Shown here piece after piece: positions 1 to 64,000 of a stretch of 64,000 bases of DNA. Both the position numbers and the translations under genes were made by a program. The DNA comes from Armatimonadota bacterium (lineage in GTDB: Bacteria > Armatimonadota > SYMT01). The notes beneath the pieces were generated by a model. The model was not told where the DNA came from, ran no database searches, and saw only the letters and a list, made by a program, of their open reading frames with translations. Where the stretch lies: positions 160,001 through 224,000 of the forward strand of contig JAWLHY010000012.1 of NCBI GenBank assembly GCA_041690135.1. The letters run 5' to 3'. Position 1 is the first letter of the stretch. Each line of letters opens with the position of its first letter.

Positions 1-3000
1 ACTGGAGTGTTTCAGCCGTCTCGCGACCCGAGAGCCCTCCGGGCATCACCAGGTCTGTAAGGAGCAGATCGATACTCGCCGCGGAGTCAGTGGTTGCACG
101 CTCTGTGTTCCGGTGCCGATTGGTAGCCAGTTCGACGGCCTCCGGTCCGCTCCCTGCCGAGAGCACGCGATATCCAGCCCCCTTCAGCATCTGCGCGAGG
201 AGCGCCCGAACCGCGGGTTCATCTTCTACCAACAAAACGGTCTCGGAGCCACGCCATACTTCTTCCGGTAGGTCCTGGCTAGCGGGCGCTGGTGTTTCCG
301 CCAGCGCTTTGGGGAACCAGAGGCGAAAGGTGGACCCCCGGCCGGGTGCGCTTTCAACCGTGATGTACCCACCCGACTGCCGCACGATCCCGTACACGGT
401 GGAGAGGCCAAGACCAGTGCCGCGGCCCAACTCCTTCGTGGTGAAGAAGGGCTCCCAAATGTGCTCGAGCACTTCGGGCGGCATCCCGATCCCGGTATCT
501 TCAACCCAGACCTCCACGTAAGAACCACGCGGTAACTGAATCTCACCGGGGGAACGCTCGTCGTGGAGGCGCAGGTTGCGAGCCCCCAGGGTGATACGGC
601 CTCCATTCGGCAGCGCATCCCGGCTGTTGACCACCAGGTTCAGCAGCACCTGCTCTATTTGTCCCGGGTCGGCGCGTATCTCCCCGACATCGGGAGCAAG
701 GCAAGTGTGCAGCTCAATGTCCTCGCCAATCAGCCGGCGAAGCATGCTCTCGATACCCACCAGCAAATCGCGGACGGAGAGGAGCCGAGGTTGAAGTAGC
801 TGCTTCCGGCTGAACGCCAGAAGCTGGCGGGTGAGGCCCGCGGCACGCTCTCCGGCCCGGCCGATTTCGAGCATTCCTTCGCGAGCGAGATGGTCGTGTG
901 GGAGGCGGTCGGCAATGAGGCTGGAGTAGCCGTTGATTACGGCGAGCATGTTGTTGAAGTCGTGAGCTACTCCACCGGCCAGGCGTCCTACGGCTTCCAT
1001 TTTCTGGGCCTGCAGCAACTGCGACTGGAGGCTGTGCCGCTCGCGTACGTCCCGCGCGGTGCCCGTAACACCGACTACCTGCTCTTGTTCGTAAATGAGC
1101 CTACTGCTAACTTCGAGCGGAAGGCGGGTGCCATCGCGGCAGACCACTTCCACCTCATACGTGGTTTGGCCGCCCTTTTGGCCTCCGGAGCCGACGAGTT
1201 TCCTCCGGGTCATCTCACGAGCGACGGCCAGGTACTCGGGGGCAATGAGCTGGTCGGCCGACATCGTCAGGATTTCGGCGCGGGTAAAGCCGGTGAGTTC
1301 TTCACCTTTGCGATTCCAGTCGGTGAACCGACCATCCAGATCGTGGCTATAGACCACGTCATTGGCGTTGTCGAATAGCTCGCGGTACCGCTCTTCGCTA
1401 CAGCGCAGGGCAGCCTCCGCGGAACGACGCGCGGAAATATCCTCGTGCACTCCCACGAAGTGGGTTAAATGACCGGTGGCGCTCAGGACGGGGGCGATGG
1501 AGAGCCGAGCCCAATAGGCGGTTCCGTTCCTCCGGTAGTTCAGGATATCGGTACTCACAGCCTGCCGTTCCCGGACCGCTTCTCGCAACAACCGGCACGC
1601 CTGCGGGTCGGTTTCGGGTCCCTGCAGGAAACGAGGGTTCCGCCCCAGGACCTCCCACCGATCATAGCCAGTTTGCGCGGAGAAGGCCCGGTTGACGTAG
1701 ATGATCGGGTGATCTTCCCGGCGGGCATCGGTGATGAGAATCCCCTGTCCGATGGCTTCTATGGCGCGCTCCCGCAGATGGAGCGTGCTCTCCAGCCAGA
1801 CCTGCTCCGTAAGGTCGGTGGCAAGGCAGAGGATATCTCCCGTGTCGCCAAGCTCGGCAGTCTCTCCAGTCTCTCCAGTCTCTTCCCCTACCCTGCTCTG
1901 CGGTTCTGCCGCCAGGGAAGTGAGCGAGAGGGAGATGGTCACCTGGGTACCATCCTTGCGGTGCGCCGGCAATTCGAGGCCGGAGACGGCACCGCAAGCG
2001 GAGGCCTCCGCCAGGCACGCCGCGAAGGTCTCCGCCTCCGCACCGGAAAACAGTGGAAGCGATTGTCCCTCGATCTCGGCGGCCGACCAACCGAAGAGCT
2101 TCTGCGCAGCGCGGTTCCAGAGGCGGACTGTTCCTTTGGCGGTGAGGGAGAAGATCGCCAGCGGCGAGGCCTGAAACAGGGCGGAGAGAAGGTCGTGCGT
2201 CTGCCGCAACCTGGCCTCGCCGGCAGATCGCTCCAGATGGCGACTAAGACTTTCCGCCACTGTGAGGAATCCCTCCCGATCCGAGGGAGAGAGGGGACGG
2301 CGGGCCAAGAGGGCCACATAGCCGAGTAGTTGCTCCTCCGCGTACAGGGGATAGCCGGCATAGGCGTGGAGGCCCTCCCGAGCGGCCCACTCCCCGTCGA
2401 TGATGGCCGTCTCCGTCTGCACCCGGTCCGAAATACGCGGCGCCCAGCCGGCTTCCGGCGGTAAGAGTAGTGGCTGGGGAAGGCGTTGTTGTTCGGCATC
2501 CCGGTGCCCATGCAATCCCGCGCTCGCCTGGAGGCAGAAGTAGCCGTCGGAGTCCACCGTCCAGACCCGCGCTTGTTCGGCATCGAGATAGCGCACCAGG
2601 AGCTCCGCGCCCTCTTGCAGGGCGTCTGCCGGCAACCGCTTGCGGGCCAGAGCGGTCGCGAGATCAGCACGCAGGGCCAGGAGACGGGCTCTCTGTTCGG
2701 AATGGCGGATGCGCAGGAGCGCTCGCACATGGGCGACCAACTCCTCCGGCTCTACCGGGGTTATCAGGTAGGCATCCGCCCCGCCCTGGAGGCCTTCCAC
2801 GCGATCCGCGGTGCGCGTGAAGGCAGCGGAGTACATGAGGACCAGTGGGGGCGCTACCGCCGGCAGTGCCTTGAGGCGGGCGCACACCGCATGCCCAGTG
2901 AGATCCGGAAGCTGGACATCGAGCAGTACCAGGTCGGGCTGTACCTGCCATGCCAACTCCAAACCCGCCTCGCCGGAACGGGCTTCCAGGACTTGAAATC

Positions 3001-3085
3001 CGGCCCGTTCGAGGATTCGCCGCTGCCAATAACGGCTGGCATCCTCATCATCGATCAAAAGGATCGGCGGTCCCAGTTCAGCCAT
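1..3085 (-). CDS. Hybrid sensor histidine kinase/response regulator (REC-GAF-PAS-PAS-HisKA-HATPase-REC); runs off the left edge
   Basis: Manual translation from ATG at 3085: [18 protein letters not shown]...[12 protein letters not shown] (REC); later [15 protein letters not shown] (H-box), [14 protein letters not shown] (HATPase) and ETVLLVEDE (REC). Absent from the ORF track because there is no stop in the window. Confidence 0.93.
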
Positions 3086-3350
3086 CCACTACCCCTACTC
3101 CTATCCCCCCAGAAGAAGATGACCGGAGGGGTGGGATATTGGTCGTTATAGCAGCAACCAGCAGGCAAATACAGCGAGAGGTAAACCACCAGGTCGGCAC
3201 TTAAAGATAACTTTTGTTTGAAATTGGGGTTGAGATTCGGACGGCTTCGGACTATTAGCGTGGTGGGAAAAGGCACTGGATAACGGCCGGCCGGACTGAC
3301 GGCTACCGCGTGGTCGTTAGCCGCCAAGAGCCTGGTGAAAGGAGAAGTGA

Positions 3351-3713
3351 ATGGAGCACAGCAAACAAATCGGTCAGCTCACAGCGGCATTGGGGATGGT
3401 TCAGGTTGAACTCGTGTACTCCGCGGGCGGAGATGACCCCTTTGAGCATGCTGGCGCGAGCGAGTTAGCCACGGTACTGCGAAGGGTAACCCCCGCGTTG
3501 AACCGGTACGGCCTGGCGGTAGTGCAGGGATTCGAGCCGGCGCCGGAGCGATACCTGAAGCTCGCTACCATGGTGATGCACCGGTCCGGGCAGTGGCTGC
3601 GTAGCACCGCGTTGACTCCCCTGGCGGAGGAGACAGTTGACGCGTTCGGCGCGGCGGCAACGGAGGCGCGGTGCCTGGGGTTGCTGACGGCCCTGGGAAT
3701 CTCGGACTGGTGA
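3351..3713 (+). CDS. ERF-family ssDNA-annealing protein, short and degenerate
   Basis: Follows the ERF pattern (L..AL...Q; P.L...GL.VVQ; T...H.SG.W..S), but the usual GSA.TYARRY motif reads GAAATEARCL and the protein ends at 120 aa. Confidence 0.7.
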   Translation: MEHSKQIGQLTAALGMVQVELVYSAGGDDPFEHAGASELATVLRRVTPALNRYGLAVVQGFEPAPERYLKLATMVMHRSGQWLRSTALTPLAEETVDAFGAAATEARCLGLLTALGISDW

Positions 3714-3801
3714 GGGGTGAGTGGTGAGGGGAGGGCGGATCACGATCACGACTGCGATTCCGATTGGGATGGGTGTTCAGGGCAGGAAGGGAGGGGAACG
3801 G

Positions 3802-4242
3802 ATGAAGGGATGTGCGGGAAGAGGTGAAAGCCTGGGAGCGGGAGACGAGTGGGTGCGGACGGCGGATGGTCGCGGCAAGGGGCGGGAGCGGCAGGGCCAA
3901 AGCGGGGCGGGGCTGACGGCGCGGCAGGCGGAGGTGTTACGCGTACTGAGAGAGCACGTGCGGCTACACGGATGCGCGCCGACGATGCGCGAGATGATGG
4001 AAACACTCCAGGTGCGTTCCACGTGCACGGTGGCCCGGATGCTGGAGACGCTGCGCCGGAAGGGCTTTCTCAAGCAGACCCGGGCCTATGCGTACCGGAG
4101 TTACTGGCCGGCGGACCTGCCGACGTACGCGGAGTTGCTGGCCGAGCTAGAAGTCCTGCGATCCGGAGCCCGGGTTGGCGAATTGTCCGATCGGAGCGAG
4201 GGAGAGGCCAACATACGAGGCAGCCGGAATCAGGGGGGCTAG
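3802..4242 (+). CDS. LexA-type winged-HTH DNA-binding protein without peptidase domain
   Basis: LTARQAEVL..L.....G.APTMRE.......S..TV...L..L.RKG.L matches the LexA N-terminal domain; start uncertain. Confidence 0.75.
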   Translation: MKGCAGRGESLGAGDEWVRTADGRGKGRERQGQSGAGLTARQAEVLRVLREHVRLHGCAPTMREMMETLQVRSTCTVARMLETLRRKGFLKQTRAYAYRSYWPADLPTYAELLAELEVLRSGARVGELSDRSEGEANIRGSRNQGG

Positions 4243-4294
4243 CGCGGTGAATTACTTTTTACCGCTACAAACGGACCAAGTGCGAGATGTGAAT

Positions 4295-4582
4295 ATGAGA
4301 GAAGCGATTGAGGGTGTGAGGAAGGGCTGTCGCCGGGAGGAAGCACCGAACGTGGAGAATGCAAGAGCCGTCGTGCGGCTACGAGAGGCGATCCACGTGT
4401 CGCAGGTGGAACTTGCCCAGCAGGCGTCCCTGTCACGAATGACACTGGCGCGTATCGAAAGCGGAGAGCGATCCATTTCGGCGCAGGAGTGGCGTGCGTT
4501 GTTGAAGGCTCTGGATGGGTTGAATCGTCGCCGGCAGCGGGAGTTTGCCCAGGTGCTGCGGGAGGTAGGGAGTTCGATCTAG
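4295..4582 (+). CDS. XRE-family HTH regulator
   Basis: LREAIHVSQVELAQQASLSRMTLARIESGER. Confidence 0.8.
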   Translation: MREAIEGVRKGCRREEAPNVENARAVVRLREAIHVSQVELAQQASLSRMTLARIESGERSISAQEWRALLKALDGLNRRRQREFAQVLREVGSSI

Positions 4583-4884
4583 TACGGCACAATGGCCTCG
4601 CAGATTCCACTTCGCTCTCGCGGGGTACCGGAGCCGCACTCCACACGGCACGACAGGTGCAAGACCACAGCCAGGCGGAGGCGGGCTGGTGGTGCCGGAC
4701 GTGCAGGAACGGGTTGGCGCGGTCCGGGTTTGGGGCGAAGGGGCAGAGGGTAAGGGAGGGCTGTCTGGCGAAGAAGCACGGCCGCCCTGCAAAGGTGGCC
4801 GTGAGGAGAACCGTGGCCGCCTCTACCGGAGATTGGGTGGAGGCGGTGTTTTCTTGTACGTCGGACGAGGAGCGTTCTGCAAAG

Positions 4885-5150
4885 GGTGGTTGTAGGTTTG
4901 CACGTTGGAAAGTTTGCAGGTTGGAAGGTTGGGGATCCTGGGGTCTGCAATGGGTACGGTTTGGCGTGAGATGGGAGCTGAGTTGGCAGCCCCCCTCGGG
5001 GGCCAGGGGTTGGCAGGTTGGCAGGTTGACAGGTTGCAGGTTGGAGGTTGAAAGTTGAAGTCCCCTCGGGGGCCAGGGGTTGGCAGGTGGAAGGTGGAAG
5101 GTTGGTAGGTTGAAGGTTGAACCTGACGTGGGGGGCAGGGGTTAGGGATG
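4885..5150. repeat. Low-complexity AGGTTG-type repeats with two copies of ccccctcgggggccaggggttggcaggt
   Basis: Read directly; copies at ~4990 and ~5062, between convergent genes. Confidence 0.75.
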
Positions 5151-8100
5151 TGGGGTTTCGGCTTTGGAAGGGTGCTCTGGGGTGGGGTGGTGGGGTTGAG
5201 GGTGGGGGCAGTAGCGGGCGAGGGTGTGGAGGAGCTGGGGTAGGTCGATCGGTTTGGGGAGGCACTCCGTGGCGCCGAGCTTCAGCATCTGCTCCCGGCA
5301 GTGCTCCGCGGCGGTGATGACGATGACCGGCACCTGGGAGAGGGCGATGTCTTCCTGGCGCTCGCCGAGGAAGGTCCAACCATTCATCACCGGCATCATC
5401 AAGTCCAGGAGGATGACGGCGGGCGGTGGGCTCGTGCGCAGGTAGTTGAGGGCGACCTGACCATCGGACGCGGGGACGACACGGTAGCCCTTCTCGCGCA
5501 GTACTTCCGCCAGGCTTTCCCGGACGTCGGGGCTGTCTTCCACGAGGAGGAGGCAGGCGGGAGGCGTGGTCTCGGACGGCGCTTCGGAGGGTGAGTTATC
5601 CCCAAGCGTATCTCCGGCCGACGCTGCTCCGAGGAGCCGGACCAGATGATCGGGTTCCACGGGCTTGACCAGGTGGTGGTCGAACCCCGCTTCTCGGGTG
5701 CGGAGGGTGTCCTCCGCCTGCCCGTAGCCGCTCACCGCGATCAGTTGGAGCCCGGCCGTGGCCGGGTCGCGGCGGAGAACTGCGGCGACATCGTAGCCAC
5801 TGATGCCGGGCAGGCCGATATCGCACAGCACCACGTCGGGACGAAAGCTCCGGACCAACTCGAGGCCGCGCTCGCCGTCCAGGGCGACCTCCGACTCGTG
5901 CCCCAGCAGCTCCAGAAGATCCAGAAGCGTTTCCGCGGTGTCGCGGTTATCTTCGATCACCAGCACGCGGCGACGGCGCGCAACGGCAGGTGTTTTCATC
6001 CCCGTACCGGGCGTGGCAGACGTGGCAGGTGCGGGTTCGCGCGGCAGCCGGAGGGTGAACTCGGCACCGCGCCCCGGGCCTTCGCTGGCGGCCCGCACCT
6101 CCCCACCGTGCATCTCCGCGAGGCCCCGGACGAGGGCGAGCCCCAGCCCCAGCCCGCCCTGGCTGCGGGCGAGGGTACGGTCGGCCTGGGAGAAGGCGTG
6201 GAAAAGGCGGGGAAGCATCTCCCGCTCAATGCCGATGCCGGTATCCCGTATGGTGAGAACGGCCCAGTAGTCGTTCTCGGGATGCAGTTTCAGTGTGATC
6301 GTGCCACCGGGGTCGGTGAACTTGAGCGCGTTGTGCAGCAGGTTGCCGATCGCCTGAGCGAGCCGGGTGGGATCGCCTCGTACCCACAGCGGCGCCTCCG
6401 GCAACTCGACTCGGAAGGTGAGCCCGGCCTGTTCCAGCGGGGGCTGGTGGTCTTCCACCACGGATTGCACCAGGGCACGGAAGTCGAGTAACTCGAACCG
6501 CAGCAGCAGTTTGCCTTGGGCGATGCGACTGACGTTCAGGAGATCGTCGATGAGGCGCGCCTCATGCTGTACCTGACGTTTGATCGTATCCACGGCGCGC
6601 CGCAGGCGAGGGTCGGGCAGGTCGGAGAGGGCGAGGACCTGTACGGCGTTGCGGATCGGGGCGAGGGGATTGCGCAATTCGTGGCCCAGCATCGCCAGGA
6701 AGTGGTTCTTGTTTTCGTCCGCCAGGCGCAGATCCCGGAAGAGGCGAGCGTTATCCAGCGCCAGTGCGGCCCGCCGGGCCAACTCCTCCGCCAGGGAGAG
6801 GTCTTCCGGCCCATAGCGGCGGTTCGGGCGGCTCGACACCAGCGTGAGCGCGCCGAGGACCCGCCCGCGGGCCGCGAGTGGTACACAGAGATAGGAGCGA
6901 GGCCCAAGCTGGCGCACGACCTTTTCGTGTTCCGGGTCGCGCGCGATCTCCAGCAGTTTTGTTTCCGGAACCTCCGCCTGCAACAGCGGCCGGCCGGAGC
7001 GGATGACGCGGGCGCTGGGATTTTGGGATTGCAGGTCGGGCGGATAACGTCGCAGCACCGCCGCCAGGCCCTGGTGTTCGTGGGCCTGACTGACCGCCAC
7101 CCGGCGGGGCGGACCCTCCGGTTCGAGCACGTCCACCAGGCACCAGTCGCCGAGAAAAGGGACGACCTGGCGGGCCATTTGCTCCAGGACCGCTTCGTAG
7201 TCCAGCGAACTGGTGAGCACGCGGCTGACTTCCGCCAGGAACTCCAGGCGCCGTTCCGCCGTTTCCGCTCGCTCGCGCGCATGGCGTTCGTCTTCATAGA
7301 CGCGGGACTGATCGAGAGCGAGCGACATCGTTTCGGCGATGAGCTCCAGAAGATGAGCTTCCTCGTCGCTGAAGCGACGCGGCTGGAGACTGCCGAGGGA
7401 GAGGACGCCGATGAGCGCTCCCCGGAGGAGAAGGGGTGCTCCCATCACGGAGATCACGCCCCGCCGACGCCGCACCTCCGTACAAAGATCCCGGGGATCG
7501 ATCCGCTCCCGGCGGAGCAGACGGCGTTCGACAGCGACCTGTCCCGCGAAACCCTGACCGAGGGGAGTCCTCCAACCGAGGTCGTCTTCGGCTTCCAGGC
7601 CCGCGGAAGCGTGGGCCACTAATTCGTCTCCCTCGCAGAGGAGCAGCGTGGCGGTGTCGACCTCCAGCACCTCACAGACGCGGTGCAGCATCTCCTGCTG
7701 GACCTCCGCGAGGGGGAGGTGGCCCAGGGCCGCCTCGGTGACCCGCTGCCGACGCTCGAGCCGGCGCGAAAGGAGCTCCGCTTCCGCACGGGCCGTTTGC
7801 TCGCGGACCAGCAGCCGATCTCGCTCCTCCTCTTCCCGGTGGCGCCCAGAAATGTCCGTGACGGCACCCAGAACGCGCACGACCCGTCCCTGTTTATCCC
7901 GCACTCCGTAGGCCCGATCGGAGACGACCGCATAGGAGCCATCGCGGCGCCGGAAGCGGTACTCCATCGACCAGTTCGGACCTCCCGCGCGGAACCAGGC
8001 GTGGAGCCTCTGGAGGACCCGATCGCGATCCTCGGGGTGGATCCGTTCCTCCCACCAGGCGAACTGCGTGCCGGCTTCAGAGAGCGGGTAGCCGAACACC

Positions 8101-9113
8101 GGCTCCATGGCGCCATCCCACAGCCCACGGTCGGGCACCATGTCCCAGTCGTAGAGGACCTCGTGGGTGGCCTGGGTGACGAGGCGGGTCCGCTCGCGGT
8201 CGCGGCGCCACTGCTGCTCCGTCTGCTGGCGCTGGACGAACTGGCCGATGAGGATGCCGAGCGCGGCCGTGGTGCGCACCAGGTCGTCGTCCGGTTCCTG
8301 GACGACGCGACTGAAGAATTCGACCACGCCGTAGCAGCGATCCCCCAGCGCCAGCGGGAAGGCAAAGACGGCGCGCAAACCCGTTTCCGCCAGCAATTGC
8401 AAACGGCGGAACTCGGTGGCACGGGTGAGGTCCGGGATCCAGCGCGGCCGGCCGGTCGCATAGACCGTACCGATGAGCCCTTCTCCAGGATGGGAGGCGA
8501 GTCCCCGGTTGATCTCATCCACGGAATTACATCCGGCGGAGGGGGAGCGCCAGAAGGCTACGCAGCGGAGCTCTTCCTGGCGGCCCCGGGGCAGCCAGAA
8601 GGCGCCGCAATCCCAGGGGGCGAGGCGAGAGAGCGTTGCCAGCAAAGCCGGAGCGGCCTTGGTCACGGATCGAGCTTCGGCCAGGATCGCGGCGACGGAC
8701 TGGTGCACGCCCCGGCGCAACTCGGCGTGGTACTGGGTGGTGATATCTCGGAAGGTAGCTACCGCCGCGAGAATCTGCCCGGCCGCACCGCGAAGAGGGA
8801 TGACATTCGCCTCGACAACCAGGCGGGTGCCATCCGGCCGCTCCACGACCATCCGGCCATCCCGGATCGGTTCACCGGTGCGCAGCACGGCGGCCATAGG
8901 GCAATCGGCGTGCGGGATGAGTTTGCCGTCCAGGTCATAGAGGCGCACCGAACCGCAGTAGACCTCCGCCGTGTCGCCCAATTGCGGCTCCCGACCCCAG
9001 AGTTCGACCGCCCGGCGGTTGAACCGCAATAGGCGACCCGACGGCGCCTCGCAGAGGTAGGCCGCCACGGGAAGGAGATCGATGAGCTGGCTGTCCAGGT
9101 CGGTCAGTCGCAT
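5142..9113 (-). CDS. Hybrid sensor histidine kinase (PAS-GAF-PAS-GAF-GAF-HisKA-HATPase-REC-REC)
   Basis: FLAMLGHELRNPLAPI, NLLHNALKFT, DTGIGI, GGLGLGL, and two receiver domains (VLVIEDN..., LLLVEDS...LLDLMMP). Confidence 0.96.
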   Translation of the reverse strand: MRLTDLDSQLIDLLPVAAYLCEAPSGRLLRFNRRAVELWGREPQLGDTAEVYCGSVRLYDLDGKLIPHADCPMAAVLRTGEPIRDGRMVVERPDGTRLVVEANVIPLRGAAGQILAAVATFRDITTQYHAELRRGVHQSVAAILAEARSVTKAAPALLATLSRLAPWDCGAFWLPRGRQEELRCVAFWRSPSAGCNSVDEINRGLASHPGEGLIGTVYATGRPRWIPDLTRATEFRRLQLLAETGLRAVFAFPLALGDRCYGVVEFFSRVVQEPDDDLVRTTAALGILIGQFVQRQQTEQQWRRDRERTRLVTQATHEVLYDWDMVPDRGLWDGAMEPVFGYPLSEAGTQFAWWEERIHPEDRDRVLQRLHAWFRAGGPNWSMEYRFRRRDGSYAVVSDRAYGVRDKQGRVVRVLGAVTDISGRHREEEERDRLLVREQTARAEAELLSRRLERRQRVTEAALGHLPLAEVQQEMLHRVCEVLEVDTATLLLCEGDELVAHASAGLEAEDDLGWRTPLGQGFAGQVAVERRLLRRERIDPRDLCTEVRRRRGVISVMGAPLLLRGALIGVLSLGSLQPRRFSDEEAHLLELIAETMSLALDQSRVYEDERHARERAETAERRLEFLAEVSRVLTSSLDYEAVLEQMARQVVPFLGDWCLVDVLEPEGPPRRVAVSQAHEHQGLAAVLRRYPPDLQSQNPSARVIRSGRPLLQAEVPETKLLEIARDPEHEKVVRQLGPRSYLCVPLAARGRVLGALTLVSSRPNRRYGPEDLSLAEELARRAALALDNARLFRDLRLADENKNHFLAMLGHELRNPLAPIRNAVQVLALSDLPDPRLRRAVDTIKRQVQHEARLIDDLLNVSRIAQGKLLLRFELLDFRALVQSVVEDHQPPLEQAGLTFRVELPEAPLWVRGDPTRLAQAIGNLLHNALKFTDPGGTITLKLHPENDYWAVLTIRDTGIGIEREMLPRLFHAFSQADRTLARSQGGLGLGLALVRGLAEMHGGEVRAASEGPGRGAEFTLRLPREPAPATSATPGTGMKTPAVARRRRVLVIEDNRDTAETLLDLLELLGHESEVALDGERGLELVRSFRPDVVLCDIGLPGISGYDVAAVLRRDPATAGLQLIAVSGYGQAEDTLRTREAGFDHHLVKPVEPDHLVRLLGAASAGDTLGDNSPSEAPSETTPPACLLLVEDSPDVRESLAEVLREKGYRVVPASDGQVALNYLRTSPPPAVILLDLMMPVMNGWTFLGERQEDIALSQVPVIVITAAEHCREQMLKLGATECLPKPIDLPQLLHTLARYCPHPQPHHPTPEHPSKAETPHP

Positions 9114-9269
9114 GGGGTGTCCGCCATAGGTCTCCGTCCTCGGTCTCGAGACGCACGCGCGCGCCGCTTCTTTTTACAGGCTACCCCGGAGGTGGGGTTC
9201 GCCACCCTGGCAGTTCCGTCCCGGGCCGCTTTCCACAGGACCTGGTTCAGGGCGTAGCCGGCCGGGGGG

Positions 9270-9445
9270 AGCGGGTTGGGCAGAAACTGCCCAAAGAGGG
9301 GCCTCTCGATGGCTAAATTCGCGCTGGTCGGACTATCTACCCAGCGGGAGGACCGCATCGCTCCCTGAGTCACGGCAGGGTCAGGGCTTTGTACCGCTGG
9401 TGAGACGTCGCGCTCACTGACCGTGACACAGGCAGCGGTGTTTTT
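9270..9445 (+). promoter_or_regulatory. Conserved leader element, copy 1 (operator-like palindrome, promoter-like segment, structured RNA/terminator)
   Basis: Aligns with 14503-14588 + 15223-15315 and with 34863-35045; contains the palindrome ttgggcag-aaa-ctgcccaa. Confidence 0.8.
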
Positions 9446-10067
9446 GCGTTGCCGGCCGCTGAGAAGGGGCCAAATCTCTCGCAGACCCATACGGGTCCGA
9501 ATTGGAGCCGCCAAGACGCAAAGGAAGACGCATAAGGTGAGGAAAGTGCGGCCGGAGGGGCGTCCCTTCGACCGCTGTTTTTGTCTCTGAAGAGACGCCT
9601 GATGATCCGGAAATCGGAGGGGCAGGGCGGGCTGCGGAGCCTTCGCAGCCCGCCCTACCCGTCTCAGAGCCTGTCTAAGAAATGGAGGAGCGGCCTGCAA
9701 CTGGCTGCGAGCCGGGCATGCGTTGTCGGGCCGCCAGGCACGGTCATGCTTCGAGAACGAGCCCGGCGTCCCTCCTAGCCTGCCCGGCTCTCGCTCAGTT
9801 TCGGCTTCGCTCCCATTCTTAGACAGGCTCTCAGGTTCTTATCGGGGTGGCGACCCACCCCCAGGAAGCACGCCAGATCTACGCTCTCGGGGAGTCGGGA
9901 CAACTCTGGCGGTAAGGAGCAGCGCAGTGGCATCAGGAAGGAAGACAAACACCATTGACTGGCCCGCTTGGACCAGCGCCCCTCGGATTCGGCCCACCGG
10001 CGGAGCCAGTCATCCGCAGCACCGGACCCCAGAGCGGCCCGGTGCGACCTCTGCGAGGGGACCCGTG

Positions 10068-13000
10068 ATGAAGGCGCCAGCCAGGCCGAAAGTACCAGCG
10101 CCTGCGGGTGGCACCCTCCTAGCGTGGCAACGGCAAGTGGCGGAACTGAACCGCGAGATCCAACAGATCAAGCAGTGGCAACAGCAGCCCGGCACGGTCT
10201 ACGGCACCGCCCAGCGAATGATTGAAGCGCGGATCACCCGCATGAGCCTGCTGAAGCAGCGGATCGAGGAAGCGAAGCGCGGGGTTCGCACGCCGCCCAC
10301 CCATCCCCAATCGGTGGAGCGGCGGAGCGCGCAGGCAAAGCAAGCCATGGCGCGGTCCGCGGCCCACCGGCGCGCAAAGAATGCTTTCAACGCCACGGTG
10401 CCGATCGACCTGATCCGCCTGGAAGCGGAGCGGGAGAGCCCTCTGACCCAGCAGGTCGCGAGTGGTCTGGCGGGAGTGGTGGGTGCGGACCCCTACCAGG
10501 ACGAGTCGCGGGCCATTCTCCGCAAGCGGCAGCAGAAGGGCACGGCGCCGACCCTACGAGTCCAGCCCGCAGAGGTGGGCCAGATCCAGGCCCTGCGGCC
10601 CTATGTGGAGGACTTCCTGAACGCCACGCGCCGGGATTACCACACGCTGCGGAAGCAGGGGATCACGCCGCTTTCCGTGGACCGGCTGCGCGCGTATCTC
10701 CAGCAGGAATATGCGGGTCGCCGGAAGCTGACGGCGGCGCAGGAACGGGCGTTGCCGGGCATCCTCGCCGGGCTGCAAGTGCGGTGGGACGAGCGGGTGC
10801 GCGGCGCCAAGCGCGTAGGCGCCCGCCTGGCGGAGAATGCCGTCGGCGTGGCGACCGGCGGAGCGGGCCTCTTGCCGCGCGCGGCGGCGGCGGCCAGCGC
10901 GGGGATCGTCGCGCAGGCGTTCGTCGATACGAACCATCCGGAACTGACCGCGGCGGAACGGCTCCAGTCGGCCGGCACGGCGGGTCTGTTTTCGGCCGGT
11001 GCGGAGGGTCTCGGCGCCGCGTGGCAGGCAGCGCGCAAGGTGAAGAGCCCCACGGTCTCCCCGGGACCGGTATCGCCGCACCCGGTACCCGGGGCGCCAC
11101 ACTCCGCAAAGCCGGGGCCCGCCGGAGGGCCGTTCGCGGAAGCGAAGCCGGGGAACTCCCTTCCGGCAAAGGCTCCCTCTCCCGGCCCGGCTCCCCGGCC
11201 CCGCCCGGGAACGCGCGTGACGGTGAAGACGCCCCGCGGCGCCCGGATTACCGGGGAGGTCACCCGCTCCTCGCCGGACGGTCGGACGGTGTACGTGCGG
11301 AACTCCGCCACGGGTAAGGAGGTGCCGGCCAGGGTACCGCCAAAAGGCGCACCAGGCGTGCCCCAGAAGGGCGCGCCCGCGACACCCTCGAAAGCCCCTG
11401 CGAATCCGAAGCAGCCGGCGGTAGGCGGTCCCCAGCCTACTCCGGCACCGCAGCAGGCGTCTCCGGCCGCGAAGCCACCGTACCCGCCGGTGCCCGCGCG
11501 CCCCGCGGAACCCCCGGCCGTTACCGGATGGTCGGAGCCTACTCCCGCTTCGCAGGGAACCTTGACCACGGCGCAGCATGGGGGACACCCCGGCGACGAA
11601 CGCCCGCCTGGCAAAGCAGACGGCGAACGACGTGGCCGGGGCCGCCCCGGCTCCCCGCAGCCGGCCGGAGGGGGCACCGGGTAACCGCAGTGCTCCGGCG
11701 TCACCGGGCGCCACCGGCAACCGGAAACCGGGTACCGCACCGGACGCGACGGGCAACCCGAAACCCGCTACCGCACCGGACCCGGTGGAAGCACGGTCGG
11801 GCCAGCGCGGCGATACACCCCCCGCGGTGCCGGAGGCGCCGGTGACCCGGGGAGGCCCGGAACCGGAAGGGGTCCCGGCGAAAGCGACCGGATCTCGTCG
11901 GCGCCGTCCGGTGGAAGGGATGCACGACTCCGCCCTGACGGGAACGGCGGCCACCGCCACGACGCGCGCCGCCGCGCGCGCCACCGGGCGGACGGCACCG
12001 GGAATCCCCACCGGCACGCCCGTGGCCACCCCTACGGGCGGGAGCATGGCCTCCCCCGGCGGGCCACCTTCCCCCGGCGGAACACCCCCCACGGGGGGAC
12101 CGCCCCGCGGCGCGCCACCCGGTGCCCCCGGACAACCGCAACCGAGAACCACTACCGCCCCCGCGCAGCAGCCGGGGGCGGTCGGCGTTTCTGGCTCCGC
12201 GGGAGGGAGCAAAACCCCCACGTCCCAGAGCCAGGGAAGGCCTCCGGGACTCACCCCGGGTGGCCCCCCATCGGGGCCGCTTCGCCAGGCGGAGGTCGAG
12301 GAGGACATCCGCGACGTACTGGCGCGGCTCCGGAGCGGCGGCCGGAAAAGCAACGAGAACGGCGCCTTCACCCGCGCGGGGGATGAGCAGCGGCTGAGAG
12401 ACCTCCGGCAGGAGCGGCAGGACCTGGTGCGCGGCCGGGGCGGGCGGTACCGGGTGGGGGAGCCGGTGGTCGGCACCCGGCACAACGGGACAAGGGAGGC
12501 GCTGGTCTACGACGGGATGGCCAGCGACACGCACGCCTACGTGAGAGACCCCAGGACGGGACGGCGGCGTTCGGGAACGGTGCCGGTCGAGCGCCTGCGG
12601 ATACCAGCACCCGGTGTCCCCAACAGCCGTCGTGCAAAGCTTCATGCCCACTTGGATGCAGCGGAAGCCGCCGCCCGGCAGAAGTTGAGTGCGCTCCGGG
12701 CTTCGCGCCGGGGCGGGAAACTCGCTGCCGGGCTTGGCGGCTTTAGTGACCTGCTGGAGGAAGCACCGCACTGGATCGAGATCGGCGCGGTGCAGATGGC
12801 ACGTGGACTGCTCGAGTTCGACGCCTGGTCGCGCCGGATGCTGGAGGAGTTGGGGGACGAACTGCGGGCCACGGGGCGGAACGTGGATGAATTACTCCGG
12901 GAGATCTGGGGTCTCTCACGAAGAGTACATGGTGAAGAAACACATAGCCGTGGCAAACAAACGTCCGATCTGATTCTAGGGAAGAAGAGCCTCGCGTTCA

Positions 13001-13526
13001 CGCCCGCCGAAAGGGAATTAAAGCCGCTTCACTGAAGCCTAAGAGCAAGAAGGGTGCTGCCAACTACCTCAAAGCCGCGGAGGAGCGTGAGTATCCAGAT
13101 AGCGCTGCCTTCCCTTGGGGAGAGGGTGATTTTAAGGTGTGGTTCGACAGTGCGAATATGGAAACTTTCGTGGCGGCATGGACTGATAAGACCGTTAGAC
13201 TAGCTATCGAACGGCGGATCCGCCACCCCGGAGGTCTCCACGAATGGTTGATGACCGCACGGGCAGACAAATTCAAGGAGTGGGGTATGTCTATTGCGCT
13301 GATTCATGAGCTACGTACCCGCATAGTAGATGTGGAGTGGGTTAATCCATCTGGGCGCCACGGTGGAAAGGGTTCGGGGCGAGCTCACAGGGAAATCTTA
13401 AAGCTGATCGACGCCAGTGCGACCTATGGCGAGTATGTAGTTGCTTTGAACAAGTGGGCCGACAGTCGCCTTAAGGGTGGTCGGACTGCATTGCCTGATG
13501 GACTTCAGATTGTGGAGGGGAGATGA
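10068..13526 (+). pseudogene. Polymorphic giant protein A, broken into three frames (10068-11684, 11578-13035, ~12948-13526); His-rich putative nuclease-type toxin tip
   Basis: N-part is paralogous to D (RMIEARITRMSLLKQRIEEA / AGVVGADP). Carries the shared linker and shared domain. Tip reads RHPGGLHEWL...GRHGGKGSGRAHREIL...LPDGL. Confidence 0.7.
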
Positions 13527-14203
13527 CGGAGAGTAAGCTATACGAATTCTGGCAATCCGTTGTGGGCGTAGACGAAGATGAGAGTTGGTCTGAACCAGCC
13601 GACTTGGTCTTCCTTTTCCAGAATTTTCGTCCCCATGGTCAAGGAGTAGAGAGGATTCTCAATGGTTTTTGGGGAGCGAGGCAAATGCTTCCGCGATTGC
13701 TGGAAGTATACAAAGCCACTGCCTCAGGATGGGATGCGCGTCCAGTTGCATTTGATTACTTCCTAGTGACTGAACCTACGCACATCGATGACTCCCGCGT
13801 AGAGGAGTTAATCAGGAGCTACCTGGACAAGATGAAGCGTATGGCCGAAGAGATCAACTACAGGCAGACTGCGTCGAATCTATCGGTTGTTGAGCGAGTG
13901 CAGATCGTCCGGGCGCAAGATGCACCCCACTCATTGGATTTGAGCAGAACCGAGGACTTGCTTTATGCAATGCAGAGTGACTTTTTCAGCTTGACGCCGA
14001 GCCAACCCAGTGAACTGTGGTTGCTGGAACCCGCGTTGTATTCGATGGCCAATGATAACCCGCTTACGTACCATCTGCTCTGGCCCTTGAAGGCGAAAGG
14101 CAGTAGTGTAGAAGAACCGTTTCTACCCTACTTCGAACTTTGGAAACATGCAGTAACCCTCAGGTTGGATGCTGATCGGGCAACCGCTTATATTCCGGCA
14201 TGA
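13523..14203 (+). CDS. Putative immunity protein for tip A
   Basis: ATGA-coupled to the tip ORF, lower GC than its surroundings, 226 aa, no recognised motif. Confidence 0.6.
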   Translation: MTESKLYEFWQSVVGVDEDESWSEPADLVFLFQNFRPHGQGVERILNGFWGARQMLPRLLEVYKATASGWDARPVAFDYFLVTEPTHIDDSRVEELIRSYLDKMKRMAEEINYRQTASNLSVVERVQIVRAQDAPHSLDLSRTEDLLYAMQSDFFSLTPSQPSELWLLEPALYSMANDNPLTYHLLWPLKAKGSSVEEPFLPYFELWKHAVTLRLDADRATAYIPA

Positions 14204-14259
14204 CGAACACAAGCATGGAGGGTGCCGAAACAAGTAGCCGGATCCATTTCTGGATGAGG

Positions 14260-14475
14260 TCGTGGGTCGGGCTGTCGGCACCCGCACTGGGACAACCGCG
14301 GCCACGACACTGGCCGGAAGCGTCGGCTCACCCGCCGGGGGAGCCCCGGCAGGCGGAGCACCCCCCACGGGGGGACCGCCCCGCGACGCGCCGCCCGGTG
14401 ACTCCGGACAACCGCAACCGAGAACTACCACCGCCCCCGCGCAACAGCCGGGGGCGGTCAGCGTTTCTGGGTCCG
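14260..14475 (+). repeat. Orphan linker remnant with hairpin (GGAPPTGGPPR...[11 protein letters not shown])
   Basis: DNA similar to 12040-12195, 55880-55990 and 58520-58660. Confidence 0.85.
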
Positions 14476-14502
14476 GCTCGGGGGCGTCGACGGCCGGGAG
14501 GA

Positions 14503-14588
14503 AGCGGGTTGGGCAGAAATTGCCCAGAAAGGGGCCTCTCGATGGCTAATTTCGCGCTGGTCGGACTATCTACCCATCGGGAGGACCG
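14503..14588 (+). promoter_or_regulatory. Leader element copy 2, 5' half (palindrome, promoter-like segment, RBS)
   Basis: Near-identical to 9270-9355. Confidence 0.8.
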
Positions 14589-14592
14589 ACCG

Positions 14593-15015
14593 GTGAACAG
14601 TGATTTCGAAACCCAACTGTCCGAATACTGCCGCGAGGCCCGGCTGACAGCCGTACAGACGGAGATCGTGGAGCTCTACCTGATCCTGGAGATGCCGCCA
14701 GCGCAGATCCGCTTGAAGACGGGGCTGAAACGGGTGAGCCAGGTGCAGGCGGAACTCGCCAAAGCGCTCCGGAGGCTGCAAGCCGTGGCGCCCGGCTTCT
14801 GGGAAGAGGGGAACGCCTTCCCCCGGCACCTGCTGGCGGCGGTGCGCAACCGTCCCGAACGCGACGAGCGGCCGCGGGACGTACGGGGCGTGACCCCGGA
14901 CCGGGAGGCGGAGCGGGCGCCGCGGGTGCGGATGGTGACCGCGGGCGACCGGCGCCTCCGGCAGGACCTCCGCAGCGCGGCCCGGTTGTGGGCGCGGTCG
15001 CGGAGTGGTGCATAG
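14593..15015 (+). CDS. Sigma70 region-4-like HTH protein; candidate late activator/antiterminator
   Basis: GGAGG RBS before GTG; LTAVQTEIVELY......PAQI....GL..VSQV...L.KALRRL resembles the sigma-4 HTH; located directly before the lysis/packaging genes. Confidence 0.55.
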   Translation: MNSDFETQLSEYCREARLTAVQTEIVELYLILEMPPAQIRLKTGLKRVSQVQAELAKALRRLQAVAPGFWEEGNAFPRHLLAAVRNRPERDERPRDVRGVTPDREAERAPRVRMVTAGDRRLRQDLRSAARLWARSRSGA

Positions 15016-15222
15016 GGACTACCAAGACACGAGTGCTTCAGTTGGGCGAGTAAACTCACGCCTACAAACAGCGACTGCCCACACCCACTCCGTGGGTGCC
15101 CGGCGCCCGCCTCCGTCGGCTGGAAACAACAATGCAGTTGTTTGCTGCCAAATCCTCAGGTTCCGCAGTCACACAACGCTTGATCGGGGTGTCCACTGCG
15201 CTCCGGGCGGCGCACTCATTAA

Positions 15223-15315
15223 CATCACTCCCTGAATTACGGCAGGGTCAGGGCTTTGTACCGCTGGTGAGACGGCGCGCTCACCGGACCGTGATACCGC
15301 AGCGGGTATTTCTTT
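15223..15315 (+). ncRNA. Leader element copy 2, 3' half (candidate pseudoknotted RNA)
   Basis: Matches 9356-9445 and 34951-35045, with base-pair-preserving changes. Confidence 0.55.
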
Positions 15316-15337
15316 GCCTACCGGAAAGGGGGTGGGG

Positions 15338-15619
15338 GTGGACTTCAAGGAGGTGCTGATGGGCGTGCAGCTCGTCGTGTCGCTCCTCACGCTGCTGGCC
15401 CTGATCTTCGGCGCGGGCCGCTTTACGAGCCGCATCGAGGAAGGGCTGGTGGGCGTGCGCGATGACCTGAGCGAGCACACGCAACGGGAAGAGAAGCGGT
15501 TCGACGAGATCCGCGGCAAGCTCCACACGCAGGCGGACCGGCTGCAGGAGCTGACTACGACGCAGGCGACACAACACACACGGCTGGCCCACCTGGAACA
15601 GGGCGGCAGCCGGCGCTGA
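15338..15619 (+). CDS. Holin-like small membrane protein (N-terminal TM helix + coiled coil)
   Basis: Hydrophobic stretch VLMGVQLVVSLLTLLALIFGAG; upstream of the endolysin. Confidence 0.55.
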   Translation: MDFKEVLMGVQLVVSLLTLLALIFGAGRFTSRIEEGLVGVRDDLSEHTQREEKRFDEIRGKLHTQADRLQELTTTQATQHTRLAHLEQGGSRR

Positions 15620-15644
15620 CCACGGAACAACGAAAGGATGGTGG

Positions 15645-15890
15645 ATGATGGACCTCTCTAATTGGGTGCTGGCCCTGCTCGCGCTCTCCCCGAAGACGAA
15701 GGGATTGGCGAAAGCGCTCCGGTGGCTGGAAGCCAGCATGGAGGAAGACGAGAAGCTGCGGGCACTGGCGCCGGGCGAACAGACGGTGCTGGAGCTGCCC
15801 GATGCCCTGGACCCGAAGCTCCGCTCCCGAGGCGGAAAGCGGTTTTCGGTCGACGCGGTGGTCGTAAAACGGCTGGGAGAAGAGCGATGA
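15645..15890 (+). CDS. Hypothetical protein in lysis cluster
   Basis: RBS present; ATGA overlap with the endolysin gene. Confidence 0.55.
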   Translation: MMDLSNWVLALLALSPKTKGLAKALRWLEASMEEDEKLRALAPGEQTVLELPDALDPKLRSRGGKRFSVDAVVVKRLGEER

Positions 15891-16597
15891 GCGACTTCGA
15901 ACGAGCGATGGCCTTCGTGCTACGGCACGAAGGCGGCTACGTCCGCGACCCTGACGACCCGGGCGGCGAGACGAACCAGGGGGTTACGCGGCGGGTGTAC
16001 GACACGTATCGCCTGGCCCAGGGGCTGGTGACCCGCTCCGTGCGGCTGATCAACCCCGAAGAGGTGCGGGAGATCTACCGGACCCGCTACTGGCAACCCG
16101 CACACTGCGAGGGCATGACCTGGCCGCTGAACGCCGCGGTGTTCGACGCGGCGGTGAACACGGGAGTCCGCCAGGGCCGGAAGCTGCTGCAGCGAGCGCT
16201 GGAGGTGACGGACGACGGCCAGTGGGGACCGGAGACGGCCGCGGCCGTGCAGAAGGCGGCGCCGAAGGAGACGGCGCTCCGGATGGGCCGGGAGCGGATT
16301 GAGTTCTACCATCGCCTGGCGGAGGAACGACCGGCCCTCTCCAAGTTCCTGCGCGGCTGGGTGCACCGGGTCAACGCCTTGAGCGGGCTGATCGAAGAAC
16401 GGCCGGAGGAGACGCCGGTGACGGTGCTGGTGGACGGCCGCGAGCTTACCGGGGTGGCGACGCTGACGGAGCAGGGGGTCACGGTGCTGCTGCGGCCGGT
16501 GGCGGAGGCGCTGGGGGCGCGGGTGCACTGGGATGGGAGGACGAGGACCGTTAGGGTCGCTTCCGCGACGGATCAGGCGGTGGGCAGTAGGCAGTAG
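15887..16597 (+). CDS. Glycoside hydrolase family 108 endolysin with PG-binding domain and copper-amine-oxidase-N-like tail
   Basis: LRHEGGYVRDPDDPGGETNQGVT, FDAAVNTG, KFLRGWVHR; C-terminal LRPVAEALGARVHWDG. Confidence 0.9.
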   Translation: MSDFERAMAFVLRHEGGYVRDPDDPGGETNQGVTRRVYDTYRLAQGLVTRSVRLINPEEVREIYRTRYWQPAHCEGMTWPLNAAVFDAAVNTGVRQGRKLLQRALEVTDDGQWGPETAAAVQKAAPKETALRMGRERIEFYHRLAEERPALSKFLRGWVHRVNALSGLIEERPEETPVTVLVDGRELTGVATLTEQGVTVLLRPVAEALGARVHWDGRTRTVRVASATDQAVGSRQ

Positions 16598-16716
16598 GCA
16601 GTGGAGGGCCTTCGGCCGATTGGATGAGGATTAGGATGAGGATCGGCCTGCGGCCTCTGGAAGGCAGTGGGTAGTGGAGGGATGGAGGGGTGAGGGGTGG
16701 GTGGAGAGGCGGGTGG

Positions 16717-16780
16717 GAGTAGGAGTAAGAGTAAGAGTAAGAGTAGGAGTAAGAGTAAGAGTAAGAGTAAGAGTAAGAGT
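16717..16780. repeat. (GAGTAR)n hexamer microsatellite, ~10 units
   Basis: Read directly. Confidence 0.95.
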
Positions 16781-16850
16781 GGGGATAGGTAGAGTATGAG
16801 TGGGGATAGGCAGAGTATGAGTGGCTCCGGGATGGGGGAGGTGTGGGAGG

Positions 16851-17450
16851 ATGATGATGGAGAGGGATGAAGATCGACCGGGGGAGGGGCGCGGGGGGCA
16901 GGAGGTGGTTGGTGCGGCTGGGCCGCGGGTGCGGGAGTCGCTGGATGCGCTGGAGCAACTGCTGAAGGGCCTGGAGCGGGTGAACCTGCTGATGGATGCC
17001 TGCGACGCGTGGCTGCGGGATGCCGAAGACCCGTCGCGCTACCACCTGGGGCCGCGCGCGTCGGAGATCGAGGTGCTTTATGAAGTGGAGCTGCCGGCGA
17101 AGGACGGAGCCCGGGCGCGGACGGAGAAGCGGCGCAGGAAACTCTCGGAGCTGCTCGCACTGATGAAGACGCTGGACGAGGGCGACGGGAGCGTGGTGTA
17201 CACCGAGGTGAAAGAGACCCGGTATGCCGATCCGCGCGACCTGGTGCTGAAGACCTCCGTGGAGGCCCGGCAGATCGTGTCGCTGGCGGTGGACCTATCG
17301 CGCAGCCTGGCGGACGTACGCGCCATGGAAACGCTGCGTGACGCCATGCTGGCGGAGTGGGCGAGGATGGCTCCGGAAGCGGCGGAGCGGATTGCGGAGG
17401 CGGTGCGCCGGGTGGCGATGGTCCACCGAAACGGGACCAGCACCGCCTGA
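16851..17450 (+). CDS. Hypothetical protein, possible terminase small subunit
   Basis: Helical-looking ~200 aa ORF with RBS, immediately upstream of TerL. Confidence 0.5.
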   Translation: MMMERDEDRPGEGRGGQEVVGAAGPRVRESLDALEQLLKGLERVNLLMDACDAWLRDAEDPSRYHLGPRASEIEVLYEVELPAKDGARARTEKRRRKLSELLALMKTLDEGDGSVVYTEVKETRYADPRDLVLKTSVEARQIVSLAVDLSRSLADVRAMETLRDAMLAEWARMAPEAAERIAEAVRRVAMVHRNGTSTA

Positions 17451-17467
17451 ACAGGAGGGACGGATCA

Positions 17468-18259
17468 ATGGCTACCGGATCGCGGGCACGTTTCGACGTG
17501 CCCGCTTTTGTTTCGGACCTGCTGCCGAGGATGAAGCCGTACCTGCCTCCGGAGCCGGAGCAGGCGCCGAACCCCTACAAATCGAGCTTCCTCCTGTTCC
17601 TGCGCGATTGCGTGTGGACCGTGGACGAGGCGCGAGGCGGCGAGGTACGGCGCTGGCCCTGGGGGGTGGGCAAAGACGGAAAGAGCTGGGAGGAGTACTG
17701 GAATGACTGGGACGTGGCACTGCACAAGTATCCTCGCCTGTTTGTCGACAAGACGCGCCGCACGATGGCGTCGAATGTGGTGGTGGCGTGGGACCTCTGG
17801 CTGCTGGCCGGGGGGACGGACGGGAAGGCTCGCTGGCCGGAACTGGCCGGGAACGATGGCAACCGCTCGGTCCTGATCCAGAGCAAGAAGCTGGAGGGAG
17901 AGACCGGCAGCCAGGCGTTCATCGCGAAGATCAAGCGGATGTGCCAGCACTTTGAAGATCGCGGCGGCCGGGAGCTGTGGCCGGACTTTCCCGAATGGGA
18001 GATCGGCCTGACCAAGGGGCACTTCAGCAACGGGAGCCGGGTGGAGGCGGTGGCGCAGGGCGGCGACCAGGTGCGGGGGCCCGGCTCCACCCACATCCAC
18101 ATCGAGGAAGCCGGGTTCATGGACCAGGTCCAGGAGAGCATCGAGACGGCGATCCCGGCGCTGGCGGGCGGGGGGCACATCACCGTGGTGACGACGCCGA
18201 ACGCCAACGCGACCTACCTGAAACGGCTGCGGGCCGGGGAACTGGGGGCGAGAAGATAA
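17468..18259 (+). CDS. Terminase large subunit, ATPase half
   Basis: Walker A-like DKTRRTMAS, Walker B HIHIEEAGFM, coupling motif VVTTPN. Confidence 0.8.
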   Translation: MATGSRARFDVPAFVSDLLPRMKPYLPPEPEQAPNPYKSSFLLFLRDCVWTVDEARGGEVRRWPWGVGKDGKSWEEYWNDWDVALHKYPRLFVDKTRRTMASNVVVAWDLWLLAGGTDGKARWPELAGNDGNRSVLIQSKKLEGETGSQAFIAKIKRMCQHFEDRGGRELWPDFPEWEIGLTKGHFSNGSRVEAVAQGGDQVRGPGSTHIHIEEAGFMDQVQESIETAIPALAGGGHITVVTTPNANATYLKRLRAGELGARR

Positions 18260-18260
18260 G

Positions 18261-19217
18261 ATGCTGCGGATGTTGGACACGCCGGATGAGTGGGGGATCC
18301 TGGAGATCCGCGGGATGGAGCACACGCCGGAATACGACCCGGACGTGATCGGCGCGGGGATGAGCGTGCAGACGTACCGGCGGGAAGTGCTGGGGGACTG
18401 GAGCGCCACCACCGGGAAGGTGGTGTACCCCGAGTTCGGGGCGATCCACAAGGCGCTGGACCCCCTGCCGTTCGATCCGGGCCGTCCGCTGGTGTGCGGC
18501 TGGGATTTCGGCGGATCTCCCACCAGCGGGACCCCCGCCTTCGTACCGACCCAGCTCAACGCGCGGAGGCAGTGGCTGGTCTACCCGCCCCTGGTGCCCG
18601 GCGAGCAGGAGACGGTGGGGATCTATGAGTTCACCCAGTGGGTGGCCCAGTACCTGGCCGAGGAGTTCGCCGCCCCGGCCGGCCTCGCGCTGCCGGAGCT
18701 GAAGCTGGTCCACATCGGCGACCCCGCGGGTGACTACCACCCGCCCCGTACCCAGGGCATGACGAGTAGCCGCCTGGAGATGCGGAGCTGCTATCAGATC
18801 ATCGAGCGCGGGCTGCAGGTGGTGGTCGGGCACACGGAGTTTGGCCAGCCGATCGTGGAGGAGAAACCGGGCTTCGGCTGGCGCGTGAAGCGCGGCGAGG
18901 TGACCCTGGCGAAGCGGATGGAAGCGCTGCGCTCGCGGTTGACGATGCTGGTGGACGGCGGTCTGCCGGCGCTGGTGGTGGACCCGGCGGCCAAGATGAT
19001 CATCGACGGGTTCGAGGGCGGCTATCACTACCCGCAGCGCCAGGATGGGCGGTACGAGCTGGACCCGGCGAAAAACCACTTCTCCCACCCGATGAACGCC
19101 CTGGAGTACGCGGCGAGCCGGTTGGGGACGGCCTTCGCGCCGGAGCCGGACGACGAGGGGCCGGCCCGGGGCCGGGAGTTCACGACGCGGACGCCGGGGA
19201 GGCGGAGACCGGATTAG
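18261..19217 (+). CDS. Terminase large subunit, RNase-H-like nuclease half
   Basis: CGWDFG, IGDPAG, KN..SHPMNALEY motifs. Confidence 0.8.
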   Translation: MLRMLDTPDEWGILEIRGMEHTPEYDPDVIGAGMSVQTYRREVLGDWSATTGKVVYPEFGAIHKALDPLPFDPGRPLVCGWDFGGSPTSGTPAFVPTQLNARRQWLVYPPLVPGEQETVGIYEFTQWVAQYLAEEFAAPAGLALPELKLVHIGDPAGDYHPPRTQGMTSSRLEMRSCYQIIERGLQVVVGHTEFGQPIVEEKPGFGWRVKRGEVTLAKRMEALRSRLTMLVDGGLPALVVDPAAKMIIDGFEGGYHYPQRQDGRYELDPAKNHFSHPMNALEYAASRLGTAFAPEPDDEGPARGREFTTRTPGRRRPD

Positions 19218-19536
19218 GACCATGATAACGATAAGGATAAGGAGAGGGATGGCAGAACCAGATCTCTTCTTATCGGGGCGGGGTGCGTGCTTCTGCGCTT
19301 TCGGCCCCCTACCCCGGCTATGCCGATTAGGATGAAGATGAAGATTAGGATAGGGAGAACGCACTTCGGCTGTCACGGCTTCTTCTCTGGACTCCAAGTG
19401 CGTGCTTCCGCGCTTTCGGCTCTCCCCCCAATCCAAGGGAAGTGCGAGTTCGGGACTGGTGCAGCTGGTGAGGCCGAGCTGATGTGAGGATTGACTCCGG
19501 TCAGGATTGAGATCACGAGATGACGCTGGTAGGTGC

Positions 19537-19568
19537 GGGCGACCTGTGGGGTCGCCCTTTTCTTTTTT
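19537..19568 (+). terminator. Intrinsic terminator
   Basis: gggcgacc-loop-ggtcgccc followed by a T-tract. Confidence 0.75.
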
Positions 19569-19582
19569 CTGGGGAGGGCGGG

Positions 19583-20515
19583 ATGAGACAACGGTTGTTG
19601 GGGACAGTCCGGGAAAGCAACGGGCTGGAAGGTAGCGACGGCCTGGCGGGGTGGTACCAGCCGGTGGGGTCGTATTACCTGGTCCGGTTCCTCGAAGCGG
19701 AGACGGAGAGCGCGGGGGGCATTGCGCTGCCGGAGACGGCGCTGCCGGACGTGCAGAGCGCGCTGGTGCTGGCACACGGTTCCGGTCCGGTGCTGGCGAA
19801 CGGGCGGCGGTACCCGATGCAGGGCGCCGTGGGGGACGTGGTGGTGAGCCAGTCGTTCCGGTTCGAACGGATGGACGGGCAGGCGTTTCTCGCGGATGAG
19901 AGCCTGGTGGCGCTCCAACGGTGGGATGGCGAGGGGCATGGGGCGCTGCAGGCCGCGGGGGACTGGGTGCTGGTGCGGCCGGATGGAGCGAAGCAGGTGG
20001 ATGCGGAGACGCGCGCGACGGTGCAGGCGCGGGAGAGCGGCGTGCTGGTGGCCTGCGCGAGCGTGGGCGGCGGGCACCTGCGGGAGCAGCAGCGCGGCGA
20101 CGAGATCGTCCGGGAACTGGAGGCGCTGGTCCGGACCGAGGCGTTCCGGCAGCAGCCGAGCGAGTTCTATCGCCACCGCATGATCCACGACTACCTGGAC
20201 GGCCTGTGCCAGTGGGAACTGCAGGCGCTGGGGACGGCCCTGAAGCGGAAGGGCGAGACAAACTGGCGCCACTACGTGCCGCCGCGGCCCCTGGCCCGTG
20301 CGAGTGCGGGCGTGGTGGTGAGCGTGGGGCCGGGCCGGGTGCTGCGAGACGGCACCCGCCGACCACCGGGGGTGCGGCCGGGTGACCGGGTGCATTTCGA
20401 TCGGCAGTTCCAGGCGGTGGCGCTGTTGTCGGAAGGGGACAGTCTCTGGGCCGTGCGGGAGCAGTTCCTGGCGGCCGTCGAGGTGACGGAGGAGAAGACG
20501 AATGCAGGGTCCTGA
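19583..20515 (+). CDS. Tandem double GroES/Cpn10-like co-chaperonin
   Basis: Domain 1: QPVGSYYLVR..EAETESAGGIALP...VLAHGSG...GDVV. Domain 2: LQAAGDWVLVRP...GVVVSVGPGR...VRPGDRVHF. Confidence 0.85.
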   Translation: MRQRLLGTVRESNGLEGSDGLAGWYQPVGSYYLVRFLEAETESAGGIALPETALPDVQSALVLAHGSGPVLANGRRYPMQGAVGDVVVSQSFRFERMDGQAFLADESLVALQRWDGEGHGALQAAGDWVLVRPDGAKQVDAETRATVQARESGVLVACASVGGGHLREQQRGDEIVRELEALVRTEAFRQQPSEFYRHRMIHDYLDGLCQWELQALGTALKRKGETNWRHYVPPRPLARASAGVVVSVGPGRVLRDGTRRPPGVRPGDRVHFDRQFQAVALLSEGDSLWAVREQFLAAVEVTEEKTNAGS

Positions 20516-22802
20516 GAGTTTATTCCCCCCGGAGGAGCGGTTTCCGGGCGCGGATCCGCGGAACCCATGGTCCGCGCAGCCGGGGCAGCCGGCGAACCTG
20601 ACCGGCGAGGCGCCGGGGTGGCCAGCGTCACCGGACGAGGAAGATGAAGACGAAGAAGCGGGGACTCCGGGCGGAGAGGAAGCGAGCCCGGCGCCCCCGG
20701 AACTGGGGCGGCTGGCGGAGACGGTGGACTACACCGTGCGGCTTTCCGAAGCGGCCCGGAGGCGGTTGGGAACGCAGATCTGCCGCGAGATCGAGCGGTA
20801 CGAGGCGGCGGTGCAGTCGCGGAAAGAGCTGCTGCAGGAGTGGCGGCGGGATTACGAGATGGTCCCCTCGGCCGGTCCGGAGCCGTGGGACCATGCCAGC
20901 TCCCTGCGGGCGCCGTTCGCGCGGGTGGCGGCCGACCAGCATGCCACGCGGTTGAACAGCCAGATCGTGCAGGCCGATCCCCCCTTCGCGGCGAGAGCCC
21001 GGACGCCCGAGGCGGTTGAACGCGCCCCGGCGATCGAGGAAGCCCTGGCGGCGATCCTGGAGGAGGCCAACTGGAAGGACGTGGCCCGGGAAGTGCACCG
21101 GGAGATCACGGCGGGGGCTGCCTGCCTGGTGTGCGTGACGTACGCGCGCAAGACTGCCCGCGTGCCGCGCCTGAAGGTGAACTTCGACGAGCAGAGCTTC
21201 GCCCGGCGGGTCCGCGGCGGCACGCCCGTGGAAGAGGCCTTCCGGGGAGCCGTGGAGTCGCGGCGGGACGGTACGCCCCGGGTACGGCTGGAGTTCGAAG
21301 ACACGGTGACCTACGACGGGGTGAAGCTCTCGTGCGTGCCGTGGGAGGACCTGATCGTGCTGCCCGTGAACGCCACCGACCCGGAGCACATCTGGGGCAT
21401 CGGCGAGCGGGTGCGGCTCCGCGGCTTCGACCTGCGGGAAGGCGAACGGGAAGGGCGTTATCTCAAGAATGCAGTGGAAGAACTCCTCCGCTCCCCCGGC
21501 GACAGCCCCGACGCGGACGACGTGGAAGACACCGAGGAATTCAGCGCGGTCGAGCTGGAGGACGGCGCGTATGAAGATTCTCTGTACCGGGAATACGACT
21601 GCGCCGAGCTGTGCTGGTACGACGACCTGGACGGCGACGGGTTCCAGGAATGGTACCTGGTGACGGTCCACCTCCCCACCGGGAAGGTCCTTCGGGCGCA
21701 GTACTCGCCCTACGAGCACGGTCGTCCCTACTACGTACTGTTCAACTACCTGCCCCGGTCGCGCCAGCTCTTCGGCCAGGGGGTGATCGAACTGCTGGCG
21801 ACCACCCAGGACGGCGCCACGGCCACCATCAACAACTTCAACGACCTGGTCTCGCTGCTGGTGGCGATGGCGGGGTCGTTCTTCGTGGACGAAGACAGCG
21901 GCATCGAGCCGGAGCGGTTCGTGTTCGCGCCGGGCCGGCCCGTGAAGTGCCAGGACCCGCAGCGGACCATCCTGCCGATGCCGGTGGCGCAGAACATTCC
22001 CGTCGCCCTGCAGGCCTGCCTCCAGGCGCTGGAGATGTACAAGACCTGGGCGGACCTGCTGACGGCGACCTCCAACCCGGTGGTGGGCCGGGAGACGGCG
22101 GGCCAGCACACGCTGGGCGAGCTGCGGATGGTGGTGGGCAACGCGATGGCCGTGTTCGAGGACAAGGCCGCCGGCGTGGCCCTGACGTGGGCCAAAGTGT
22201 GGGACCTGGTCCGCTGGACGGTGGCCCAGTACGCCGAGCACGGCCAGGTGCGGTACCGGAAGACGGCGCGGCCGGGGGAGGCCCCCGAGTTCAAGGCGGT
22301 GGACGCCGAGTTGCTGAAGGCAGAGATCGATCTCTCTCCGGCCGGCCTCGCCGAGTGGGCGGACGCCCAGGCGCGGGTGGCCCGGAACATGTTCGTGAAC
22401 GGCCTGCTGCTGCAGGACCCGCAACTGGCGACCGTGCCGGACGTGAAGCTGACGCTGCTGGAACAGACCCTGCGCGACGTGAAGCACCCCCGCGCGGAAC
22501 GGCTGCTGGAGATCATCCGGCAGGCCCTGGCGCAGCAGCAGCAGATGCAGCAGCAAATGCAGCAGATGCAGGCGCTAATGCAGGCGGCTGCGCCTCCCGG
22601 TCTCACCACGGAGAACGCGGAGGAAGGAACCCAATCAACCGCGGAGACGCAGAGGACGCTGAGGGGACGCGGAGAGGTAGGAAGAGAGGGACGGGACCAT
22701 TCGCACGCCCATGCTAACCAGTTGAGAGCGCAACTTGCGGAAGGAGATGCTGAAAGTACGCACGGAGCGGCTGGTAGGAGTGGCAGCCTGGCTCCCAGGT
22801 AG
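20502..22802 (+). CDS. Portal protein (P22-like size and position)
   Basis: 766 aa after the terminase; PY..F.Y.P.....G.GV.ELL...QD, ETAG..T.GE motifs and Q-rich tail typical of podovirus portals. Confidence 0.8.
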   Translation: MQGPESLFPPEERFPGADPRNPWSAQPGQPANLTGEAPGWPASPDEEDEDEEAGTPGGEEASPAPPELGRLAETVDYTVRLSEAARRRLGTQICREIERYEAAVQSRKELLQEWRRDYEMVPSAGPEPWDHASSLRAPFARVAADQHATRLNSQIVQADPPFAARARTPEAVERAPAIEEALAAILEEANWKDVAREVHREITAGAACLVCVTYARKTARVPRLKVNFDEQSFARRVRGGTPVEEAFRGAVESRRDGTPRVRLEFEDTVTYDGVKLSCVPWEDLIVLPVNATDPEHIWGIGERVRLRGFDLREGEREGRYLKNAVEELLRSPGDSPDADDVEDTEEFSAVELEDGAYEDSLYREYDCAELCWYDDLDGDGFQEWYLVTVHLPTGKVLRAQYSPYEHGRPYYVLFNYLPRSRQLFGQGVIELLATTQDGATATINNFNDLVSLLVAMAGSFFVDEDSGIEPERFVFAPGRPVKCQDPQRTILPMPVAQNIPVALQACLQALEMYKTWADLLTATSNPVVGRETAGQHTLGELRMVVGNAMAVFEDKAAGVALTWAKVWDLVRWTVAQYAEHGQVRYRKTARPGEAPEFKAVDAELLKAEIDLSPAGLAEWADAQARVARNMFVNGLLLQDPQLATVPDVKLTLLEQTLRDVKHPRAERLLEIIRQALAQQQQMQQQMQQMQALMQAAAPPGLTTENAEEGTQSTAETQRTLRGRGEVGREGRDHSHAHANQLRAQLAEGDAESTHGAAGRSGSLAPR

Positions 22803-22833
22803 ACAGGCTGAAGCGGGTGTGGGGCGGAGCGAT

Positions 22834-22861
22834 GGGCTGGGGGTATCCCCCGGCCCTTTTT
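22834..22861 (+). terminator. Intrinsic terminator after portal
   Basis: gggctggggg-tat-cccccggccc followed by TTTTT. Confidence 0.7.
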
Positions 22862-22898
22862 GTTGGACCGGCGAAACGGCGGCATGGGGAAGGGTGTG

Positions 22899-25800
22899 AT
22901 GATGAGAGACGGGAGCGGAAACACAGGTGCAGCAGGAGGGACAGCCTTTCACACAACCAGCCCATATGCGGGATCGATACGGAAGTATGAGCAGGAGCTG
23001 GCGCGGCTGGAGCGGAAGTCCGCCGAGTGGAAAGGGGTGATGAGCGACCCGACGCAGCCGCCCGGACGGCAGAAGGCGCTGTTCGGGAGGCTGCAGGGGA
23101 GTGAGGCGTCGGGCCGGCCGGCGCCGGGGACGGTGAACGCGCGGGCCTTGCGGCTGCGGGCGCAGATCGACGCGTTGAAGCTGGCCGAGCGCGTGTACCA
23201 GGCCGACCCGACGACCGAGACCCGGCGGCGGCTGGACACCTATCTGAACCGGGGAGCCCGGATCCGGGACGAGCGGGACTGGGTGTGGAACGAACGGAAG
23301 GCCCTCCGGACGGTACAGCAGGAAGTGGAGAAGCTGCAGGGCCTGCCGGGTTTCGGCAACGCGCAGACGCAGTATGCGGCCCGATATAACGCCTATTTGA
23401 AGCGCGGCGGCGCGCTGCGGGCGCTGGAAGGGCAGCACGAGGCGGAGCGGAAGACATTCCAGAATTACCAGCCCAAGCCGGCGCCTACCGCACCTCCGTT
23501 CGGCTCCAGGCGTACCCCTAGCCGGACGGAGCCGCCGCAGCCGGGGGTAATTCCCGCCGGGTTCGTTCCAACCCAAAACAGCAAGCCGACCACGACCCCG
23601 CCCGTGAAACCCCGCCCCGGTGCGTCGCGAGGCCGGGCGTTCAACCCGTTTAGCTACAACGTGTACGGTCATCAGCCGGATTTCGGCGAATGGGCGGGCC
23701 AGCAGGCGGTCAAGGGGATCGAGAGCATTGGGCGGGTCCTGGGGTTTGGCGGCACGATCGACGCTTCCAAGCTGCCCAGCAAACAGTACGCCGAGCTCTA
23801 CCCACCGGTGTATCTCTCCGAGGACGACCAACAGTTGGCCCGGGAACTGGCGGAGATCGGGCAACTGCGGCCCCACGTTGCGGGGGTGATCTCTCCCTTT
23901 GTGAAGGCCTACCGGTCGGAACTCGGGCGGCTCCCGCGTACAACGCAAATGCTCATTCAAGCTCAAGCGGCGGCAGGAGTCGGTGCGCCGGGCCCCTCGG
24001 CGGAGGAACTTCGGAAGGCCGTACCGCAGGAGGTCTACGATCAGCGTTATGCGGAAGCCATCGCGCGCAGCCTGGGCGGAATGAACGAGCAGGGGCTGAT
24101 CGCTTCCTTTGAAGCCAAGCTGGGCCGGCCATTGACCTCGCTGCAGAAGAAGGCCGTGGGCGCCATCGCCGCCGCAGAACGCCTCAAGCTGTTGAACGAG
24201 GGGAACTACACCCAGGCGCTTTCCGGTGACCTCCGTAACGTAGTGATCAGCTATGCCGCGGGGGCGGGGGCGGGGCAGTTCTTGCGGTATCTCAAGGGGC
24301 CGGCGGCCGGACTGGCGCAGAAGCTGGGCACGCGGCTCCCGCCGAAGACCCAGGCGGCGATAACGACCCCACTGGGCAAAACGTCCACCCAGGCGCAGCG
24401 GCTGACCGAGCCGGTCCGGAGGAAGGTCCCGCCCGTGGTGCGGGAAGCGCTGATCAAGACGCTGGACCCGGTGGAGCATACGGCCGCGGGGGTGTCCGAA
24501 GCGGCAATCCAGGCGTTTGAAGTGGCCTCCGACCCCCACCTGACCTCCGGCCAGCGAGCGGAAGCGCTGCAACGGGCGTTTGTGGAAGGGGCGAAGGCCA
24601 ACCTGGGCTTCGAAGCGATGCTCCAGGGGGTGCTCCTGGGCCGGCACGTCTGGCGTGGAAGAGGCAAGGTGGGTGGCGCCGACCTGTCGCGCCTGCGGGA
24701 CCAGGTGGCCAAGGATTTCCGCACCCTCGAGCCCCAGTTGGAAGTCGATCCGGAGGCGCTCGACCGGATGTCCGGAGTACCCGGCCTGGGGAAAGCCTAC
24801 GCGATCGTCCGAAGGGGCCAGGCTAAAGGCGCCAGGTTCGGCGTGGTGGAGGGGTATGGGATCGTGGAGATCGGGGCCGAGCAAAACGGCCGCGTGTTTG
24901 TGCGTGCCGTGGCCCAGCCCAGACAGCGGTTCGAAGTGCCCGCGGACCGCCTGCACGAACTCACGCTGCCGAAGCCACCCGTCGGCACGCGCCCACCCGC
25001 ACCCGCCGGAGCACCTACAGGGAAGCCGGATACCAGCCGGAGGACTCGCCCGCAGGGGGCGCCTCCCACGGTAAAGCCTGCAACGGTACCCCAGACAGCG
25101 GGCAACCCGAAGCCGGGCCCGAACGCGTCGATGCACCCACCGAACTCCATGGCGGGAGCCCCGAAACCGGGAGAAGGCCCGGCAGGAGGAGGCAAGAAAA
25201 CACCCGCAGAGAAGACAGGTGTCCCCTGGTCCGCCAAGCCCGTTGATGCGGGCACCGGCGAGGGGCACGGGGGGCACGGGGATCCCGGCGCCAGCCATGC
25301 GCCGCAGGGGATGGAACCGCCTGGGGACGGCCTCCCGCAAACCGTGCGGACCGCAGTGGCGGAACCCCCCTCCGGCCCAGGCAAGACGAGGAACGGTAGA
25401 GCGACCCAAGACCCCACGCACTCGCCTGGAAATGGGGCTCCCGATCCGCGTGCGGATTACTCCGCCACCCAATCCAGGAGTACGGTAGTAGATGACGGTG
25501 CCGGCTCCAGGAAGAGTGCAGAGGGTCCGGTTGGCGGCAAACCCGGACGCGACGGGGGAGCCGGTACCGGCTCCGGTCCGGACAGCCGCAGGAAACCGTA
25601 CGGCCGGAGTGGCTCCACCAGCTCTTCTGGGACACCGCCCCCCGGAGGCGCTCCGGCGGGAGGGCCGCCGCCCAATGCTGGAGGTGCTCCGCCGGGAGGG
25701 CCACCACCCAATGCCGGAAATACCGGCCGGTCAGCCCCGAAACCCACCACCGCCCCCGCGCAACAGCCGGGGGCGGTCGGCGTTTCTGGGCCAGGTCGAG

Positions 25801-27203
25801 GGGAGTTACCAACAACGCAAGGCCAGGGGAGACCGGTCCCGGTAGAGGCAACCGGGGATCCCGCGGGAGCGAAGCCCGGGCAGTCACCGGACACCCACCG
25901 CAGAACCGGACCGGGAGTGGCCCGGTCCGTAGAGGCTCTGCGGCGCGAAGTGGACGGGGAACTGCGGGAGGTGCTGAAGCGGCTGGAGAGCGGCGGACGC
26001 ACCGCGCAGGGAACGGGGCGCTTCACCCGTGCGGGGGATGTGCGGCGCCTGGAGGAGCTTCGCCGCGAGTGGCGGGACCTGGAGCGCGGCTGGGGCGGGC
26101 AGTACCGGATCGGTGAGCCGGTGCTCGGCATCCGGTGGGACGGTCGGACCGAAGCGCTGATCTACGACGGGATGGCGAGCCCCACGCACGCCTACGTGAA
26201 GGCCGCAGGGACGGGGTTGCGGCGGCCAGGCACCGTGCCGGTGGGGAGTCTTGCAGGTGCAATGGCGGCTCAGTCGAAGCTGAATGCTCCCACTACGCCA
26301 GCTACTTCGGGTGCTCCCACACAGAACTTGACACCTCCTTACATGCAAGCCATTCCGTTGAAACAGTCCATCGGGGGATCTGACAGTATTGCAAATGCAT
26401 CACATGGCAAGCGCCCGGAGGTGTTCGGTCGTCCCAGTGGGATTGAGCAGTATGCTAACGATCATCCGAAGCAGCACGCACAATCGAATGATCGAGGCGA
26501 GAGCATTCTCGCATTCCCTGAAAAGAATAAGAGCTCCAAGAAAGTAGAAGAGAAAACTGGTAAGGGCAAGAAGGACAAGAGGCCAGAGCAGATCAAGGAG
26601 TGGGAGGGTCGCCTTATTGACGAGTGGGGGTTGAAGGAAGTATATCTCGGTGAAACAATCCACATCGCGCAATGGACCTATACGGGTTTAAAGAGCCTGC
26701 GCGAACTCGGCCTACCACTTCCAAAACGTGTGCTCGTAGATGCTACATCGTTTGCGACGCGTGGCCGAGTGGCACAAGCGGACATTGACACTCGAAGTCT
26801 TCACGTCAACCCGCTCAGTAAGTATTTTTCCAGTCGCACTGCAATGCGAGAGCAGATTAGAGACGACTTCGATAGTGGATACGCTTCGACATCTCACGAG
26901 CATCACATCCTACGGCATGAGTGTGCCCACTTTGAGCACGCTGATGTGGTTGGGGCACAGGTTATTAAGGCGGAAATGACAGCACACGGAGCGTTCCCGA
27001 CAAACCTGGTTGGGGACGATGGAACACCCAAACCGATACCTCCTGGTGACCCAATCGATACTGCTCGCTTGGTAAGTGGCAGAGCAGTAGACAGTGCCTC
27101 CGAGTTTGTTGCTGAAGTGAGAGCTAAGGCTCTGAACGGTGAATCAGTTGAGGAACTTGTGCGAGAATGGTATTATTACTTTGGTGGGCCAACGCTTCCG
27201 TGA
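22899..27203 (+). CDS. Polymorphic giant protein B with C-terminal zincin-like metallopeptidase tip
   Basis: Shared linker and domain at ~25240-26250; AT-richer tip with ST..HHILRHECAH and SEFVAE (HExxH plus downstream E). Start uncertain. Confidence 0.75.
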   Translation: MMRDGSGNTGAAGGTAFHTTSPYAGSIRKYEQELARLERKSAEWKGVMSDPTQPPGRQKALFGRLQGSEASGRPAPGTVNARALRLRAQIDALKLAERVYQADPTTETRRRLDTYLNRGARIRDERDWVWNERKALRTVQQEVEKLQGLPGFGNAQTQYAARYNAYLKRGGALRALEGQHEAERKTFQNYQPKPAPTAPPFGSRRTPSRTEPPQPGVIPAGFVPTQNSKPTTTPPVKPRPGASRGRAFNPFSYNVYGHQPDFGEWAGQQAVKGIESIGRVLGFGGTIDASKLPSKQYAELYPPVYLSEDDQQLARELAEIGQLRPHVAGVISPFVKAYRSELGRLPRTTQMLIQAQAAAGVGAPGPSAEELRKAVPQEVYDQRYAEAIARSLGGMNEQGLIASFEAKLGRPLTSLQKKAVGAIAAAERLKLLNEGNYTQALSGDLRNVVISYAAGAGAGQFLRYLKGPAAGLAQKLGTRLPPKTQAAITTPLGKTSTQAQRLTEPVRRKVPPVVREALIKTLDPVEHTAAGVSEAAIQAFEVASDPHLTSGQRAEALQRAFVEGAKANLGFEAMLQGVLLGRHVWRGRGKVGGADLSRLRDQVAKDFRTLEPQLEVDPEALDRMSGVPGLGKAYAIVRRGQAKGARFGVVEGYGIVEIGAEQNGRVFVRAVAQPRQRFEVPADRLHELTLPKPPVGTRPPAPAGAPTGKPDTSRRTRPQGAPPTVKPATVPQTAGNPKPGPNASMHPPNSMAGAPKPGEGPAGGGKKTPAEKTGVPWSAKPVDAGTGEGHGGHGDPGASHAPQGMEPPGDGLPQTVRTAVAEPPSGPGKTRNGRATQDPTHSPGNGAPDPRADYSATQSRSTVVDDGAGSRKSAEGPVGGKPGRDGGAGTGSGPDSRRKPYGRSGSTSSSGTPPPGGAPAGGPPPNAGGAPPGGPPPNAGNTGRSAPKPTTAPAQQPGAVGVSGPGRGELPTTQGQGRPVPVEATGDPAGAKPGQSPDTHRRTGPGVARSVEALRREVDGELREVLKRLESGGRTAQGTGRFTRAGDVRRLEELRREWRDLERGWGGQYRIGEPVLGIRWDGRTEALIYDGMASPTHAYVKAAGTGLRRPGTVPVGSLAGAMAAQSKLNAPTTPATSGAPTQNLTPPYMQAIPLKQSIGGSDSIANASHGKRPEVFGRPSGIEQYANDHPKQHAQSNDRGESILAFPEKNKSSKKVEEKTGKGKKDKRPEQIKEWEGRLIDEWGLKEVYLGETIHIAQWTYTGLKSLRELGLPLPKRVLVDATSFATRGRVAQADIDTRSLHVNPLSKYFSSRTAMREQIRDDFDSGYASTSHEHHILRHECAHFEHADVVGAQVIKAEMTAHGAFPTNLVGDDGTPKPIPPGDPIDTARLVSGRAVDSASEFVAEVRAKALNGESVEELVREWYYYFGGPTLP

Positions 27204-27257
27204 CTGTCGGCCAGAGTTTTGCACGGCACGTTTTTGACACGGAAGGAGAAGATCTCA

Positions 27258-27527
27258 ATGGAAAAGGACTTGAAGAGGCAGGAGCTTCCTTGGGACTATC
27301 AGTGTCGCTTCTGCGTACACTTTGATAAGGAGAATCCTCATAAATTGCGATGTGATGCGTTCCCTGATGGGATACCTCTGGAGATCGCCCATAACGTTGT
27401 AGACCATCGACTTGCCTTCCCAGGAGACAACGGCATCCGTTATGTATCGATTCCGGGAAAGCGGAAGTCACCCTTTATTGAGGATGAGGAGATGAGCGAA
27501 GTGAGGCAGATTGAGCAAAATCGTTGA
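27258..27527 (+). CDS. Small Cys-rich protein, putative immunity for tip B
   Basis: CRFCVHF...CDAFPDGIP.EI.....DH....PGDNGIRY; paralog of 29059-29466. Confidence 0.7.
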   Translation: MEKDLKRQELPWDYQCRFCVHFDKENPHKLRCDAFPDGIPLEIAHNVVDHRLAFPGDNGIRYVSIPGKRKSPFIEDEEMSEVRQIEQNR

Positions 27528-27599
27528 TTAAATACTAAAGGGTATGGTCGCTCACCCAGTAGACTCCTGCGAATCCGGGCTGTATCTGCAGACTGGATC

Positions 27600-29056
27600 C
27601 CAGTAGCTCCGCCCCCGCGCAGAAGCCGGGGGCGGTTGCCGTTTCTGAGCCCGGCCCGGAGATGGCAGGAGAAACTCCGGGGCTGGGGCCGCAGCAGGGG
27701 AAGCCGCAGCGGATTCCCCGGTCGCAGCAGGCCCCAGCACCGGTAACCACAGTCAGGACGCCGGTCGCGCCGCCGGAGCTTCCGGGTCCCGCGCTGGCGC
27801 AGCAGTTGCCGGCGGGGCAAAAGGTCCGGCACATCACCGGGCTGCGGGAAGCGGCGGACTGGCTGCCGTGGTTCCTCGCCGGGGGCGGGCCCCTGCCACG
27901 GGAGATCAAAGCCGGGGGCAAGGAGATCCTGGCGGAAGGGCGGGGACCGTACTCCGTGGTGATCGAGCTGGACCCTAGCCGGGTGACGGGGCGGCAGCTG
28001 CATGCGAAAAGCGAGGTGTACGGGCTGAACCACATCGGCCCGGATGCGGTGACAGCGTTCGTGGCGCCCAACCGGCTGGTGCTGCGGCGGTACCGGGCCA
28101 AGCCGGGGATGGAGGCCGCGTTCGACTTCGAGAACGCCCAGAAGGTGAAGCACGGCTACCGGGTGCTGCGAAGGGGACGGCTGACTCCGTTGCTGGCTAC
28201 TGGACCTCAGTTCACGGCAAGGCACGGAGTCCAGACCAGTGATGACAACATCTGGCGCGATGCTCCGGAGGTAGGGAGTGCCCGAGATCGGACGCTTGAA
28301 CGGCGCCCACTGCAAGCGCTTCCCGGCCCGGAAGACACTTCATCTGCTCGTGATACACCGTGGTCCAGGAGCGAGCAAAAGCGACAGCGGCGAGCCGCAG
28401 AGCGGGCTCAACGGGAGATTCGAGGTATCGATGAAGCTTCCTGGGCGGACTTCTCGTAGATGCCGGGTAGGATCGCTGAGCGGATTATCGACGAACTGGC
28501 TGCCTTGCAGCGAGACTTCCACTTCACCGTCCGGGGCATCTATCCTTCAGACCATCGGATCTGGTGGAGTGCCAGACCGCAAAGCACCAGTTACTTTGAG
28601 ACCGATGGACACCTGCTTGCCTATGGCGTTGATCGGTGGCATCCTGACGCAATTGAAGCCAGTCTCCGAGAACTACAGGCACAAGAACATACCAGCCAAG
28701 CGTCGAAATCGCTCGTCGCGGCCGTGGATCATGACGTATGCCATATGATGATCGATCAGGCTATTCAGCAAAGGAGCGGAAGCATCAAAGCCAGACTGGA
28801 GCAACGTGTTCAGGAACGTGTGGAACAGTACCGGCAGGAACTGGGAGAGGCTGCTATTGTGGAAGAGTTAGGAGATTACGCGTGGTATGGGACGCTGCGC
28901 AACCGGAATGAACCGGGCCGTGAGCCTCTGGACACGGCATGGAAGGAGACGATAGCCCAGGCCTTCTCCGCCTATCGTGCGGACCGCGAGACCGTGAGTG
29001 AGCCTACCGCGCGTCTGGTAGAGGATATCCTGGAAACGTTGGACTTGAGGAGGTAA
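27600..29056 (+). pseudogene. Orphan toxin cassette (27662-28459, in-frame TAG, 28460-29056) with degenerate zincin
   Basis: Begins at a hairpin copy (27608). HExxH is replaced by HDVCH and E.IAE by ETIAQ; followed by a Cys-rich gene. Confidence 0.6.
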
Positions 29057-29058
29057 GC

Positions 29059-29466
29059 ATGGCCGTATTTGCACCTAGTTGTTTGGATTGCATCCACTTC
29101 CACCCCGGCAGTAAGGCCAGGATCCGGACCGGCACCTGTAATGCATTTCCGGACGGCATTCCCTCGCGCATTGCTTCGGGAGTGGATCCGCACGAGCAAC
29201 CGCATCCCGGCGACCACGGGATCCAGTTTGAGCCAAATGAGCGTGTCCGGGAGTCCCGTGCACGGGAGGCGAAGCGGGAAGTAGAATTCCAGCAAATGCG
29301 GGAGCAGATGCATGCACTGGCCCGTAACCTGGCGGACGAGCCGGAGGAAGTCTTGCAGGAGGCTTTCAACCGTCAAACGGACGAATGGGGAGTCCGACGC
29401 GTGAGTGCCAAGGGGTATCGTGACACGGGTCGATTTATAGTCTCTTCAAGAGATCTGGACTTCTGA
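29059..29466 (+). CDS. Cys-rich putative immunity protein, paralog 2
   Basis: CLDCIHF...CNAFPDGIP..I..G.D.H..P.PGDHGIQFE; strong RBS (GAGGAGG). Confidence 0.7.
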   Translation: MAVFAPSCLDCIHFHPGSKARIRTGTCNAFPDGIPSRIASGVDPHEQPHPGDHGIQFEPNERVRESRAREAKREVEFQQMREQMHALARNLADEPEEVLQEAFNRQTDEWGVRRVSAKGYRDTGRFIVSSRDLDF

Positions 29467-29521
29467 GGAGAGGACTTTCGTTGCCTCCACCCGGGGGGAG
29501 ACGTTTGTCCCCGGGTCCGCC

Positions 29522-31600
29522 ATGCCCGTCGATGCCGGCACCGGCGAGGGGCACGGGGATCCCGGTGCCGGCCATGCGCCGCAGGGGATGGAACCGCCTG
29601 GGGACGGCCTCCCGCAGACCGCGCGGACCGCAGTGGCGGAACCCCCCTCCGGCCCGGGCAAGACGGGGAACGGTAAAGCGATTCAAGACCCCACACACTC
29701 GCCTGGAAACGGGACCTCCGACCCGCGTGCGGACTACTCCCCTACCCCATCCCGGAGATCGGCGGTGGATGACGGCGCCGGCTCCCGGAAGATGGACGCG
29801 ACAGGGGTCGGCGGCCAACCTGGACGCGACGGGAGCGCCAGTAAAGGCACCAGTCCGGGCAATCGCACGAAGCCGTACGGCCGGAGTGGCTCCACCAGCT
29901 ATTGGGGGACACCGCCCCCCGGAGGCGCACCGACGGGAGGGCCGCCGCCCAATGTCGGAGATGCTCCGCCGGGAGGGCCGCCACCCGGCACTCCCGGACA
30001 ACCGAATCCGAAATCTACCACCGCCCCCGCGCAACAGCCGGGGGCGGTCGGCGTTTCTGGGCCGATACGGGGTGAGGTACCGACGCCGCAAGGCCACAAC
30101 AGGCCGGCTCCGGTAGAGGCAACCGGGGGACCGGCAGGAGCGAAGCCCGGGCAGTCACCGAACTCCCAGCGCAAGAGCGGACCGGGAATGGTCCGGTCCG
30201 CCGAGGCCTTGCGGCGAGAGGTGGATGCCGATCTGCGGGAGGTGCGGAAGCGGCTGGAGAGCGGAGGACGCACCGCGCGGGGATCTGGGCGCTTCACCCG
30301 CACGGGGGATGTGCAGCGCCTGGAGGAGCTTCGCCAGGAGTGGCGGGACCTGGAGCGCGGCTGGGGCGGGCAGTACCGGATCGGTGAGCCGGTGGTCGGC
30401 ACCCGATGGGACGGTCGGACCGAAGCGCTGATCTACGATGGGATGGCGAGCCCCACGCACGCCTTCGTGAGGGACGCAGAGACGGGGCTGCGGCGGCCGG
30501 GCACAGTACCGGTGGGAAGCCTTCAGAATACCCGCTGGGCTGGAACGGAGTCGGACGTGACCACGGTGCCAATTGGCTCTGGCACTCCGCATCTGGGCAA
30601 AACGCATCCAATGAAGGAAAGCGGCTTGGTCGTGCACCGCGGTTCTACTACTCAGGTCGCGGCTACAGACGCCCATATGTTGCAGGATGTGGATGGTTCA
30701 ACACCCCAACGCTCGTCGCAGCAAAGTAAGAGTACGACAAGTGGATTTGCAGCATCATCCTCTCCCGTCGGGCCAAATCCTTCCCATTCACGCGGTGGGA
30801 GAGGGGGTGATCCGCCGCAGGGAGGTGACAAAGCAACCACTTCGGGCGGTGACGACCACAACCCTCCTTCTAACCCCGACTGGATTCACAAGACGGTTGA
30901 GTGGAGGAGAGAGGAGTTCGAGGAGTATGCTAGAACGAGAGGTTACACTCTAGATGAATACGTTAACGAGGCAGATCGCCACCTTACTGGATTACTGGAT
31001 CACATGAGCTTTTTCTTGCAGGTTGGAGGTGATGAGCTACTCTCCGCACTCACTGAGGGTCGATTCAAGAACCAATTTGCCACTGGTACATCCCGCGGCA
31101 TCCTTTCTGCAGAAGTTCGCCGGCAGACCGAACGAGCACTATGGGGCATACCAGACCAAGCCGGGTGGGAGGAGCGCCCCATCTATGGCTTCTTGCATTC
31201 GCATCCCGATGCGATGCACCCGGATGCCCCCCAGGCACTAAGGCAGTATGGTGGTGTTACTGTGAAACTGAGTGACGCTATGCGGCCTCGAAGCACATTT
31301 ACAGGAGGTGACTCTCTAGATCGCACACGATGGGGCGACTTTCCAAACCTTGCACCCGCATCTGTTCTCCATCCGAATATACTGGCAATATCGGAACATA
31401 TGGGCGATGTGCTCGAAATCACGAATGCAGATGCGCTAGTTCGTAGTGCTGAGAGTAATGTGTCTTATATAGAAGCGCAGTACTTCGGACCGGTAACCGT
31501 AAAGGAGATCGTCGAGGTCATATTTGATGCTGAGGCTCTGACACCACCTATCAAAAGGCTATTGGATAGTCACACAATCCCGTACCGGATCAGACAATAA
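29522..31600 (+). CDS. Orphan module C: linker + shared domain + DUF3626-like tip, lacking the N-terminal delivery region
   Basis: First ~1 kb duplicates 25220-26250; tip has GRFKNQFATGTSRG, RPIYGFL, QYG, RSTFTGGDS and YIEAQ motifs. Confidence 0.7.
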   Translation: MPVDAGTGEGHGDPGAGHAPQGMEPPGDGLPQTARTAVAEPPSGPGKTGNGKAIQDPTHSPGNGTSDPRADYSPTPSRRSAVDDGAGSRKMDATGVGGQPGRDGSASKGTSPGNRTKPYGRSGSTSYWGTPPPGGAPTGGPPPNVGDAPPGGPPPGTPGQPNPKSTTAPAQQPGAVGVSGPIRGEVPTPQGHNRPAPVEATGGPAGAKPGQSPNSQRKSGPGMVRSAEALRREVDADLREVRKRLESGGRTARGSGRFTRTGDVQRLEELRQEWRDLERGWGGQYRIGEPVVGTRWDGRTEALIYDGMASPTHAFVRDAETGLRRPGTVPVGSLQNTRWAGTESDVTTVPIGSGTPHLGKTHPMKESGLVVHRGSTTQVAATDAHMLQDVDGSTPQRSSQQSKSTTSGFAASSSPVGPNPSHSRGGRGGDPPQGGDKATTSGGDDHNPPSNPDWIHKTVEWRREEFEEYARTRGYTLDEYVNEADRHLTGLLDHMSFFLQVGGDELLSALTEGRFKNQFATGTSRGILSAEVRRQTERALWGIPDQAGWEERPIYGFLHSHPDAMHPDAPQALRQYGGVTVKLSDAMRPRSTFTGGDSLDRTRWGDFPNLAPASVLHPNILAISEHMGDVLEITNADALVRSAESNVSYIEAQYFGPVTVKEIVEVIFDAEALTPPIKRLLDSHTIPYRIRQ

Positions 31601-31625
31601 CTTGAGTTTTGATGGAGACTAAACG

Positions 31626-31916
31626 ATGCTAAAGGCAGTGGCTCGACGGGGAGACGGGTGGCTCGTATTACTCCAGAGTAGCGATCTTGACCAAGCCCTT
31701 CAACAGAAGAGGCCGGTTGGGCGCGTGCTCGACCCGTTTCAGGGAACTCTTTATCCACCCAACAACCTGTTCAGTATTCTTACACGAGGGAACTGGGAGA
31801 GAGTGGAACTGTCTCCCGACGAGTTGGAGGGAGTCCTGGCGAAGATCAACACAGTCCACGGAGTTGCTCTGGATGATGTATGGGAGATCGTTGCAGACGA
31901 ACCAAGGAAGCGTTGA
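31626..31916 (+). CDS. Putative immunity protein for tip C
   Basis: Small ORF with RBS immediately after the tip. Confidence 0.6.
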   Translation: MLKAVARRGDGWLVLLQSSDLDQALQQKRPVGRVLDPFQGTLYPPNNLFSILTRGNWERVELSPDELEGVLAKINTVHGVALDDVWEIVADEPRKR

Positions 31917-31989
31917 TATCTCGATGGATCGGACAGTAAGCGGCGTTTAGTCCAGGTAAGCAGTATTTGAAAGCCAGAGGCGTCAGATT

Positions 31990-33030
31990 ACTAACCCCGC
32001 CCCCGCACAGAAGCCGGGGGCGGTCGGCGTTTCTGGGCTTGGCCCGGGGGCGGTGGGAGAAACTCCGGGGCTCGGGCCGCAGCAGGGGAAGCCGCAACGG
32101 GTCCCCGCACCCCAGGGGATTCCAGCAACGGTACCTACGCGCGGCGCGTCGGTCGCGCAGCCGGAGCTTCCGGGGCCACCGCTTTCCCGGCAGTTGCCGC
32201 TGGGGCAGAAGGTGCGGCACATCACGGGCCTGCGGGAAGCGGCGGACTGGCTGCCGTGGTTCCTCGCTGGCGGGGGCAACTGCCGCGCCAGGAGGGACGT
32301 GGCGCCGGAGAAGGGAGGTGGTTGTTCGAATGGGGATTGATAGCAGACGATCGAGGAACGGAGTGCCAGGCCTTTGCTGCTGACTTTCGGGTGGTGACGG
32401 ATAGGGTTCGTTTGCCTCTCGGGCTCACCTACGCCGGGGGCAGCGGAGCCCCACGCGGCACGACGGGTGTAAGCCCAAGGGCCGGCGGGGACGGAGATCC
32501 CGCCACCCCCGCGGGGCGTAAACCTACTTCTTCAGGTGCGAGGACAGAGCTCATGCCGTTCACCAAGAGCCACTTCTGCCGTGGCGCAGAGGGGGCGTTG
32601 ACCGCCGGATCCTGTGCGGCAAGTGAACCACCCGTTTCGAACCCGAAGGATGAGGGCGAAGAGAGGCCGAAAAACTGAAGCAACTGAAGGCGCGGATCGA
32701 GAAGATCGTGCGAGCCGCGGTGGCGGCAGGAGCACTACCTCTCGAAGGGCTGGAAACCTGGTGGCAGAGACACGACTCGCCGGTTCATTCTCGAAGAGGT
32801 ATCCAGTGAGGTTGGCTGTCGATCGTAGAACGAGTGCGACGGCTTGCTTCGGTGTTGAGGTGGCAGATGGAGAATGACTCACCCTCCTGCTGGACGCTCC
32901 TTGATGCGGGCAGACCCTCGGATGGGGATAGTTCGCAGGCGGTGGAGACGGTCATCACAGAGGTGAGCGGATTGCGGAGGGCCTTCATTGGGAGGAGCGA
33001 CCGTAGGGCCTGCCATGGACCTCGAAAGCC
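31990..33030 (+). pseudogene. Decayed orphan cassette starting at a hairpin
   Basis: 31997-32277 duplicates 27608-27885 (LP.GQKVRHITGLREAADWLPWFLAGGG), then frameshifts and stops. Confidence 0.6.
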
Positions 33031-33050
33031 CGGACCGCAGGAGCAAGAAG

Positions 33051-33329
33051 ATGGATCCTATGCAGCAAGACGTATTCCGCCTTTCCGGATTAGAGGAACA
33101 CTGCCTGGCCACGTCTCTCGAAATGGCGCTTGCCATGCTGGATGCACACCGATCTGCAGCCCTGCAGGACGAAGGCCTGGGGCGGATGTCGCCGGAAGAG
33201 ATTGCGAGAATGGATGCGGAACTGGAGCGGATCGATCGCCTGGTGCGGGAGAAAGTGGCCGCCGGGGAGTTGCCGCTGGAGGGGGCGGGCACCTGGGAGC
33301 AGTACTGGGGGTGCGAACTGTCGCAGTGA
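33051..33329 (+). CDS. Small acidic hypothetical protein (orphan immunity-like)
   Basis: RBS AGGAG; has a paralogous start-less fragment at 32654-32809. Confidence 0.55.
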   Translation: MDPMQQDVFRLSGLEEHCLATSLEMALAMLDAHRSAALQDEGLGRMSPEEIARMDAELERIDRLVREKVAAGELPLEGAGTWEQYWGCELSQ

Positions 33330-33481
33330 GCGGAGGAACTGCTGCGAGGTGTCGCTGACTGTTGAAGCCGCAGGCAGTGACGTCTTTCAGCCCTGGTGAA
33401 GGAAGGCGAGGAGAGCACCGAGTTATCCCGGCCTACCGGATGATGCTGGCTGGCGCAAGCAGCGCAGGCGAGGGTTACGAA

Positions 33482-33691
33482 ATGGACCCACTCAGTGAGT
33501 ATGCCGAACTTATTAAGAGGAAGCAGAAATTCTTGCGTGTGTCAGAAGCCAAGGCAAGGTTTATTGTGGCGCTGGAACTTGGCCTGATCGATGGTGACAT
33601 CCGTGAGGAGCGCAGTGCCGACAAAGTTGAGGATGATGAAGCTCACCAGAAACCATGGCCATCCGGAGAACCGCCAGGAGGCGGTAGGTGA
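33482..33691 (+). CDS. Small hypothetical protein (orphan immunity-like)
   Basis: First gene of an overlapping chain of short ORFs. Confidence 0.5.
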   Translation: MDPLSEYAELIKRKQKFLRVSEAKARFIVALELGLIDGDIREERSADKVEDDEAHQKPWPSGEPPGGGR

Positions 33692-33933
33692 CAGCTTCTG
33701 CGTTCATGGATGAAATCGAACGGCTGATACAAGCAGGTGACACCGCTGGAATAGTGGCACTGGAGAAGGAGTATTTTCAACGCTTGAAGTACGAGCTGTC
33801 CCCTGAGGATCGGACGCAGTTGAGCGGTGCCATCTTGCCCTGGGCCACCATGGTCGAGAAGGGAGTGGAGCATCAACGTCGCATAGTTGTTGCGGACGAG
33901 ACTGAGGCAGCGGCTTGGGGAGGTGACCAGTGA
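33688..33933 (+). CDS. Small hypothetical protein (orphan immunity-like)
   Basis: GTGA overlaps with neighbours on both sides. Confidence 0.55.
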   Translation: MTASAFMDEIERLIQAGDTAGIVALEKEYFQRLKYELSPEDRTQLSGAILPWATMVEKGVEHQRRIVVADETEAAAWGGDQ

Positions 33934-34286
33934 AACTAACTGTCGACCACATGGCGGACGACTGGGAAAGGCACACGGGACAGGTGGTAACGCTGAAAGG
34001 AATTCTCGTCAGCCTGGGTGCGGAATGCTGGCTGGCTCCGGTCTCCGGCCCCTATTCTCCCGGTCCGCGCTGCGTCTTGTTGGATCAAGATGGTCTGTTC
34101 GAGGATCTTCTTGACGTGGCGCCGCGAATCGTGGGGACCTCTTACCAGTACGCGCACACAGCCGCCGTAACCGGGCAACTCGAAGTCGCGAATGGAAAGC
34201 CGTGGCCATTTCGGCTCACTGTGTTGGAGCGCGTGCGTCTGGAAGAGGATCGCGACCGGTACGGAATTCTCTACCGATACCGATAG
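33930..34286 (+). CDS. Hypothetical protein, possibly OB-fold-like
   Basis: GGAGG RBS, coupled start; GQVVTLKG...VTGQL. Confidence 0.55.
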   Translation: MKLTVDHMADDWERHTGQVVTLKGILVSLGAECWLAPVSGPYSPGPRCVLLDQDGLFEDLLDVAPRIVGTSYQYAHTAAVTGQLEVANGKPWPFRLTVLERVRLEEDRDRYGILYRYR

Positions 34287-34312
34287 GTCGAACGATGGGA
34301 GTGGATCCCGGA

Positions 34313-34840
34313 ATGGATCATCGAGCTTTCGTTTTTGACTACAGCCGGTTTGCCCGGGAGTTGAAGCCGGTGCTGGAAAGGGCGCTGGAGACGGATGACC
34401 CCGCGGAGATCGTCCGCTTCATCGTCGCTCATCGCACGAAACTGCGTGACCCGGACGAGGGCGAACCTCTCCCGGAGGACTGGGAAAGCCGGCTCGAGGT
34501 GGGTGACATCCATGAGTATGGAGACCTGGCGCTCACCCGGTACTATGACCCGCGGGAAGATCTCGGCATGGGGAACGGCTGGGATCTGGTTCAAGACCTG
34601 ATCCACGCCGATCCGTCCCTATCGGTATCGCCGATCCTTGGCGTTCCGGTGGGTACGTGGGAACACCCCTTCGACCCGGGGCGCCTCGGGTCTTACTTCC
34701 AGAGCCCGGAAATGGTCCAGGCGCACCTCGCCTACCTTTCACGACGGTCCTCGTCGGCCGCGGTTGCCGGTCTGGACCAGGCTACCGAGATGCTCAGGGC
34801 AGCCGCCCAGCGGGACCAGGGGTTGTACGTGACCTTTTGA
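34313..34840 (+). CDS. Hypothetical protein (immunity-like)
   Basis: Clean ORF, MDHRAFVFDY...FDPGRLGSYF...GLYVTF. Confidence 0.65.
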   Translation: MDHRAFVFDYSRFARELKPVLERALETDDPAEIVRFIVAHRTKLRDPDEGEPLPEDWESRLEVGDIHEYGDLALTRYYDPREDLGMGNGWDLVQDLIHADPSLSVSPILGVPVGTWEHPFDPGRLGSYFQSPEMVQAHLAYLSRRSSSAAVAGLDQATEMLRAAAQRDQGLYVTF

Positions 34841-34862
34841 GCCCGGAGGGAGTGCTTGACGG

Positions 34863-35045
34863 GAAGCGGGTTGGGCAGAAATTGCCCAGAGTGGCGCTTC
34901 CGGATGGCTAATTCCGCGCGGTTCGGACTATCTACCCTATGGGAGAACCGCATCATTCCCTGATTCACGGCAGGGTAAGGGCTTTGTACCGCTGGTGAGC
35001 TGGAACGCTCGCCGGACCGTGATCCCCCAGAGCGGTGGTTTCTTC
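34863..35045 (+). promoter_or_regulatory. Leader element copy 3, preceding the head-gene block
   Basis: Colinear with 9270-9445. Confidence 0.8.
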
Positions 35046-35081
35046 GTCTCCGGGAGAGACGAGAAGCGAGGAGGAAGGCCG

Positions 35082-35303
35082 ATGAGAGACACCCTGCCCC
35101 TGGAGGAGTTGCTGCAGGACGAGGGCTGGCGCCTGGCCCGGCGGGAGCTGGAGCGGAAAGCCCGGGTGAAGGCGGAGCGAATCGCCACGCACCGGTACGC
35201 GGATCTGCTGGAGCTGCGCGAGGACCAGGCAGAGCTGCGGGTGCTGCGGCAGTTCCTGCGGAGCGACCGGGAGGTGGTGGAGTGGCTGGCGCCGCGGGAC
35301 TAA
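35082..35303 (+). CDS. Small hypothetical phage protein of the type usually found between portal and scaffold
   Basis: GAGGAGG RBS; LLQDEGWRL....LE...Q..L..L pattern. Confidence 0.6.
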   Translation: MRDTLPLEELLQDEGWRLARRELERKARVKAERIATHRYADLLELREDQAELRVLRQFLRSDREVVEWLAPRD

Positions 35304-35538
35304 GCCGAATCTCACCACGGAGCCACGGAGACACGGAGAAGATCACGGAGAGCGGATGAGCAATCCTCGGCGTCCAGTGCGATGAATGAGAGCTGTGATT
35401 AGCCAGCATATTCGCAACAGAAGCCAGGCGAGGAGAGCTGAGGGTCGAACAGAAGCCTAAAGGGCAGTCTCATTGGAGATTGCGCCCTAACGGGGTGTGT
35501 GCTCATTGATTTGCAGACAACTGAAGAGTGGATCTTGA

Positions 35539-35638
35539 GGCCGTCTGTAGGGGACGGCCTTTTGTGTTGCTGGGCCGTCCGTAGGGGACGGCCTTTTGTG
35601 TTGCTGGGCCGTCTGTAGGGGACGGCCTTTTGTGTTGC
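35539..35638 (+). terminator. Three tandem 34-bp copies of a terminator hairpin
   Basis: (ggccgtcYgtaggggacggccttttgtgttgctg)x3, with no spacers between copies. Confidence 0.85.
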
Positions 35639-35681
35639 GGGGCCGGACGAGCGATGGGCACCCGGCCCGGGAGGAGACTCA

Positions 35682-36626
35682 ATGTTCGAAGACACAGAGC
35701 GAGAAGACTGGGACCCGATGGCGCTGGAGGGCGAACTGGAGCTGGAAGCGTTGGAGGATCCGGAAGACCCGGACGATCCCGAAGACGCGATCGAGATGGA
35801 CGAGGAGGAGGAAGAGCTTCCCGAAGAGCTCCAGGAGCGCCTGGCGGCGGAGCGGGAGCGCCTCCGCAATGAGTACGAGGCGGAGTTCAGCCAGCACAAG
35901 GCCAACTACGGCCGGCGGTTCGGCACGGCGCTCCAGGAACTGCGCGGGCTGGGGTTCGACGTGGCGGAAGACGGCAAGGTGGTGGTACGGGACCCCCAGG
36001 CCGCCGCGCTGTTGAGCCAGCTGCAGTCCGCGCCGGAAGAACTGCCGGTTGAGGACGAGGAGCCGCCGGATCCGGCTTACGACCCGCGAGGCTACGCCGA
36101 TTGGCAGATGCGGCAGGTCCACCGGGAAACCGCGGCGATGGTGGGACCCCTCCGGCAGGAGCTGGAGCGGCTCCGCGGGCATACCCGTCAGCAAGCCCTC
36201 CCGGTGGCGGAAGCCGACGCCCGGGAGTACCTGGCCGAGATGGGGTTCGCGGGGATCACGGACCATCCCGAGTTCAGCCAGGTCTTCGAACAGGCTTTGC
36301 AGTCTCTTCCGGTGGAGCAATGGAACAACCCGCTGGCGGTGCGCACCGCGGCCTTCACGCTCATTCCGACGCTGCAGGCGGCCAGTGGCGGAGGTCGGAG
36401 CGCGCGCCGGACGCCCCGGCAGATGACGGCGGACGCGTACCGCGCCAGCCTGGGGCAGGTGGGCCCCGGTCGCGGCGGGGTGCGGGCGGCCTCGCAGGGT
36501 TATCCGGCGGACGTGCTGGAGGCGGCCCGGGCGAGCGGGATGACGCCGGACGAGTACATGGCCTACAGCGATCCGGACACGGCACGGCAGTTCGTGGAGC
36601 GGAAGCGGAAGCGAGGAGGGCGCTAA
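35682..36626 (+). CDS. Putative capsid scaffolding protein
   Basis: Highly acidic N-terminus, coiled coil, C-terminal A...GMTPDEY; upstream of the capsid gene. Confidence 0.7.
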   Translation: MFEDTEREDWDPMALEGELELEALEDPEDPDDPEDAIEMDEEEEELPEELQERLAAERERLRNEYEAEFSQHKANYGRRFGTALQELRGLGFDVAEDGKVVVRDPQAAALLSQLQSAPEELPVEDEEPPDPAYDPRGYADWQMRQVHRETAAMVGPLRQELERLRGHTRQQALPVAEADAREYLAEMGFAGITDHPEFSQVFEQALQSLPVEQWNNPLAVRTAAFTLIPTLQAASGGGRSARRTPRQMTADAYRASLGQVGPGRGGVRAASQGYPADVLEAARASGMTPDEYMAYSDPDTARQFVERKRKRGGR

Positions 36627-36629
36627 ACG

Positions 36630-37520
36630 ATGACCAGACCGGTAACTACGAATGGAGAAGGGGTGACGACCCAGCGGGCGAAGGGGACGCAGCGAGCGCT
36701 CGCACCCCTCCGGGATACCCGGCGCCCGGACGCGGGGGCGCCGCGAGAGAGTGACGGAGCGGACATGAAAGGGGGTGAGGGGGTGACCGAGCAGGCAAAG
36801 GTGACAGACAACCAGGCGGGAAGCGAAGGGAAGAACGGCGGGGAAACGGCGCCGTCCCCCCGCACCGGCGAGTATGTGCAGGCGCCGGTGGACACGCTGG
36901 AGGCGCACCAGCGGCTGGCGGAGCGGGTGATGGAGCAGTTCGAGGCCGGCGCGTTCAACCGGCCGGAGGCGCCGGTGGAAGCGGCGCGCGAGCAGCGGCA
37001 GGTGCAAAGCGAGGTGGACCGCACCGAGCGCGAGCTGCTGAAGCAAGAAGCGTTGAACCAGCGGAAGCAGCGCGAGGAGTTCATGCGGGCCGCCCGGGAG
37101 CGCCGGATGCCGCGGGCGGTGACCGCCTCCCCGTTTGACGCGATGCCCGATCCCACGCTGATCCTGGACGAAGACGGCCAGCCCGCGGGGACGCCCGGCC
37201 ATCACAAGAAGCACGTGCGGATGGTCGACGACGTGCTGCGCGAGAGCAGCGGCCGGGTGGGCCAGATGGCGGTGTGGGGCTATAAGCCGGTGAAGAGCCG
37301 GGTGACCGGGAAGCCGATCGCCACCCAGTTCGGGCTGCTGATGGAGTGCGCGCCCGAGGCGGAGGGCCAGCGTCGCGCCTTCCACGGGCGCCGGGTGGTC
37401 TCCGAGCAGCTCGCCAACGAGAAGCGGCTGGATGCGGCGATCGAGAGCGTGAACCGGGAGTTCGGTGGGGAAGCGATCCGGCCGTTCCGCGACCGGGACC
37501 ATACGGCCGGGCGGAAGTAG
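36630..37520 (+). CDS. Hypothetical head-region protein (start uncertain, possibly 36765 or 36783)
   Basis: Long ORF between the scaffold and capsid genes. Confidence 0.6.
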   Translation: MTRPVTTNGEGVTTQRAKGTQRALAPLRDTRRPDAGAPRESDGADMKGGEGVTEQAKVTDNQAGSEGKNGGETAPSPRTGEYVQAPVDTLEAHQRLAERVMEQFEAGAFNRPEAPVEAAREQRQVQSEVDRTERELLKQEALNQRKQREEFMRAARERRMPRAVTASPFDAMPDPTLILDEDGQPAGTPGHHKKHVRMVDDVLRESSGRVGQMAVWGYKPVKSRVTGKPIATQFGLLMECAPEAEGQRRAFHGRRVVSEQLANEKRLDAAIESVNREFGGEAIRPFRDRDHTAGRK

Positions 37521-37776
37521 GAGAGCTTCGCCGATTAAGATGAGGATTACGATTAGGATAAGGAGGTGAGAGGAGGCTTCGGGTGGAGGGTGGAGGGTGG
37601 AGGGTGGAGGGTGGGGAGGCTTCGCCGATTAGGATGAGGATTACGATTAGGATAACGAGGTGCGAGGCTGAGAGGAGGTTCTGGTGGGAGGTGGGAGGTG
37701 GGAGGTGAGGGGTGAGAGGTGAATGGCAGTACGCTCCTGGGAGGGGGCGATTTTCGTTTTGTGGGAGTGAAGAACA

Positions 37777-38295
37777 ATGGCAACGATAGATCGTGTCCAG
37801 GCCGTGTTCAAGTGCGGGCCTGGCGGCGGAACGGTAATAATGCGGGGTGGTCCGGGAGAGGCCGCGAGCGCCTACGAGGACGCCTCGCAGAGTTGGAAGG
37901 CAGGGGCCTGGCTCCTGCGGGATAGCGACGGCGAGATTGAAGAACTCGCCGTCAATGATACGGCCACGGATCCCACCAAAATCCTCGGACAGGCGGTGGA
38001 GGACGCAACGGGGACGGCCGGAGAGCCGGTGCTCTACCGGCCGCTACGGCCAGGCTCCATTCTGATCTGCAACGTCTACCACGGCACCGTAGGCAGCGCT
38101 GTCACGGCGCGGAACCTGATGGATGATCCCCACTTCAATTTCACCTACGTCGCGCGCAAGCTCCACCTGGACATCGAAACCGGCGTGGATACCGGCAAAC
38201 CGATGGGGCGTATCATCCGCATCCTCGACACGCTGGGGGACACGTACGGACGGGTGGAGGTGGAGGTGATCGACACGATTGCGCTCCAGGGCTAA
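37777..38295 (+). CDS. Putative capsid decoration/minor head protein
   Basis: Beta-rich 172 aa (ILG.A.EDA) directly before the major capsid gene. Confidence 0.6.
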   Translation: MATIDRVQAVFKCGPGGGTVIMRGGPGEAASAYEDASQSWKAGAWLLRDSDGEIEELAVNDTATDPTKILGQAVEDATGTAGEPVLYRPLRPGSILICNVYHGTVGSAVTARNLMDDPHFNFTYVARKLHLDIETGVDTGKPMGRIIRILDTLGDTYGRVEVEVIDTIALQG

Positions 38296-38321
38296 TCCGC
38301 CCTGCAACTACGTTTCACGCG

Positions 38322-38356
38322 ACCGGCCGGAGAGTGATCTCCGGCCGGTTTTTCTT
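38322..38356 (+). terminator. Intrinsic terminator
   Basis: accggccggaga-GTGA-tctccggccggt followed by TTTT. Confidence 0.8.
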
Positions 38357-38385
38357 GGACGGATTCTTATGGAAAGGAATGAGCA

Positions 38386-39327
38386 ATGGCAGTGATCGGG
38401 AGTCCCACGACGCGGGCACACATTCCGAACATGCTGGAGGCCAACCTGCGGAAGTACTTCCTGCAGAGCGGCCAGCGGTTCGAGAAGAACAACCTCTATC
38501 CCCGCTTCTATAAGGTGGAGACCAGCGACAAGAAGCTGGAGCGGCACACCGTGGCGGCGGGCTACGGCACCTACGTGGCGAAACCGGAAGGTGACGTGCC
38601 CACCTACGACAGCGGCCAGGAAGCGTGGGCCAAGAGCTACACGCACAACACCTACGCGCTGGGGGCGGAGTTCACCAAGGAATCGCTGGAAGACGACCTC
38701 CACGGCCTGGTGAAGCGCCTCTCCCAGGTGGGCGGCGCGCTGGCCTCGGTGGCGTACTACACCAAGGAGCGCGACGCGATGGACCTGTTCAACAGCTACC
38801 TGACGAGCGGGACCGTCTACTCCGCGGGCGGCAGTAACTACCCGCTGCTGGCCACGAACCACTTCCTGGTGACCGGCAGCACCTGGGCCAACAAGCCGAC
38901 CACCTCCCTCGACCTCTCCGTGGAGTCGATGGAGTTCGCCATCGGCCACTGGATGATCAACCAGGTGAACCAGCGCGGCCAGGTGATGATGACCCGTCCC
39001 AGCCTGCTGCTGTGCGGCGCCAGCGACTGGGCGATCGCGCGGCGCATCCTGGGGACCCGCAACCGCCGGCCGCAGACCGCCGACAACGACATCAACGCGC
39101 TCACCGACTACGACCTGGAGGACCTGGCGCATCCGCTGCTCACCAATGACGGTCGGTGGCTCCTCCTGGCGCCGAACGATCCGGACTACGGCCTGACCTA
39201 CTACGAGCGGGTGAAGCCGAACGTGGAGCGGTGGCCGGATGCCGACAACGGCAACCTGCGGATGTGCGGGCGGTACCGCGAGAGCCACGGCGCGACCCAC
39301 GTGAGCGGCGTGTGGGGGAGCGACTAG
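38386..39327 (+). CDS. Major capsid protein (Mu gpT-like family, HK97 fold)
   Basis: KPEG....YD, YTH.TYALG..FT.E..EDD, L..T.H, TADNDIN, and terminal RY..S.G......V.GS motifs. Confidence 0.88.
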   Translation: MAVIGSPTTRAHIPNMLEANLRKYFLQSGQRFEKNNLYPRFYKVETSDKKLERHTVAAGYGTYVAKPEGDVPTYDSGQEAWAKSYTHNTYALGAEFTKESLEDDLHGLVKRLSQVGGALASVAYYTKERDAMDLFNSYLTSGTVYSAGGSNYPLLATNHFLVTGSTWANKPTTSLDLSVESMEFAIGHWMINQVNQRGQVMMTRPSLLLCGASDWAIARRILGTRNRRPQTADNDINALTDYDLEDLAHPLLTNDGRWLLLAPNDPDYGLTYYERVKPNVERWPDADNGNLRMCGRYRESHGATHVSGVWGSD

Positions 39328-39458
39328 CCTGCGGCCGATTGGGATGAGGATTGCGATCAGGATAAGGAGGCCGGCCTACGGCCGGGGAGAGCCTCGCCCT
39401 ATCCTGGGCTAAAGGTAACCGAGTAGGGGACTGATCGTGGATCCTGAAGTCAGCGCGA

Positions 39459-39494
39459 CGGGCTGGGGAGCGATCCCCGGCCCGGTTCATTTTC
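39459..39494 (+). terminator. Terminator-like hairpin after the capsid gene
   Basis: cgggctgggga-GCGA-tccccggcccg followed by gttcattttt. Confidence 0.65.
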
Positions 39495-39680
39495 TGGGGT
39501 CGCACCCCGCTAAGACCCTCTGGGATGACCACGCACAGATCCGTGGTGGACGTGATTGCCTTCACCGGCGCACGGGGTCAGGCGTGAATGGGGTTGTGAC
39601 GAATGTATTGTGACCCGGGTTGACTGCGAGGGGCTGCGCCGAGACGCGGCTTCTCGAGGGACAGGGTTGAGGAGAGCGTA

Positions 39681-39875
39681 ATGCCGGTTTACCGGGGAGA
39701 CAGGGGGCGAACGCGCCGGACTTACCGGATACCCAGCACCACGAGGCTGAAAGCACCGGGACCCCTGGTGACGGATGCCCACAGCGGGGCGCCGATCAAC
39801 CAGAGCGATGCGGTGAAGCAGAACGGCCACTGGGTGCATAAGAGCCCGGCGCATGGCTCGCGGGACAAACCATAG
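39681..39875 (+). CDS. Small hypothetical phage protein
   Basis: GAGGAG RBS; 64 aa. Confidence 0.45.
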   Translation: MPVYRGDRGRTRRTYRIPSTTRLKAPGPLVTDAHSGAPINQSDAVKQNGHWVHKSPAHGSRDKP

Positions 39876-39978
39876 AGGGAGGTGAGAGGCAAGGGGTGCG
39901 AGGGCCGAGGCGGGGAACGCCCGGACCCTTCGCACCTCTAACTTCGCCCTTCGCACTGGTAGAGAAGGAGGTGAGCTG

Positions 39979-40614
39979 ATGGATGTGACGGAGGGACGGC
40001 TGCTGTTCCGGTCGTTGACGAACGAGCAGGACACGATGGTGCTGCCGGATACCGGGGATGGTGCCGGGGACCAGGCGGTGGATACCTACTTGCAGCGGGG
40101 GCTGGAAGAGTTCAGCCGGCAGGTGGGCGGCTACTTGATCGAGGAGAATGGCGACCTGTCCCTCGGCACTACGGGGCAGGTGGCGCTGCCAACAGACTTC
40201 GTGGACGTGTTGTGGGTCCGCGCCGCCGGTGGATCCTATCTCAAGCGCACTACATACGAAGAGTTGTTGGCGAACAAGGTCAACTGGGACAGCACCGCAG
40301 GGGCGCCCACGGACTATCTGGTAGTTGGCACAAATCTGCAGTGTTCCCCAAAGCTGGGCAGCGGCACTCTGGGGTTGACCGTGAAGTACGTAGCAGCGCC
40401 GGGCGCCTACGACACCGCCGCCTTTACCGGCATCGCTGAGCAGGACCACGCCCTCCCCGTCTACTACGCGGCGGCGCTGTTCATTCAGTTGCACAATGAC
40501 GTGCCGGAGATGCAGGCGCGGGCGGCAAACCTGCTGGCGCTGTTCTACAAGGGCTGTGAGGGGGCGCGACCGTTCTACGAACGCAAAAGGATGCCGGGGC
40601 GGAGGGCGCCGTAG
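39979..40614 (+). CDS. Putative head-tail adaptor protein
   Basis: ALPTDFVDV, GAPTDY, HALPVYYAAA motifs; located after the capsid gene. Confidence 0.7.
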   Translation: MDVTEGRLLFRSLTNEQDTMVLPDTGDGAGDQAVDTYLQRGLEEFSRQVGGYLIEENGDLSLGTTGQVALPTDFVDVLWVRAAGGSYLKRTTYEELLANKVNWDSTAGAPTDYLVVGTNLQCSPKLGSGTLGLTVKYVAAPGAYDTAAFTGIAEQDHALPVYYAAALFIQLHNDVPEMQARAANLLALFYKGCEGARPFYERKRMPGRRAP

Positions 40615-40681
40615 CAGAAGGCAGTGGGCAGAAGGCAGAAGCAAGAAGGCGGAAGGCAGGAGGCAGTGGGCGGAGGGAGCC

Positions 40682-41359
40682 ATGATCTATGAGGACCTGG
40701 TAGTGGCGCTGCGGGAGCGGGTGGGGCGGCCGTCGATCGATGAGGTGAACGATCGACGGCTGTTGTCTTTTCTGAACAGCGCCCTGGAATGGCTGGCGGG
40801 GGAGTTGCAGTACAACCCGAGCGTCGGCACAACAACCATTACTGCCACCCCGTACGACGGTGAGCTGGGACCGGGCGTGGCCGAGGTGTGGTGGGTGAAG
40901 CACGGGACCCGGACCCTGGAGCCGGCGAGCCTGGCGTTGTGGGTACGGGACGGCATCGACTGGATGAACGGTACGGCGGGGCAGCCGGAACAATACGCCT
41001 TCGAGGCGGGGACGCTTTACCTCTTTCCCAGGCCGTCCACCAACCTCACGCTGACCTATGGTTACCTTCCCGCCGCGCCGGAGATTGCGACGGATAGCAG
41101 CGAGGCGCCCGGTGCGAGCACCGCTACGCCGCTGCTTTCCAACGCCAACCAGGGACTACTGGTGTGGAAGGCGGCCGAGGAGTATTTCTCCGCCACGATC
41201 ACTCCGGAGAACATGGGGCAGCGAAACCTGCAGATCCAGGCATGTGTGAAGCAGGTGGCCGACCGGCTGGACAACGCGAAGCGACAGGTGAAGCACGGGG
41301 CGCGGTCCAGCGGGCCGCGGCCTTCGGTGTTCTCCCGGCATGGCGGCGCGGCGCGATGA
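40682..41359 (+). CDS. Second adaptor-like protein
   Basis: FLNSALE, GQPEQY...LYLFPRP, LLVWKAA motifs. Confidence 0.7.
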   Translation: MIYEDLVVALRERVGRPSIDEVNDRRLLSFLNSALEWLAGELQYNPSVGTTTITATPYDGELGPGVAEVWWVKHGTRTLEPASLALWVRDGIDWMNGTAGQPEQYAFEAGTLYLFPRPSTNLTLTYGYLPAAPEIATDSSEAPGASTATPLLSNANQGLLVWKAAEEYFSATITPENMGQRNLQIQACVKQVADRLDNAKRQVKHGARSSGPRPSVFSRHGGAAR

Positions 41360-41360
41360 A

Positions 41361-41395
41361 GGCAGTGGGCAGTGGGCAGTGGGCAGTGGGCAGTG
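41361..41395. repeat. (GGCAGTG)5 heptamer repeat; related heptamer tracts at 16583-16602, 37581-37615 and 40614-40670
   Basis: Read directly. Confidence 0.9.
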
Positions 41396-41493
41396 ATGCA
41401 GTGGCAGAGCGAGGTGGCTTGGTGAGGTAACCGGACAGTCGTGAACGTGGGGTTCGAGTTACGCAAAACACAATACGCATTACGGAGGGATAG

Positions 41494-42030
41494 ATGGCGA
41501 CACGGAAGGTCTTTGAATACGCATTCGACACCGGGGATCTGGTAGGCGCGGACGGGGGCACGGCCAGCGTGGAACTGGACGCGGTGGACCTTTCCCGGTT
41601 CGATGAACTGGAACTGGAGATCGTGGTGGACACGGCGGCGACGGAGGCCGGGGACACGCTGAACGTTTATCTGCAGTCGCGCGGGCCGGCGGGGGTCTGG
41701 GACGACCGGATTGCCACCGCGCAGTTCACCGGCGACCAGGCGGACGCGGAGGTGCGGAAGTATGCCGTCCAGCAGTTCGGCACGTTTTCCGACACGGAAG
41801 AGGCGAGCGAACCACAGGGCAGCGCGGGGGGCTCGCACCTGACCGCCGGCGGCGTGAAGAACGGTCCCTTTCCCGGTCCCTACCGGAACAAGGGGGTGGG
41901 GACGGAGACGGCGTGGCGGCTGCAGTTCGTGGTGGCGAACAGCAGCACGGAGAATGCCGCGTTTGCGGGCGCGGTTTACCTCAGTGGGAACAGCGGCGAC
42001 CTGGGATGCATTCCCCGGGGGTGCGGGTAG
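41494..42030 (+). CDS. Hypothetical virion protein
   Basis: GGAGG RBS; beta-rich 178 aa. Confidence 0.65.
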   Translation: MATRKVFEYAFDTGDLVGADGGTASVELDAVDLSRFDELELEIVVDTAATEAGDTLNVYLQSRGPAGVWDDRIATAQFTGDQADAEVRKYAVQQFGTFSDTEEASEPQGSAGGSHLTAGGVKNGPFPGPYRNKGVGTETAWRLQFVVANSSTENAAFAGAVYLSGNSGDLGCIPRGCG

Positions 42031-42348
42031 CCGGCTGGCGGAGTTACCGTGGTGAAGGGCCGCCTAAATTGGCCGTAACCAACAAAGCGGATTGTCGTCT
42101 CGTATTCCAAGCGGGAGAGCCCCTGGTCTCGCGAGGAGAAGACGGCAATGAAGCAGATTCCCATGTACAGCCTGCTGGTGGCGGTGGGCTACCTGGCCCT
42201 GACGTGGCCGCGGTCGCCGGCCCCACCGCCCCAGCCCGCGGCTCAGACGTTCCAGCCGGGGCCGCGGGGGAGCGGGCCGACGGAGGCCGACCGGAAGGCG
42301 GCGGCGTACTGGCGGAAGCATCCACCGAGACGGAAAGGGGTTAAGACA

Positions 42349-43056
42349 ATGGCGACAGGGATTGCAGAGCTAGCGCAGGCCGAGAGCTCGATAGTTGGAA
42401 CTACATTGACCGCAACCGTGCCGACCGGTGGGGTGGCACAAAACTCTCGGGTGGTCGTGTGTTTTGGAATGCCCGCTACCGACGGTGTAGTCTCCTGTGC
42501 CGACGACGGGAACAACACATATGCGGTGGATGCCGATGTAACCAACGCATCCGGCTATCGGGGCGTGATGTTGTCAGCCCCAGTCACCACATTTCTTGCT
42601 CCGGGAGACAGTATTACGATTACCTGTCCCAGTGTCAGTGACCGGGCTGGAACGCTGTTTGTCATTACGGGCCTTGATGGCGGCGGACAGCGAGATCAGT
42701 TTGCAACGGCAACCGGAAACTCAGATGCCCCTACATCCGGTCCCATCATGCCAACGGCAGCTGAAGAAGCTCTCGTTGCATTCTTCGTTCGCGCGGCAGA
42801 TCCAGCCCTATTCACAGCCGGTACTGGATGGACGCAGGGAGCTGCGGCAATGAGCACTGGCACTACTGTGGACCCCGTGTATCGTGTGGCGCACGCATCC
42901 GGTACTTATACTGCAGATGGTGCGTATGAGGTGAGTGCGTATTGGTCGGCTGCCGTTGCTTCCTACAAAACCGCTGGAGAGGAGCCGGAGCCGCCTATAA
43001 CGCAGGCCTCGGGATATCCGTGGAATGTCGTGCGGCGACGACGGCTGGTCCGGTGA
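42349..43056 (+). CDS. Beta-rich virion protein, paralog 1 (an in-frame upstream start at 42148 would add a hydrophobic leader)
   Basis: Colinear with 43241-43951 (LTATVP.GGVA...RVVVCF.M; GYPW...RRRR). Confidence 0.7.
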   Translation: MATGIAELAQAESSIVGTTLTATVPTGGVAQNSRVVVCFGMPATDGVVSCADDGNNTYAVDADVTNASGYRGVMLSAPVTTFLAPGDSITITCPSVSDRAGTLFVITGLDGGGQRDQFATATGNSDAPTSGPIMPTAAEEALVAFFVRAADPALFTAGTGWTQGAAAMSTGTTVDPVYRVAHASGTYTADGAYEVSAYWSAAVASYKTAGEEPEPPITQASGYPWNVVRRRRLVR

Positions 43057-43240
43057 ACTGCTTGGGGCGCCTGCAGGAAACAGATCCGAAGAGCCGGGGT
43101 TGCCGCCGGCACACAGAAAGTGAATGCCACCCGCCAGGGTGGCTTTCTTATTTGTGGGGGTGCGATGAATTCCGAACCACCGGAAGGCGCCGGTGTACCG
43201 GAGAAAGCGTCCTTGAGCGACGCGGGAGAGGAGTGGGCAG

Positions 43241-43951
43241 GTGGCAGTGGCTATTGACGATCTGGCGACCGCGGCCTCCGAGGCGACCGGCACCAGCCTT
43301 ACGGCGACGGTGCCGGCCGGGGGCGTGGCATCGGGCGCGCGGGTGGTGGTGTGCTTTGCCATGACGGGTGAGGGCGGCACGGTCTCGTGTGCGGACGGCC
43401 GGGGCAATCCCTACAGCGTGGATGAGGAGGTGACGAACAACACCACCGTCCGCACGGTCGTCCTGTCGGCTCCGGTCGCCACCGCCCTGCAGCCGGGGGA
43501 CGCCATTACAGTGACCCATCCCGAGGTGGCGCGTCGCTGCATGACGGCGCTGGTCCTCACCGGGCTCGTCGATGGCGGGGATCCAGACCAGACCCAGAGC
43601 GCGGAGTTCACCAGCGAAGCCCCTTCGGCGGGTAGTCTTACGGTTAGCACAGCCCCCGCGGCCCTGGTGACCGCCGTGAGCGTAGGTACGGGCGGGATTC
43701 TGCCCTTCTTCACCCCGGGGAACGGCTGGTCGGCCGGTGATGCCGACCAGGCCACCGTAGTGGCGATCTATGCCCAGCACCGGGTCGCGGCGACCGCGGG
43801 CACTTACACCGGCGAGGGCACCCTGTCGGACACCGCCGACTGGGCCGCCGTGTTCGTTTCCTACCAGAATGTGGAAGATCCGGAGCCCGAACCGGCCGTC
43901 CCCGCCGGCTATCCCTGGCCCATTCACCGTCGTCGTCGCGGCTGGCAGTGA
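43241..43951 (+). CDS. Beta-rich virion protein, paralog 2
   Basis: Colinear with 42349-43056; flanked by terminator hairpins at 43126-43149 and 43972-44000. Confidence 0.7.
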   Translation: MAVAIDDLATAASEATGTSLTATVPAGGVASGARVVVCFAMTGEGGTVSCADGRGNPYSVDEEVTNNTTVRTVVLSAPVATALQPGDAITVTHPEVARRCMTALVLTGLVDGGDPDQTQSAEFTSEAPSAGSLTVSTAPAALVTAVSVGTGGILPFFTPGNGWSAGDADQATVVAIYAQHRVAATAGTYTGEGTLSDTADWAAVFVSYQNVEDPEPEPAVPAGYPWPIHRRRRGWQ

Positions 43952-44035
43952 GCCGCAGAATCCATTTTTCTGGCCGCCCCAAAGGGCGGCCTTTTGTTTT
44001 GGTTGCCTATTTGGTCCTGGGAAGGAGCATCGCAG

Positions 44036-46936
44036 ATGCCAGGAGATCTTCCGGATATCGTGATTCCCCCACCCGCGCGGGGACTGCTGGAGGGATTGGA
44101 CCCCGCGCTGGAGGGCTACCCTCTCGAGGCCGCTCCGGACCTGGAGAATATCCGGGTGGAGAGCGGACTGTGGGAGTGTCGCCTCGGAATGGTGTTGTCC
44201 ATCGCGGCCGCCGGCTCCGGGCCGGGACGGTTTCTCACCACCCACTACACGAACGACGGTAGTCGCTATCGCCTCATGGCGCGGGGGAGCGGCGAGGCGG
44301 CGGTCCTCTACAAGCTGCTGGCGGACACGGACAGCAGCTGGCAGGAGGTGACCGGCGGCACGGGTTTGGGAAACGCCGGCGGGGAGACGTTCCAGGGGGT
44401 GAGCCTGGGCGGACGGTTCTACCTGACGGACCGCCAGAACGCACTCAAGAGCTGGGACCCGAGCGACAACACCCTATCCCCGGTTTCGCAGCCGGTGGCT
44501 CCGGTCCAGGGTCCGCGCGTGATCCCGCGCACCTATGCGCTGCTGGATGGGTTCTCCGGCTCGGCGCCTTACGGGTGGGTGGAGAGTGACGGCACCAACT
44601 TCGATCTCACCACGTACGCCGACTCGGACTTGCCGGCGGCGGGCTCCTACGGCACGAGCACCGTGCGCCGGCTGCTGGCGAAGGGCGGCGCGCTGAACGA
44701 CACGGTCACGAAGAACCGTCCGGAGTTCCCCGTGCCGTCGCAAGCCATTGCCTTCTGGATGGAGCAGTCCATCCGGGGGCGGCTGGTGGTGCTGGAATAC
44801 GGGATTACCGCGGCGGCCCAGTTCAGCGTTACCCTCAACCCGGAGGAGAAGGACATCACCTATCCGGTGTTTGTTCCGCTGGGGTCGATCGGGACGCTCT
44901 CCTACCTCCGGTTCCGCGCGCTGCGCAACCCGGATGCCAGCCGCAGCACGATCTTCGGTCCTCTTATCCTGCCCGGTAACCTCCAGGGACAGTACCGGTG
45001 GGTCTACACGCACTACGATCCTGCTTCGGGTGAGGAAAGCGCGCCTTCTCCGTTCAGTAATGATGGGGAGTTCTCGAATTTCTCCTCGGTCGGTATCTCC
45101 TATGACGAGAGCACGGCGGTGGGCGAGGGGTCCGCGTTGTATAAGAGCGCGGCCGTGATCCCGGAGAGTGACAGCGACACGGACAGCGCCAGCACCCGCA
45201 TCCGTCTCTACCGGCAGGGCGGCGTCGCGGAGTTGACCAAGAGCGCTTCGGGGCAGGACATCCTCACTCGGATCGGGGAGATCCCGGATGTGGTGACGAC
45301 AGTGAGCACTACGGCCAGCGCTGGCGCGCGGGAAGTGGTGCTGGCAACCGTGGGAAACGCTGGCGGCGACTTCGCAGATGGTGACGGACTATTGCTCGAC
45401 GGCGGGGTAGACGGTAAGGAAGAAGTTGCACGCATCGCCCACTATCGATTGTGGGATCTGACTGCCAGCGCCGCGAGAACTCTGACGAGCGCCACTCGGC
45501 CGTTTACCGCGGCCGATGTGGGCGGTGAGATCGTGATTTCCGGCCAGGCCTCCGGCTCCACCGGGCTGACGCCGGGCACCTACACGATTCAGTCGGTGGC
45601 TTCGAACGTGGCGACATTGACCGCGGACGTGGCTACCAGCACTCCGGCGCAGAATGGGTACGGCTACCTGAATGCCGTCAACAGCGGTACCCGGCGGGTT
45701 TGCCTGGCGGACGGTCTCAGCTACACCCACACGGCGGGGGCATCCGTCCAGGCATGCTTTCTCGACAACGTGGCCGATGCCGCGGTCGACGCCTCCCACA
45801 CGCTGGAGGGCGAGCGCGACGGCCCGCCCTCCGGGGTGCACTGCGTCGACCGCGCTCCCGACGGCCGCCTGTGGTTGTTCGGCTGGCCGCAACGCCCGCT
45901 CGGTATCGCGGTTTCCAACAAGCCGACGCCGGAGCGGGCCCGTGACTTCGAGGTGTTTCCGGACGGCGTGGACCCGTTCACCCGCCGCAGCCTCACGCAG
46001 GGGTTCCGCTTTGATCTCTCGGGAGACGCGAGCGGGGATGCCGTCGTGTGGGGCGGCTTCTTCCGACAGAACGCCACCGTGCTCACGCGCAAGGGCCTCT
46101 GGCAGGTGTACGCGGCGGGGCAGAGCGACTGGGGTCCCACCTCCGTGGTGAAGGTGGTGGAGGTGGGCTGCATCGCCGGGGATACGGTCCGCATCGTGAA
46201 CGACACTCTCTACTGGGTGGCGCCCGGCCCGCGCGTGATGCGCTGGGACGGCAACCCGGCGGCGGAACCCCAGGACGTAAGCTTCCGGCGCGTGAACGCG
46301 ACCCTGGCCGACGCGCCGGCAGCCTACTGGTCGAAGTGGTGGGCGCAGGCCCACGCGGACAAGCGCGGCGCCTACTACCGGCTGTGGATCGTGCCGAACG
46401 GCGGGACCACGCCGACGAAGCGCCTGGACTACAACCTGGTGCAAGATGCCTGGGAGCCGGTGGTCTACTACGACAGTGGCGGGACGGCCCTCCCCTTCGC
46501 CTGCGGCACCGTCCTGGACGTGTCCAGCGACACCGGCGAACTGCTGGCCCTGCACGCGACCAGTGGCATCACGTTCCAGCAGGAGACGGGAACCACGGAT
46601 GCGGGACCCGCGATCCGGGTTCGGGCGCAGACGAAGAAGATCGGGCTGGGCGGGGCCGTTTCGCTGGTAAAGGCGTTCTGGCTGCGGCTGGCGGCGGCCA
46701 CGGATAGTCTCTCCGTGAGCATCACGACCGGCGGCTCGCAATACGGCGATGTGACAAACGCTCACGCGGGTCTCTCCGTGTCCGGCTCCGGTGACCGGGA
46801 AGTGAAGCAGCGCGTGGCCTTCAACCAGAAGGGCCGCTGGGTCCAGTTCACGCTCACCGGCGCCTTGTCGGACCGGGCAAGCCTGCGGGAGCTGGGGGTG
46901 TGGTTCTCCCGGATCCGGAGCGGCCGTCTGGAGTGA
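44036..46936 (+). CDS. Putative tail nozzle/stabilisation protein (P22 gp10/T7 gp12-like position)
   Basis: ~970 aa, beta-propeller-like; LENIRV at the N-terminus, VGCIA..T, C-terminal GRWVQFTL. Confidence 0.7.
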   Translation: MPGDLPDIVIPPPARGLLEGLDPALEGYPLEAAPDLENIRVESGLWECRLGMVLSIAAAGSGPGRFLTTHYTNDGSRYRLMARGSGEAAVLYKLLADTDSSWQEVTGGTGLGNAGGETFQGVSLGGRFYLTDRQNALKSWDPSDNTLSPVSQPVAPVQGPRVIPRTYALLDGFSGSAPYGWVESDGTNFDLTTYADSDLPAAGSYGTSTVRRLLAKGGALNDTVTKNRPEFPVPSQAIAFWMEQSIRGRLVVLEYGITAAAQFSVTLNPEEKDITYPVFVPLGSIGTLSYLRFRALRNPDASRSTIFGPLILPGNLQGQYRWVYTHYDPASGEESAPSPFSNDGEFSNFSSVGISYDESTAVGEGSALYKSAAVIPESDSDTDSASTRIRLYRQGGVAELTKSASGQDILTRIGEIPDVVTTVSTTASAGAREVVLATVGNAGGDFADGDGLLLDGGVDGKEEVARIAHYRLWDLTASAARTLTSATRPFTAADVGGEIVISGQASGSTGLTPGTYTIQSVASNVATLTADVATSTPAQNGYGYLNAVNSGTRRVCLADGLSYTHTAGASVQACFLDNVADAAVDASHTLEGERDGPPSGVHCVDRAPDGRLWLFGWPQRPLGIAVSNKPTPERARDFEVFPDGVDPFTRRSLTQGFRFDLSGDASGDAVVWGGFFRQNATVLTRKGLWQVYAAGQSDWGPTSVVKVVEVGCIAGDTVRIVNDTLYWVAPGPRVMRWDGNPAAEPQDVSFRRVNATLADAPAAYWSKWWAQAHADKRGAYYRLWIVPNGGTTPTKRLDYNLVQDAWEPVVYYDSGGTALPFACGTVLDVSSDTGELLALHATSGITFQQETGTTDAGPAIRVRAQTKKIGLGGAVSLVKAFWLRLAAATDSLSVSITTGGSQYGDVTNAHAGLSVSGSGDREVKQRVAFNQKGRWVQFTLTGALSDRASLRELGVWFSRIRSGRLE

Positions 46937-47189
46937 TCCGGGCTGGATTAACCGCAAAGGCGCGGAGAACCGCAGAGGGCCGCAAAGCGGGATGGAACAG
47001 GATGGCAGGAAGTGCAGGATAGGGAAGTGTTCGTTGGCGGAGGTCGCCCGTGGGGGCGGCCTTTTTTGTTGCCGGGTTCCCGGGCTGCGCGCGTTAGTCC
47101 CACGACTGTTCGTTTCGGGCCACCCGCTTCCCGTCCCTCTTATCCTTCCTATCCTATCCATCCTGTTTTTCACAAAGGAGGTGAAAGCC

Positions 47190-49538
47190 ATGGCGATCGG
47201 CGTGTTTCGGCCGAACCGGGGCAAGCCGCTGGAACAGCGGATCCGGGATATCGAGCAGCACCTGGCACAGCTATCGCTGGACCCGGAAACGGTCCAGCAG
47301 ATCCTGGCCGGCGGCGGGTTCGGCGGTGGCGGGGGTGGCGGGGGCGGCTCATCCATCCGGCTGCCCCTGCCGGAGTCGCAGGTGAAGTGGGACCCGACGA
47401 GCGGGCACATGCACGACGGGACGGACGCGGAAGGGGCGAAGATCAGTCATGCGAACCTCGACCCGGCGACCGTTACGCCCGATCAACACCACGCGCAGGT
47501 CCATGTCCTCGCCTCGACCACGGGGCTCGGCGCGGATCACACGGTAACGGGGCTCACCAGCGGACAGGTGCTGAAGGCGACGGGACCGGATACGGCCCGG
47601 TTCCAGGCGCTGGGTCACCACGAGCTGGATCCGGGTTCCATCACCGCGGATCAGCACCATGCACAGGTCCACGCACTGGCCTCCCCGTCCGGCCTGGGGG
47701 CCGATCACACCGTATCGGGATTAACCGCAAACCAGGTGCTGAAGGCGACCGGGTCCACCACCGCCCGGTTCGAGCTGCTGGGCCACGACGAGCTGGACCC
47801 CGCCTCGATCACCGCGGACCAGCATCACGCGCAACAGCATGTACTGGCCACGACGGCGGGGCTGGGAAGCGACCATACCGTAGCGGGCCTGACGGCAAAC
47901 CAGGTACTGAAAGCGACCGGACCTTCCAGCGCGCGGTTCGAGTTGCTCGGTCACGACGAGTTGGACGCGGCGTCGATCTCCCCCGATCAGCACCACGCGC
48001 AGGTGCACACGCTGGCCTCCACCTCGGGGTTGGGAGCGGACCACACCGTATCGGGCCTGACGGCGAACCAGGTGCTGAAGGCGACCGGTTCGACCACCGC
48101 CCGGTTCGAGCTATTGGGCCATGACGATCTCGATCCGGCCACGATCGGCGAAGACGACCACCACGACCGGGCGCACGTCCTGCTCGGCAATAGCGACCAC
48201 AGCGATACGACCATTGTGGGTGAACCGGCCACCGGAGACCTGATCTACCGGAACGGAGCGTCGTTTTGGACGCGGCTGGGGATCGGCTCGACAGGCAATA
48301 TCCTGCGCGTGGTGAGCGGAGTGCCGGCGTGGGTGGCCCATACCTTTGCCAACCTCCCCGACAGCATCTCGGCCGCACAGCATGGGAATCTGACCAGTAC
48401 GGCGGAAAGCACCGCCGATCACTCCGGCACGCTCTCCGCGAACGCGCGGGTAGCCGTGCGAGTGAACTCGGACGCAGACCCTGGAAAAACTTACCGGCGG
48501 CGCAGGCTCAACTTCATAGAAGGCAGCAATGTCACCATTGACGTTGCCGAGGACGTGGGCGAGGAAGAGATCGACATTACGATTTCCCAGGCCAGCGTAT
48601 CGGCGGCGACCATCATCGTGCAGGAAGGTGACGCCACCGTGGATGCCGCCGCCTCCACCCTGGACTTCGCGGCCGGCGACTTCAACGTGACCAGCAGCCC
48701 CGCCGGGGAAGCAAACATCGCCTGGCACGGGTTCACGGTTCAGGAGAATGACAGCGACGTTGACACCGCCTGCAAGATACTGGACTTCAACGGCAGCGAC
48801 TTCAACGTGACCAGTAGCCCGAGCGGGGAGGCGAACATCGCGTGGCAGGGAATGGCGGTCGAAGCCGGGGATGTCGCCGTGGCCGCCGACGTCAAGACGC
48901 TGGATTTCGGCGCGGGCTTCGACGTTACCGCCTCCGGTGGCGAGGCGGAGATCTCCCTGGACCTCTCCGAAGTGGTGACCGGCGACGTGTCGTTCTCCGG
49001 AAATGCGGCGACCGTGGACCGGCTGAAGGGCAAAACGCTCCCCACCCCCGCCTCCGGCGACGACGGCAAAGTCCTGCGTTACGACCACGCCAACGGGGAG
49101 TTCGACTTCGTAACGCTGAACCCCGTGGCCACCAGCGGCGCACCGGTCTTCGTGGGGGCATGGGCTCACGCCGGGATCAACGCCTTTTCGGCGGGCTCGC
49201 CCGCCGGGCCGATCCCCTGCGCTCTCAACCCCGGCAATGCCAACCCGATTGTCCAGCGCCTGCGGACCGGGTATGCCGGACACCTGACGAAGGTGGTCCT
49301 CGATATCGGCGGCGACCTCGGTGGGGGCGCCACCAGCCTGACGGCCACGGTCTACGTTAACGACATCGCCGCCGGACTGACCGCGACGATCACGGGCGGT
49401 GCGGGCACAGAAGATTATGCCCTCGGGACCGGCAGCGTGGCCGTGAGTGAAACGGACAACGTTTCGATCTACCTGACCCGCACCGGCGGCACCAACAACC
49501 GCCACGCCGTGGTGCGGGTGTATATGACGCCGAGTTAG
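47190..49538 (+). CDS. Tail fibre/spike-like protein with His-rich 56-aa repeats
   Basis: AAGGAGG RBS; GDLIY.....WTRLGIGSTG..L.V.SG.PAW fibre motif; RRRLNFIEG; 168-bp repeats. Confidence 0.75.
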   Translation: MAIGVFRPNRGKPLEQRIRDIEQHLAQLSLDPETVQQILAGGGFGGGGGGGGGSSIRLPLPESQVKWDPTSGHMHDGTDAEGAKISHANLDPATVTPDQHHAQVHVLASTTGLGADHTVTGLTSGQVLKATGPDTARFQALGHHELDPGSITADQHHAQVHALASPSGLGADHTVSGLTANQVLKATGSTTARFELLGHDELDPASITADQHHAQQHVLATTAGLGSDHTVAGLTANQVLKATGPSSARFELLGHDELDAASISPDQHHAQVHTLASTSGLGADHTVSGLTANQVLKATGSTTARFELLGHDDLDPATIGEDDHHDRAHVLLGNSDHSDTTIVGEPATGDLIYRNGASFWTRLGIGSTGNILRVVSGVPAWVAHTFANLPDSISAAQHGNLTSTAESTADHSGTLSANARVAVRVNSDADPGKTYRRRRLNFIEGSNVTIDVAEDVGEEEIDITISQASVSAATIIVQEGDATVDAAASTLDFAAGDFNVTSSPAGEANIAWHGFTVQENDSDVDTACKILDFNGSDFNVTSSPSGEANIAWQGMAVEAGDVAVAADVKTLDFGAGFDVTASGGEAEISLDLSEVVTGDVSFSGNAATVDRLKGKTLPTPASGDDGKVLRYDHANGEFDFVTLNPVATSGAPVFVGAWAHAGINAFSAGSPAGPIPCALNPGNANPIVQRLRTGYAGHLTKVVLDIGGDLGGGATSLTATVYVNDIAAGLTATITGGAGTEDYALGTGSVAVSETDNVSIYLTRTGGTNNRHAVVRVYMTPS

Positions 49539-49559
49539 CACGCGACCAAGGAGGAGAAG

Positions 49560-50192
49560 ATGGATCCAGGGACTATGAGCTTGATCGCCGGGGTGTTGGG
49601 CGGTCTGATGGGCGGTGGGGGCGGCTTTACCGTGCCCGGCGGCGTCCGCGCCGATGCCCGGGTGCTGCGCCGTGAGGGGCGCGACCTGATCGCGCAGAGC
49701 AAGACGCCGGTGGGGAGCCTGCCGCAGGAGCAGGCAATGCTGGCGAGCATGAACGCGCTGATGGGGCAGCAGTTCGGCCAGCAGCGGGCGGCGTTGGGGG
49801 CCCTCACCAGCCCCTACGGCGCCGGGGCGGCGTTCACCCCGGATATGATGGCGAACCTGCTGCAGGGGTTCCTGGCGCAGCAGCAGGCGGGAAAGCAACA
49901 GGCGTTCCAGGGTTTCCTGGGGGACCGCCGCGGGATGCAGGCGCAGGGGCTCGACTTCCTGCGGCAGGCGAGCGGGATGATCACCGGGGCCATGCAGCCC
50001 CAGCAGCCGAGCAGCAGCGGGGCCAACTTCGCGCAGTTCCTCGGGCAGTACGCCCAGAACCAGGCCTACCTGAACGCGCTCAAGCGGATGGGGCAACAGA
50101 ACCCGCCGCCCGGTGGCGGTACGGGAGGGGGGACGGGCACGAACACGAATGATCCTGCTGGCGAAATGACAGCGGGGGGAGGTAACCTATGA
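49560..50192 (+). CDS. Putative DNA-ejection/pilot protein
   Basis: MDPGT..LIAGVLGGLMGGGG start; Gly/Gln/Ala-rich. Confidence 0.7.
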   Translation: MDPGTMSLIAGVLGGLMGGGGGFTVPGGVRADARVLRREGRDLIAQSKTPVGSLPQEQAMLASMNALMGQQFGQQRAALGALTSPYGAGAAFTPDMMANLLQGFLAQQQAGKQQAFQGFLGDRRGMQAQGLDFLRQASGMITGAMQPQQPSSSGANFAQFLGQYAQNQAYLNALKRMGQQNPPPGGGTGGGTGTNTNDPAGEMTAGGGNL

Positions 50193-52378
50193 AGTTCAAC
50201 CTCTCCGGGTTCCTCGAAGGGGTCGCCGCCGTGCAGGCGGGCGCTATGGCCGGGCGGGCGCAGGGGCTGCAGGCCCGCCAGGACTGGGAGCGCCAGCAAC
50301 AGGCCGCGGAACTGCAGCGCCGGCAGGCCGCGCTCCAGCAGCAGGAGTTCGACTGGCGGCGCGCCCAGGCGGAGCAGGACGATGCCTATCGAAACCAGGT
50401 GCTCCAGACAAACCGGGACGAAGCCGCGCTCAAGCTGCTCCAGCCGGGCACGCCGGAGTACCTGCGCCTCGCTTCGCGCCTGACGGGTATACCGGCGCCC
50501 ACCATGCCCCCCGCGGCGCCGATTGGCCCGCTGCTCCAGGGAATGTTCGGGGGGCCGGGGCAACCCGAACCGGGGATGCCGTCGCTGAACGATCAGGCGC
50601 TCCCCAGCGGAATGCCGGCCGTCCCCATGCCCGTGCGCCCGGCGGCCGCTCCCGCCCCGGCAGCGTCGCCGTTTCGGGATCCGCGCGCGGAACAGTCGCT
50701 GGACAGCGCCTACACCAGCGCGATCAGCAAGTGGGAGGCGCTGCACACGCGGGAAACCGATCCGGCGCAGCGGGAGCGGGCGGCACGCGCCATCCAGGCG
50801 CTCCGCCAGGGCCAACTGCAGCGCCTACCGATCGACCGGGTAACGGTCGACGGCCAGCCGCTGGGCGCTGCCGGGATCGCCGCGCTGCCGGTGGTGAGCG
50901 TGGACCCCGCCCAGCAGAAGCGGGTGGCAGCGGATGTTGGGGCGCAGGTGAAGGCCCTCCAGTCGCTCGCGAAAGAGCTCCCGGAAGACGACCCGCTACG
51001 GGGCACCCTCGCCACCCTAGCGACGACGGCGCCGACCCCCGGCGACTACCAGAGCGAGGACGGGCTGGTAACAGCGGAGAACTGGGTGACCCGCGCGCTG
51101 GCAGCGACAGTGAGCGCACAGGGCCGGCTGGGACGGAAGGACGCGCTCTCTGAAGCCAAGCTCTACTCCGCCGAGCTCAAAAACAACATCCAGGGGCTAG
51201 CGGGGGCCAGCGGGCCGGTGCTGGTAGCGATGCTGCCGGAGCTGCTCGATGAGGAGACCGAGCTCGCCGGCAAGTACAAATCGGCAGTCCTTTTCCCGCC
51301 GCGCCTCCACGCCGAGCGCGCGAACATCCAGCGAATCCGCGACCTGGCGGCGTCCGAAGACCCGAATGCCCAGGTGCAGGCAGAGAACCTGGCGGAAGAG
51401 GTTACGGCGCGCATAACGGCCGGACTTTCGCCGGGCAAGGAACAGGCCGCGTTTCGCAACGCCATGCAGGTGATTGGGACGTGGTCCACCGCTGAGGTCT
51501 ACGACCCGGATAAGGTGCGGGAGGTCTTCGAAAGCCTGGACATCCCGCACCTTATCCCAGCAGGCGGGGTCGGCCTCGGTGGGCGGCGGGCCGAACAGCA
51601 CTTTGCAAAGCTGCTTGGCGAGCTCCCGGCGATGGCAAAGCTCAACCCCGCGGGGCAGGCCACCTTCCTGGCGGAATTGTCCGGTGCCGCGGCAGCCGCC
51701 GGGAAGAAGATCCCCATTCCGGCGCAGATCGTGCTCCAGATGAGCCCCGAGACCCGAGAGCGGCTCGCTCTCCAGCGGGATCGGATCAACCTGGTGGGCA
51801 GCCGTCTCGATCTGGCCATCGCCAACCACGATCTCTCCCGCAGCCGCTTCCTCTACCAGCTTCGCAAACAGCAGGCAGGCGGGGGTCCCGATCCCGTGGC
51901 GGCGAAGCAGGCGGCCAACCTGAAGCGGGACGCGGACCGGGCGTTCTCGATCTGGAAGCAGTTCGTGGAGCGGCCAGAGAATAAGAAGCTGATGCCCGAC
52001 TACGCGCCGGGCGTGGGACCGCCCCCGGCGCCGGGGGCGATGCCGATCCTCGGGGGAATCTTCGGCGGGAAGGGGAAGCCGGCCGCCGATCCCAAGGGCG
52101 AGCGGTGGAAGCGCGCCAACGAGCTGTACCAGGCCTACCGCGCCGCGGAGCAGAAGTTCCAGAACGCCGCCGCCCCGAAGCCGGCACCGGTAGATACGAG
52201 CGACCTGGAGCCCGGCCCCGCGCCGCAGCGTCAGTCAACTAACGGCCGGGTGACGGTGAAACCGAAGTCCGGTGGCTCGAACCGCGATCGCTATATCACC
52301 GCCCTCCGTGCGTCCGGCCAGTTGACCGAGGCGCAGATCCAGAACCTCGCGAACCAGCGTTATCCCCCGAAGAGATAG
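50189..52378 (+). CDS. Putative internal virion (ejection) protein
   Basis: Ala/Gln-rich, helical-looking 729 aa; coupled to the previous gene. Confidence 0.65.
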   Translation: MKFNLSGFLEGVAAVQAGAMAGRAQGLQARQDWERQQQAAELQRRQAALQQQEFDWRRAQAEQDDAYRNQVLQTNRDEAALKLLQPGTPEYLRLASRLTGIPAPTMPPAAPIGPLLQGMFGGPGQPEPGMPSLNDQALPSGMPAVPMPVRPAAAPAPAASPFRDPRAEQSLDSAYTSAISKWEALHTRETDPAQRERAARAIQALRQGQLQRLPIDRVTVDGQPLGAAGIAALPVVSVDPAQQKRVAADVGAQVKALQSLAKELPEDDPLRGTLATLATTAPTPGDYQSEDGLVTAENWVTRALAATVSAQGRLGRKDALSEAKLYSAELKNNIQGLAGASGPVLVAMLPELLDEETELAGKYKSAVLFPPRLHAERANIQRIRDLAASEDPNAQVQAENLAEEVTARITAGLSPGKEQAAFRNAMQVIGTWSTAEVYDPDKVREVFESLDIPHLIPAGGVGLGGRRAEQHFAKLLGELPAMAKLNPAGQATFLAELSGAAAAAGKKIPIPAQIVLQMSPETRERLALQRDRINLVGSRLDLAIANHDLSRSRFLYQLRKQQAGGGPDPVAAKQAANLKRDADRAFSIWKQFVERPENKKLMPDYAPGVGPPPAPGAMPILGGIFGGKGKPAADPKGERWKRANELYQAYRAAEQKFQNAAAPKPAPVDTSDLEPGPAPQRQSTNGRVTVKPKSGGSNRDRYITALRASGQLTEAQIQNLANQRYPPKR

Positions 52379-52381
52379 ACC

Positions 52382-55300
52382 ATGGCACTCACTCCGGAAG
52401 AACTCGCGGCCCAGGACCTCGCCCAGGTCCTGGGCCGTTCGCGCATGTCTGGCTCCGACCCGCACGCCCGTCTTGTTACCATCGCCGCGAAGCGGTATGG
52501 GGTGGATGAGGACCTGATCCGCAGGGTTATTCGGCAGGAATCGGGCGGGAATCCCCGCGCTGTCTCCCCGGCCGGCGCTCAGGGTCTCATGCAGTTGATG
52601 CCGGCAACGGCAAAGAGCCTGGGAGTGCGGGATCCCTTCAATCCGGCCGAGAACATTGACGCGGGGGTGCGGTATCTCCGCCAGCAGTTGGATGCATTCG
52701 GCGGCGACGAGCGCCTGGCGCTGGCCGCCTATAACGCGGGGCCAGGGAACGTCCGGAAATATGGTGGGGTGCCCCCGTTCCCGGAAACCCGGCAGTATGT
52801 CGCCCGGATCACCCGCGGCCGGACCGGTGGCCGGATGAGTTCGCGCGGCGGCACGGCGCATCTGACCCCGGAGCAGCTCGCCGCCCAGGACCTGGCGCGG
52901 GTCACCGGCGCGAAGGCCGGTGGTAAGACAGGCACGCTCACGCCCGAGCAGTTGGCCGAGCAGGATCTGGCAAGTGTGCTCGGCCCGGATCCGGTGATGG
53001 AGGCCATCCAGCGCCGCAAGCGCGGCGTGCGGCTCGGCAATCTGGCTCCCACACCGCAGCCGGCCGCGAAACCGGCGCCCAAGGTCGATCTCGCCGGAAT
53101 GCGTCGCCGGGTGCAAGAGCTGGAGAGCACGATCAACGGTCTCCGCCAGCAGCGGGACGCGCTGCCCCCAAACGCCCCGTCCGGACCCCTGCGCCGGCTG
53201 ATTGCCCAGCGCATCTCCGAGATGACCCTGCTGCAGCAGCAGATCGAGGAGGCAGAGACCGGGAAGGCCCTGCCGCTGATGCACCCGGACTCCGTCGCCC
53301 ACCGCCGGCTGCGGGCGGAGCGCGCGCAGAAGCAGGCCGCGGCGCCACCGAAGCGCCCCGTCGATTTCGTGCGGATGCAACCGGTCCGGACCGAGACCCC
53401 GGTAGAACAGGTGCGCAACTTCGTGGCAGGGGTGATCGGCGCCGACCCCAGCCGGGCGCAGTCGCGTGAGATGGTGGACACGCGTGCCGCACGCGCCGGG
53501 CGCCCCCCGTTCCAGGCGACGGACGCCGAACTGCTGGAACTCCAGGCGCTGGAGCCGGCGATGGAAAGATACCTCCAGTTCAGCCGGGGCCGGGGCACGA
53601 ACACCCAGGTGGTGGGGGACGTGGTGATCCCCCAGCCGGAAGATCCCCATTACCGACAGCAGGGATATTCCCAGCCTTACACCGAGGCGGATTTCCGGAA
53701 CTTCCTGCGGCGCGAGGTGTTCGGCGCCAAGGGCCGGTTGACGCCGGTCCAGGAAGCGGCGCTTCCCTACCTGGTGGAAGCCCTGCGGGTGCGGGCGGAT
53801 GAGCGGCAGCGCGGGATTGTGCGGACCAGTTCCCGGTTGGCCGATATCGCGGTAGGGCTAATGACCGGCGGCTCTGGATCCGTGGCCCAGATGGGCCTCA
53901 AGGGCTTCCTGCTCGACCAGGGGAGGCGTCGCGCGATTTCCGGCGGCAGTGCTGCGGCCTCGCGCCTGACCGCGGATGCGGCGAACCCGGATTTGACCGT
54001 GGAGCAGCGGCTGAAGGGGGCAGCCAGCGACGCCGCGCTGGCGATGGGCGTGGACACCCTGACTTCGACCGACCCCATCGTGCGTGACCTGGCGCGTGGG
54101 CGCAAGAACCTCGGGCCGGGGGCCGGGTTTGGCGAGGCGCTGGAGCGCGGGCAGGAGATTACCCGACGGCACGGCGCCCAGAAGCAGGCGAAGGCGCAGC
54201 GGCTGGCGGCGGAAAGGGCAGGGACGACTACGTCTGCGCCTGCTCCATCCCCAATGGCCGCTCCGGAAGCCACAAAGCCAGTGCCATCGGCAGGGATGGA
54301 ATCGATCCCCACCCCCGCTCCCACCATTGGGTCTCGGGTGGTGGTGCGTTGGGAGGACGGATCCACCCTGGAAGGGGAGATTCTCCGCCTCTCCAAGACA
54401 GGCAAGTCCGCTTACATCCGCGGCAGCGATGGCAAGGATCTGGACAAGCCGGTGTTGCTCAAGGACCTGGAGCTTGCCCCGGCTACCGCGGGCAGTGGCC
54501 CTTCCGCGGGTCCGGCGCCAGCCCAGGCGCTAAAAACAGAGGCATCTGGCACTCCCAGCCCCGACAACGATCTTTACTCGGGTCCGTATCCAATCCGCAA
54601 GCGGTCAGGACTCTCGCCGCAAGAACGTGCCGGGGAGGCCCAACGCGCGCAGTACGTCCAGGAGCATATGGATGAACTGGTAGAGGCCTACTACCGTGCA
54701 AATGAAGGTGGGCGGGTCATCAGCTCAGATCGCGCGAAGTGGTTGTTCGCGGAATACCAAGATGAAGCCACGCGCACCGCAGTAGACCGGGAAATCTATT
54801 CTGCCGCGAAAGCCGTCTCGGACGAGGTATTCCGTCGCAAGGTGGCGGAACCAGCCGCCCCAGGACAAAAGGACCTCGTCATTTTCCTCTCCGGCGGACC
54901 GGGTTCCGGAAAGTCGAGTTCGATCAGCGGGTCGCCCGCGGTGCAGGCCGCACACAGCAATGCTCGTCTGGTAGTTGACGGTACCCTTTCCGATATTGAG
55001 GCGGCCCGTCAAATGATGCGGGCCGTAGATGCGCGTAAGAGCAAGCGCATGCTGATCTACGTGTATCTGCCTGCGGATGAAGCGGTCCGCCGGGCAGTCG
55101 ATCGCGCGATGGATGTAAAGGGACCGGACTATTTGCGGGCCGTAAACCTAGAGAACCTCGCTACAGCTCACTACGGAGCCCAGAATACGGTGCTCCGCTT
55201 GGCGGACGAGTTCCCTGACCTTGCAATTGCAATTCTTGACAACCGTGGTCAGCAGGGGCAAGTCGCCGAACTGAGTTTGGACGAACTACGCCAACTCAGG

Positions 55301-57754
55301 TATCGTAATGTGGAAGACGTAAAGGCGCAAGTCCGAGCCGCTTATGATGCGGAATACACCCGACGACAAGGAACAGCAGATGCCATCCCCGACTCCCTCC
55401 ACCGCGGGTTCACGGGTTCTTACGCCCGAAATGCAACAGGAACTCGAGATCTTCAAGGAAAACCTCAATCAGGTCCGGAAGGAAGCGGCGGAAAGGCAGC
55501 GCCAGAAGATGGAAACCTCCCGGACGACCCCGGCGACCCCGGAACTGGCGGAGTAGGCCCCCGCCCCCCTGCCCCTCCTAGCGGCGGTCCGGCCGCTCCC
55601 TCTGCCATACCTCCTCGAGAGAACGACCCCTCTTCCCCAACACCCACCACGTCTGACGGTGGAGCGGCTACCCCCGATCGTAGAAACACCACCGGGCTGG
55701 CCAACCAGGTGCAGGAGGGGGAGGTGGAGCTCGGGATCATCGCGCCCCCGGAGAAGGGGGTGAGCGCCGGGGCGCAAGAGGCCCATGCCGAGGGGAAGCG
55801 CCTGGTGGAGGCCGGCGGGAAGCCACTCCCGCGCCGCGCTCCGGCAGGGGCTTCCGGAGAGACGCCCTTCGGGGATCTTCCTCCCGCAGGAGGCCCACCC
55901 CGCGGAGCGCCGCCCGGTGACTCCGGACAACCAAACTCGAAAACCTCAACCGCCCCCGCGCAACAGCCGGGGGCGGTTAGATTTTCTGGACCCGGCGGGA
56001 GGAGGATCCCCACCGCACCCAGGCAGGGGACGGGCGCGAGGACCGCTCCGCCCGCTTCTGCGCCGGCCGTGCCCAACCAGCAGGAGGTGGAGCGGGAGAT
56101 TGATGTGGTCGTGGAGCGGCTCAAGAGCGGCGGCCGGAAAGGCAACGCGAGCCGGTCCTTCACCCGTGCGGGGGATGAACAGCGGCTGCAGGACCTCCGG
56201 CAGGAGCGGCAGGACCTGGTGCGCGGCCGGGGCGGGCGGTTCCGGGTCGGGGAGCCGGTAGTCGGCACCCAACACAACGGAAAGAAGGAGGCGCTGGTCT
56301 ACGACGGGATGGCCAGCGACACGCACGCGTACGTGAAGGACCCCCGAACGGGGAAGCGCCGGGCGGGCACGGTGCCGGTCGGGAGCCTCCAAAGAACCCG
56401 ATCAGCCCCACCTCAGTCGGATATGGTCGGCGTGCGAAGGACTGCTGAGGGCCAGACTCTACGGGTTCCAGGTTCTGGGGCTCCGGTAGGCCGGCGAGCA
56501 GATCTCCACGCCCGATTGGATGTGGCGGAAGCCACCGCCCGGCAGAAGCTGGCTGCGCTCCGGGCCTCGCGCCGGGGCGGGAAGCTCGCGTCGGAATTGG
56601 GCGGCTTCAACGACCTGCTGGAGGAGGCCTCGCACTGGATCGAGATCGGCGCGGTGCAGATGGCACGGGGGCTCGTGGACTTCGAAGCTTGGTCGCGCCG
56701 GATGCTGGAGGCGGTGGGGGACGAACTGCGGGCCACGGGGCGGAACGTGGATGAATTACTCCGGGAGATCTGGAACGCATCACGAAAGAAGTATGCGGAA
56801 GAGCGGCGGAGTAATCCTGCAGAAGGGCCGGAGAACGTTGAGCCGGATCATAAGCTAGATTTGGCGGTTGGAACGAAAGGTGAGTCGCAGGACTCGGCTC
56901 ACCCACTCCAGTTCAAAACCAAACCCGCCACAGCCGCAAGTGGCGAAGGTCGCCGCAGTCCATCCTCACAGCGCCGGGGAAGCGGAGGGGTTCATGATGC
57001 GTGGAGACAACCAGGCATGCCCAGAGTCCGCTGGAATTGGTCTGGTATTAAGGGGGCAATGCAGTCCGATCGAATCAACGAAGACACTCTGCTCGCTGCA
57101 GTCGAGGACTGGCGCAATAGTATGGAGCTGGATTTCTCGCGGATGGAGATTCGTCTACTTCCGCAGGAAGCGAAGCGCCGTCCCCATCTAGATCTTAGCG
57201 CAGATGTGATCAACGATAACCCTGTCTATGTGCACGGCTTTGTCAACGCAAGGAGCCCGCATGCAATCCATCTCTACAATCCCACCTCGGAATGGCCGGA
57301 CATTCGACAGGATATGCTGCGTGATCTCTATCGTGCACATGGGCGTGGCCTATTGTCTCCTCAAGACTTCCTTGACTTCGTGCGTGAAGCTCCGCGATTA
57401 GCCGAGGAATATATTGCGGGAACTCTGAAGCATGAAACGGGACACTCGCTTCTGGTCGAAACCTTCGGGAATCACCGCCGGCGGAGGTTCAAAGGTTGGC
57501 AGCGACTCATGCCCGATCATCTGTATGGTGTGATGGTAAGTGCGCTGAAGCTGGCTGGGACGAAGACTGACAATGATGCGATTGCAGATTCTATTGCGGA
57601 AGCGGTTGCAGAAGACGTGCGCCGGTGGCATACTGGCTATTATAGCCCTCTCAATAGTCAGACCTGGTTGGCCGATGCGGCCGATCCACATGGAGCTTGG
57701 GAACGTGCAGAGGAGGTATGGAAATGGCTGAAAAACGCTCACGACCGGCGGTAG
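52382..57754 (+). CDS. Giant polyvalent ejection protein D: SLT lytic transglycosylase + zeta-toxin-like P-loop + shared domain + zincin tip
   Basis: [25 protein letters not shown]...ALAAYNAG (SLT); [12 protein letters not shown]...VVDGT (zeta-like); LKHETGH...SIAEAVAE (zincin). Confidence 0.85.
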
Positions 57755-57945
57755 ACACTTTTACGCGCGAGCAGATTGATGCTATTCGGTCCCTTCGCCC
57801 GGGAATGTCGGAAGAGGACGCAGTGGATTTGCTCCATCTCGGGCGACGAATAGCACGCTCGCACGCCCAGATGAGTCCCGTGAGCGAAGAAGAGGAGCCG
57901 GAGTGGGATGTTCAACCCGGAGACGACGATCCCTACGCGGGATGA
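57724..57945 (+). CDS. Small acidic protein, putative immunity for tip D
   Basis: AGGAGG RBS lies inside the end of D; the two genes overlap. Confidence 0.6.
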
Positions 57946-58192
57946 GTGGCCTTGGCGATGATGTCTGGCTGAGATTTCGATGGACATTCATCCCAAGAGC
58001 AACCCACGTGAAAGGTCGAATGAGGCTTTGACGACCCCTGCCCTCAGCCGAATCTTCGACGCAGCGGTTCACTTTGGCGCAGGTGACGTCGTTATCGAGG
58101 AGGACCCCGAGGCCACGTCCTTTCCGAAACAGGTGGGCGGCGTAGACGTCGCCTACTGATCCCTGCGAAAGCGTGCCGTCACCAGATTCCAT

Positions 58193-58230
58193 AAGCCGCC
58201 CCAGGGAGTTTTCCCTCGGGCGGCTTTTTT
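58193..58230 (+). terminator. Intrinsic terminator
   Basis: aagccgccc...gggcggctttttt. Confidence 0.75.
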
Positions 58231-58239
58231 TCGCGTACC

Positions 58240-58760
58240 CAGAGGCGACCCCTCGCCGGACGCCGGGTGACGCTCCGGAACCGGATACTGAGCGAGGGCG
58301 TCGCCGGGAAGAACCCGGAAACGGGCAGCACACACAAGAGCCGGAAGGGGTCCCGGCGAAAGCAACCGGAGCTCGCCCACGCCCGGTGGAAGGGACGGAC
58401 GAGACTTCCCTGACGGGAACTGTGGCCACCGCCACGACCCGGGCCGCGCGGAACGCCGCCCGGACCGCCTCCGGTACCCAGACGACTACGGCCTCGCCTT
58501 TGGGCGGGAACGTGGACACCCCCGGTGGGTCAGCCCCGGCAGGTGGAGCACCCCCCACGGGGGAAGCCACCCCGCGGCGCGCCGCCCGGCGGCCCCGGAC
58601 AATCGCAACCGAATACCACCACCGCCCCCGCGCAAAAGCCGGGGGCGGTCCGCGTTTCTGGCTCGGGAACACCGGAAGACACTCGGGGGTTCGGGCCGCC
58701 GGAGAGGAAGCCGCAGCGGGTTCCCTGTCCCAGCGGGTTCCAGCACCGGTACCACAGATA
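58240..58760 (+). pseudogene. Orphan linker remnant with hairpin
   Basis: EPEGVPAKATG..RPVEG...LTGT.ATATTRAA duplicates ~11860-11990; hairpin at 58621-58649. Confidence 0.75.
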
Positions 58761-58977
58761 ATACGTGGAGACGTTACGGAGGGGCGACGCCGCCTGGTAG
58801 CCACATCTCGGAGGAAGATTACCATAAGTCGGGCTACCTTCTGCTACAATGGAAACTGTCAGGGTTACAAGCTAAGGGCCGTATGCTAGTCTGGCCTATA
58901 AGCATTCTGGGCCGGTAGACATTCGCTGTGGATGGCCACGACGAGGTCGCCACGAGGCGGGCTCCCCATCCATCTCT

Positions 58978-59460
58978 GTGTGGCAAGGCGGTGACAGGTT
59001 GCCTCAGAACGTTGCGATCTATGGCTATGCACCGGATATCGAAGAGATTCCGGAGAGCCTGCGCAGCATGACCGGAGAGGCTGTGCACGTAGAGGCGCAG
59101 GACGGCCAGTGGAGCAGCATCACGATACAGGGCCGGAACGCTACGCTCGTGTTCCGCTGCCTGCGGCCAGGACCGCCCCCGGACGACTTCTCGCGCGGCA
59201 TCCTCGGGATCTATAACTACGCCAAGCGTATCAAGGCAACATCGGAAGAGATCCAGAAGGAGCTGCTGCACCATCTGGCCAATGCGAAGTGCATCATTGC
59301 CGTAGTGGCCACGCCAGGCTTTGACGTCGATGCCGGGCACCCGGATCTGATTGCGGAAGTTTGCGATCGTGCCGATGGAGTTTTGTTCAATGGCAGGGAC
59401 TTCCTTAATGTGGAGTGGGACGTCCTGCTGGGCGCGGATGGAAGTAGCGAGGTGGAGTAA
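58978..59460 (+). CDS. Hypothetical protein (immunity-like); start uncertain
   Basis: Clean 160-aa ORF downstream of the remnant cassette. Confidence 0.6.
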   Translation: MWQGGDRLPQNVAIYGYAPDIEEIPESLRSMTGEAVHVEAQDGQWSSITIQGRNATLVFRCLRPGPPPDDFSRGILGIYNYAKRIKATSEEIQKELLHHLANAKCIIAVVATPGFDVDAGHPDLIAEVCDRADGVLFNGRDFLNVEWDVLLGADGSSEVE

Positions 59461-59466
59461 GGCGAC

Positions 59467-59754
59467 ATGGTGATCCGTGGAGAAGACGAGGGCTACTTCT
59501 GGTTCGATGACCCCACCCCAAATGGCCCCCCTGATAAGGAATTCTTCGACCTGGCACGGGGATTGTCCCACCTCACTGCGTGGGAGTTGCAGATTGCGTT
59601 AGACGACCTGGCGGAGCAGCTTGGAGTGGCGGCCCCGAGTGCGGAACACTTCCTGGCCACGGGTGAGCTGGACCCCTACCCCGGCGACCCTGCGGATGCC
59701 GTGAAGTGGGCGCTGCCGGCCCCCCGAAGCCGGGCCGACGCACCGGAGGGGTAG
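59467..59754 (+). CDS. Small acidic hypothetical protein
   Basis: Closely spaced after the previous ORF. Confidence 0.55.
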   Translation: MVIRGEDEGYFWFDDPTPNGPPDKEFFDLARGLSHLTAWELQIALDDLAEQLGVAAPSAEHFLATGELDPYPGDPADAVKWALPAPRSRADAPEG

Positions 59755-59947
59755 GACGATCTCCCCGACGAATGGCGCTTTGAAGCGAAGACCTTAAGAT
59801 CCCATGTCCCACATGCTAAGCTACCTTCTCCCGGTGAAGGACGCCTCTTTTAACGACCTTCTCCCGGAGGCGGATCGTGCGCCGCTGGCGGACCCGGAGC
59901 GCCGGGAGGCTCTGGGGCTGTGGGACTGCTCCATTCCCGAAAGAACG

Positions 59948-60841
59948 CTAGGCGGACCCGAGTAGCTCTCGGAGAATCGCCAATCGGGGGGAACCGGGAT
60001 CTCGCGGCAGGACTCCCCATACCTCCGCGCAGAGCGACGCGGGCGCCTGCTCCAGGGCGACGGAATGGAGTCCCGGCGACAGCACGTGCAGGTCCTGGGC
60101 GGGGGCGAGGAGAACGCCCCGGCCGGCGGCAACCAGGGCCACACAGTTCTGTCGCGGCTCGCGGTGGTACACCTGCGGATCGAACCCCGCGTCTCGACAG
60201 GCCTGGATCAGCCGGTCGTAGTACTCGGGATACTCGTGCCGCGGGTGCAGGATGAGGGTTTCGGCGGCCAGGTCGGCGAGCGCAACGCGATCGGCCCGGA
60301 CCAGTGGATGGCCCGCGTTCAATACCACCTTCAGCGGCTCCCGGTGCAGCAGGCGGCTCTCGAACTCTTCCAGCTCACTCGGTGCGTCGGCAAACGCCAT
60401 CTCCACGTAGTCGGCAGCAAGCGCTTCCTGCTGGGCCTCGCCAGCCAGTTCCACCAGGTCCACGCTTACGTCGTGGTCGCGCTCCCGCAGCCGAGTAATG
60501 ATCTCCGGCAGAATCGTCCGCAGGGCCAGCGGGGTGTAGGCGATCCGAAGGTGCCCGGTCTGCCGGCGGACGGCGGACCGTACCGAATCGCAAGCTGCCT
60601 CCGCTCGGGCGAGCACGGCTCGTGCCTCGGTCACGAAGACTTCTCCCACCGGGGTCAGGCTCACCCGGCGCGTGGTGCGTTCGAAGAGCCGCGCCCCCAC
60701 CCTCCGCTCCACCTCCCCCACGATGCGCGACAGGGGCGGTTGCGACATATGCAGGCGGTCCGCCGCCCGGCCGAAGTTCAATTCTTCCGCCAGCGTAACG
60801 ATGCAGCGGAAGTGATGCAGGTCCAGTTGATCCATATCCAT
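59948..60841 (-). CDS. LysR-family transcriptional regulator
   Basis: LAEELNFGRAADRLHMSQPPLSR...LFERTTRRVSLT. Confidence 0.96.
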   Translation of the reverse strand: MDMDQLDLHHFRCIVTLAEELNFGRAADRLHMSQPPLSRIVGEVERRVGARLFERTTRRVSLTPVGEVFVTEARAVLARAEAACDSVRSAVRRQTGHLRIAYTPLALRTILPEIITRLRERDHDVSVDLVELAGEAQQEALAADYVEMAFADAPSELEEFESRLLHREPLKVVLNAGHPLVRADRVALADLAAETLILHPRHEYPEYYDRLIQACRDAGFDPQVYHREPRQNCVALVAAGRGVLLAPAQDLHVLSPGLHSVALEQAPASLCAEVWGVLPRDPGSPRLAILRELLGSA

Positions 60842-60918
60842 CCAGTATCAAATCACGCGGAAGAAGCAAAGATCGGGAGATCAATCCAGCGTATTCTACT
60901 CTGGATGGAGGTGCAAGG

Positions 60919-61968
60919 ATGGATCGAGATTTGCTTTCCCGGCGGGAGATCCTCGCTGCGTTCGGCGGTACCGCCCTGGTCGGCGGAACGGCCGGGCCAG
61001 GCGAAGCGGAACAGGAGACGGAGATGGATGGAGCATGCGCGGCTCAGCCCGAGCCCGGCCCGTACGATGCAGTGATTGTGGGCGGCAGCTTTGCGGGGAT
61101 TTCCGCGGCCATGCAACTGGCGCGCGCCCGCCGACGGGTGCTGATCGTGGATGGCGGCAAGCCCCGGAACCGGTTCGCGAAGGCCTCGCACGGCTTCCTG
61201 GGGCAGGATGGGCGCTCTCCGGCGGAGATCCTCGCGACGGCGCGGGAGCAGGTGCTGGCCTATCCGAACGCGGCGTTCCGGCCGTCCGAGGCCACTCACG
61301 CAGGTCGGGAGAAAGGCCGCTTCCTCGTCCGGCTGCGGGATGGCGCGGAGATCTCCGCCCGGCGTCTGGTATTGGCGACGGGCGTGATCGACCACCTGCC
61401 GGAGGTGCCGGGCATGCGCGAGTTGTGGGGCACCGGGGTCTTCCACTGCCCTTACTGCCATGGGTACGAGGTCGCGGGGCGCAGGTTGGCGGTCTTCCGT
61501 ACCGGCCCACTGGCAGTCCACCAGGCATTGCTGCTCCGGGACTGGAGCGAGGACATAACGGTGCTCACTAACGGTGCCGGAGCACTGCCGGAGGAAGAGC
61601 GCGAGGAATTGCGGGCTCACGGCATCCAGATCGAGGAGGCTCCCGTGGCCGCGCTGGTGGGAGAGCGGGGAGAACTGACAGCCGTGGCGTTCCAGGATGG
61701 ACGCCGGTTGCCCTTCGGCGGCTTGTTCACGGCGCCGCGCGTTACCCTGGCGAGCCCGCTGGCGCAACAACTCGGCTGTGAGCTGGAGGAGGGACCACAG
61801 GGGCCCTGGATCAAGACCGATAACTTCAAGGAGAGCACTGTGGCGGGGGTGTATGCCGCCGGCGACGCCGCGCGCCCCATGCACAGCATCACCTTCGCCT
61901 CCGCGGATGGGGTGATGGCGGGAATCGCCGCCCACCGGTCGCTGCTGTTCCCGAAGCCGGCTTCCTAG
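60919..61968 (+). CDS. Thioredoxin-reductase-like NAD(P)/FAD-dependent oxidoreductase
   Basis: IVGGSFAGISAA, LVLATG, HCPYCHG, GVYAAGD; divergent from the LysR gene. Confidence 0.92.
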   Translation: MDRDLLSRREILAAFGGTALVGGTAGPGEAEQETEMDGACAAQPEPGPYDAVIVGGSFAGISAAMQLARARRRVLIVDGGKPRNRFAKASHGFLGQDGRSPAEILATAREQVLAYPNAAFRPSEATHAGREKGRFLVRLRDGAEISARRLVLATGVIDHLPEVPGMRELWGTGVFHCPYCHGYEVAGRRLAVFRTGPLAVHQALLLRDWSEDITVLTNGAGALPEEEREELRAHGIQIEEAPVAALVGERGELTAVAFQDGRRLPFGGLFTAPRVTLASPLAQQLGCELEEGPQGPWIKTDNFKESTVAGVYAAGDAARPMHSITFASADGVMAGIAAHRSLLFPKPAS

Positions 61969-62491
61969 CCGGATTGCTCATGTCACGGGATCTGCCGGCC
62001 TGCCGGTGGCTGGCGCCGCATTTGCGGCTGTCGTCACCCAGGCCCGGAGTTCCCTTCCGACCGGATCCAACCGGTAGTCCTCGCACCTCGAGAAGGTTCA
62101 AGATCGAATCCGGGCCCGGTCCTCTCCACGACCTTGCCGGCGAGAGACCCTACTCCGTGCTAGGGATGAACAGGGCCGCTAGGTGCTACTACTCCTGACG
62201 GAGCAGGCGTCCCGCACACGTCCGAAACGAATCCTGTATTGAAAAGTATAGCGGCTCCCGCGCAGGGTGTTCTCCTCCTGTTCATCCATTTCCGTCTACG
62301 GACCGCTCAACTCCTGGGCGGAACGGCTCAATAGGGCTCAGAACCAGCCGGCCGCACATCCTGCAGGAATTGACCGGCGAGGAAGCGCACCGCGTCACCA
62401 CCCCGTTGTCGGAAGTGATCCGCTTCCGTGCCGGAGAGTGGGGCGAGGACGCGCTTTCCGCCGGCAGCCCCGCTCTCTAACCAATCTGTCT

Positions 62492-63931
62492 TTACCGCGC
62501 GTAGGGGATGGGTCCCTTGCGGGCGTCTTCGGGAAGCGGGACCTTGTTCAGGTCCTCTCCCTGCTGCACCCTCCACGCCTCCAGCCGTTTCCGCAGGTCC
62601 GCCAGGCGTTTGGCGTGCCGTGCCTCGCCTGCCAGGTTCTTCAGCTCGTAGGGGTCCTGCTCCAGGTCGTACAGCTCCTCCGCCGGCCGCTGCCGGTAGC
62701 GGCGCACCACCTGGGCCGCCTGCGGGTCGCGCTCGGCCTTCTGTTCCCAGGAGCCCCAGTACGCGCGGCCGTCCGGCCCCGCTCCCGCGTCGATGTGCGT
62801 CTTGTAGGGAGTGTCCGGCGCCAGGTTCCGGATGAACTTGTACCGGGCAGTGCGGATGCAGCGCATCGGCGAGCGGTTCATCTGGGCATCGCCCGTGTGG
62901 GCGGCGAATACCTCGTCGCGATGCCGCTTCGCTTTGCCCTGCAGCACCGGGAGAAAGCTGCGACCGTCCAACTCCGCCGGCGCGGGCCCGCCGCCCGCCT
63001 CCACCATGGTGGGGAGCAGATCTACCAGGCTCACCAGCGCGCGGCTCGTGCTGCCGGGCCGGATCCGGCCGGGCCAGCTTGCCAGCAGCGGCGAGCGGAG
63101 GCCCGCGTCGTACAGGTTCCACTTGCCGAACGGAAACTGCGCGCCCTGGTCCGCCGTGTAGAAGAACAGCGTATTCCGCGTGTAGCCGTGTTTCTCCAGC
63201 GAGCTTCTCACGTCTCCCAACTGCCGGTCCATCCAGCTCACGTCGGTGTAGTACCGGCAGCGGACGGCGCGCGTCTCGGGTGTGTCGATCAGGTACGGCG
63301 GGAGCTGGACCTGATCGGGCGTGTACCCCTCGTTCTCCGGCCAGTACACGTGCGGCGAGTGGGTGCAAACCAGCAAGCAGAGGGGCTGCTCCCGGTCGTG
63401 CTCCGCCAGCAGGCGGTCCACCGCGCCGGTGTTCAGGTCGGTCCACAGCACGTGGTTCTTCCCCGCGGGCATCACGTTCGAGTCCGGCAGGTACTCAAAG
63501 GGGAACAGCGGTCGCGGACCGATATGCGTCTTGCCCGCCAGCACCACCCGGTAGCCCAGCTCCTTCATCCGGTGCGGCAGGGTCCGCAGCCCGTCCCGCA
63601 CCAAGCTGTGGTTGGCATGGGCGCCGTTGCGGAACGGGTAGAGCCCCGTGTAAATGGCCGAGCGCGAGGGGGTGCAGGTCGGCGAGGCGGCAAAGGCGGC
63701 ATCGAACCGCATCCCCTCCCGCGCCAGCCGGTCCAGGTGCGGGGTCCGCACGTCCTTCGCGCCATACGGACCGCAGTCGTGCCAGGTGTGATCATCCGAG
63801 AGAAAGAGCACCACGTGCGGCCGGGACGGCGCCCGCTCTGCTTTCGCTCCCTCCGCCTGACCCGCCAGGGCCGCCCCGGAGAGGAGCCCCGCAATCAGCA
63901 ATAACCCGAAACACGGCAGTCTCTTCTGCAC
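62492..63931 (-). CDS. Sulfatase (formylglycine-dependent, sulfamidase-like) with signal peptide
   Basis: PHVVLFLSDDH, CTPSRSAIYTG, GKTH, ELYDL..DPYE..NLA. Confidence 0.95.
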   Translation of the reverse strand: MQKRLPCFGLLLIAGLLSGAALAGQAEGAKAERAPSRPHVVLFLSDDHTWHDCGPYGAKDVRTPHLDRLAREGMRFDAAFAASPTCTPSRSAIYTGLYPFRNGAHANHSLVRDGLRTLPHRMKELGYRVVLAGKTHIGPRPLFPFEYLPDSNVMPAGKNHVLWTDLNTGAVDRLLAEHDREQPLCLLVCTHSPHVYWPENEGYTPDQVQLPPYLIDTPETRAVRCRYYTDVSWMDRQLGDVRSSLEKHGYTRNTLFFYTADQGAQFPFGKWNLYDAGLRSPLLASWPGRIRPGSTSRALVSLVDLLPTMVEAGGGPAPAELDGRSFLPVLQGKAKRHRDEVFAAHTGDAQMNRSPMRCIRTARYKFIRNLAPDTPYKTHIDAGAGPDGRAYWGSWEQKAERDPQAAQVVRRYRQRPAEELYDLEQDPYELKNLAGEARHAKRLADLRKRLEAWRVQQGEDLNKVPLPEDARKGPIPYAR

Positions 63932-64000
63932 CCCACCCTCCTCCCATCCCCACTGGACAAACTTCCGCGCCTTTGCTGCCACCCGGGTCCGGAAAGGTAG

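Follow-up and report, generated by a model that had tools for sequence, protein, structure and literature searches.

The gene transfer agent (GTA) RcGTA and the prophage PBSX have structural and lysis genes without integrase or replication genes, and their structural genes are under purifying selection. Characterised GTAs are compact, stripped clusters of 13-19 kb. In Rhs and CDI systems the conserved 3' region is present as direct repeats, each of which heads an alternative C-terminus with a small ORF, and recombination swaps or deletes these cassettes. In Jamet et al. 2017 (PMC5576092), MuF toxins are encoded just after the portal gene and have a small immunity ORF. The virion-packaged polyvalent proteins described by Iyer et al. 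2017 (PMC5512222) include zeta-like kinases fused to MuF.

We analysed a stretch of 64,000 nt (the window) from the genome of a soil bacterium of the Armatimonadota. Between host genes it holds a phage-derived block of ~56 kb (window 3.1-59.8 kb) with lysis genes, a terminase, an SU10-type portal and adaptors, an HK97-type capsid gene, tail genes and an ejection protein (Table 1), and host genes also occupy the 20 kb flanking the window on each side. Our preferred reading, to which we give slightly less than an even chance, is a non-autonomous prophage that is still able to make particles and carries polyvalent or polymorphic cargo. It would represent a new lineage of short-tailed phages, as yet uncultured, whose genome has become integrated and whose portal and adaptor are of the SU10 type and capsid of the HK97 type. 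The modules for integration-excision and replication would have been lost, and the whole late region would still be functional and kept by selection.

Table 1. Features of the element and its boundaries (window coordinates)
Feature	Coordinates	Strand	Basis or remark
Left copy of 14-of-15 direct repeat	3122-3136		Candidate att core, left boundary, weak
Erf-like ssDNA-annealing protein, 120 aa, short	3351-3713	+	phrog_2324, E 3.9e-12, profile positions 2-121 of 193
Winged-helix protein, LexA DNA-binding domain, no S24 peptidase domain	3721-4242	+	PF01726, E 1e-17, residues 64-120
XRE-type HTH regulator	4175-4582	+	PF01381, E 2e-9; PADLOC control-protein model
Host-type intergenic repeats: heptamer arrays and REP-like hairpin	4890-5125		Genome-wide occurrence
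Hybrid histidine kinase, 1323 aa (PAS, GAF, HisKA, HATPase, two receivers)	5142-9113	-	Pfam
Leader copy 1: palindrome, 19-codon uORF, conserved hairpins	9266-9444	+	
MITE-like 173-nt element, inverted ends	9663-9835		Between leader 1 and its first gene
Partial, frame-broken duplicate of ejection-protein gene	10065-13035	+	Protein comparison within the element
Two small ORFs, 129 and 226 aa, after module-bearing ORF	13137-14203	+	No family (Pfam, PHROGs, PADLOC, NCBIfam)
Leader copy 2, split by 634-nt insert	14482-14588 and 15223-15328	+	
Lysis genes: 101-aa ORF with hydrophobic stretch (putatively holin-like) and GH108/PG_binding_3 endolysin	15314-16597	+	Endolysin 15662-16597: PF05838, E 1.3e-26; phrog_315, E 8.7e-48
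Putative small terminase	16851-17450	+	Position only; no family match
TerL ATPase half, 263 aa	17468-18259	+	38% identity to residues 41-269 of the single-ORF TerL of related locus L016
TerL nuclease half, 318 aa, other frame	18261-19217	+	PHROGs; ATG one base past the ATPase-half stop
Cpn10 (GroES)-domain protein	19520-20515	+	Pfam
Portal, SU10 type	20502-22802	+	PF23899, E 1.2e-20
Terminator-like hairpin, strong, 10 pairs (9 G-C)	22834-22856	+	Start of inserted block
1447-aa post-portal protein	22860-27203	+	First gene 3' of portal (portal end 22802); present in the metagenome relative X1
102-aa ORF, immunity-like by position	27219-27527	+	phrog_33375; directly 3' of the 1447-aa gene; paralogue 29059-29466
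Second cassette, ORFs of 265, 198 and 135 aa	27662-29466	+	Repeats D7, D13
692-aa 'orphan'	29522-31600	+	C-terminal DUF3626 (SopF-type), PF12294, 34.5 bits vs cut-off 27
Small ORFs and frame-broken copy of second-cassette start (32041-32340)	31626-34840	+	Repeat analysis
Leader copy 3, ahead of head genes	34861-35041	+	
Three tandem terminator-like hairpins	35537-35628	+	Between leader-3 ORF (34995-35303) and head genes; 3 vs 0.8 in shuffles
Head-assembly genes, 314, 296 and 172 aa	35682-38295	+	First and third conserved in related loci
Major capsid protein (MCP)	38386-39327	+	PF25209; 26-33% identical to podovirus capsid proteins
Two SU10-type adaptor paralogues	39979-41359	+	PF24175, E 3.3e-9 and 3.5e-12
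Tail, fibre and internal-protein genes, 178/302/236/980/848/210/729 aa	41494-52378	+	Position only; no family
1790-aa ejection-type polyvalent protein	52382-57754	+	PF01464, E 2.2e-31; PF06414, E 1.2e-7; phrog_342
Chimeric cassette remnant (58173-58889) and two last ORFs (160 and 95 aa)	58173-59754	+	
Right copy of 14-of-15 direct repeat	59742-59756		Right boundary; host LysR gene next at 59948

Profile scans were done on 56 ORFs with Pfam, 51 with PHROGs, 34 with NCBIfam and 25 with PADLOC, and sub-regions were rescanned at loose thresholds. None of the four libraries detected an integrase, excisionase, transposase, helicase, primase, polymerase or initiator in the element, and ARAGORN found no tRNA genes; about 20 ORFs had no match to any family. 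The initial annotation, which had seen no integrase, helicase, primase or tRNA, was right on these points. It had also seen no att site, and the direct repeat at the ends is a weak att candidate because about one chance 11-mer match is expected over the six region pairs compared. The search for an integrase in the rest of the genome, also proposed there, gave seven PF00589 matches, none of them on the contig of the element, and no PF07508 match. The parts of a complete temperate prophage, an integrase or transposase with att sites and a replication module, were therefore not found, which supports the conclusion that the element is without any recognisable means to integrate, excise or replicate. 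The replication genes of this group are detectable, since the related locus L009 has a recognisable RNase H and SF2 helicase directly upstream of the terminase. With the integration-excision and replication modules lost, the element would not move or replicate autonomously; we infer the loss of autonomy from the families that went undetected, and also how recent it may be.

The short Erf, LexA-like and XRE genes are followed by the opposite-strand kinase gene, and Pfam and PHROGs agree here with the earlier description of early genes cut off by a host kinase gene of ~4 kb. The kinase belongs to a large host family, with 37 matches in its own genome and a best paralogue that is 57% identical. 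Heptamer arrays like those next to it occur 39 times in the genome and the hairpin motif 74 times; the repeats at 4890-5125 are thus of the host type and not a phage origin. The element also contains five hexamer arrays, all on the coding strand, compared with 1.1 expected from its length and none in 18 other loci. Two further copies of the MITE-like element, with 92-93% identity, were found in the genome.

All long late ORFs are open and every core virion ORF is intact. The signs of decay (the MITE, the frame-broken duplicate at 10065-13035 and remnants at 31967-32700) all lie outside the core virion genes. The claim that the head, tail, ejection and lysis ORFs are mostly intact is therefore upheld by the Pfam and PHROGs matches and the open late ORFs, with one correction, namely that TerL consists of two ORFs in different frames. 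TerL is a single ORF in L016 (596 aa) and in all five longer homologues (567-648 aa). Of the positions invariant in five full-length homologues, the ATPase half has kept 48 of 55 and the nuclease half 71 of 81. A soil-metagenome relative with ~90% identity shows the same split, with ORFs of equal length (263 aa for the first) and a first half that ends at the same C-terminal position. The split TerL might not package DNA.

Selection was estimated by comparison with the metagenome relative X1, which is ~90-92% identical in nucleotides. In portal residues 63-695, 24 amino acids and 145 of 1900 nt differed, and from these difference counts we computed a pN of ~0.017, a pS of ~0.25 and a ratio of ~0.06-0.07. 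The MCP differed at two residues (311/313 identical), the ATPase half of TerL at 14 of 263 and the nuclease half at 11 of 318. Measured against this metagenome sequence, dN/dS is roughly 0.06, which indicates strong purifying selection on the portal, terminase and capsid, and the dN/dS check suggested by the initial annotation found structural genes that are not decaying. This selection could have acted mostly during an autonomous-phage stage of the lineage. Other element proteins are likewise close to their relatives (90-99% identity over the element; 90-92% for the head-assembly proteins). None of 50,697 phage records gave a DNA match, the portal protein had partial matches to five phage records at 24-31% identity, and a TerL homologue of the group (P0020) gave no match at E 1e-10.

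The initial annotation had favoured a host-maintained, podovirus-derived particle over a mobile prophage. Such a domesticated system, whose particles would act as GTA-like shuttles for DNA or as killers that inject polymorphic toxins, would be inherited vertically, kept by host selection and controlled by host signalling, for example through the embedded kinase. Parts of this proposal have stood: mobility and replication genes are missing, yet the virion genes are strongly selected and the split TerL is conserved, and the element contains a MITE of the host, a kinase from a host family and hexamer and heptamer arrays of host type. Host genes flanking the element are ~95% identical in amino acids to relatives in public contigs (LysR 159/168, oxidoreductase 174/183), and co-divergence is possible because this value resembles the 90-99% of the element proteins. 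Against it, the profile search found the portal family in just two of 401 sampled genomes of the phylum, namely the window's own genome and one distant match, and a search with the single portal protein in one of 41 genomes. None of six genomes of the same family has it, a weak test as all six are of other genera. Sporadic occurrence had been named as evidence that would speak against host maintenance, and as far as the available genomes allow, this is what we observed. No syntenic relative was seen either, so that vertical syntenic inheritance in the host clade, a mark of GTAs, was not found by the same weak comparison with other genera. The 56 kb, about one headful, and the phage-genome organisation are also unlike compact GTA clusters, the locus is not tailocin-like, and regulation by the kinase is pure conjecture. 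We consider host domestication rather unlikely.

A fully autonomous temperate phage appears to us improbable. It would use an integrase or initiator of families that the libraries do not recognise, or host recombinases and the host replisome. The direct repeat exactly at both ends, the headful size, the intact regulatory genes, the many ORFs without family and a selection pattern that is that of an active phage are in its favour, but the repeat is no better than chance, and recombinases of the tyrosine and serine types and DDE transposases, of which the four libraries found none, belong to the families that are detected best. There is, moreover, no unassigned ORF of the size of a helicase, primase or polymerase, the corresponding genes of L009 were recognisable, and the host kinase gene and REP-like repeats sit where early genes should be. 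An inert, decaying remnant without current function, in which intact genes reflect very recent inactivation, would account for the truncated Erf, the missing modules, the MITE insertion, the frame-broken duplicate, the cassette remnants and the two-frame TerL. The TerL split is, however, older than ~8-10% nucleotide divergence, and both halves stayed open and conserved; all core virion ORFs are intact, and a dN/dS of ~0.06 hardly allows this branch a long neutral phase. We regard this explanation as equally improbable.

In the preferred reading of a non-autonomous, particle-forming prophage, the late region would comprise three leader-headed, terminator-punctuated units, for lysis and packaging, for the head, and for the tail and ejection. 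The ~200-nt leader has three copies, all in the element and none elsewhere in the 9.1-Mb genome, and the copy that had been noticed in front of the displaced head block is indeed present. In leader 2 the 634-nt insert extends the uORF into a 151-aa ORF (14560-15015) with no family match; by eye only, this ORF has an HTH-like stretch. The Cpn10-domain gene between TerL and the portal also occurs in L005, L008, L009 and L016. Among the tail-region proteins the 302-aa and 236-aa proteins are paralogues, and the 848-aa gene has a 168-nt repeat in four copies. Upon induction the unit products would be expected to cause lysis and the release of podovirus-like particles with DNA inside. The 1447-aa and 1790-aa proteins are likely internal, injected polyvalent cargo, and their packaging is, as particle production itself, a prediction.

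The distance from the portal to the head genes is 12,880 nt, compared with 1,051, 1,920 and 2,042 nt in L005, L009 and L016, the three related loci long enough to cover it. A separation by ~12 kb of toxin cassettes had been proposed; the gap and the layout of a module with variable C-termini agree with this, whereas the toxin label rests on one effector-type family. A lineage-specific module of 109 aa links four proteins to differing C-terminal domains, one with DUF3626 and one with an HExxH motif. In its alignment 55 of 109 columns are invariant, and among 1.84 billion representatives no homologue outside the four proteins was found, the three weak matches including two in Ig/FN3 repeat proteins. 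The 1447-aa protein consists of an orphan N-terminal part of 790 aa, a Pro/Gly-rich linker, the module (25926-26252) and 283 C-terminal residues with the HExxH motif and no family match. Its N-terminus had no homologue in a collection of 5.8 billion sequences. The 1790-aa protein has an SLT domain (32-129), a zeta-toxin-like kinase (859-955), the module (56075-56389) and a C-terminal extension. The 692-aa protein begins with 367 aa that match the linker and module of the 1447-aa protein (residues 794-1164) at 74% identity. Two ORFs of the frame-broken duplicate resemble parts of the 1790-aa protein: 9723-11684 its residues 268-727 (30% identity over 486 aa), and 11578-13035, which carries the module, its residues 1126-1477 (59% over 353 aa).

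A 36-nt DNA motif occurs in six copies, all on the + strand, where none is expected, and the repeat analysis found no inverted repeats. In metagenome contigs we found natural joints from 27659 to 32041, and switches between module copies from 29792 to 25529 (two runs) and from 26204 to 30490. The last ORF, of 95 aa, has a relative that is 91% identical and diverges at the final residues. The module and the conserved 36-nt motif would join the cargo proteins to different C-terminal domains, and the extra module copies elsewhere in the element would head further C-terminal domains with small ORFs after them. Homologous recombination between the direct repeats may then swap or delete C-termini, as in Rhs/CDI orphan cassettes. 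DUF3626 is the sole C-terminus with a known effector-type family, and single-sequence structure models of two C-termini had pLDDT values of 43 and 40. Toxin delivery is plausible from the architecture, with one family match and one motif pointing to it, and the cassette products are putative toxins and immunity proteins.

When compared with known systems, the element shares with GTAs a structural cluster without integration or replication genes; it differs from RcGTA in its 56 kb as against 13-19 kb and in its podovirus-type tail. A tailocin was ruled out because capsid, portal and terminase genes are all present. The state of the element would correspond to that of PBSX-type defective prophages, which release particles on induction. 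The connector is of the SU10 type (Kuravirus), as the portal (PF23899) and both adaptors (PF24175) match above the cut-offs, but the element differs from SU10-type podoviruses in having no phage DNA match and only 24-31% (portal) and 26-33% (MCP) identity.

Like the polyvalent proteins of PMC5512222, those of the element are very large and virion-associated, unite catalytic domains of unrelated kinds and are predicted to enter the cell along with the DNA. The domains in question are a lytic transglycosylase and a zeta-toxin-like kinase, with a DUF3626 domain on a paralogue, and the 1790-aa protein at the end of the tail block combines at least two disparate catalytic domains in a virion context. 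The paper describes fixed multidomain arrays, whereas here the C-termini stand behind a repeated, recombination-prone module and have spare copies. MuF polymorphic toxins (PMC5576092) and the element have in common a large gene directly 3' of the portal, a variable C-terminal domain, a small ORF after it, carriage by (pro)phages and a proposed delivery by virions. In contrast to MuF toxins, the 1447-aa protein is without a MuF domain (PF04233, PF06152 or related; no match in residues 1-797 with Pfam at E up to 1 or PHROGs at up to 0.5), its N-terminus has no homologue in the collection searched, and the host is not a Firmicute. The module before the C-terminus is here shared with the SLT ejection protein, which is encoded at the opposite end of the late region, and there are extra 'orphan' copies, a word absent from the text of PMC5576092. 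Compared with Rhs/CDI systems, delivery would here be by a phage particle and not by a secretion system, and no known pre-toxin module is related to the one found here; the conserved region, the variable C-terminus, the spare copies and the natural recombinant joints are shared with their orphan cassettes.

The genome of the window comprises 9.1 Mb in 25 contigs with 65% G+C. Host proteins were encoded at the window ends and in the 20 kb on either side of the window, the flanking genes including hybrid histidine kinases, DUF6493, aldo-keto reductase, LysR, an oxidoreductase, a sulfatase and acetyl-CoA synthetase. The phage-like block proposed in the initial annotation, from ~3.1 kb to 59.75 kb with ordinary host genes on both sides, kept these limits, and is here called the element. 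Its genes were assigned with Pfam and PHROGs. The 980-, 848- and 729-aa and other large ORFs between the adaptors and the ejection protein belonged to no family in Pfam, PHROGs or NCBIfam, and PDB sequence searches with the 980-, 848-, 729- and 1447-aa proteins gave no match; by position only, the large ORFs would be tail genes. The presumed fibre gene (848 aa) has four tandem 168-nt (56-aa) repeats, 74% alike, at 47481-48146. The Cpn10 (GroES)-domain protein has 331 aa with the domain at residues 47-113, and its gene is kept between the large terminase (TerL) and portal genes in four related loci (L005, L008, L009 and L016). Rfam at gathering thresholds gave no matches, and PADLOC scans of the variable regions turned up no defence systems.

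Features of the element, with positions in the window
Feature	Position	Strand	Source
Short Erf (profile positions 2-121 of 193)	3351-3713		Pfam/PHROGs
LexA-DBD protein without peptidase domain	3721-4242		Pfam/PHROGs
XRE HTH regulator	4175-4582		Pfam/PHROGs
Hybrid histidine kinase, 1323 aa	5142-9113	minus	Pfam/PHROGs
Leader copy 1	9266-9444		
485-aa ORF (left block), module carrier	11578-13035		
Leader copy 2	14482-14588 + 15223-15328		
GH108/PG_binding_3 endolysin	15662-16597		Pfam/PHROGs
Hexamer array	16601-16643		
TerL ATPase part	17468-18259		
TerL nuclease domain	18261-19217		Pfam/PHROGs
Hexamer array	19204-19365		
Cpn10-domain protein	19520-20515		Pfam/PHROGs
SU10-type portal	20502-22802		Pfam/PHROGs
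1447-aa post-portal protein, module carrier	22860-27203		
692-aa ORF, module carrier	29522-31600		
Leader copy 3	34861-35041		
Hexamer array	37525-37667		
Capsid protein	38386-39327		Pfam/PHROGs
Hexamer array	39329-39377		
SU10-type adaptors, two	39979-41359		Pfam/PHROGs
1790-aa ejection protein, SLT and zeta-toxin-like kinase domains, module carrier	52382-57754		Pfam/PHROGs

The absence of integrase and replication genes, claimed from the sequence, was borne out by searches of four libraries that included loose-threshold scans of sub-regions; these gave no excisionase, transposase, helicase, primase, polymerase or initiator either, and the window has no tRNA genes. Seven tyrosine-recombinase matches were found in the genome, all on contigs other than that of the element, and a large serine recombinase was not matched anywhere in the genome. 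With tBLASTn of all element proteins against their own genome, neither a second copy nor a displaced piece of the element was detected. In the metagenomic relative L009, genes for RNase H and an SF2 helicase lie directly upstream of the terminase, indicating that replication-type genes of this phage group can be detected when present. A direct repeat matching at 14 of 15 positions occurs at both element boundaries (3122-3136 and 59742-59756); it is a lead only, as about one such 11-mer match is expected by chance over the compared region pairs. The contig with the lowest G+C in the genome (C23, 40.5 kb, 62% G+C) bears a tyrosine recombinase gene at 37441-37989 and could represent a mobile element of its own, without similarity to that described here.

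Several kinds of host-type DNA lie inside the element. The embedded kinase is one of a host family that has 37 matches in this genome. A MITE-like element of 173 nt with inverted ends separates leader copy 1 from its first gene (9663-9835), and other copies, at 92-93% identity, were found at C1:790016-790188 and C10:288193-288366. Purine-rich hexamer arrays number 174 genome-wide, and five are located in intergenic regions of the element as compared to 1.1 expected from length. All five are on the coding strand, with AGGA-rich units that start with GAT, and none were found in 18 other loci (13 phage-related and 5 from sister genera); they could serve the host as translation or RNA-binding signals. 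The element is thus well embedded in, or adapted to, its host. Iteron-like repeats in the 240 nt that follow the kinase downstream (4890-5125) were considered as a phage origin and rejected, since they consist of host-wide repeats, namely heptamer arrays (39 genome-wide) and a REP-like hairpin motif (74 copies with up to 2 substitutions). Further 7-nt arrays are present at 37581-37721, 40614-40674 and 41361-41404.

Portal homologues numbered 10 in a collection of 5.8 billion proteins, one 89% identical and nine 35-51% identical, their contigs being 3.8-67 kb long. By profile search, 11 metagenome loci and one viral contig were obtained. Metagenome runs X1-X3 contain relatives with roughly 90-98% identity. 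Single-protein portal and profile searches revealed no locus among species-representative genomes, and the single-protein portal search of the viral collection gave no match. A whole-genome HMM search of 401 genomes sampled from the phylum recovered the portal family in two, the genome itself and one distant match (E 3e-35), and none of six genomes of the same taxonomic family had it. None of the deposited phages is close: a DNA search against 50,697 phage records and a search of phage records with the TerL homologue P0020 were without match. Searches of viral contigs with the proteins P0003 and P0006 gave no match either. The major capsid protein (MCP) profile matched 20 loci among viral contigs, which are uninformative on genome organisation since all except L016's own contig have the MCP alone in common. 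Three DNA metagenome runs contained only 6-7% of the words searched, and no RNA runs were listed as containing them. Two markers were poor guides to flank synteny in sister genera: DUF6493, which is 41-49% identical there and has a paralogue in the same genome as the window, and the kinase, whose family has the 37 matches given above.

In relatives whose contigs reach far enough, the gene order was TerL, Cpn10-like, portal, a gap of 1-2 kb, homologues of the genes at 35682 and 37777, and MCP. In the window, portal and head genes lie 12.9 kb apart, so the displaced head block noticed in the initial annotation is real and the additional DNA is an insertion of the window's lineage. In L009 the portal is followed by a histidine phosphatase gene (12188-12880; His_Phos_1, E 2e-28), and the enzymes at this position seem to vary within the phage group.

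Repeat analysis, all-against-all BLASTP and alignment identified a 109-aa module after a Pro/Gly-rich linker in four proteins, downstream of which the sequences part into different C-termini. Residues 1-367 of the 692-aa ORF and 794-1164 of the 1447-aa protein share 74% identity. Fragments of module DNA also occur at 14277-14485 and 58338-58725, and a 36-nt core motif is present in six copies at up to 3 mismatches, all on the plus strand, where none is expected. The left block (10065-13035) duplicates part of the ejection gene, with broken frames, and covers residues 268-727 and 1126-1477 of the ejection protein without the SLT and kinase parts. No module homologues beyond the four proteins were found among 1.84 billion representatives, and the same search gave three weak matches, two of them in Ig/FN3 repeat proteins.

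The Salmonella effector SopF is an ADP-ribosyltransferase. The C-terminus of the 692-aa ORF is a DUF3626 domain, which is reported to occur in SopF (PMC6682159). That of the 1447-aa protein is a stretch of 283 aa with an HExxH motif, which had no similarity to the 198-aa ORF in BLASTP, and the 485- and 1790-aa proteins have a helical C-terminal domain in common. Small ORFs follow the C-termini, and two of these are paralogues (phrog_33375). For the HExxH and DUF3626 C-termini, single-sequence AlphaFold modelling gave pLDDT of 42.8 and 39.5, too low to use. A search for homologues of the N-terminus of the 1447-aa protein found none, and in the ESM Atlas its residues 230-790 scored 0.83-0.85, below significance, with LPD and PT-TG as leads only.

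Contigs of relatives have joints right at the repeats: one runs from 27659 to 32041, and others switch between module copies, that from 29792 to 25529 being seen in two runs. These natural joints indicate that module copies recombine in nature. Inversion switching (shufflon) was rejected because inverted repeats are absent, as was a diversity-generating retroelement because Pfam gave no reverse transcriptase. By their position and domain content, the module proteins should be packaged and injected, and papers on MuF toxins (PMC5576092) and polyvalent proteins (PMC5512222) back this. We infer toxicity and immunity, as well as packaging, for the cassette proteins.

TerL is one ORF of 596 aa in L016 and of 567-648 aa in all five longer homologues, whereas in the window its ATPase and nuclease parts lie in different frames, with the ATG of the nuclease part one base past the stop of the ATPase part. 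A 9207-nt contig from X1, a metagenome run with a relative ~90% identical in nucleotides, bears the 89%-identical portal and likewise has separate TerL ORFs (263 and 318 aa) with identical ends, differing from the window at 14 and 11 residues, respectively. An assembly artefact or a fresh lesion can therefore be dismissed as the cause of the split. Of the positions invariant in five full-length homologues, the two halves retain 48 of 55 and 71 of 81. The terminase probably consists of two polypeptides produced by translational coupling; a frameshifted fusion product could also be made. In L009 an interruption of ~0.9 kb (5142-6005) separates the ATPase and nuclease parts, and the 648-aa homologue P0021 bears a LAGLIDADG (PF14528) domain; the boundary between the two parts seems prone to interruption in this TerL family. 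A natural two-piece TerL that has survived ~10% sequence divergence is relevant to the cooperation of ATPase and nuclease domains.

Portal residues 63-695 differed between the window and the X1 contig at 145 of 1900 nucleotides and at 24 amino acids. Taking ~74% of sites as non-synonymous, these counts give rough values of ~0.017 for pN and ~0.25 for pS, a ratio of ~0.06-0.07. Compared to the relative, 2 of 313 residues differed in MCP, 25 of 314 in the 314-aa head protein and 20 of 229 in the endolysin. The low ratio and the few residue changes are hard to reconcile with a prolonged neutral phase in the branch of the window; they fit a phage or a host-owned particle alike and do not choose between them.

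A leader of ~180-200 nt occurs in three copies and is confined to the element. Every copy contains a perfect palindrome that is otherwise absent from the window (3 matches as compared to 0.28 expected), a conserved 19-codon uORF (9310-9369, from 14543, and 34905-34964) and conserved hairpins, for which the comparison of two full copies is too thin for covariation. In copy 2 a 634-nt insert lengthens the uORF to an ORF of 151 aa, which has no family match and, judged by eye, an HTH-like stretch. A strong terminator-like hairpin lies just after the portal gene (22834-22856), and three tandem ones (35537-35628) part the leader-3 ORF from the head genes. We speculate that the late genes might be controlled by a promoter-leader-terminator circuit needing antitermination.

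Our tentative preference, somewhat short of an even chance, is that the element would be a non-autonomous prophage with a late region that still works and with exchangeable cargo tails. That it is an inert remnant is improbable, as the split terminase is conserved, the core genes are intact and dN/dS is low. We consider a fully autonomous phage equally improbable, because recombinases are among the best-detected families and the early region is taken up by host DNA. Domestication by the host is unlikely but deserves more weight than these two: weak hints of co-divergence with the host came from a public contig with relatives of two flanking host genes ~95% identical in amino acids, but domestication requires conserved synteny and the distribution data point to a sporadic element. 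Slightly less likely again is a host-kept, non-replicating podovirus-derived particle, inherited chromosomally in a soil bacterial lineage, with a capsid that would carry interchangeable toxin-tipped internal proteins for injection into neighbouring cells; this would amount to capsid-based delivery of polymorphic toxins, with orphan cassettes and a two-piece terminase. The remaining odds belong to readings not yet conceived. With mobility genes absent and selection strong, the locus is a clean test case for telling a defective prophage from a domesticated particle, in a poorly studied soil phylum and in a phage lineage without a cultured relative.

The cassette system and the two-piece terminase, and not likeness to a gene transfer agent (GTA), are what is distinctive at this locus. 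Phage-borne injected effectors such as MuF toxins and polyvalent proteins are mainly known as fixed fusions, whereas this locus points to cassette exchange, via a private module, that involves two distinct virion proteins of the same element. In the literature we found no orphan cassettes on phage virion proteins, although the supplements on MuF toxins and polyvalent proteins may hold related architectures, and no podovirus-derived GTA with toxin cargo. The arrangement follows the same logic as polymorphic-toxin loci with orphan cassettes, here on presumably injected virion proteins; if true, the orphan-cassette principle known from Rhs and CDI systems would reach phage particles.

Follow-up and report, generated by a model that had tools for sequence, protein, structure and literature searches.

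Leader copies and their promoter modules

In the 64,000-nt stretch of Armatimonadota DNA analysed here (hereafter the window), a leader of about 90 nt is repeated three times within a SU10-like cluster of head, tail and lysis genes (about 9.2-57.8 kb, all genes on the + strand), which is possibly a phage-derived, GTA-like particle cluster, and the question arises of what this leader does for the genes behind it. Judged from the sequence, promoter and leader together most likely form a switch for read-through by RNA polymerase of the terminators inside the cluster. The three copies, all on the + strand, were located where an earlier note on this DNA had placed them (9356-9439, 15223-15308 and 34951-35037; together with the T-run of each, 9356..9450, 15223..15320 and 34951..35050), both by BLAST against the own genome and by a scan of the window with the model R1. 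Pairwise identity of the cores is 79-87%, while their flanks are unrelated, with identity at the background level of 51-58%. The BLAST search with copy 1 gave 10 listed matches, three of them real (E 3e-52 to 2e-18) and seven noise (E>=3), and no further copy is present in the 9.1-Mb genome. With filters off, R1 gave 101.8, 112 and 100.8 bits for copies 1, 2 and 3, respectively, the next best match in the window reaching 14.3 bits. No homologue of the leader was found in any sequence collection searched, the three copies being the whole alignment for covariation. Copy 1 is followed by about 600 nt of apparently non-coding DNA; copy 2 lies 207 nt past the stop codon of a regulator gene and 39 nt ahead of the ATG (15359) of an 86-aa ORF, itself followed by a GH108 lysin; and the first ORF after copy 3 encodes 73 aa (35082..35303, + strand) without family match, with about 380 nt of apparently non-coding DNA behind it.

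Each leader sits downstream of a promoter module, overlooked in the earlier note, which is also repeated three times and combines a 19-bp palindrome with a -10-like TATCTA; the genome has no further copy of this module. Module copy 1 (9268..9355, + strand), ahead of leader copy 1, carries the palindrome TTGGGCAGAAACTGCCCAA (9276-9294), a further block GATGGCTAA, the putative -10-like TATCTA (9334-9339) and the block GGGAGGACCG (9346-9355), transcription probably starting at about 9343-9346. The other two modules, also on the + strand, were identified at 14501..14588 (palindrome 14509-14527) and 34863..34950 (palindrome 34871-34889), with 93% and 82% identity to the first, respectively; within the 9.1 Mb, neither the palindrome core nor TCGGACTATCTACCC was found outside the three modules. 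With its centre some 60 bp upstream of the predicted start, the palindrome stands where an activator-dependent promoter would be expected to have it, and palindrome and blocks may be factor-binding DNA. The 14501 module is separated from leader copy 2 by 634 nt with the regulator gene in between, and its GGGAGGA is the ribosome-binding site of that gene, which follows directly.

Predicted structure of the leader RNA

All the stems and the T-rich tail described in the earlier note were present in the three copies: hairpin P1 (CCCTG/CAGGG), the inner hairpin P3 (GTGAG/CTC(A/G)C), of which the loop varies and the stem is kept, and the outer stem P2 ((A)CCGCTG/CAGCGG(T)), with a bulged G in copy 2 and a 2-nt bulge or shifted register in copy 3. 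In copy 1 (+ strand) these elements are P1 at 9363-9367/9376-9380 (loop 9368-9375), a junction at 9381-9393, called invariant and identical across the copies at 12 of its 13 positions, P2 at 9394-9399/9433-9438, P3 at 9400-9404/9413-9417, a candidate pseudoknot of 9369-9375 with 9421-9427, and the T-run at 9440-9450. P2, of 6-7 bp and mostly G-C, closes a structured interior of 33-35 nt and is followed in every copy by the T-rich tail (GTTTTTGCGTT, ATTTCTTTGCC and GGTTTCTTCGTC) within a genome of 65% G+C. The leader stems were not listed by the terminator scan, since their loops are larger than it allows. Substitutions avoid the stems in the 3-copy alignment (4 of 46 paired columns variable vs 16 of 40 unpaired, Fisher p = 0.0008), which favours structure; nested minimum free energy (MFE) folding gave z-scores against shuffles of -2.27, +0.14 and -0.63 for copies 1, 2 and 3, respectively, no better than shuffles in two of the three.

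The complementarity between the P1 loop and a downstream segment, noted earlier, was also present in all three copies (copy 1 has 7 bp, copy 2 likewise 7 bp, one of them G-U, and copy 3 has 6 bp). Taken alone against dinucleotide shuffles it is marginal (p = 0.026 for copy 1 and 0.076 for copy 3 with Watson-Crick pairs, and 0.039 for copy 2 with G-U allowed). The description of the RNA as covarying was overstated: 20 of the 23 pairs are invariant, two show one-sided changes (G-U wobbles), and the sole two-sided change, G-C to A-U in copy 2, concerns a pair that is a U-U mismatch in copy 3. The covariation score of the three sequences was reached by 155 of 500 shuffles and is not significant, and the covarying pseudoknot, the main argument of the earlier note, is thus left without statistical support, although the P1-loop pairing may aid the leader fold.

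The proposal of an undescribed RNA held within the Rfam 15 search, in which the whole window gave no match at the gathering score, copy 1 none at E<=10, and copies 2 and 3 only chance rows, with 12.5-17.4 bits where the cut-offs lie at 32-66 bits. A hairpin, a junction and a possible pseudoknot arranged compactly beside a terminator are typical riboswitch design. The leader would have such a fold, and copies 2 and 3, when folded by MFE, show mutually exclusive pairings of P2 and of an extended P3 (CUGGUGAG/CUCACCGG), which uses half of the 5' strand of P2, so that a small molecule might shift the balance between P2 as terminator and extended P3. We regard such a sensor as very improbable, as copy 1 forms the extended P3 only weakly, no Rfam riboswitch matched, the element is found in one genome only, and one attenuator does not explain the passing of ten further terminators.

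Equally remote, in our estimate, is a role of the repeats as DNA sites for packaging, recombination or replication rather than as transcribed signals. In principle, a phage-like cluster might use three direct repeats as protein-binding DNA, and TCACGG plus CCGTGA make an inverted repeat at the DNA level too. But all three copies have the same orientation, after promoter modules and before gene blocks, and each is closed by a T-run that is specific to one strand; a hairpin loop that varies on a conserved stem points to RNA; and the terminase-like genes do not adjoin copies 1 or 3. Nothing was found in support of the packaging-associated RNA that had also been suggested.

Intrinsic terminators within the cluster

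By one set of criteria, 10 strong intrinsic terminators were identified on the + strand and none on the - strand of the 48.6-kb cluster, against a genome mean, strands combined, of 0.73 per 10 kb. No other region of the genome is as dense in them: among 667 sliding windows, the four densest in terminators all overlap the cluster, and every other one held <=7. Three of the ten are tandem 34-nt terminators (35537..35645, + strand; GGCCGTC-loop-GACGGCC, then TTTTGTGTT) placed between the 73-aa first ORF and the head-gene block (start 35682). They end 37 nt before this block, leaving no room there for a promoter, and therefore the head genes after copy 3 would still need read-through from the module. 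The other seven lie at gene boundaries on the + strand (17482-17505, 19537-19557, 22834-22856, 38321-38350, 39459-39484, 43972-43991 and 47039-47064), and the terminators of the cluster outside the leaders are compact, with 8-13-bp stems.

This need for read-through bears on the view that the leaders are small RNA genes, giving transcripts of about 100 nt from module to U-run that act in trans, for example as a decoy for a protein or by targeting mRNAs of the host or the phage, with copy 2 as a 3'-UTR form of the regulator mRNA. A promoter followed by about 100 nt ending in a stem plus U-run is indeed the layout of an sRNA gene, and the non-coding stretches behind copy 1 and behind the ORF following copy 3 agree with it; but no target or partner was identified, and the head genes are not accounted for. 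We consider this view improbable.

A sigma-region-4-like regulator beside copy 2

The gene between the second promoter module and leader copy 2 (14593..15015, + strand) encodes a 140-aa regulator, of which the N-terminal half is, in the predicted structure (pLDDT 89.4), a sigma-region-4-like helix-turn-helix. Structure search returned region 4 chains of ECF sigma factors (prob ~1, TMt 0.67-0.80, E ~0.5), the resemblance being confined to the N-terminal 60 aa; the C-terminal half is conserved and was matched to no fold family. The protein itself gave no Pfam or PHROG match, and its family comprises 41 representative clusters in 1.84 billion proteins, making it a new two-domain family that accompanies the cassette. 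No known antiterminator family, Q-type included, was recognised among the ORFs scanned against Pfam and PHROGs, a scan that took in part of the small ORFs.

Proposed mode of action

We propose that the repeated unit is a cassette of two parts that controls late genes in a SU10-type podovirus-like cluster. The first part would be a weak promoter, probably activator-dependent, with a 19-bp palindromic operator, and the second a leader of about 90 nt (hairpin P1, invariant 13-nt junction, and P2/P3 stem ending in a U-run) that acts in cis on RNA polymerase during elongation. As long as the activating condition is lacking, transcripts would end at the terminator-like stem of the leader; with it, polymerase that has passed the leader would be terminator-resistant and would pass the ten strong terminators downstream. 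The leader RNA would be the site of this conversion, either by acting itself on polymerase in the manner of put or canT, or by offering a nut-like site to a factor, for example the sigma-region-4-like protein whose gene lies next to copy 2. The context fits the cis-regulatory RNA, attenuator or antiterminator, suggested in the earlier note, with a module ahead, a stem and T-run at the end and terminator-rich late genes after; the action at the RNA level, the antitermination and the role of the pseudoknot we infer from these features. That the leader gates or loads processive antitermination in cis is our preferred, though tentative, reading, which we would put slightly below an even chance. 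A bolder form of it, in which the leader is a new self-sufficient pseudoknotted RNA antiterminator, put-like in function and unrelated in sequence, that rides polymerase through at least ten terminators in an uncultured, high-G+C bacterium, its terminal stem halting transcription as a fail-safe whenever the fold fails to engage, appears doubtful.

The main rival is that the leaders are plain attenuators, each simply the first intrinsic terminator after a late promoter, with resistance given by a protein that, like lambda Q, AlpA or GafZ, is loaded at promoter DNA. Candidates for it are the sigma-region-4-like regulator and the product of some unrecognised ORF. On this view no RNA function would attach to P1, to the junction or to the loop pairing, and the similarity of the copies would be a remnant of recent duplication. 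Consistent with this, all three modules have the invariant palindrome and promoter blocks, usable by a DNA-binding factor, followed by a stem plus U-run, and they are conserved above the leaders (82-93% vs 79-87%); the covariation is not significant; and Q, AlpA and GafZ, as far as PMC11150451 and PMC7969949 describe them, all load at promoters. In addition, core identity ranks the copies in the same order as module identity, and other internal duplications of the cluster show a similar 75-89%, and thus the conservation of the core may reflect duplication age and not selection. On the other hand, neither P1 nor the junction has been lost in any part from copy 2, which lies 634 nt away from its module, where a terminator alone would suffice, and a core kept intact beyond an intervening gene speaks for a function that does not depend on promoter DNA. 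The avoidance of the stems by substitutions and the near-complete invariance of the junction also speak against plain attenuation, and a 6-7 bp stem around 33-35 nt is odd beside the compact terminators of the cluster. We judge the plain attenuator possible, if on the unlikely side. Even so, the system would represent control of late or GTA-like genes by activation plus antitermination outside Proteobacteria. The cluster offers a testable antitermination candidate in an unstudied lineage: promoter module and 90-nt leader are defined, the leader exists in three natural variants, and the natural triple terminator can serve as read-out.

Comparison with known antitermination systems

To our knowledge, only a few RNA elements that make bacterial RNA polymerase terminator-resistant are known (put, EAR and canT), all from well-studied phyla. 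Antitermination by HK022 put is protein-independent and needs the zinc-binding domain in RNA polymerase's beta' subunit, and the Bacillus EAR is an operon-internal, cis-acting RNA that is processive on terminators. For canT of Tn916, a cis-acting RNA was proposed as processive antiterminator (PMC11658703). The leader shares with EAR and canT a place in an operon or a mobile element and the proposed processive action in cis, but these are single-copy, while the leader is present in three copies and has no Rfam or sequence relation to them.

The systems of lambda Q, AlpA and GafYZ, likened here by description, resemble the cassette in a dedicated promoter with factor-binding DNA (a candidate here), a terminator shortly after and the read-through of a long phage-like cluster. 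In the Caulobacter GTA cluster, as PMC11150451 outlines it, an activator and the antiterminator GafZ are needed to pass a three-repeat terminator after the first gene, comparable to the triple terminator after copy 3, and, in the same outline, a small sigma-contacting or sigma-like regulator is likewise encoded nearby. The regulator here is likened to Q, AlpA, GafY and GafZ by description, having no Pfam family of its own. Unlike the cassette as proposed here, these systems need no conserved leader RNA, and the palindrome here lies about 60 bp upstream of the start instead of between -35 and -10.

With lambda nut and rRNA leaders (boxB plus boxA), the leader has in common that several copies follow promoters and that behind a hairpin comes a conserved U-rich motif, single-stranded (GGGCUUUGUACC). 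Of 10 rRNA leaders from the same phylum, 2 carried the boxA-like motifs GCTCCTTGAAAA and GCTCTTTGAAAA (GCTC(C/T)TTGAAAA), with which the junction GGGCTTTGTACC agrees at only 7 of 12 positions; no assembled 16S leader was present in the own genome or in six genomes of the family. No N-like protein was recognised.

Likeness to HK022 put is one of layout, as judged by description. As far as PMC9378689 describes them, the put sites are cis elements of 70-90 nt that recur in similar copies and have two stem-loop domains, located after phage promoters with one copy proximal (putL) and one farther (putR, about 270 nt from its start site; copy 2 here, about 650 nt) and, as here, ahead of terminator-containing operons. 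P1 and P2/P3 of the leader would give two such domains in about 85 nt, but with a 13-nt junction between them and a terminal U-run, whereas put has no built-in terminator or U-run and no loop pseudoknot is reported for it, the word being absent from PMC9378689. Finally, put acts on early genes, whereas the leaders described here precede late structural genes.

The leader and its promoter modules

The leader core, an element of about 90 nt with a predicted structure, was found on the + strand in three copies, at 9356-9439, 15223-15308 and 34951-35037, in agreement with the positions proposed in the earlier note. A T-rich tail comes directly after each copy. Genome-wide (9.1 Mb, 65% G+C, 25 contigs), only these three copies were detected by BLAST (3 real copies among the 10 matches listed). 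A covariance model built from the three copies, R1, gave 100.8-112 bits for the copies themselves and at most 14.3 bits for the rest of the window with the filters off. Pairwise identity is 79-87% for the cores and 51-58%, the background level, for the 80 nt on each side, and thus the leader is a sharp-edged unit.

Copies 1 and 3 have an additional 88 nt in common upstream of the leader, which the earlier note did not contain. This promoter module includes the 19-bp palindrome TTGGGCAGAAAYTGCCCAR, GATGGCTAA, TCGGACTATCTACCC with the -10-like hexamer TATCTA, and GGGAGRACCG. Judging from the -10-like hexamer, the start of transcription would be near 9343-9346 and the centre of the palindrome at about -60. 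Motif search of the whole genome identified exactly three modules, of which the third, at 14501-14588, is 93% identical to the module of copy 1. Its GGGAGGA forms the ribosome-binding site for the GTG at 14593, the beginning of a 140-aa ORF (hereafter the regulator) that ends at 15015, and leader copy 2 begins 207 nt further downstream. The order is therefore module, leader and genes for copies 1 and 3, and module, regulator gene, leader and genes for copy 2.

Copy 2 keeps the entire core as far as 634 nt from its module, and this is the main argument in favor of action at the RNA level. We tentatively propose that the leader, acting in cis, would gate, and probably load, processive antitermination. 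Sites acting as DNA appear highly improbable.

The stretch of about 600 nt past leader 1 (9440-10060) showed no clear coding signal and contains a 12-bp G+C-rich hairpin at about 9625-9655 without T-run; the annotated 653-aa ORF that follows probably starts near 10068.

Conservation of the predicted RNA structure

As described in the earlier note, stems P1, P2 and P3 can be formed by all three copies. P1 (CCCUG/CAGGG) closes an 8-nt loop; the 13-nt junction, U(C/A)AGGGCUUUGUA, is invariant at 12 positions; P2 (CCGCUG/CAGCGG) carries a bulged G in copy 2 and a 2-nt bulge in copy 3; and P3 (GUGAG/CUC(A/G)C), stacked within P2, has a loop that differs between the copies at 5 of its 8 positions. 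The 3' end is a U-rich tail in every copy. The complementarity of seven bases of the P1 loop to CCGUGA(C/U) within the P2-closed region was also confirmed, spanning 7 bp in copies 1 and 2, with one G-U in the latter, and 6 bp in copy 3. An extended form of P3 (CUGGUGAG/CUCACCGG) is present in copies 2 and 3 and competes with half of the P2 5' strand. The extended 19-bp helix in the minimum free energy (MFE) structure of copy 1 was dropped, as by inspection it is not kept in copies 2 and 3.

The covariation claimed for this structure is not statistically supported: 20 of the 23 proposed pairs are invariant, 2 change by wobble only and 1 changes on both sides, and the same score was reached by 155 of 500 shuffles. 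The last of these pairs has its two-sided change in copy 2 and is a U-U mismatch in copy 3. Against dinucleotide shuffles, the P1-loop complementarity gave p of about 0.03-0.08 per copy, and the z-scores of the nested MFE were -2.27, +0.14 and -0.63. The distribution of variable columns, 4 of 46 paired versus 16 of 40 unpaired positions (p = 0.0008), favors the structure. We consider the leader stems plausible and the covarying pseudoknot a lead rather than an established result.

Gene organization and terminators of the cluster

Between about 9.2 and 57.8 kb, every convincing gene is on the + strand and of phage structural, packaging or lysis type, including those for a GH108 lysin, a terminase-like ORF, a Cpn10-domain ORF, an SU10-type portal, a capsid, two SU10 adaptor-like ORFs and large tail or virion proteins. 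The Cpn10 (GroES) domain lies within a 331-aa ORF (19520-20515) adjoining the portal gene, and a 1790-aa virion-type protein (52382-57754) combines an SLT transglycosylase domain with a zeta-toxin-like kinase domain. Integrase, repressor and replication families were absent among the ORFs scanned, and the flanks carry host histidine (sensor) kinases and a LysR regulator. The cluster may represent a GTA-like element or a prophage that has become defective. About 5 kb to its left, between two hybrid histidine kinases, 3721-4242 encodes a 173-aa protein for which the LexA DNA-binding domain only, and no peptidase domain, was reported; it is a candidate for the cluster repressor.

Ten strong intrinsic terminators (stems of 8 bp or more, 6 or more of the pairs being G-C, followed by a T-run) were detected on the + strand of the cluster, all at gene boundaries; the - strand had none. 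Counting both strands, the genome averages 0.73 per 10 kb. Of 667 sliding windows, the four with the highest density overlap the cluster, and any other window holds at most 7. Three of the ten terminators are tandem 34-nt repeats that form a triple terminator at 35537-35645; it follows the 73-aa first ORF past leader 3, and the head-gene block begins 37 nt further on. Transcription of the cluster genes from the modules would thus appear to require a terminator-resistant polymerase.

The main alternative, which we hold to be possible but rather unlikely, is that each leader is just the first terminator on the way and that read-through is brought about by a protein loading at the conserved promoter DNA, the mode employed by Q, AlpA and Caulobacter GafZ (PMC7969949 for AlpA, PMC11150451 for Caulobacter). 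The similarity of the cores would then reflect duplication history: core identity follows module identity in the same order, and the internal coding duplications of the cluster, at 75-89% identity, fit this explanation (25213-26256 versus 29499-30527 versus 12366-12601; 27604-27888 versus 31992-32276; 12001-12199 versus 14277-14475). Such a history of segmental duplication bears on how the leader similarity is to be interpreted.

Other repeats were noted in non-coding stretches. A purine-rich one at 16600-16830, between the lysin and terminase-like genes, contains 5-6 copies of the 12-nt tandem repeat GAGTAAGAGTAA and its variants, and a related stretch precedes the Cpn10-domain ORF (19325-19355). 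CACGGAG occurs four times in 35 nt past the 73-aa ORF (35316-35350), and the P1 loops also hold CACGG; the window-wide number of CACGGAG, 23 against 15.2 +/- 3.5 expected, is not clearly above chance.

The regulator family

The regulator itself matched neither Pfam nor PHROG, and a single close relative was found among 5.8 billion clusters. Exhaustive HMMER search of 1.84 billion proteins gave a family of 41 representatives including itself, with conserved motifs in the C-terminal half such as DERPxGVRGVTP and DDRRLRQD. The closest relative, P0044 (63%), is a Logan or ENA protein; viral contigs contained none, and 400 genomes of the phylum gave just weak matches of 26-31 bits to the N-terminal helix-turn-helix. 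The fold predicted from the single sequence was poor (pLDDT 65) and the fold search with it uninformative; the AlphaFold model using the family alignment reached pLDDT 89.4. In Foldseek, the N-terminal 60 or so residues superpose on the -35-binding region 4 domains of ECF sigma factors (probability about 1, TMt 0.67-0.80); the E value, about 0.5, reflects the shortness of the match. The C-terminal half matched nothing. Weak matches to Sigma70_r4_2 in 4 or to GerE in 3 of 34 family members are consistent with a sigma-region-4-like fold, and the language-model neighbours, labelled phage ECF-sigma-like, agree with the fold match. This is apparently an unnamed two-domain family, composed of a sigma-region-4-like N-terminus and a conserved C-terminal half. 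The upstream frame 14200-14592 is open and in frame with the regulator, and a longer fused form is possible.

Search for homologues of the leader

No Rfam family matches the leader, in line with the earlier view of an undescribed RNA. That the copies are genes for trans-acting sRNAs seems improbable, and a ligand-sensing switch more improbable still. A resemblance to tRNA or tmRNA was discarded, with no such gene in the window, and a boxA reading was weak.

Leader homologues were detected neither in the genomes of 150 relatives (R1) nor in the GTDB species set, IMG/VR (pattern GGCAGGGNNAGGGCTTTGTACC in viral contigs), 50,697 phage records (blastn with module plus leader) or the fetched loci of capsid and regulator relatives. 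The 18-mer of junction plus P2 gave 22 single matches in genome contigs of unrelated taxa, by our own estimate about the number expected by chance, with R1 scores of at most 19.5 bits against 100-112 for the true copies. The palindrome occurred at 8 loci in viral contigs, each in unrelated coding sequence and with no R1 match. On 32 viral loci of capsid relatives every R1 match had E of at least 0.31, and on 23 of the 45 metagenome capsid-relative loci, the closer ones, at least 0.19; two weak matches in one locus, L053, are within a 541-aa ORF and were ascribed to chance. Seven related loci contained no repeated leader-like element, and loci L013-L089 no module motifs. Among the capsid relatives, the closest (P0002-P0007, 60-80% identity) come from Logan or ENA assemblies; the capsid profile gave no confirmed relative in genome contigs and distant best matches of 200 and 176 bits in 400 genomes of the phylum. 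For one capsid relative, the source label gives an Armatimonadota MAG as the origin, a hint of the host only.

Comparison with known antitermination systems

By analogy, the module-leader cassette may work like known antitermination control regions, and it cannot be filed in any known family of these. The placement of leader copy 2 away from its module has a published parallel in HK022, of which putL is promoter-proximal and putR located about 270 nt downstream (PMC9378689). The triple terminator past the 73-aa first ORF resembles the arrangement in the Caulobacter GTA cluster, for which PMC11150451 describes a three-repeat terminator, terGTA, after the first gene, gtaT.

Follow-up and report, generated by a model that had tools for sequence, protein, structure and literature searches.

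A 64,000-nt stretch of DNA (the window) carries what we interpret, with moderate confidence, as a phage-borne polymorphic effector or toxin system, close to both the MuF toxins and the polyvalent proteins and based on a new junction module. The repeats, mosaic structure, composition breaks, family matches and portability of one tip point to this reading. There would be two virion-type carriers, B, encoded by the gene after the portal gene, and D, a T7-gp16-like internal/ejection protein with a lytic transglycosylase domain. Both would terminate in a common junction, composed of a Pro/Gly linker, a 40-nt core encoding TAPAQ(Q/K)PGAV, and a domain with two helices and a Tudor/SH3-like part. Beyond this junction would lie an exchangeable cassette, i.e. 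an enzymatic tip of foreign, low-GC character with its small cognate gene, with trunk-less or broken copies (C, A, and the orphan after B) representing stored alternatives. The features are listed in Table 1.

Table 1. Features of the locus, with positions in the window
Feature	Position	Strand	Description
~300-nt repeat copies	12285-12584, 25940-26239, 30211-30510, 56077-56376		blastn
40-nt cores in carriers/cassettes	12155-12194 (A), 25750-25789 (B), 30021-30060 (C), 55950-55989 (D)	+	
40-nt downstream cores	14431-14470 (A), 27609-27648 (B), 31997-32036 (C), 58622-58661 (D)	+	
A, trunk part, frame 0	10068..11684	+	ORF listing; paralog of D residues 237-737, without SLT and Zeta-like domains
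A, second part, frame 1	11578..13035	+	Linker, core, domain 12286-12600, helical extension to ~12909
A tip, open frame 0	12948..13526	+	GC 0.54; cut from second part by frame change
Small gene after A tip	13523..14203	+	226 aa; GC 0.51; start overlaps tip stop (ATGA)
Linker copy downstream of A cassette	14282..14475	+	81% identical to 12006-12199
B	22860..27203	+	1447 aa from TTG (1434 aa in public library); directly after portal gene; own trunk, linker, core, domain 25941-26255, HECAH zincin-like tip 26256-27203 (GC 0.52)
Small gene after B tip	27258..27527	+	Cys-rich; PHROG 33375; SD-like site
Orphan module after B	27609..29466	+	Core, pre-tip part, TAG, HDVCH part, small gene, in this order
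C	29522..31600	+	692 aa; domain 30212-30526, DUF3626 tip 30527-31600 (GC 0.54)
Small gene after C tip	31626..31916	+	96 aa
Downstream core and truncated orphan pre-tip copy after C	31997..32340	+	81% identical to 27609-27900
D	52382..57754	+	1790 aa; last large gene of structural block; SLT residues 32-129, trunk, Zeta-like P-loop domain 859-955, linker, core, domain 56081-56392, helical extension to 56773, HETGH zincin-like tip 56774-57754 (GC 0.56)
Small acidic gene after D tip	57718..57945	+	75 aa; overlaps D end
Linker fragment downstream of D	58338..58757	+	78% identical to A 11860-12197; internal frame change
Truncated orphan pre-tip copy after D	After core 58622-58661, within 58338..58757	+	
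Two further small ORFs	58978..59754	+	160 and 95 aa; before host LysR gene

The first-pass annotation had described four paralogs that share a linker and a domain before diverging into unrelated tips. The shared linker/domain and the divergent tips were confirmed, but its descriptions of A, C and the B trunk, and its identification of the A tip, were not. "Four paralogs" is an overstatement, since only B and D are intact carriers, C being a trunk-less cassette and A a frame-broken copy. The architecture that it proposed (conserved carriers, variable tips, coupled small genes, and orphan modules) stands, and is sharper than described.

As expected, the shared domain occurs at four places, within a ~300-nt repeat that is 71-84% identical as assessed by blastn, and it is preceded by the Pro/Gly linker in all four genes. 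At the protein level, the domain alignment has 105 columns, of which 55 are invariant, and the other copies are 59-77% identical to the D copy. Its fold is two helices plus a Tudor/SH3-like part. A genome search found four copies of the domain, all within this prophage-like element, to which the hairpin core is also confined, indicating that the repeats are not genome-wide noise. No convincing relatives other than the window's own four were found among 1.84 billion (1.84e9) representative proteins. At E≤0.001, the search returned seven matches. Four are the window proteins themselves; the remaining three (a 115-aa fragment and two long repeat proteins) are weak, with E values from 5.9e-5 to 5.6e-4, and look unrelated. 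The junction module (linker, core, and domain) is new, and known only from this element among the proteins searched. Divergence after the domain is, as had been claimed, immediate in B and C, but A and D first share a further helical stretch of ~95 residues (12626-12909 vs 56490-56773, 87% nucleotide identity by blastn).

The assignment of D to the ejection-protein position with an SLT domain was borne out, as D displays an SLT match with an E of 2.2e-31 and matches PHROG 342, "internal virion protein with endolysin domain" (E 1.4e-27), together with a Zeta-like domain (E 1.2e-7). D resembles T7 gp16-type ejection proteins in its N-terminal SLT, its PHROG 342 match and its location at the end of the tail/structural block, but it carries ~1600 additional residues, which hold its Zeta-like domain as well as the junction module and zincin-like tip. 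The N-terminal parts of B have no Pfam match at E≤10, in keeping with the earlier view that the system is not recognizably MuF or Rhs, and BLASTP detected no similarity between the B trunk and that of A and D. The trunk of A is 29% identical to D residues 237-737 (E 9e-41 by BLASTP). A cannot be read as the one gene first proposed, because its trunk, linker/domain and tip parts occupy three successive frames and two frame changes are needed; its second part is a separate 467-aa protein (P0005) in the public library. Nor is C a full paralog, since the trunk is absent. It is a copy of the 3' part of B (25220-26252 vs 29506-30523, 85% nucleotide identity) that starts at an ATG where B has AAG, without a good ribosome site, and it looks like an orphan cassette.

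Composition changes sharply along these genes. Trunks, linkers and domains have a GC content of 0.67-0.74, whereas the tips, correctly described as AT-richer, are at 0.52-0.56, and the small genes at 0.49-0.58. The fall of ~15 points occurs exactly at the tips and small genes, with recovery at the downstream core. The B and D tips are zincin-like, as had been suggested, with motifs HECAH and HETGH, respectively, and their Atlas neighbors carry the names metalloprotease, Pro-Pro endopeptidase, and ATLF. The clusters nearest to the B tip are "Metalloprotease" and "Pro-Pro endopeptidase family" (score 0.96). The DUF3626-like nature of the C tip was also verified (34.1 bits vs a cut-off of 27). 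The A tip, previously termed His-rich nuclease-like, has no Pfam match at E≤1 beyond noise; its structure model (pLDDT 71) is almost all-alpha, and a fold search with this model gave no match. Among 627 candidates scored, two are homologs of the A tip (48% identity), each at the extreme C terminus of an otherwise unrelated protein, and the tip behaves as a C-terminal module that is portable between proteins.

A small gene with a Shine-Dalgarno (SD)-like site follows each of the four tips, as reported earlier, and the 226-aa gene after the A tip is a candidate cognate inhibitor. The small gene after B and its homolog in the orphan module (29059-29466) match PHROG 33375 (E 4.4e-7 and 4e-5) and share 44% identity over 50 aa (E 2e-12). 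In this orphan module, the pre-tip part (27662-28459) has a native GC of 0.69 and is in frame from the core to a TAG at 28457-28459, after which comes a low-GC part with HDVCH (28460-29056, GC 0.56). No family match was obtained for the small genes after the A and C tips or for the two ORFs at 58978-59754, which are possibly orphan partners. That none of the small genes matches a known immunity family weakens the main reading, in which we infer tip toxicity and cognate neutralization.

In the 9.1-Mb genome, a 28-nt core pattern has eight forward-strand matches and none on the reverse strand, and a control pattern has none. All eight cores are found in one orientation within one 50-kb block, as four pairs, each bracketing a domain, tip and small gene. 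The core is the sole segment common to all eight sites; the left and right flanks sort into different groups, and homology breakpoints on either side coincide with the core. A hairpin is predicted to fold in every copy, with an invariant stem, the core peptide is in frame at all sites, and the rare codons GTT (8%) and TCT (6%) are present in seven of the eight. When the four in-frame cores are considered alone, codons are identical at 9/12 invariant residues vs 28/54 in the domain, a level of conservation that would not stand out on its own. Behind B, C, and D, the downstream cores open in frame onto one alternative C-terminal module, complete after B only and truncated after C and D, and the one after A leads into only ~25 codons before the frame closes. 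One metagenomic phage-like contig, which has no further detectable DNA or protein similarity to the window, contains the core with 38 of 39 nt matching, the GTTTCTG tail among them. There, the core lies within a lysozyme-like ORF of 1098 aa, in its Pro-rich linker, i.e. in the same architectural position.

We consider it unlikely that the core, instead of being a recombination joint, acts mainly at the RNA level (gating the tips as a transcriptional pause, attenuator or processing site) or that its peptide is a protease cleavage site. Such roles would agree with the stable hairpin and the in-frame peptide at all eight sites, with a long second hairpin in the downstream copies of A, B, and C (that of D forms only a short one), and with a near-identical 30-nt hairpin in an Akkermansia MAG, which is intergenic, followed by a T-run, and terminator-like. 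However, at the terminator-like sites of this phage the stem runs straight into a T-run, whereas the core has TCGGCGTTTCTG at that point; four core copies lie inside long ORFs; and an RNA signal does not predict homology breakpoints coinciding with the core on both sides.

The source of the window is a soil bacterium, and the locus is a prophage-like gene cluster. Phage genes nearby encode an SU10-type portal (PF23899, E 1.2e-20), a capsid (PF25209), two SU10 adaptors, an endolysin and a TerL-like ORF that is split over two frames. Searches for an integrase gene on this contig, for a serine recombinase in the genome and for recognizable replication genes all came back empty, and an infectious particle is therefore not assured. 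Considering also the frame breaks in A, the orphan TAG, the lack of a good ribosome site in C and the split TerL-like gene, the element may be in decay. On that view, its broken copies, together with the orphans and linker fragments, would be pseudogene remnants without present function, which also agrees with the frame change in the linker fragment downstream of D. We view this as quite improbable, because B, C, and D are intact long frames (1447, 692, and 1790 aa), the core stem is invariant in all copies, and a ~90-92% identical relative with the same gene order over 16.9-27.7 kb is present in an independent soil metagenome (run X2). A 1.9-kb piece of this relative contains the B core, domain, tip, small gene and downstream core together, at ~92% identity. 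The single relative found thus retains the B cassette intact, and the tip swapping among relatives that had been anticipated is not seen for B. Another possible source of the repeats, a chimera assembled from related strains, is highly improbable. A draft genome in 25 contigs with repeats of 0.3-1 kb that are 71-89% identical is prone to mis-joins, but the copies have diverged by this much instead of being collapsed near-identical strain variants, all cores share one orientation in one block, and 9.2-kb and 1.9-kb X2 contigs are colinear with the window across the portal, B and the B cassette.

A more serious alternative, tentative in our estimate, is that these are ordinary polyvalent/internal virion proteins for host take-over. 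The tips would be injected helper enzymes, the zincins would only cut Pro-rich linkers to release domains, the small genes would not be immunity genes, and the repeats would reflect one tandem duplication (B to C) and an older one (D to A), with no continuing exchange. The combination of SLT, Zeta-like and HExxH in D is the pattern described for polyvalent proteins in PMC5512222, a class that D, taken on its own, fits. In addition, the B/C repeats are 4271-4388 nt apart, as expected from tandem duplication, the B cassette is unaltered in the X2 relative, and the B tip resembles clusters named Pro-Pro endopeptidase while the linkers are Pro-Pro-rich. The same source lists MPTase as the commonest domain of phage polyvalent proteins, alongside Zeta-like kinase, ART and lysozyme domains, and proposes that their zincins are self-processing peptidases, not toxins (PMC5512222), a role that would count against the toxin reading. 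Duplication alone, however, leaves several findings unexplained: the low GC of the tips, the core after every cassette (also in A and D) with differing flank combinations, the identical-type 39 nt in an unrelated contig, the presence of the A tip on unrelated proteins, and the small SD-preceded gene behind each of four unrelated tips.

Among known systems, MuF toxins (Jamet et al. 2017, PMC5576092; PMC11699363) have, like B, a carrier gene directly after the portal gene, a conserved carrier with a variable C-terminal tip, a small ORF after the tip, tips of metallopeptidase and ADP-ribosyltransferase type, and presumed capsid delivery. Immunity proteins were proven for the MuF toxins Bxa and Apk2 (PMC11699363). 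The words "orphan" and "recombination" have no occurrences in the text of PMC5576092. The present system differs in that no MuF domain was detected, the second carrier (D) is an SLT-bearing ejection protein, and one phage has several cassettes and orphans that share a junction module found nowhere else, with a hairpin repeat flanking the cassettes on both sides. A further class, the large phage polyvalent proteins (Iyer, Burroughs, Anand, de Souza, Aravind 2017, PMC5512222), brings together lysozyme/transglycosylase, zincin MPTase, Zeta-like kinase and ART-type domains, and D fits it directly. These proteins are thought to be head-packed and injected. The sections of that paper available to us describe them as strings of many domains, without cognate small genes, orphan cassettes or junction-sharing paralog sets, whereas the variable part here is one terminal cassette.

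Carriers B and D would be packed in the capsid and injected alongside DNA. The tips, i.e. two zincin-like peptidases, a SopF-family DUF3626 domain and an all-alpha module, would act in the recipient cell, and the small proteins would protect the producing cell from them. Recombination at the 40-nt core and in the conserved module next to it would move, duplicate and displace cassettes, an exchange that may be ongoing. The pre-toxin boundary of Rhs/CdiA/MafB proteins is marked by the motifs VENN and PxxxxDPxGL. According to Zhang et al. 2012 (PMC3482391), polymorphic toxins diversify through recombination with stand-alone cassettes, and Rhs/CdiA/MafB loci likewise have a conserved boundary followed by a variable tip and partner gene, with displaced orphan modules that keep a piece of the conserved region. 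In contrast to those loci, the presumed vehicle here is a phage virion, and a 40-nt DNA core that forms a hairpin makes up the boundary together with a Tudor-like domain; the core is also present after each cassette. The cassette arrangement looks like one that would let injected effectors or toxins be swapped in and out.

Directly behind a Pro/Gly linker, 4/4 of the genes A, B, C and D carry a repeat of ~300 nt (copies at 12285, 25940, 30211 and 56077, 71-84% identical), as the first-pass annotation had described. Alignment of the four copies gives a product of 105 columns, 55 of them invariant, and this shared domain is confined to these four places in the genome. An abrupt divergence had been claimed past the domain; this is what B and C do at once, whereas A and D first share another helical stretch. 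The C-terminal tips that follow are mutually unalignable and of different families, i.e. the combination of a conserved part with unrelated tips by which polymorphic toxin systems are recognized (Zhang et al. 2012). The tips are also AT-richer, as had been noted, with a GC content of 0.52-0.56 against 0.67-0.74 in trunks (the N-terminal carrier parts), linkers and domains. A small ORF with a Shine-Dalgarno-like sequence comes after 4/4 tips, in agreement with the coupled genes seen earlier, and 2/4 of these small genes overlap the end of their tip. Their GC content is 0.49-0.58, returning to 0.71-0.73 just downstream, and they have no match to known immunity families.

The description of A, B, C and D as four paralogs holds for the linker and domain, common to all, but not for the remainder, because the trunks differ, C has no trunk and A appears to be frame-broken. 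A is split over three successive frames (trunk 10068-11684, linker/domain 11578-13035, tip 12948-13526), with no slippery site or homopolymer seen at either junction. The simplest reading is that A is a frame-broken copy, the alternative being a sequencing error. Its trunk matches D residues 237-737 (E 9e-41), and BLASTP detects nothing in common between the B trunk and the A/D trunk. C duplicates the 3' part of B without the trunk (25220-26252 versus 29506-30523, 85% nucleotide identity); it starts with ATG at the position of an AAG in B and lacks a good ribosome site. Owing to these anomalies, there are only two intact carriers, B and D, and C and A have the appearance of copies that were stored or displaced. 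When D residues 1150-1480 and B residues 30-760 served as queries, word-indexed searches gave only the window's own proteins, and no relatives of the D trunk were found in 300 genomes from the phylum.

When 1.84 billion representative proteins were searched with a profile of the shared domain, the window's four copies were retrieved at E<=1e-50. Beyond these there were only three weak matches (E 5.9e-5 to 5.6e-4), to two long repeat proteins and one 115-aa fragment, and no relatives were found in 60 related genomes. The model of the domain (pLDDT 68) consists of two helices and a small barrel. The barrel can be superimposed on Tudor domains (Z 7.9, about 2 A over 53 residues), a likeness to a common small fold that carries no functional information, and comparison with BFVD gave nothing specific.

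The tips of B and D, annotated as zincins, contain the motifs HECAH and HETGH, respectively. Their Atlas neighbors are metalloprotease, Pro-Pro endopeptidase and ATLF clusters (scores 0.91-0.96). The nearest to the B tip are named metalloprotease and Pro-Pro endopeptidase (0.96), and the nearest to the D tip are unnamed or ATLF-bearing (0.93-0.94). Neither tip has a Pfam or NCBIfam match, nor a tblastn match in 50,697 phage records, and a sequence search of the PDB gave no match for any of the four tips. The B and A tips have no relatives among viral contigs. The Salmonella effector SopF has ADP-ribosyltransferase activity. The C tip was thought to be DUF3626-like, and its match to PF12294 bears this out (34.1 bits versus a gathering threshold of 27, E 2e-8), although it covers only profile positions 23-116 of 301; DUF3626 is given as the domain of SopF in PMC6682159.

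The A tip has two homologs at 48% identity, both with the tip at their extreme C terminus. These proteins, of 677 and 536 residues, have otherwise unrelated N-terminal parts (2/2), so that, judged from sequence, the A tip appears to behave as a portable toxin-type module. The label of nuclease-like, originally attached to it, found no support: there is no HNH or His-Me-type Pfam match at E<=1 and no beta-beta-alpha metal finger in the model. The A-tip model (pLDDT 71) is almost all-alpha, with nine helices and only two two-residue strands, and no fold match was found (Foldseek PDB E>4; VIA Z<=3.3; BFVD E>3). An almost all-alpha model without a solved match leaves the nuclease assignment unsupported, a negative that is weak because model confidence is middling.

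Orphan cassettes had been proposed, and we find them, with a portion of the conserved region retained, at 27609-29466, in C, at 31997-32340 and at 58338-58757. The most extensive account can be given of the one after B. There, the downstream copy of the core (a 40-nt hairpin-forming repeat) reads in frame into 27662-28459 (GC 0.69), which ends in an in-frame TAG. Past this stop lie 28460-29056 (GC 0.56), with an HDVCH motif and no detectable similarity to the B and D tips, and an ORF at 29059-29466, which is a homolog of B's small gene (E 2e-12, 44% identity across 50 residues). PHROG 33375 is matched by this ORF and by B's small gene alike. From its sequence, the module after B is a complete alternative with a native pre-tip part, a foreign tip and a partner gene. 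Truncated copies of the same pre-tip part follow the downstream cores of the C and D cassettes. This layout resembles that of Rhs-, CdiA- and Maf-type loci, in which orphan modules are likewise displaced (PMC3482391).

In the linker alignment, a ~40-nt segment made up of CCGCCCCCGCRCARMAGCCGGGGGCGGT, a short spacer and TTTCTG is nearly invariant at eight sites, which form four pairs, each enclosing a cassette of shared domain, tip and small gene. A 28-nt pattern taken from the core has exactly eight matches in the genome, all on the plus strand and all within this block, with 0 matches on the other strand and 0 for a control pattern. The core is also the sole piece common to all eight sites. 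Its left flanks fall into one large group and two unrelated ones (after B and after C), and its right flanks into {B, C}, {A, D}, {after B, after C, after D} and {after A}. Because these groups differ, homology starts and stops at the core in varied combinations, a pattern that would be expected from recombination at the core.

The core encodes TAPAQ(Q/K)PGAV in frame, and 7/8 copies do so with GTT and TCT, two codons that are rare in the long genes of this phage (8 and 6% of the respective family). All copies (8/8) fold into a hairpin with 10 plus 2 base pairs, and their sequence varies in the apical part only. Such a hairpin could point to a role of the core at the RNA level, which we consider improbable. 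An intrinsic terminator was rejected: the hairpin is present in 8/8 copies, but a tail (TCGGCGTTTCTG) replaces the immediate U-run, and a terminator scan did not call the core, though it found three typical sites nearby. A site-specific system of the integron or shufflon type likewise found no support, as no recombinase family was recognized among the ORFs scanned.

Outside this genome, the core was found in one metagenome contig (L016), where it is preserved at 38 of 39 nt, tail included. It lies there in a Pro-rich linker after a 1098-residue ORF with a weak phage-lysozyme match, and is followed by a 625-residue ORF in the APAQKPGAV frame. Apart from the core, no similarity between L016 and the window was detected in DNA or protein. 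Near-identity at synonymous positions points to nucleotide-level selection or recent transfer of the joint, in a single case whose peptide is likewise conserved. In L016 (1985-2030, minus strand), the trunk ORF and the core-peptide ORF are one base of frame apart, beside a run of nine C, which may reflect error, decay or programmed slippage; in A, too, a one-frame difference upstream of the core separates the trunk from the linker part. Neither the exact pattern nor a peptide-degenerate pattern of the core was found in IMG/VR. An Akkermansia MAG has a 30-nt match that lies between genes, looks like a terminator and was judged to be unrelated.

Related DNA is present in two metagenome runs. In one of these (X2), a contig of 9.2 kb runs colinear with the stretch from the TerL-like gene to the B trunk (16920-25644), and a 1.9-kb contig spans 25748-27659, i.e. 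the core, domain, tip and small gene of B with the downstream core. The latter differs from the window at 147 positions (about 92% identity). These contigs, which break at repeats, show that the architecture is not peculiar to this assembly. The B tip is unreplaced in this relative, in a comparison that covers B only. In four runs there is no contig cover for the A small gene (13435-14101) or the C tip (30777-31443), which is uninformative on absence. One X2 joint (27659->32041) rests on 40 letters inside a repeat and may be due to mosaic similarity instead of a deletion. Four others (14470->12284, 29792->25529, 12544->26214 and 26182->14331) likewise lie inside repeats and are ambiguous, and 14588->15223 may stem from other copies of a ~180-nt element beyond the compared stretch. 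Several linker joints suggest mosaic copies, albeit ambiguously. No RNA runs are listed among the public runs holding related sequence.

The window is part of a 285-kb contig in a draft genome of 9.1 Mb (25 contigs), and the four genes belong to a plus-strand block of about 50 kb between two host genes. Portal, capsid and adaptor family matches suggest an SU10-like, short-tailed particle type; the portal has only distant relatives in IMG/VR (24-28% identity).

Features of the element and its borders, in window coordinates
Feature	Position	Strand	Basis or remark
Host sensor kinase gene	5142-9113	minus	left border of phage block
Endolysin	15662-16597	plus	family match
TerL-like ORF	18261-19217	plus	PHROG 2, E 3.6e-8
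GroES-like protein, 331 aa	19520-20515	plus	GroES/Cpn10 domain, E 1.2e-17; between terminase-like and portal genes
SU10-type portal	20502-22802	plus	PF23899, E 1.2e-20
Capsid protein	38386-39327	plus	PF25209
Two SU10 adaptor proteins	39979-40614, 40496-41359	plus	family match
D, 1790 residues		plus	N-terminal SLT domain
Core sites	12155, 14431, 25750, 27609, 30021, 31997, 55950, 58622	plus	linker alignment
LysR gene	59948-60841	minus	right border of phage block

A family scan of ORFs recognized no integrase, recombinase or replication gene in the 50-kb block (9200-59800). Genome-wide, PF00589 has seven matches, 0 of them on the contig with the element, and the serine recombinase family PF00239 has none. 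No direct repeats of at least 12 nt joining both ends of the element were found, and the window contains no Rfam families or tRNAs. The element may be defective or domesticated, or may simply use unrecognized genes. A decaying prophage, a lesser rival to an effector system, could be read from these gaps and from the broken frames of A; with B, C and D as long intact frames, we hold it to be quite improbable.

The terminase-large-subunit region consists of two adjacent ORFs in different frames (17357-18259 and 18261-19217). The first has no family match and the TerL match is confined to the second. What is seen here may be a gene that is split or broken, or else an ATPase half that has diverged very far. 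The ~180-nt element occurs in three copies, 81-92% identical (9250-9453; 14482-14588 plus 15223-15328; 34861-35058), each holding the short-ORF start MA(K/N)FALVGLST(Q/H)REDR, and these may be operon-start markers or a regulatory leader. The halves of the second copy are 634 nt apart, which lengthens its ORF to 156 aa (14545-15015); by eye only, this protein, which has no family match, resembles a small regulator of the helix-turn-helix or sigma-region-4-like type. An AGGAT-rich intergenic motif (GCCGATTAGGATGAGGATTACGATTAGGATAAGGAG), which may be a common leader or translation signal, is repeated upstream of several structural genes (16601-16643, 19204-19252, 19317-19365, 37517-37573, 37611-37667 and 39329-39377). 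An 848-aa gene (46992-49538) with tandem repeats of 168 nt x4 (47397-48182) and 120 nt x2 (48613-48852) probably encodes a repeat-domain tail or fiber protein. Left of the element (3721-4582), two large genes for PAS/GAF sensor kinases enclose one for a DNA-binding protein of LexA type (E 1e-17) and one for an HTH_3 protein.

Knowledge of toxins and effectors that phages deliver comes chiefly from MuF fusions and polyvalent proteins, and to our knowledge the mechanism by which their tips are exchanged is not understood. MuF toxins are encoded after the portal gene; 20% have metallopeptidase tips and 89% a small ORF after them (PMC5576092), and immunity is described as proven for Bxa and Apk2 (PMC11699363). 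B is similar in that it adjoins the portal gene (end 22802; B start 22860 or 22899) and precedes a small ORF (27258-27527). It differs in having no recognized MuF domain (PF04233 or PF06152), consistent with the earlier view that its trunk is not recognizably MuF; no Pfam family was matched at E<=10 by residues 1-300 or 251-700, and none by B as a whole. D, with SLT, a Zeta-like P-loop domain (Zeta_toxin) and the HETGH tip in one polypeptide, resembles the phage polyvalent proteins of PMC5512222, large polypeptides with at least two effector-type domains, of which one is typically a zincin MPTase; B has one recognized effector-type domain only. The main rival explanation starts from this resemblance: the carriers would be polyvalent helper proteins, their zincins would merely process linkers and the repeats would be old duplication scars. 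The occurrence of the A tip on unrelated carriers in other proteins is a likeness to polymorphic toxin systems (Zhang et al. 2012). We regard the helper-protein explanation as possible, if doubtful. To a phage-borne polymorphic effector/toxin system we give an even chance.

From the observed sequence anatomy we infer packaging, toxicity, neutralization and current exchange as follows. B, in the MuF position after the portal, and D, of ejection type, would presumably be packed and injected, and the junction module would work like a pre-toxin domain. The tips would have their effect in the recipient, with the small genes shielding the producer. Cassettes would be duplicated, displaced and exchanged by recombination at the core and in the conserved sequence next to it. 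A bolder proposal, which we put forward tentatively and think somewhat unlikely, is that the 40-nt core is a dedicated cis-acting joint for the capture and excision of effector cassettes in virion-protein genes. It would be conserved at the nucleotide level across phages without remaining detectable protein similarity, and used by phage single-strand annealing or a yet unrecognized recombinase. By analogy, such a joint might be the phage counterpart of an integron attC site or a VENN-type boundary.

Phage-delivered modular effectors are already known as a kind. New here are a relative-less junction module common to two different carriers, orphan arrays in phage, and a hairpin core that lies on both sides of each cassette and is also present in a phage-like contig that is otherwise unrelated. 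The combination of 'internal virion protein' and 'polymorphic toxin' was not found in the articles searched, nor were hairpin-bounded cassettes in phage virion proteins among the matches listed. One element thus holds side by side two carriers, a unique junction module, four foreign tips with partners, orphans and the core, and offers four pairs of tip and candidate partner from the little-studied phylum Armatimonadota. Since the core marks every cassette boundary, it provides a concrete, testable handle on the exchange mechanism. If it is a cassette joint, the tip of each virion protein would be switchable within a population, and the Tudor-like module would be an adaptor making any captured tip packageable. 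Should the element truly have neither replication nor integration functions, the host might be maintaining it as a capsid-bearing particle to deliver proteins.

Follow-up and report, generated by a model that had tools for sequence, protein, structure and literature searches.

A translated hairpin unit at the module boundaries of virion proteins in an Armatimonadota prophage

The prophage, its carrier proteins and the eight core copies

The window analyzed here, 64,000 nucleotides of contig JAWLHY010000012.1 from an Armatimonadota bacterium, contains a podovirus-like prophage at approximately 9.2-59.8 kb, and the setting is not a secretion-system toxin locus. Searches with Pfam and PHROGs detected no secretion-system domain (Rhs/YD, TPS, LXG, PAAR and similar), the matches being instead to a portal neighbour, SLT and internal-virion-protein families; Pfam likewise gave no MuF domain for the element. 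Four long open reading frames (ORFs A to D) carry a 29-bp hairpin, referred to below, with its conserved tail, as the core, together with shared modules (X and Y) and variable C-terminal tips. The relevant genes are as follows.

11578..13035, forward strand: ORF A (485 aa), with a Pro/Gly-rich N-terminal part, the core, module X and module Y
13137..14203, forward strand: two small low-GC ORFs 3' of A (13137-13526 and 13523-14203)
20502..22802, forward strand: SU10-type portal protein (Pfam, PHROGs), which marks the element as a phage
22860..27203, forward strand: ORF B (1447 aa), directly 3' of the portal gene, with a carrier part, linker, core, module X and a low-GC tip containing an HExxH string
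27219..27527, forward strand: small ORF 3' of B (phrog_33375), 81 nt upstream of core o1
27563..28459, forward strand: open frame of orphan o1, a D2-type C-terminal module without a carrier
28460..29466, forward strand: two small ORFs 3' of orphan o1 (28460-29056; 29059-29466, phrog_33375)
29522..31600, forward strand: ORF C (692 aa), with 167 aa of B-type linker, the core, module X and a low-GC tip with DUF3626
31626..31916, forward strand: small ORF 3' of C, 80 nt upstream of core o2
52382..57754, forward strand: ORF D (1790 aa), with SLT (E 2.2e-31), a Zeta-toxin-like P-loop domain (Zeta_toxin, E 1.2e-7), linker, core, modules X and Y, and a low-GC tip containing an HExxH string

ORF C is a copy of B truncated at its 5' end and furnished with a different tip, and every tip is trailed by small ORFs that match no known family. 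A previous sequence-only reading had described the carriers as toxin genes, a label that is too narrow: they are phage virion multi-domain proteins of the polyvalent type. Such proteins of phages and conjugative elements are treated in the passages of Iyer et al. 2017 (PMC5512222) drawn on here, which also describe cassette-like small ORFs beside some of them; the text of Jamet et al. 2017 (PMC5576092) deals with polymorphic toxins of the MuF type in temperate phages. As in these accounts, the carriers are large multi-domain proteins encoded in late operons near the portal gene and presumably packaged and injected, in which lytic transglycosylase, P-loop kinase-like and metallopeptidase-like parts are combined; several unrelated enzymatic domains occur per virion polypeptide (e.g., SLT and Zeta in D, DUF3626 in C). 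The difference lies in the junction, since no nucleic-acid hairpin at domain boundaries is described in these sources as consulted: the word "hairpin" has no match in the text of Jamet et al. and refers only to protein beta-hairpins in the passages of Iyer et al.

The eight copies of the core are all direct repeats.

12142..12199, forward strand: core A, hairpin 12155-12181 followed by T-N5-TTTCTGG, in frame in ORF A
14418..14475, forward strand: core a2, a remnant preceded by 149 nt of A-type linker; similarity ends at +45, and the frame stops 38 codons past the T codon
25737..25794, forward strand: core B, in frame in the 1447-aa protein next after the portal
27609..27653, forward strand: core o1, starting a start-less orphan cassette, with no similarity upstream of stem base 0
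30008..30065, forward strand: core C, in frame in ORF C
31990..32041, forward strand: core o2, starting a short orphan whose frame is open to 32340; similarity to other copies begins at -7 to 0
55937..55994, forward strand: core D, in frame in the 1790-aa SLT and Zeta-domain virion protein; its tail GATTTTCTGG pairs with GAAAA upstream
58609..58666, forward strand: core d2, a remnant with frameshifted A/D-type linker upstream and orphan-type sequence downstream; the frame stops 46 codons past the T codon

The pattern CCGCCCCCG-N9-CGGGGGCGG was recovered exactly at all eight sites at which it had been reported, with stems starting at 12155, 14431, 25750, 27609, 30021, 31997, 55950 and 58622, and in none of 100 dinucleotide-preserving shuffles. 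These are the sole copies in the whole genome of 9,098,857 bases, as judged by the exact pattern and by an nhmmer profile (E<=0.01). The reported contrast between a constant stem and a variable loop also holds: 18 stem bases are identical in every copy (144/144 bases), whereas three of nine loop positions vary, and the loop base that gives K tracks the downstream sequence type in the eight-copy alignment. Beyond the stem, a T (8/8) is followed by five variable nucleotides and then by TTTCTG (8/8). The 29-bp palindrome sits in the middle of a longer unit, approximately 55 nt in length, comprising the hairpin, T, N5 and TTTCTG, with the usual form A-CCGCCCCCG-loop-CGGGGGCGG-T-N5-TTTCTGG, often preceded by GAAAC.

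Conservation of the unit as nucleic acid

The palindrome is open in all three frames. A single frame is used in all eight copies, reading T/S/N-A-P-A-Q-(Q/K)-P-G-A-V-x-(V/F)-S-(G/E) and running on into the long ORFs A, B, C and D, in agreement with the translation T.APAQ(Q/K)PGAV originally given for these four. The Rickettsia palindromic elements (RPEs) are likewise palindromic repeats translated in frame within protein-coding genes, but they are selfish insertions of 100-150 bp found genome-wide in unrelated genes. The present unit measures 55 nt and always lies at a module boundary; REP/RPE-like dispersal is not observed, as 8/8 copies are inside one prophage and none elsewhere in 9.1 Mb.

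The same frame is used in six metagenome contigs (L063-L068), giving 14/14 copies in total; these were retrieved with a search pattern that fixed the central 9 bp of the six copies and to which copies with other stems are invisible. None of the six aligns with the window over >=150 nt in blastn, the protein modules that they have in common are just 30-45% identical, and at least four of the six copies are embedded in long ORFs, which reach 1890 aa. The loop peptides vary among the six (AQK, EAS, EQT, EPQ, EMA and VQT), and two of the loops lengthen the helix. Covariation within the stem is weak, with double changes in 3/15 pairs and a score reached by 23/500 shuffles. One contig (L064) is an o1-type orphan behind homologs of 28460-29056 and 29059-29466, another (L068) carries a PBECR3 nuclease domain, and in L066 the Zeta domain is downstream of the unit rather than upstream as in D.

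A protein motif alone could in principle account for such a pattern, if T-A-P-x-x-x-P-G-A-V-x-V-S-G were a linker or a processing site (e.g., one cut by a head protease or by the HExxH tips) and the palindrome a by-product kept alike through gene conversion. The peptide is indeed conserved within a stretch predicted to be disordered (pLDDT <50, residues 9-39), in keeping with the position of the unit in a disordered Pro/Gly-rich linker of the polyvalent proteins, and two tips contain HExxH strings; in addition, autoproteolytic processing of polyvalent proteins is proposed in the passages of Iyer et al. (PMC5512222). However, the stem and the Ser TCT codon contain seven four-fold sites, all of which are invariant among paralogs A-D, as compared with 19/45 in the remaining alignment, where 26/45 vary. 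The tail retains GTT and TCT in 8/8 copies, codons that make up only 8.4% and 7% of prophage Val and Ser codons, respectively. Furthermore, the middle of the peptide varies freely with pairing kept or lengthened, untranslated orphans and remnants hold the unit intact, and a perfect palindrome of 9-10 bp is not expected under peptide constraint. The invariance of the synonymous stem sites together with the rare-codon tail therefore shows that the unit is conserved as nucleic acid and not as peptide, and a purely protein-level explanation is very unlikely.

The unit might alternatively be a functionless relic: a terminator from between two neighbouring genes, open by chance in one frame, would have been read through once those genes fused and would then have spread passively with its linker by duplication. 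The same arms with T-rich tails occur as ordinary non-coding, intergenic hairpins in unrelated genomes (27 cases), the palindrome imposes no stop in any frame, and polyvalent proteins enlarge by domain accretion according to the portions of PMC5512222 considered. Nevertheless, 55 functionless nucleotides should decay like their surroundings, whereas the unit is perfect in eight copies whose flanks are 74-92% alike (that is, differ by 8-26%) or unrelated, and it is kept in six contigs despite the divergence of their shared modules. This origin is accordingly improbable.

The unit as a joint between modules

Comparison of the flanks reveals a mosaic. As previously proposed, similarity between the cassettes near 27608 and 31997 starts at the hairpin: in the self-comparison, 27609-27900 matches 31997-32287 at 81%, beginning exactly at the first stem base, and orphans o1 and o2 have no common sequence upstream of stem base 0 and -7. 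In d2, upstream sequence of the A/D type (U1) is joined to downstream sequence of the orphan type (D2), with the switch between -11 and +13 and a loop that resembles a hybrid of the two parental types; in a2, U1 is joined to a unique downstream sequence. Three downstream types stand behind one core, and displaced forms are represented by the two orphans and the two remnants. Since the unit is the sole sequence that these upstream and downstream modules, different in all other respects, have in common, it is the place at which they were joined, exchanged and displaced, leaving start-less orphans and remnants downstream; two such orphans starting at the stem and a recombinant remnant identify it as a real exchange joint.

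The suggestion that the hairpin is the recombination point holds for four copies (27609, 31997, 58622 and 14431), with breakpoints near it in o1, o2 and d2 and at +45 in a2, but not for the youngest tip differences. Similarity between B and C extends from -530 to +502, and that between A and D from -70 to ~+754; it is after the common module X or X+Y that the low-GC "foreign" tips begin, and the drop in GC is not at the hairpin. The most recent tip replacements broke approximately 500-750 nt downstream. Logan contigs of a ~90% relative break at the hairpins and provide one joint between hairpins, 27659->32041, which has a 40-nt side and may be a paralog match.

Polymorphic toxins offer one parallel. 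Their junctions are marked by protein motifs such as PxxxxDPxGL in Rhs and VENN in CdiA. As far as the consulted parts of Zhang et al. 2012 (PMC3482391) describe such motifs and orphan arrays, both systems combine a constant delivery part, a short motif, a variable C-terminal module of lower GC and small downstream ORFs, and in both displaced start-less modules retaining the junction pile up downstream. In those toxins, however, the motif is conserved at the protein level and embedded in a long conserved coding region, whereas the present unit is a 55-nt hairpin with a varying peptide; the carriers are phage virion proteins in which Pfam and PHROGs showed no secretion delivery domain, and the low-GC tips begin only after a further shared module. 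Immunity functions are putative: the copies at 27609, 31997, 14431 and 58622 do follow a C-terminal module and small ORFs, as expected from the claim that copies lie downstream of tip-immunity pairs, but these small ORFs match no known family.

A dedicated site-specific system might also generate the mosaic, with the hairpin (as single-stranded DNA or a cruciform) plus TTTCTG serving as the target recognized and cleaved by a recombinase or an HUH-type nuclease, which would excise and insert hairpin-bounded cassettes in frame, similar to integron attC sites but for protein domains. Hairpin-plus-nick sites have the same architecture of arms, loop and asymmetric tail, and the conserved arms, variable loop and conserved asymmetric tail 5 nt off, the orphan boundaries at stem base 0 and -7, the hybrid-looking d2 loop and the constant frame in 14/14 copies would all be compatible with it. 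Yet no integrase, serine or tyrosine recombinase, HUH protein, transposase or reverse transcriptase was detected among the ~50 ORFs of the element (9.2-59.8 kb; Pfam, PHROGs), so that an insertion site in the site-specific sense, as once suggested, is unsupported, and the restriction of the unit to this element within the genome makes the involvement of a host enzyme with further targets unlikely. In addition, a2, d2 and C retain homology over 150-530 nt upstream, a feature typical of homologous rather than site-specific events, all copies are direct repeats, and the tail (GTTTCTG or GATTTTC) does not conform to the attC core-site consensus GTTRRRY. The element likewise differs from diversity-generating retroelements (DGRs), as neither a reverse transcriptase domain nor a template-like repeat with A-specific differences was found, the latter in the self-comparison. 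A dedicated enzyme is therefore an unlikely agent of the exchanges.

Terminator likeness and a combined reading

As RNA, the unit is predicted to form a hairpin of -20 to -44 kcal/mol with a stem of 9-14+ bp and an effective loop of 3-5 nt. The host has 876 other perfect hairpins of >=10 bp, and 24 of their 1752 tails also contain the word TTTCTG, as compared with ~1.8 expected from the genome frequency of the word, and some host hairpins have the same spaced TTTCTGG tail. Paired A/T flanks, in which an upstream A-tract mirrors the tail as it sometimes does in intrinsic terminators, are present in B (GAAAC..GTTTC), D (GAAAA..TTTTC) and L066 (CCCAGAAAC..GTTTCTGGG). On the other hand, TTTCT begins 2-6 nt past the stem behind a G/C-rich spacer, and the first 8 nt contain 3-4 U in 12/14 copies, as against mostly 5-7 in the ordinary terminators of the element; B and L066 have none, solely since the fold takes in the tail. 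A consensus terminator scan did not call the eight hairpins, save for a 5-pair sub-hairpin at copy D, and the tails of o1 and o2 are predicted to pair into a second hairpin. The unit appears to match the host's intrinsic terminators in anatomy, with a GC-rich stronger stem and a short, weaker U-tract set 2-5 G/C-rich bases off the stem, and differs from them in that half of the window copies are inside ORFs. The attenuator proposed from sequence alone is consistent with this anatomy but weakened by the poor U-tract. At least 11 ordinary terminators within co-directional operons of the prophage fit antitermination control, and d2 is not needed to end the D unit because the D cassette has its own ordinary terminator (T7, 58225-58231).

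A different RNA role can be envisaged, in which the hairpin would impose a transcriptional or translational pause for carrier folding or docking before the effector part, or act as an RNase III or stability element setting the mRNA 5'/3' ratio. A very stable hairpin exactly between structural and effector parts is suggestive in this respect, as is TTTCTG ending 11-12 nt past the stem, a spacing similar to that of hairpin-dependent pauses. However, such a role would account neither for the retention of the unit in start-less orphans and remnants nor for its position where mosaic flanks meet, and we consider it quite unlikely.

The closest known analogy may be the promoter-early stem-loops (PeSLs) of T4-type phages, mobile regulatory cassettes whose recombination shuffles the intervening modules and yields small circles, as described in the parts of Arbiol et al. 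2010 (PMC2839356) considered here. Both are short conserved repeats with a terminator-type stem-loop, scattered in a phage genome and bounding shuffled modules. PeSLs, however, are intergenic, include a promoter and bound whole genes, whereas the present unit has no promoter-like site at its cores, is translated in frame and bounds intragenic domains and displaced cassettes.

Taken together, the best reading, to which we assign a probability of about 50%, is that the unit serves two ends, as a conditional terminator compatible with an ORF and as a source of homology through which cassettes are exchanged in frame. As RNA, it would work conditionally, as an insulator or intrinsic terminator of the kind used by the host: where a carrier gene is being translated, the hairpin would be melted or overridden by the ribosome or by late antitermination, and before an untranslated displaced cassette it could fold and halt transcription. 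As DNA, its ~50 identical bases in a fixed frame would provide homology for in-frame exchange, possibly through hairpin-to-hairpin circles that are excised and then re-inserted in the manner of PeSL cassettes, and the GC-rich hairpin may favour template switching.

A hairpin translated in one reading frame

A conserved hairpin of terminator type forms the unit; it is translated, and it sits in a linker modeled as disordered (pLDDT <50, model residues 9-39). Its pattern, CCGCCCCCG-N9-CGGGGGCGG, matches eight times in the window and in none of 100 dinucleotide-preserving shuffles, which confirms all eight hairpins of the sequence-only reading. Four copies lie within long ORFs (the carriers A-D), two belong to start-less orphans (o1, o2), and two are remnants (a2, d2).

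Unit copies, carrier ORFs and the neighboring portal gene

12155 (A), 14431 (a2), 25750 (B), 27609 (o1), 30021 (C), 31997 (o2), 55950 (D), 58622 (d2), + strand: stem starts of the unit, exact pattern
11578-13035: ORF A, continuous with the unit frame
22860-27203: ORF B, continuous with the unit frame
29522-31600: ORF C, continuous with the unit frame
52382-57754: ORF D, continuous with the unit frame
20502-22802, + strand: SU10-type portal gene, directly preceding ORF B

Throughout the 9,098,857-base genome, both the exact pattern and an nhmmer profile of 14 cores (E<=0.01) recover only these eight copies, and no degenerate extra copies were found, including at the second 'APAQ' in D. An ungapped comparison of the eight agrees with the earlier description of a conserved stem and a varying loop: the 18 stem bases are identical in all copies, the loop varies at three of nine positions, and the stem is followed in 8/8 by T, five variable bases and TTTCTG. 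The predicted in-frame translation in A-D holds as well, and a single reading frame serves all eight copies, (T/S/N)-A-P-A-Q-(Q/K)-P-G-A-V-x-(V/F)-S-(G/E). This frame remains open for 283 further codons downstream of o1 (only ~15 upstream) and for ~114 further codons in o2; in the remnants it stops after 38 codons (14431) and 46 codons (58622).

Selection acts on the nucleic acid. Among A-D, none of the seven four-fold degenerate sites in the stem and in the Ser codon TCT varies, compared with 19 of 45 such sites being invariant elsewhere in the alignment. TCT represents 7% of Ser codons and GTT 8.4% of Val codons in the prophage genes; the unit tail carries TCT in 8/8 copies and GTT in 7/8. 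The conserved peptide would suit a rival explanation, that the unit is a purely peptide-level processing site, but the invariant degenerate sites point to the nucleotide level, and the loop peptide varies among metagenome copies (AQK, EAS, EQT, EPQ, EMA and VQT). Open frames running through the hairpin would likewise suit a functionless read-through relic, against which the same invariant sites and the identical stems argue. In a 14-sequence alignment, pairing holds in 87% of cells, versus 34-59% with partners slid. Double changes occur in only 3 of 15 pairs, with a score reached by 23 of 500 shuffles, and this covariation evidence is limited because the search pattern itself fixed 9 central bp in each of the six metagenome copies. 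Pairing changes are anecdotal: the outer pair -2/+28 (offsets from the first stem base, base 0) is T-A, C-G or A-T depending on the copy, B has GAAAC..GTTTC versus GAAAA..TTTTC in D, and metagenome contig L066 has CCCAGAAAC..GTTTCTGGG.

Modules joined and displaced at the unit

The unit is an exchange joint, at which phage virion protein modules have been joined and displaced, as seen in a mosaic of flanks derived from self-comparison of the window and protein alignment. Upstream, carriers A and D and remnants a2 (14431) and d2 (58622) have a Pro/Gly-rich linker in common, B and C have another, and o1 (27609) and o2 (31997) share nothing. Downstream, all four carriers have a module of ~115 aa (X), to which A and D add another one (Y); a distinct module (D2) occurs in o1, o2 and d2, and the sequence behind a2 is unique. 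Remnant d2 joins the A/D linker to D2, with its crossover placed between -11 and +13 because the loop base turning Q into K travels with D2.

The alignment of o1 to every other copy begins exactly at base 0, and that of o2 at -7 to 0, in line with the earlier observation that similarity between the cassettes at 27608 and 31997 starts at the hairpin. All 28 copy pairs have in common a segment that starts near -13 and ends somewhere from +39 to +55. Breakpoint mapping among the eight copies places the joints of o1, o2 and d2 at the unit, but others lie elsewhere: similarity of B to C (85%) extends from -530 to +502, with only the tips (low-GC C-terminal ends) differing, and that of A to D from -70 to ~+754. 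GC content is 0.67-0.78 in the carriers and X; it is low (0.52-0.56) in parts that start behind X or X+Y rather than at the hairpin.

The recombination or insertion site proposed from sequence survives as an exchange joint, on the strength of the flank mosaic, but no enzyme for it was recognised: among the element's genes there is no recognisable integrase, recombinase, transposase, reverse transcriptase or replication protein. A rival explanation invokes a dedicated hairpin-specific recombinase or nuclease acting at the unit, which would suit the joints of o1, o2 and d2 but finds no candidate in this gene content. Homologous exchange is the most economical explanation because no recombinase was recognised in the element and because a2, d2 and C each have 150-530 nt of additional homology. 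Such exchange could run through hairpin-to-hairpin circles, by analogy with the promoter-early stem-loop (PeSL) cassettes of T4-type phages, for which PMC2839356 shows such circles.

A Chi-like hotspot was ruled out (GTTTCTGG occurs 238 times versus 263-285 expected, 121 forward and 117 reverse), as was homopolymer phase variation in the window, where the sole run of at least 7 is T7 at 58225.

Phage setting and relatives

The region at ~9.2-59.8 kb is a prophage-like element with every gene on the + strand. In addition to the portal, it codes for a GH108 endolysin, a large-terminase match, a GroES-like protein, a capsid protein and two SU10-type adaptors, and it is bordered by host-like genes (to the left, PAS/GAF histidine kinases; to the right, LysR, oxidoreductase and sulfatase). 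Head, packaging, lysis and effector genes are present at 9200-59800, integrase, repressor and replication genes are not recognisable there, and host genes lie on both sides; this would suit either a prophage that has become defective or a particle producer that the host has domesticated. Carrier D (1790 aa) combines an N-terminal lytic transglycosylase, matching 'internal virion protein with endolysin domain', with a Zeta-toxin-like P-loop domain. Because of this gene setting (portal neighbor, lytic transglycosylase and Zeta-like domain), the carriers fit the multi-domain phage virion proteins termed polyvalent proteins in passages of Iyer et al. (PMC5512222), which also describe some of them as adjoined by cassette-like small ORFs. 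NCBIfam added nothing for tips or small ORFs.

Several other features were observed within the element. An 848-aa ORF (46992-49538), possibly a fiber or tail protein with repeated domains, contains 168-nt tandem repeats that are 74-75% alike (47481-48165). ORF 9723-11684 overlaps ORF A by 107 nt (11578-11684) in a different frame; either these are two distinct genes, or a frameshift may yield a longer form of carrier A. On two other contigs of the genome (C1:790080-790184 and C10:288256-288351), the initial 35 codons of ORF 9723-11684 (9726-9830) recur at 91-94% identity, and the region 9617-9834 is self-complementary; the left end of the prophage could thus hold a repeat element or an attachment site. 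In a soil metagenome run, summed contig depth at 16102-16768, toward the 3' end of the endolysin gene, is ~600, versus ~25 in neighboring bins, and this stretch is therefore common to many other sequences in that community.

A scan of a metagenome collection for stem-N9-stem-T-N5-TTTCTG yielded six contigs (L063-L068), none with a blastn alignment of at least 150 nt to the window and all with the unit in the same frame. The unit lies inside ORFs of L065 (1284 codons), L066 (1107), L067 (at least 330) and L068 (at least 1890). L064 is an orphan, in which homologs of 28460-29056 and 29059-29466/27219-27527 precede the unit and a D2-type module comes after; at L064 1930-3438, a DDE transposase gene comes next to the orphan cassette on its downstream side. 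In L063, a C9 run ~50 nt before the unit offsets the upstream 1098-codon frame, and this shift between carrier and hairpin may reflect slippage that acts as a switch, or an error of assembly. The contigs are phage-like, with a P22-type portal in L065, a Zeta domain in L066 and a PBECR3 nuclease in L068; the Zeta domain is downstream of the unit in L066 (35% identity to D residues 732-1053) and upstream in D. Two metagenome loops extend the helix (AGG-CTT-CCT and AG-ATGGC-CT), and the remaining ones keep two pairs after a one-base bulge, with an effective loop of 3-5 nt. Logan contigs from two metagenome studies contain a ~90% relative (soil metagenome run), whose contigs stop at hairpins, with the parts just behind at ~4x neighboring depth. 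Its 27659->32041 joint was not counted as a deletion, being ambiguous because o1 and o2 are paralogs.

Elsewhere, relatives were scarce. In IMG/VR, the arms alone found 50 single hairpins, none with the loop or the tail of the unit, and there were no matches for the flexible pattern with tail, the module X alignment or the portal. Neither the unit nor module X turned up in 7 further genomes, drawn from the family, order and class; among 400 genomes of the phylum, allowing up to 3 mismatches, only T-rich terminator-like look-alikes appeared, in 4 genomes, and the portal had a single match (26% identical), whose contig ends 1.9 kb later. Against 1.84 billion protein representatives, module X gave 2 weak matches and 4 strong ones (692, 1434, 467 and 1790 aa), the lengths of the latter being consistent with proteins encoded in the window itself. 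Foldseek (E<=0.001), PDB sequences and the Atlas all gave no match to module X; considered as a protease, it is not recognisable as one, the model showing two helices and a small beta unit (mean pLDDT 63). Orphan module D2 matches itself only.

Terminator likeness and biological meaning

Between the prophage genes lie at least 11 ordinary + strand hairpins, identified as consensus matches, with T-runs directly after the stem; total counts of such terminators are not above shuffles, and the listed sites have 6-9 G-C pairs in 7-13-pair stems.

Ordinary terminators

17482, 19537, 22834, 38321, 39459, 43126, 43972, 47039, + strand: ordinary terminator hairpins, consensus scan
35537-35628, + strand: three terminators in tandem, 35-nt period, GGCCGTC-TGTAGGG-GACGGCC followed by TTTTGTGTTGCTGG, just before the gene at 35682

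The intragenic attenuator suggested by the sequence-only reading is supported in part. The stem is strong (-20 to -44 kcal/mol versus -16 to -27 for ordinary terminators) and the TTTCTG tail is of host type, but there are fewer U in the 8 nt after the stem (3-4 versus mostly 5-7), and the terminator scan leaves the eight units uncalled, except for a 5-pair sub-hairpin at copy D. Outside the window, TTTCTG occurs in 24 of 1752 sixteen-base tails of 876 perfect host hairpins of at least 10 bp, with ~1.8 expected from genome frequency; the commonest T-rich tail word is TTTTTG (29 times), and several host hairpins have a 2-7-nt spacer ahead of TTTCTGG. The very stable hairpin would also suit a pause or processing signal, a rival explanation that does not account for the unit being kept in orphans and remnants or for its place at the joint of mosaic flanks. 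A scan of genome contigs found unit arms with T-rich tails in unrelated genomes, 27 times and always as one hairpin; at no site does the frame of the unit stay open far to either side at once. Two observations count against a simple 'cassette terminator' role: the D cassette is closed by its own ordinary terminator (T7 at 58225-58231) before d2, and the tails of o1 and o2 are predicted to pair into a second hairpin. Rfam gave no match at gathering scores. The unit RNA would act as a conditional terminator, masked by translation or late antitermination and active ahead of untranslated cassettes.

Other non-coding repeats were also noted. A ~200-nt element, found only in this prophage in three copies 81-92% alike (9250-9453; 14482-14588 + 15223-15318; 34861-35058), heads a block of co-directional genes at each copy, the second beginning 51 nt after a2. 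It contains several conserved stem-loops and a terminal hairpin followed by TTTCT/TTTTT, has no Rfam match, and may be a promoter-leader or antitermination RNA. The second copy is split by a 634-bp insert (14589-15222), absent from the ~90% relative in the soil metagenome run, where a contig joins 14588 directly to 15223. A 37-nt purine-rich intergenic motif (GATTAGGATGAGGATTACGATTAGGATAAGGAGG-like), ending in a Shine-Dalgarno-like AAGGAGG, occurs in the structural region at 19316-19352, 37530-37566, 37618-37654 and 39334-39370.

Secreted polymorphic toxins are known to form cassette arrays in which displaced orphans persist, and phage polyvalent proteins are suspected of varying in a cassette-like way; to our knowledge, the junctions described to date are protein motifs. 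For neither protein class do the passages retrieved by full-text literature searches mention a nucleic-acid hairpin where domains join. We rate cassette arrays at a conserved junction as known, and the junction as a translated terminator-type hairpin as new. That the unit is a dedicated hairpin-guided site for in-frame cassette exchange of effector domains delivered by the phage (an 'integron for protein domains'), with modules excised as circles and re-inserted at any copy with the frame restored, and displaced modules silenced by termination of untranslated transcripts, is unlikely, at a probability of roughly 0.15.

The unit offers a clean experimental system for whether translation masks an in-frame terminator. 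If it works as proposed, the phage would swap injected effector domains in frame with ~50 bases of homology, and it would become clear how silent spare modules stay switched off. The stem, loop and T-N5-TTTCTG in a fixed frame would then also serve as a tag for finding modules in sparsely sampled lineages.
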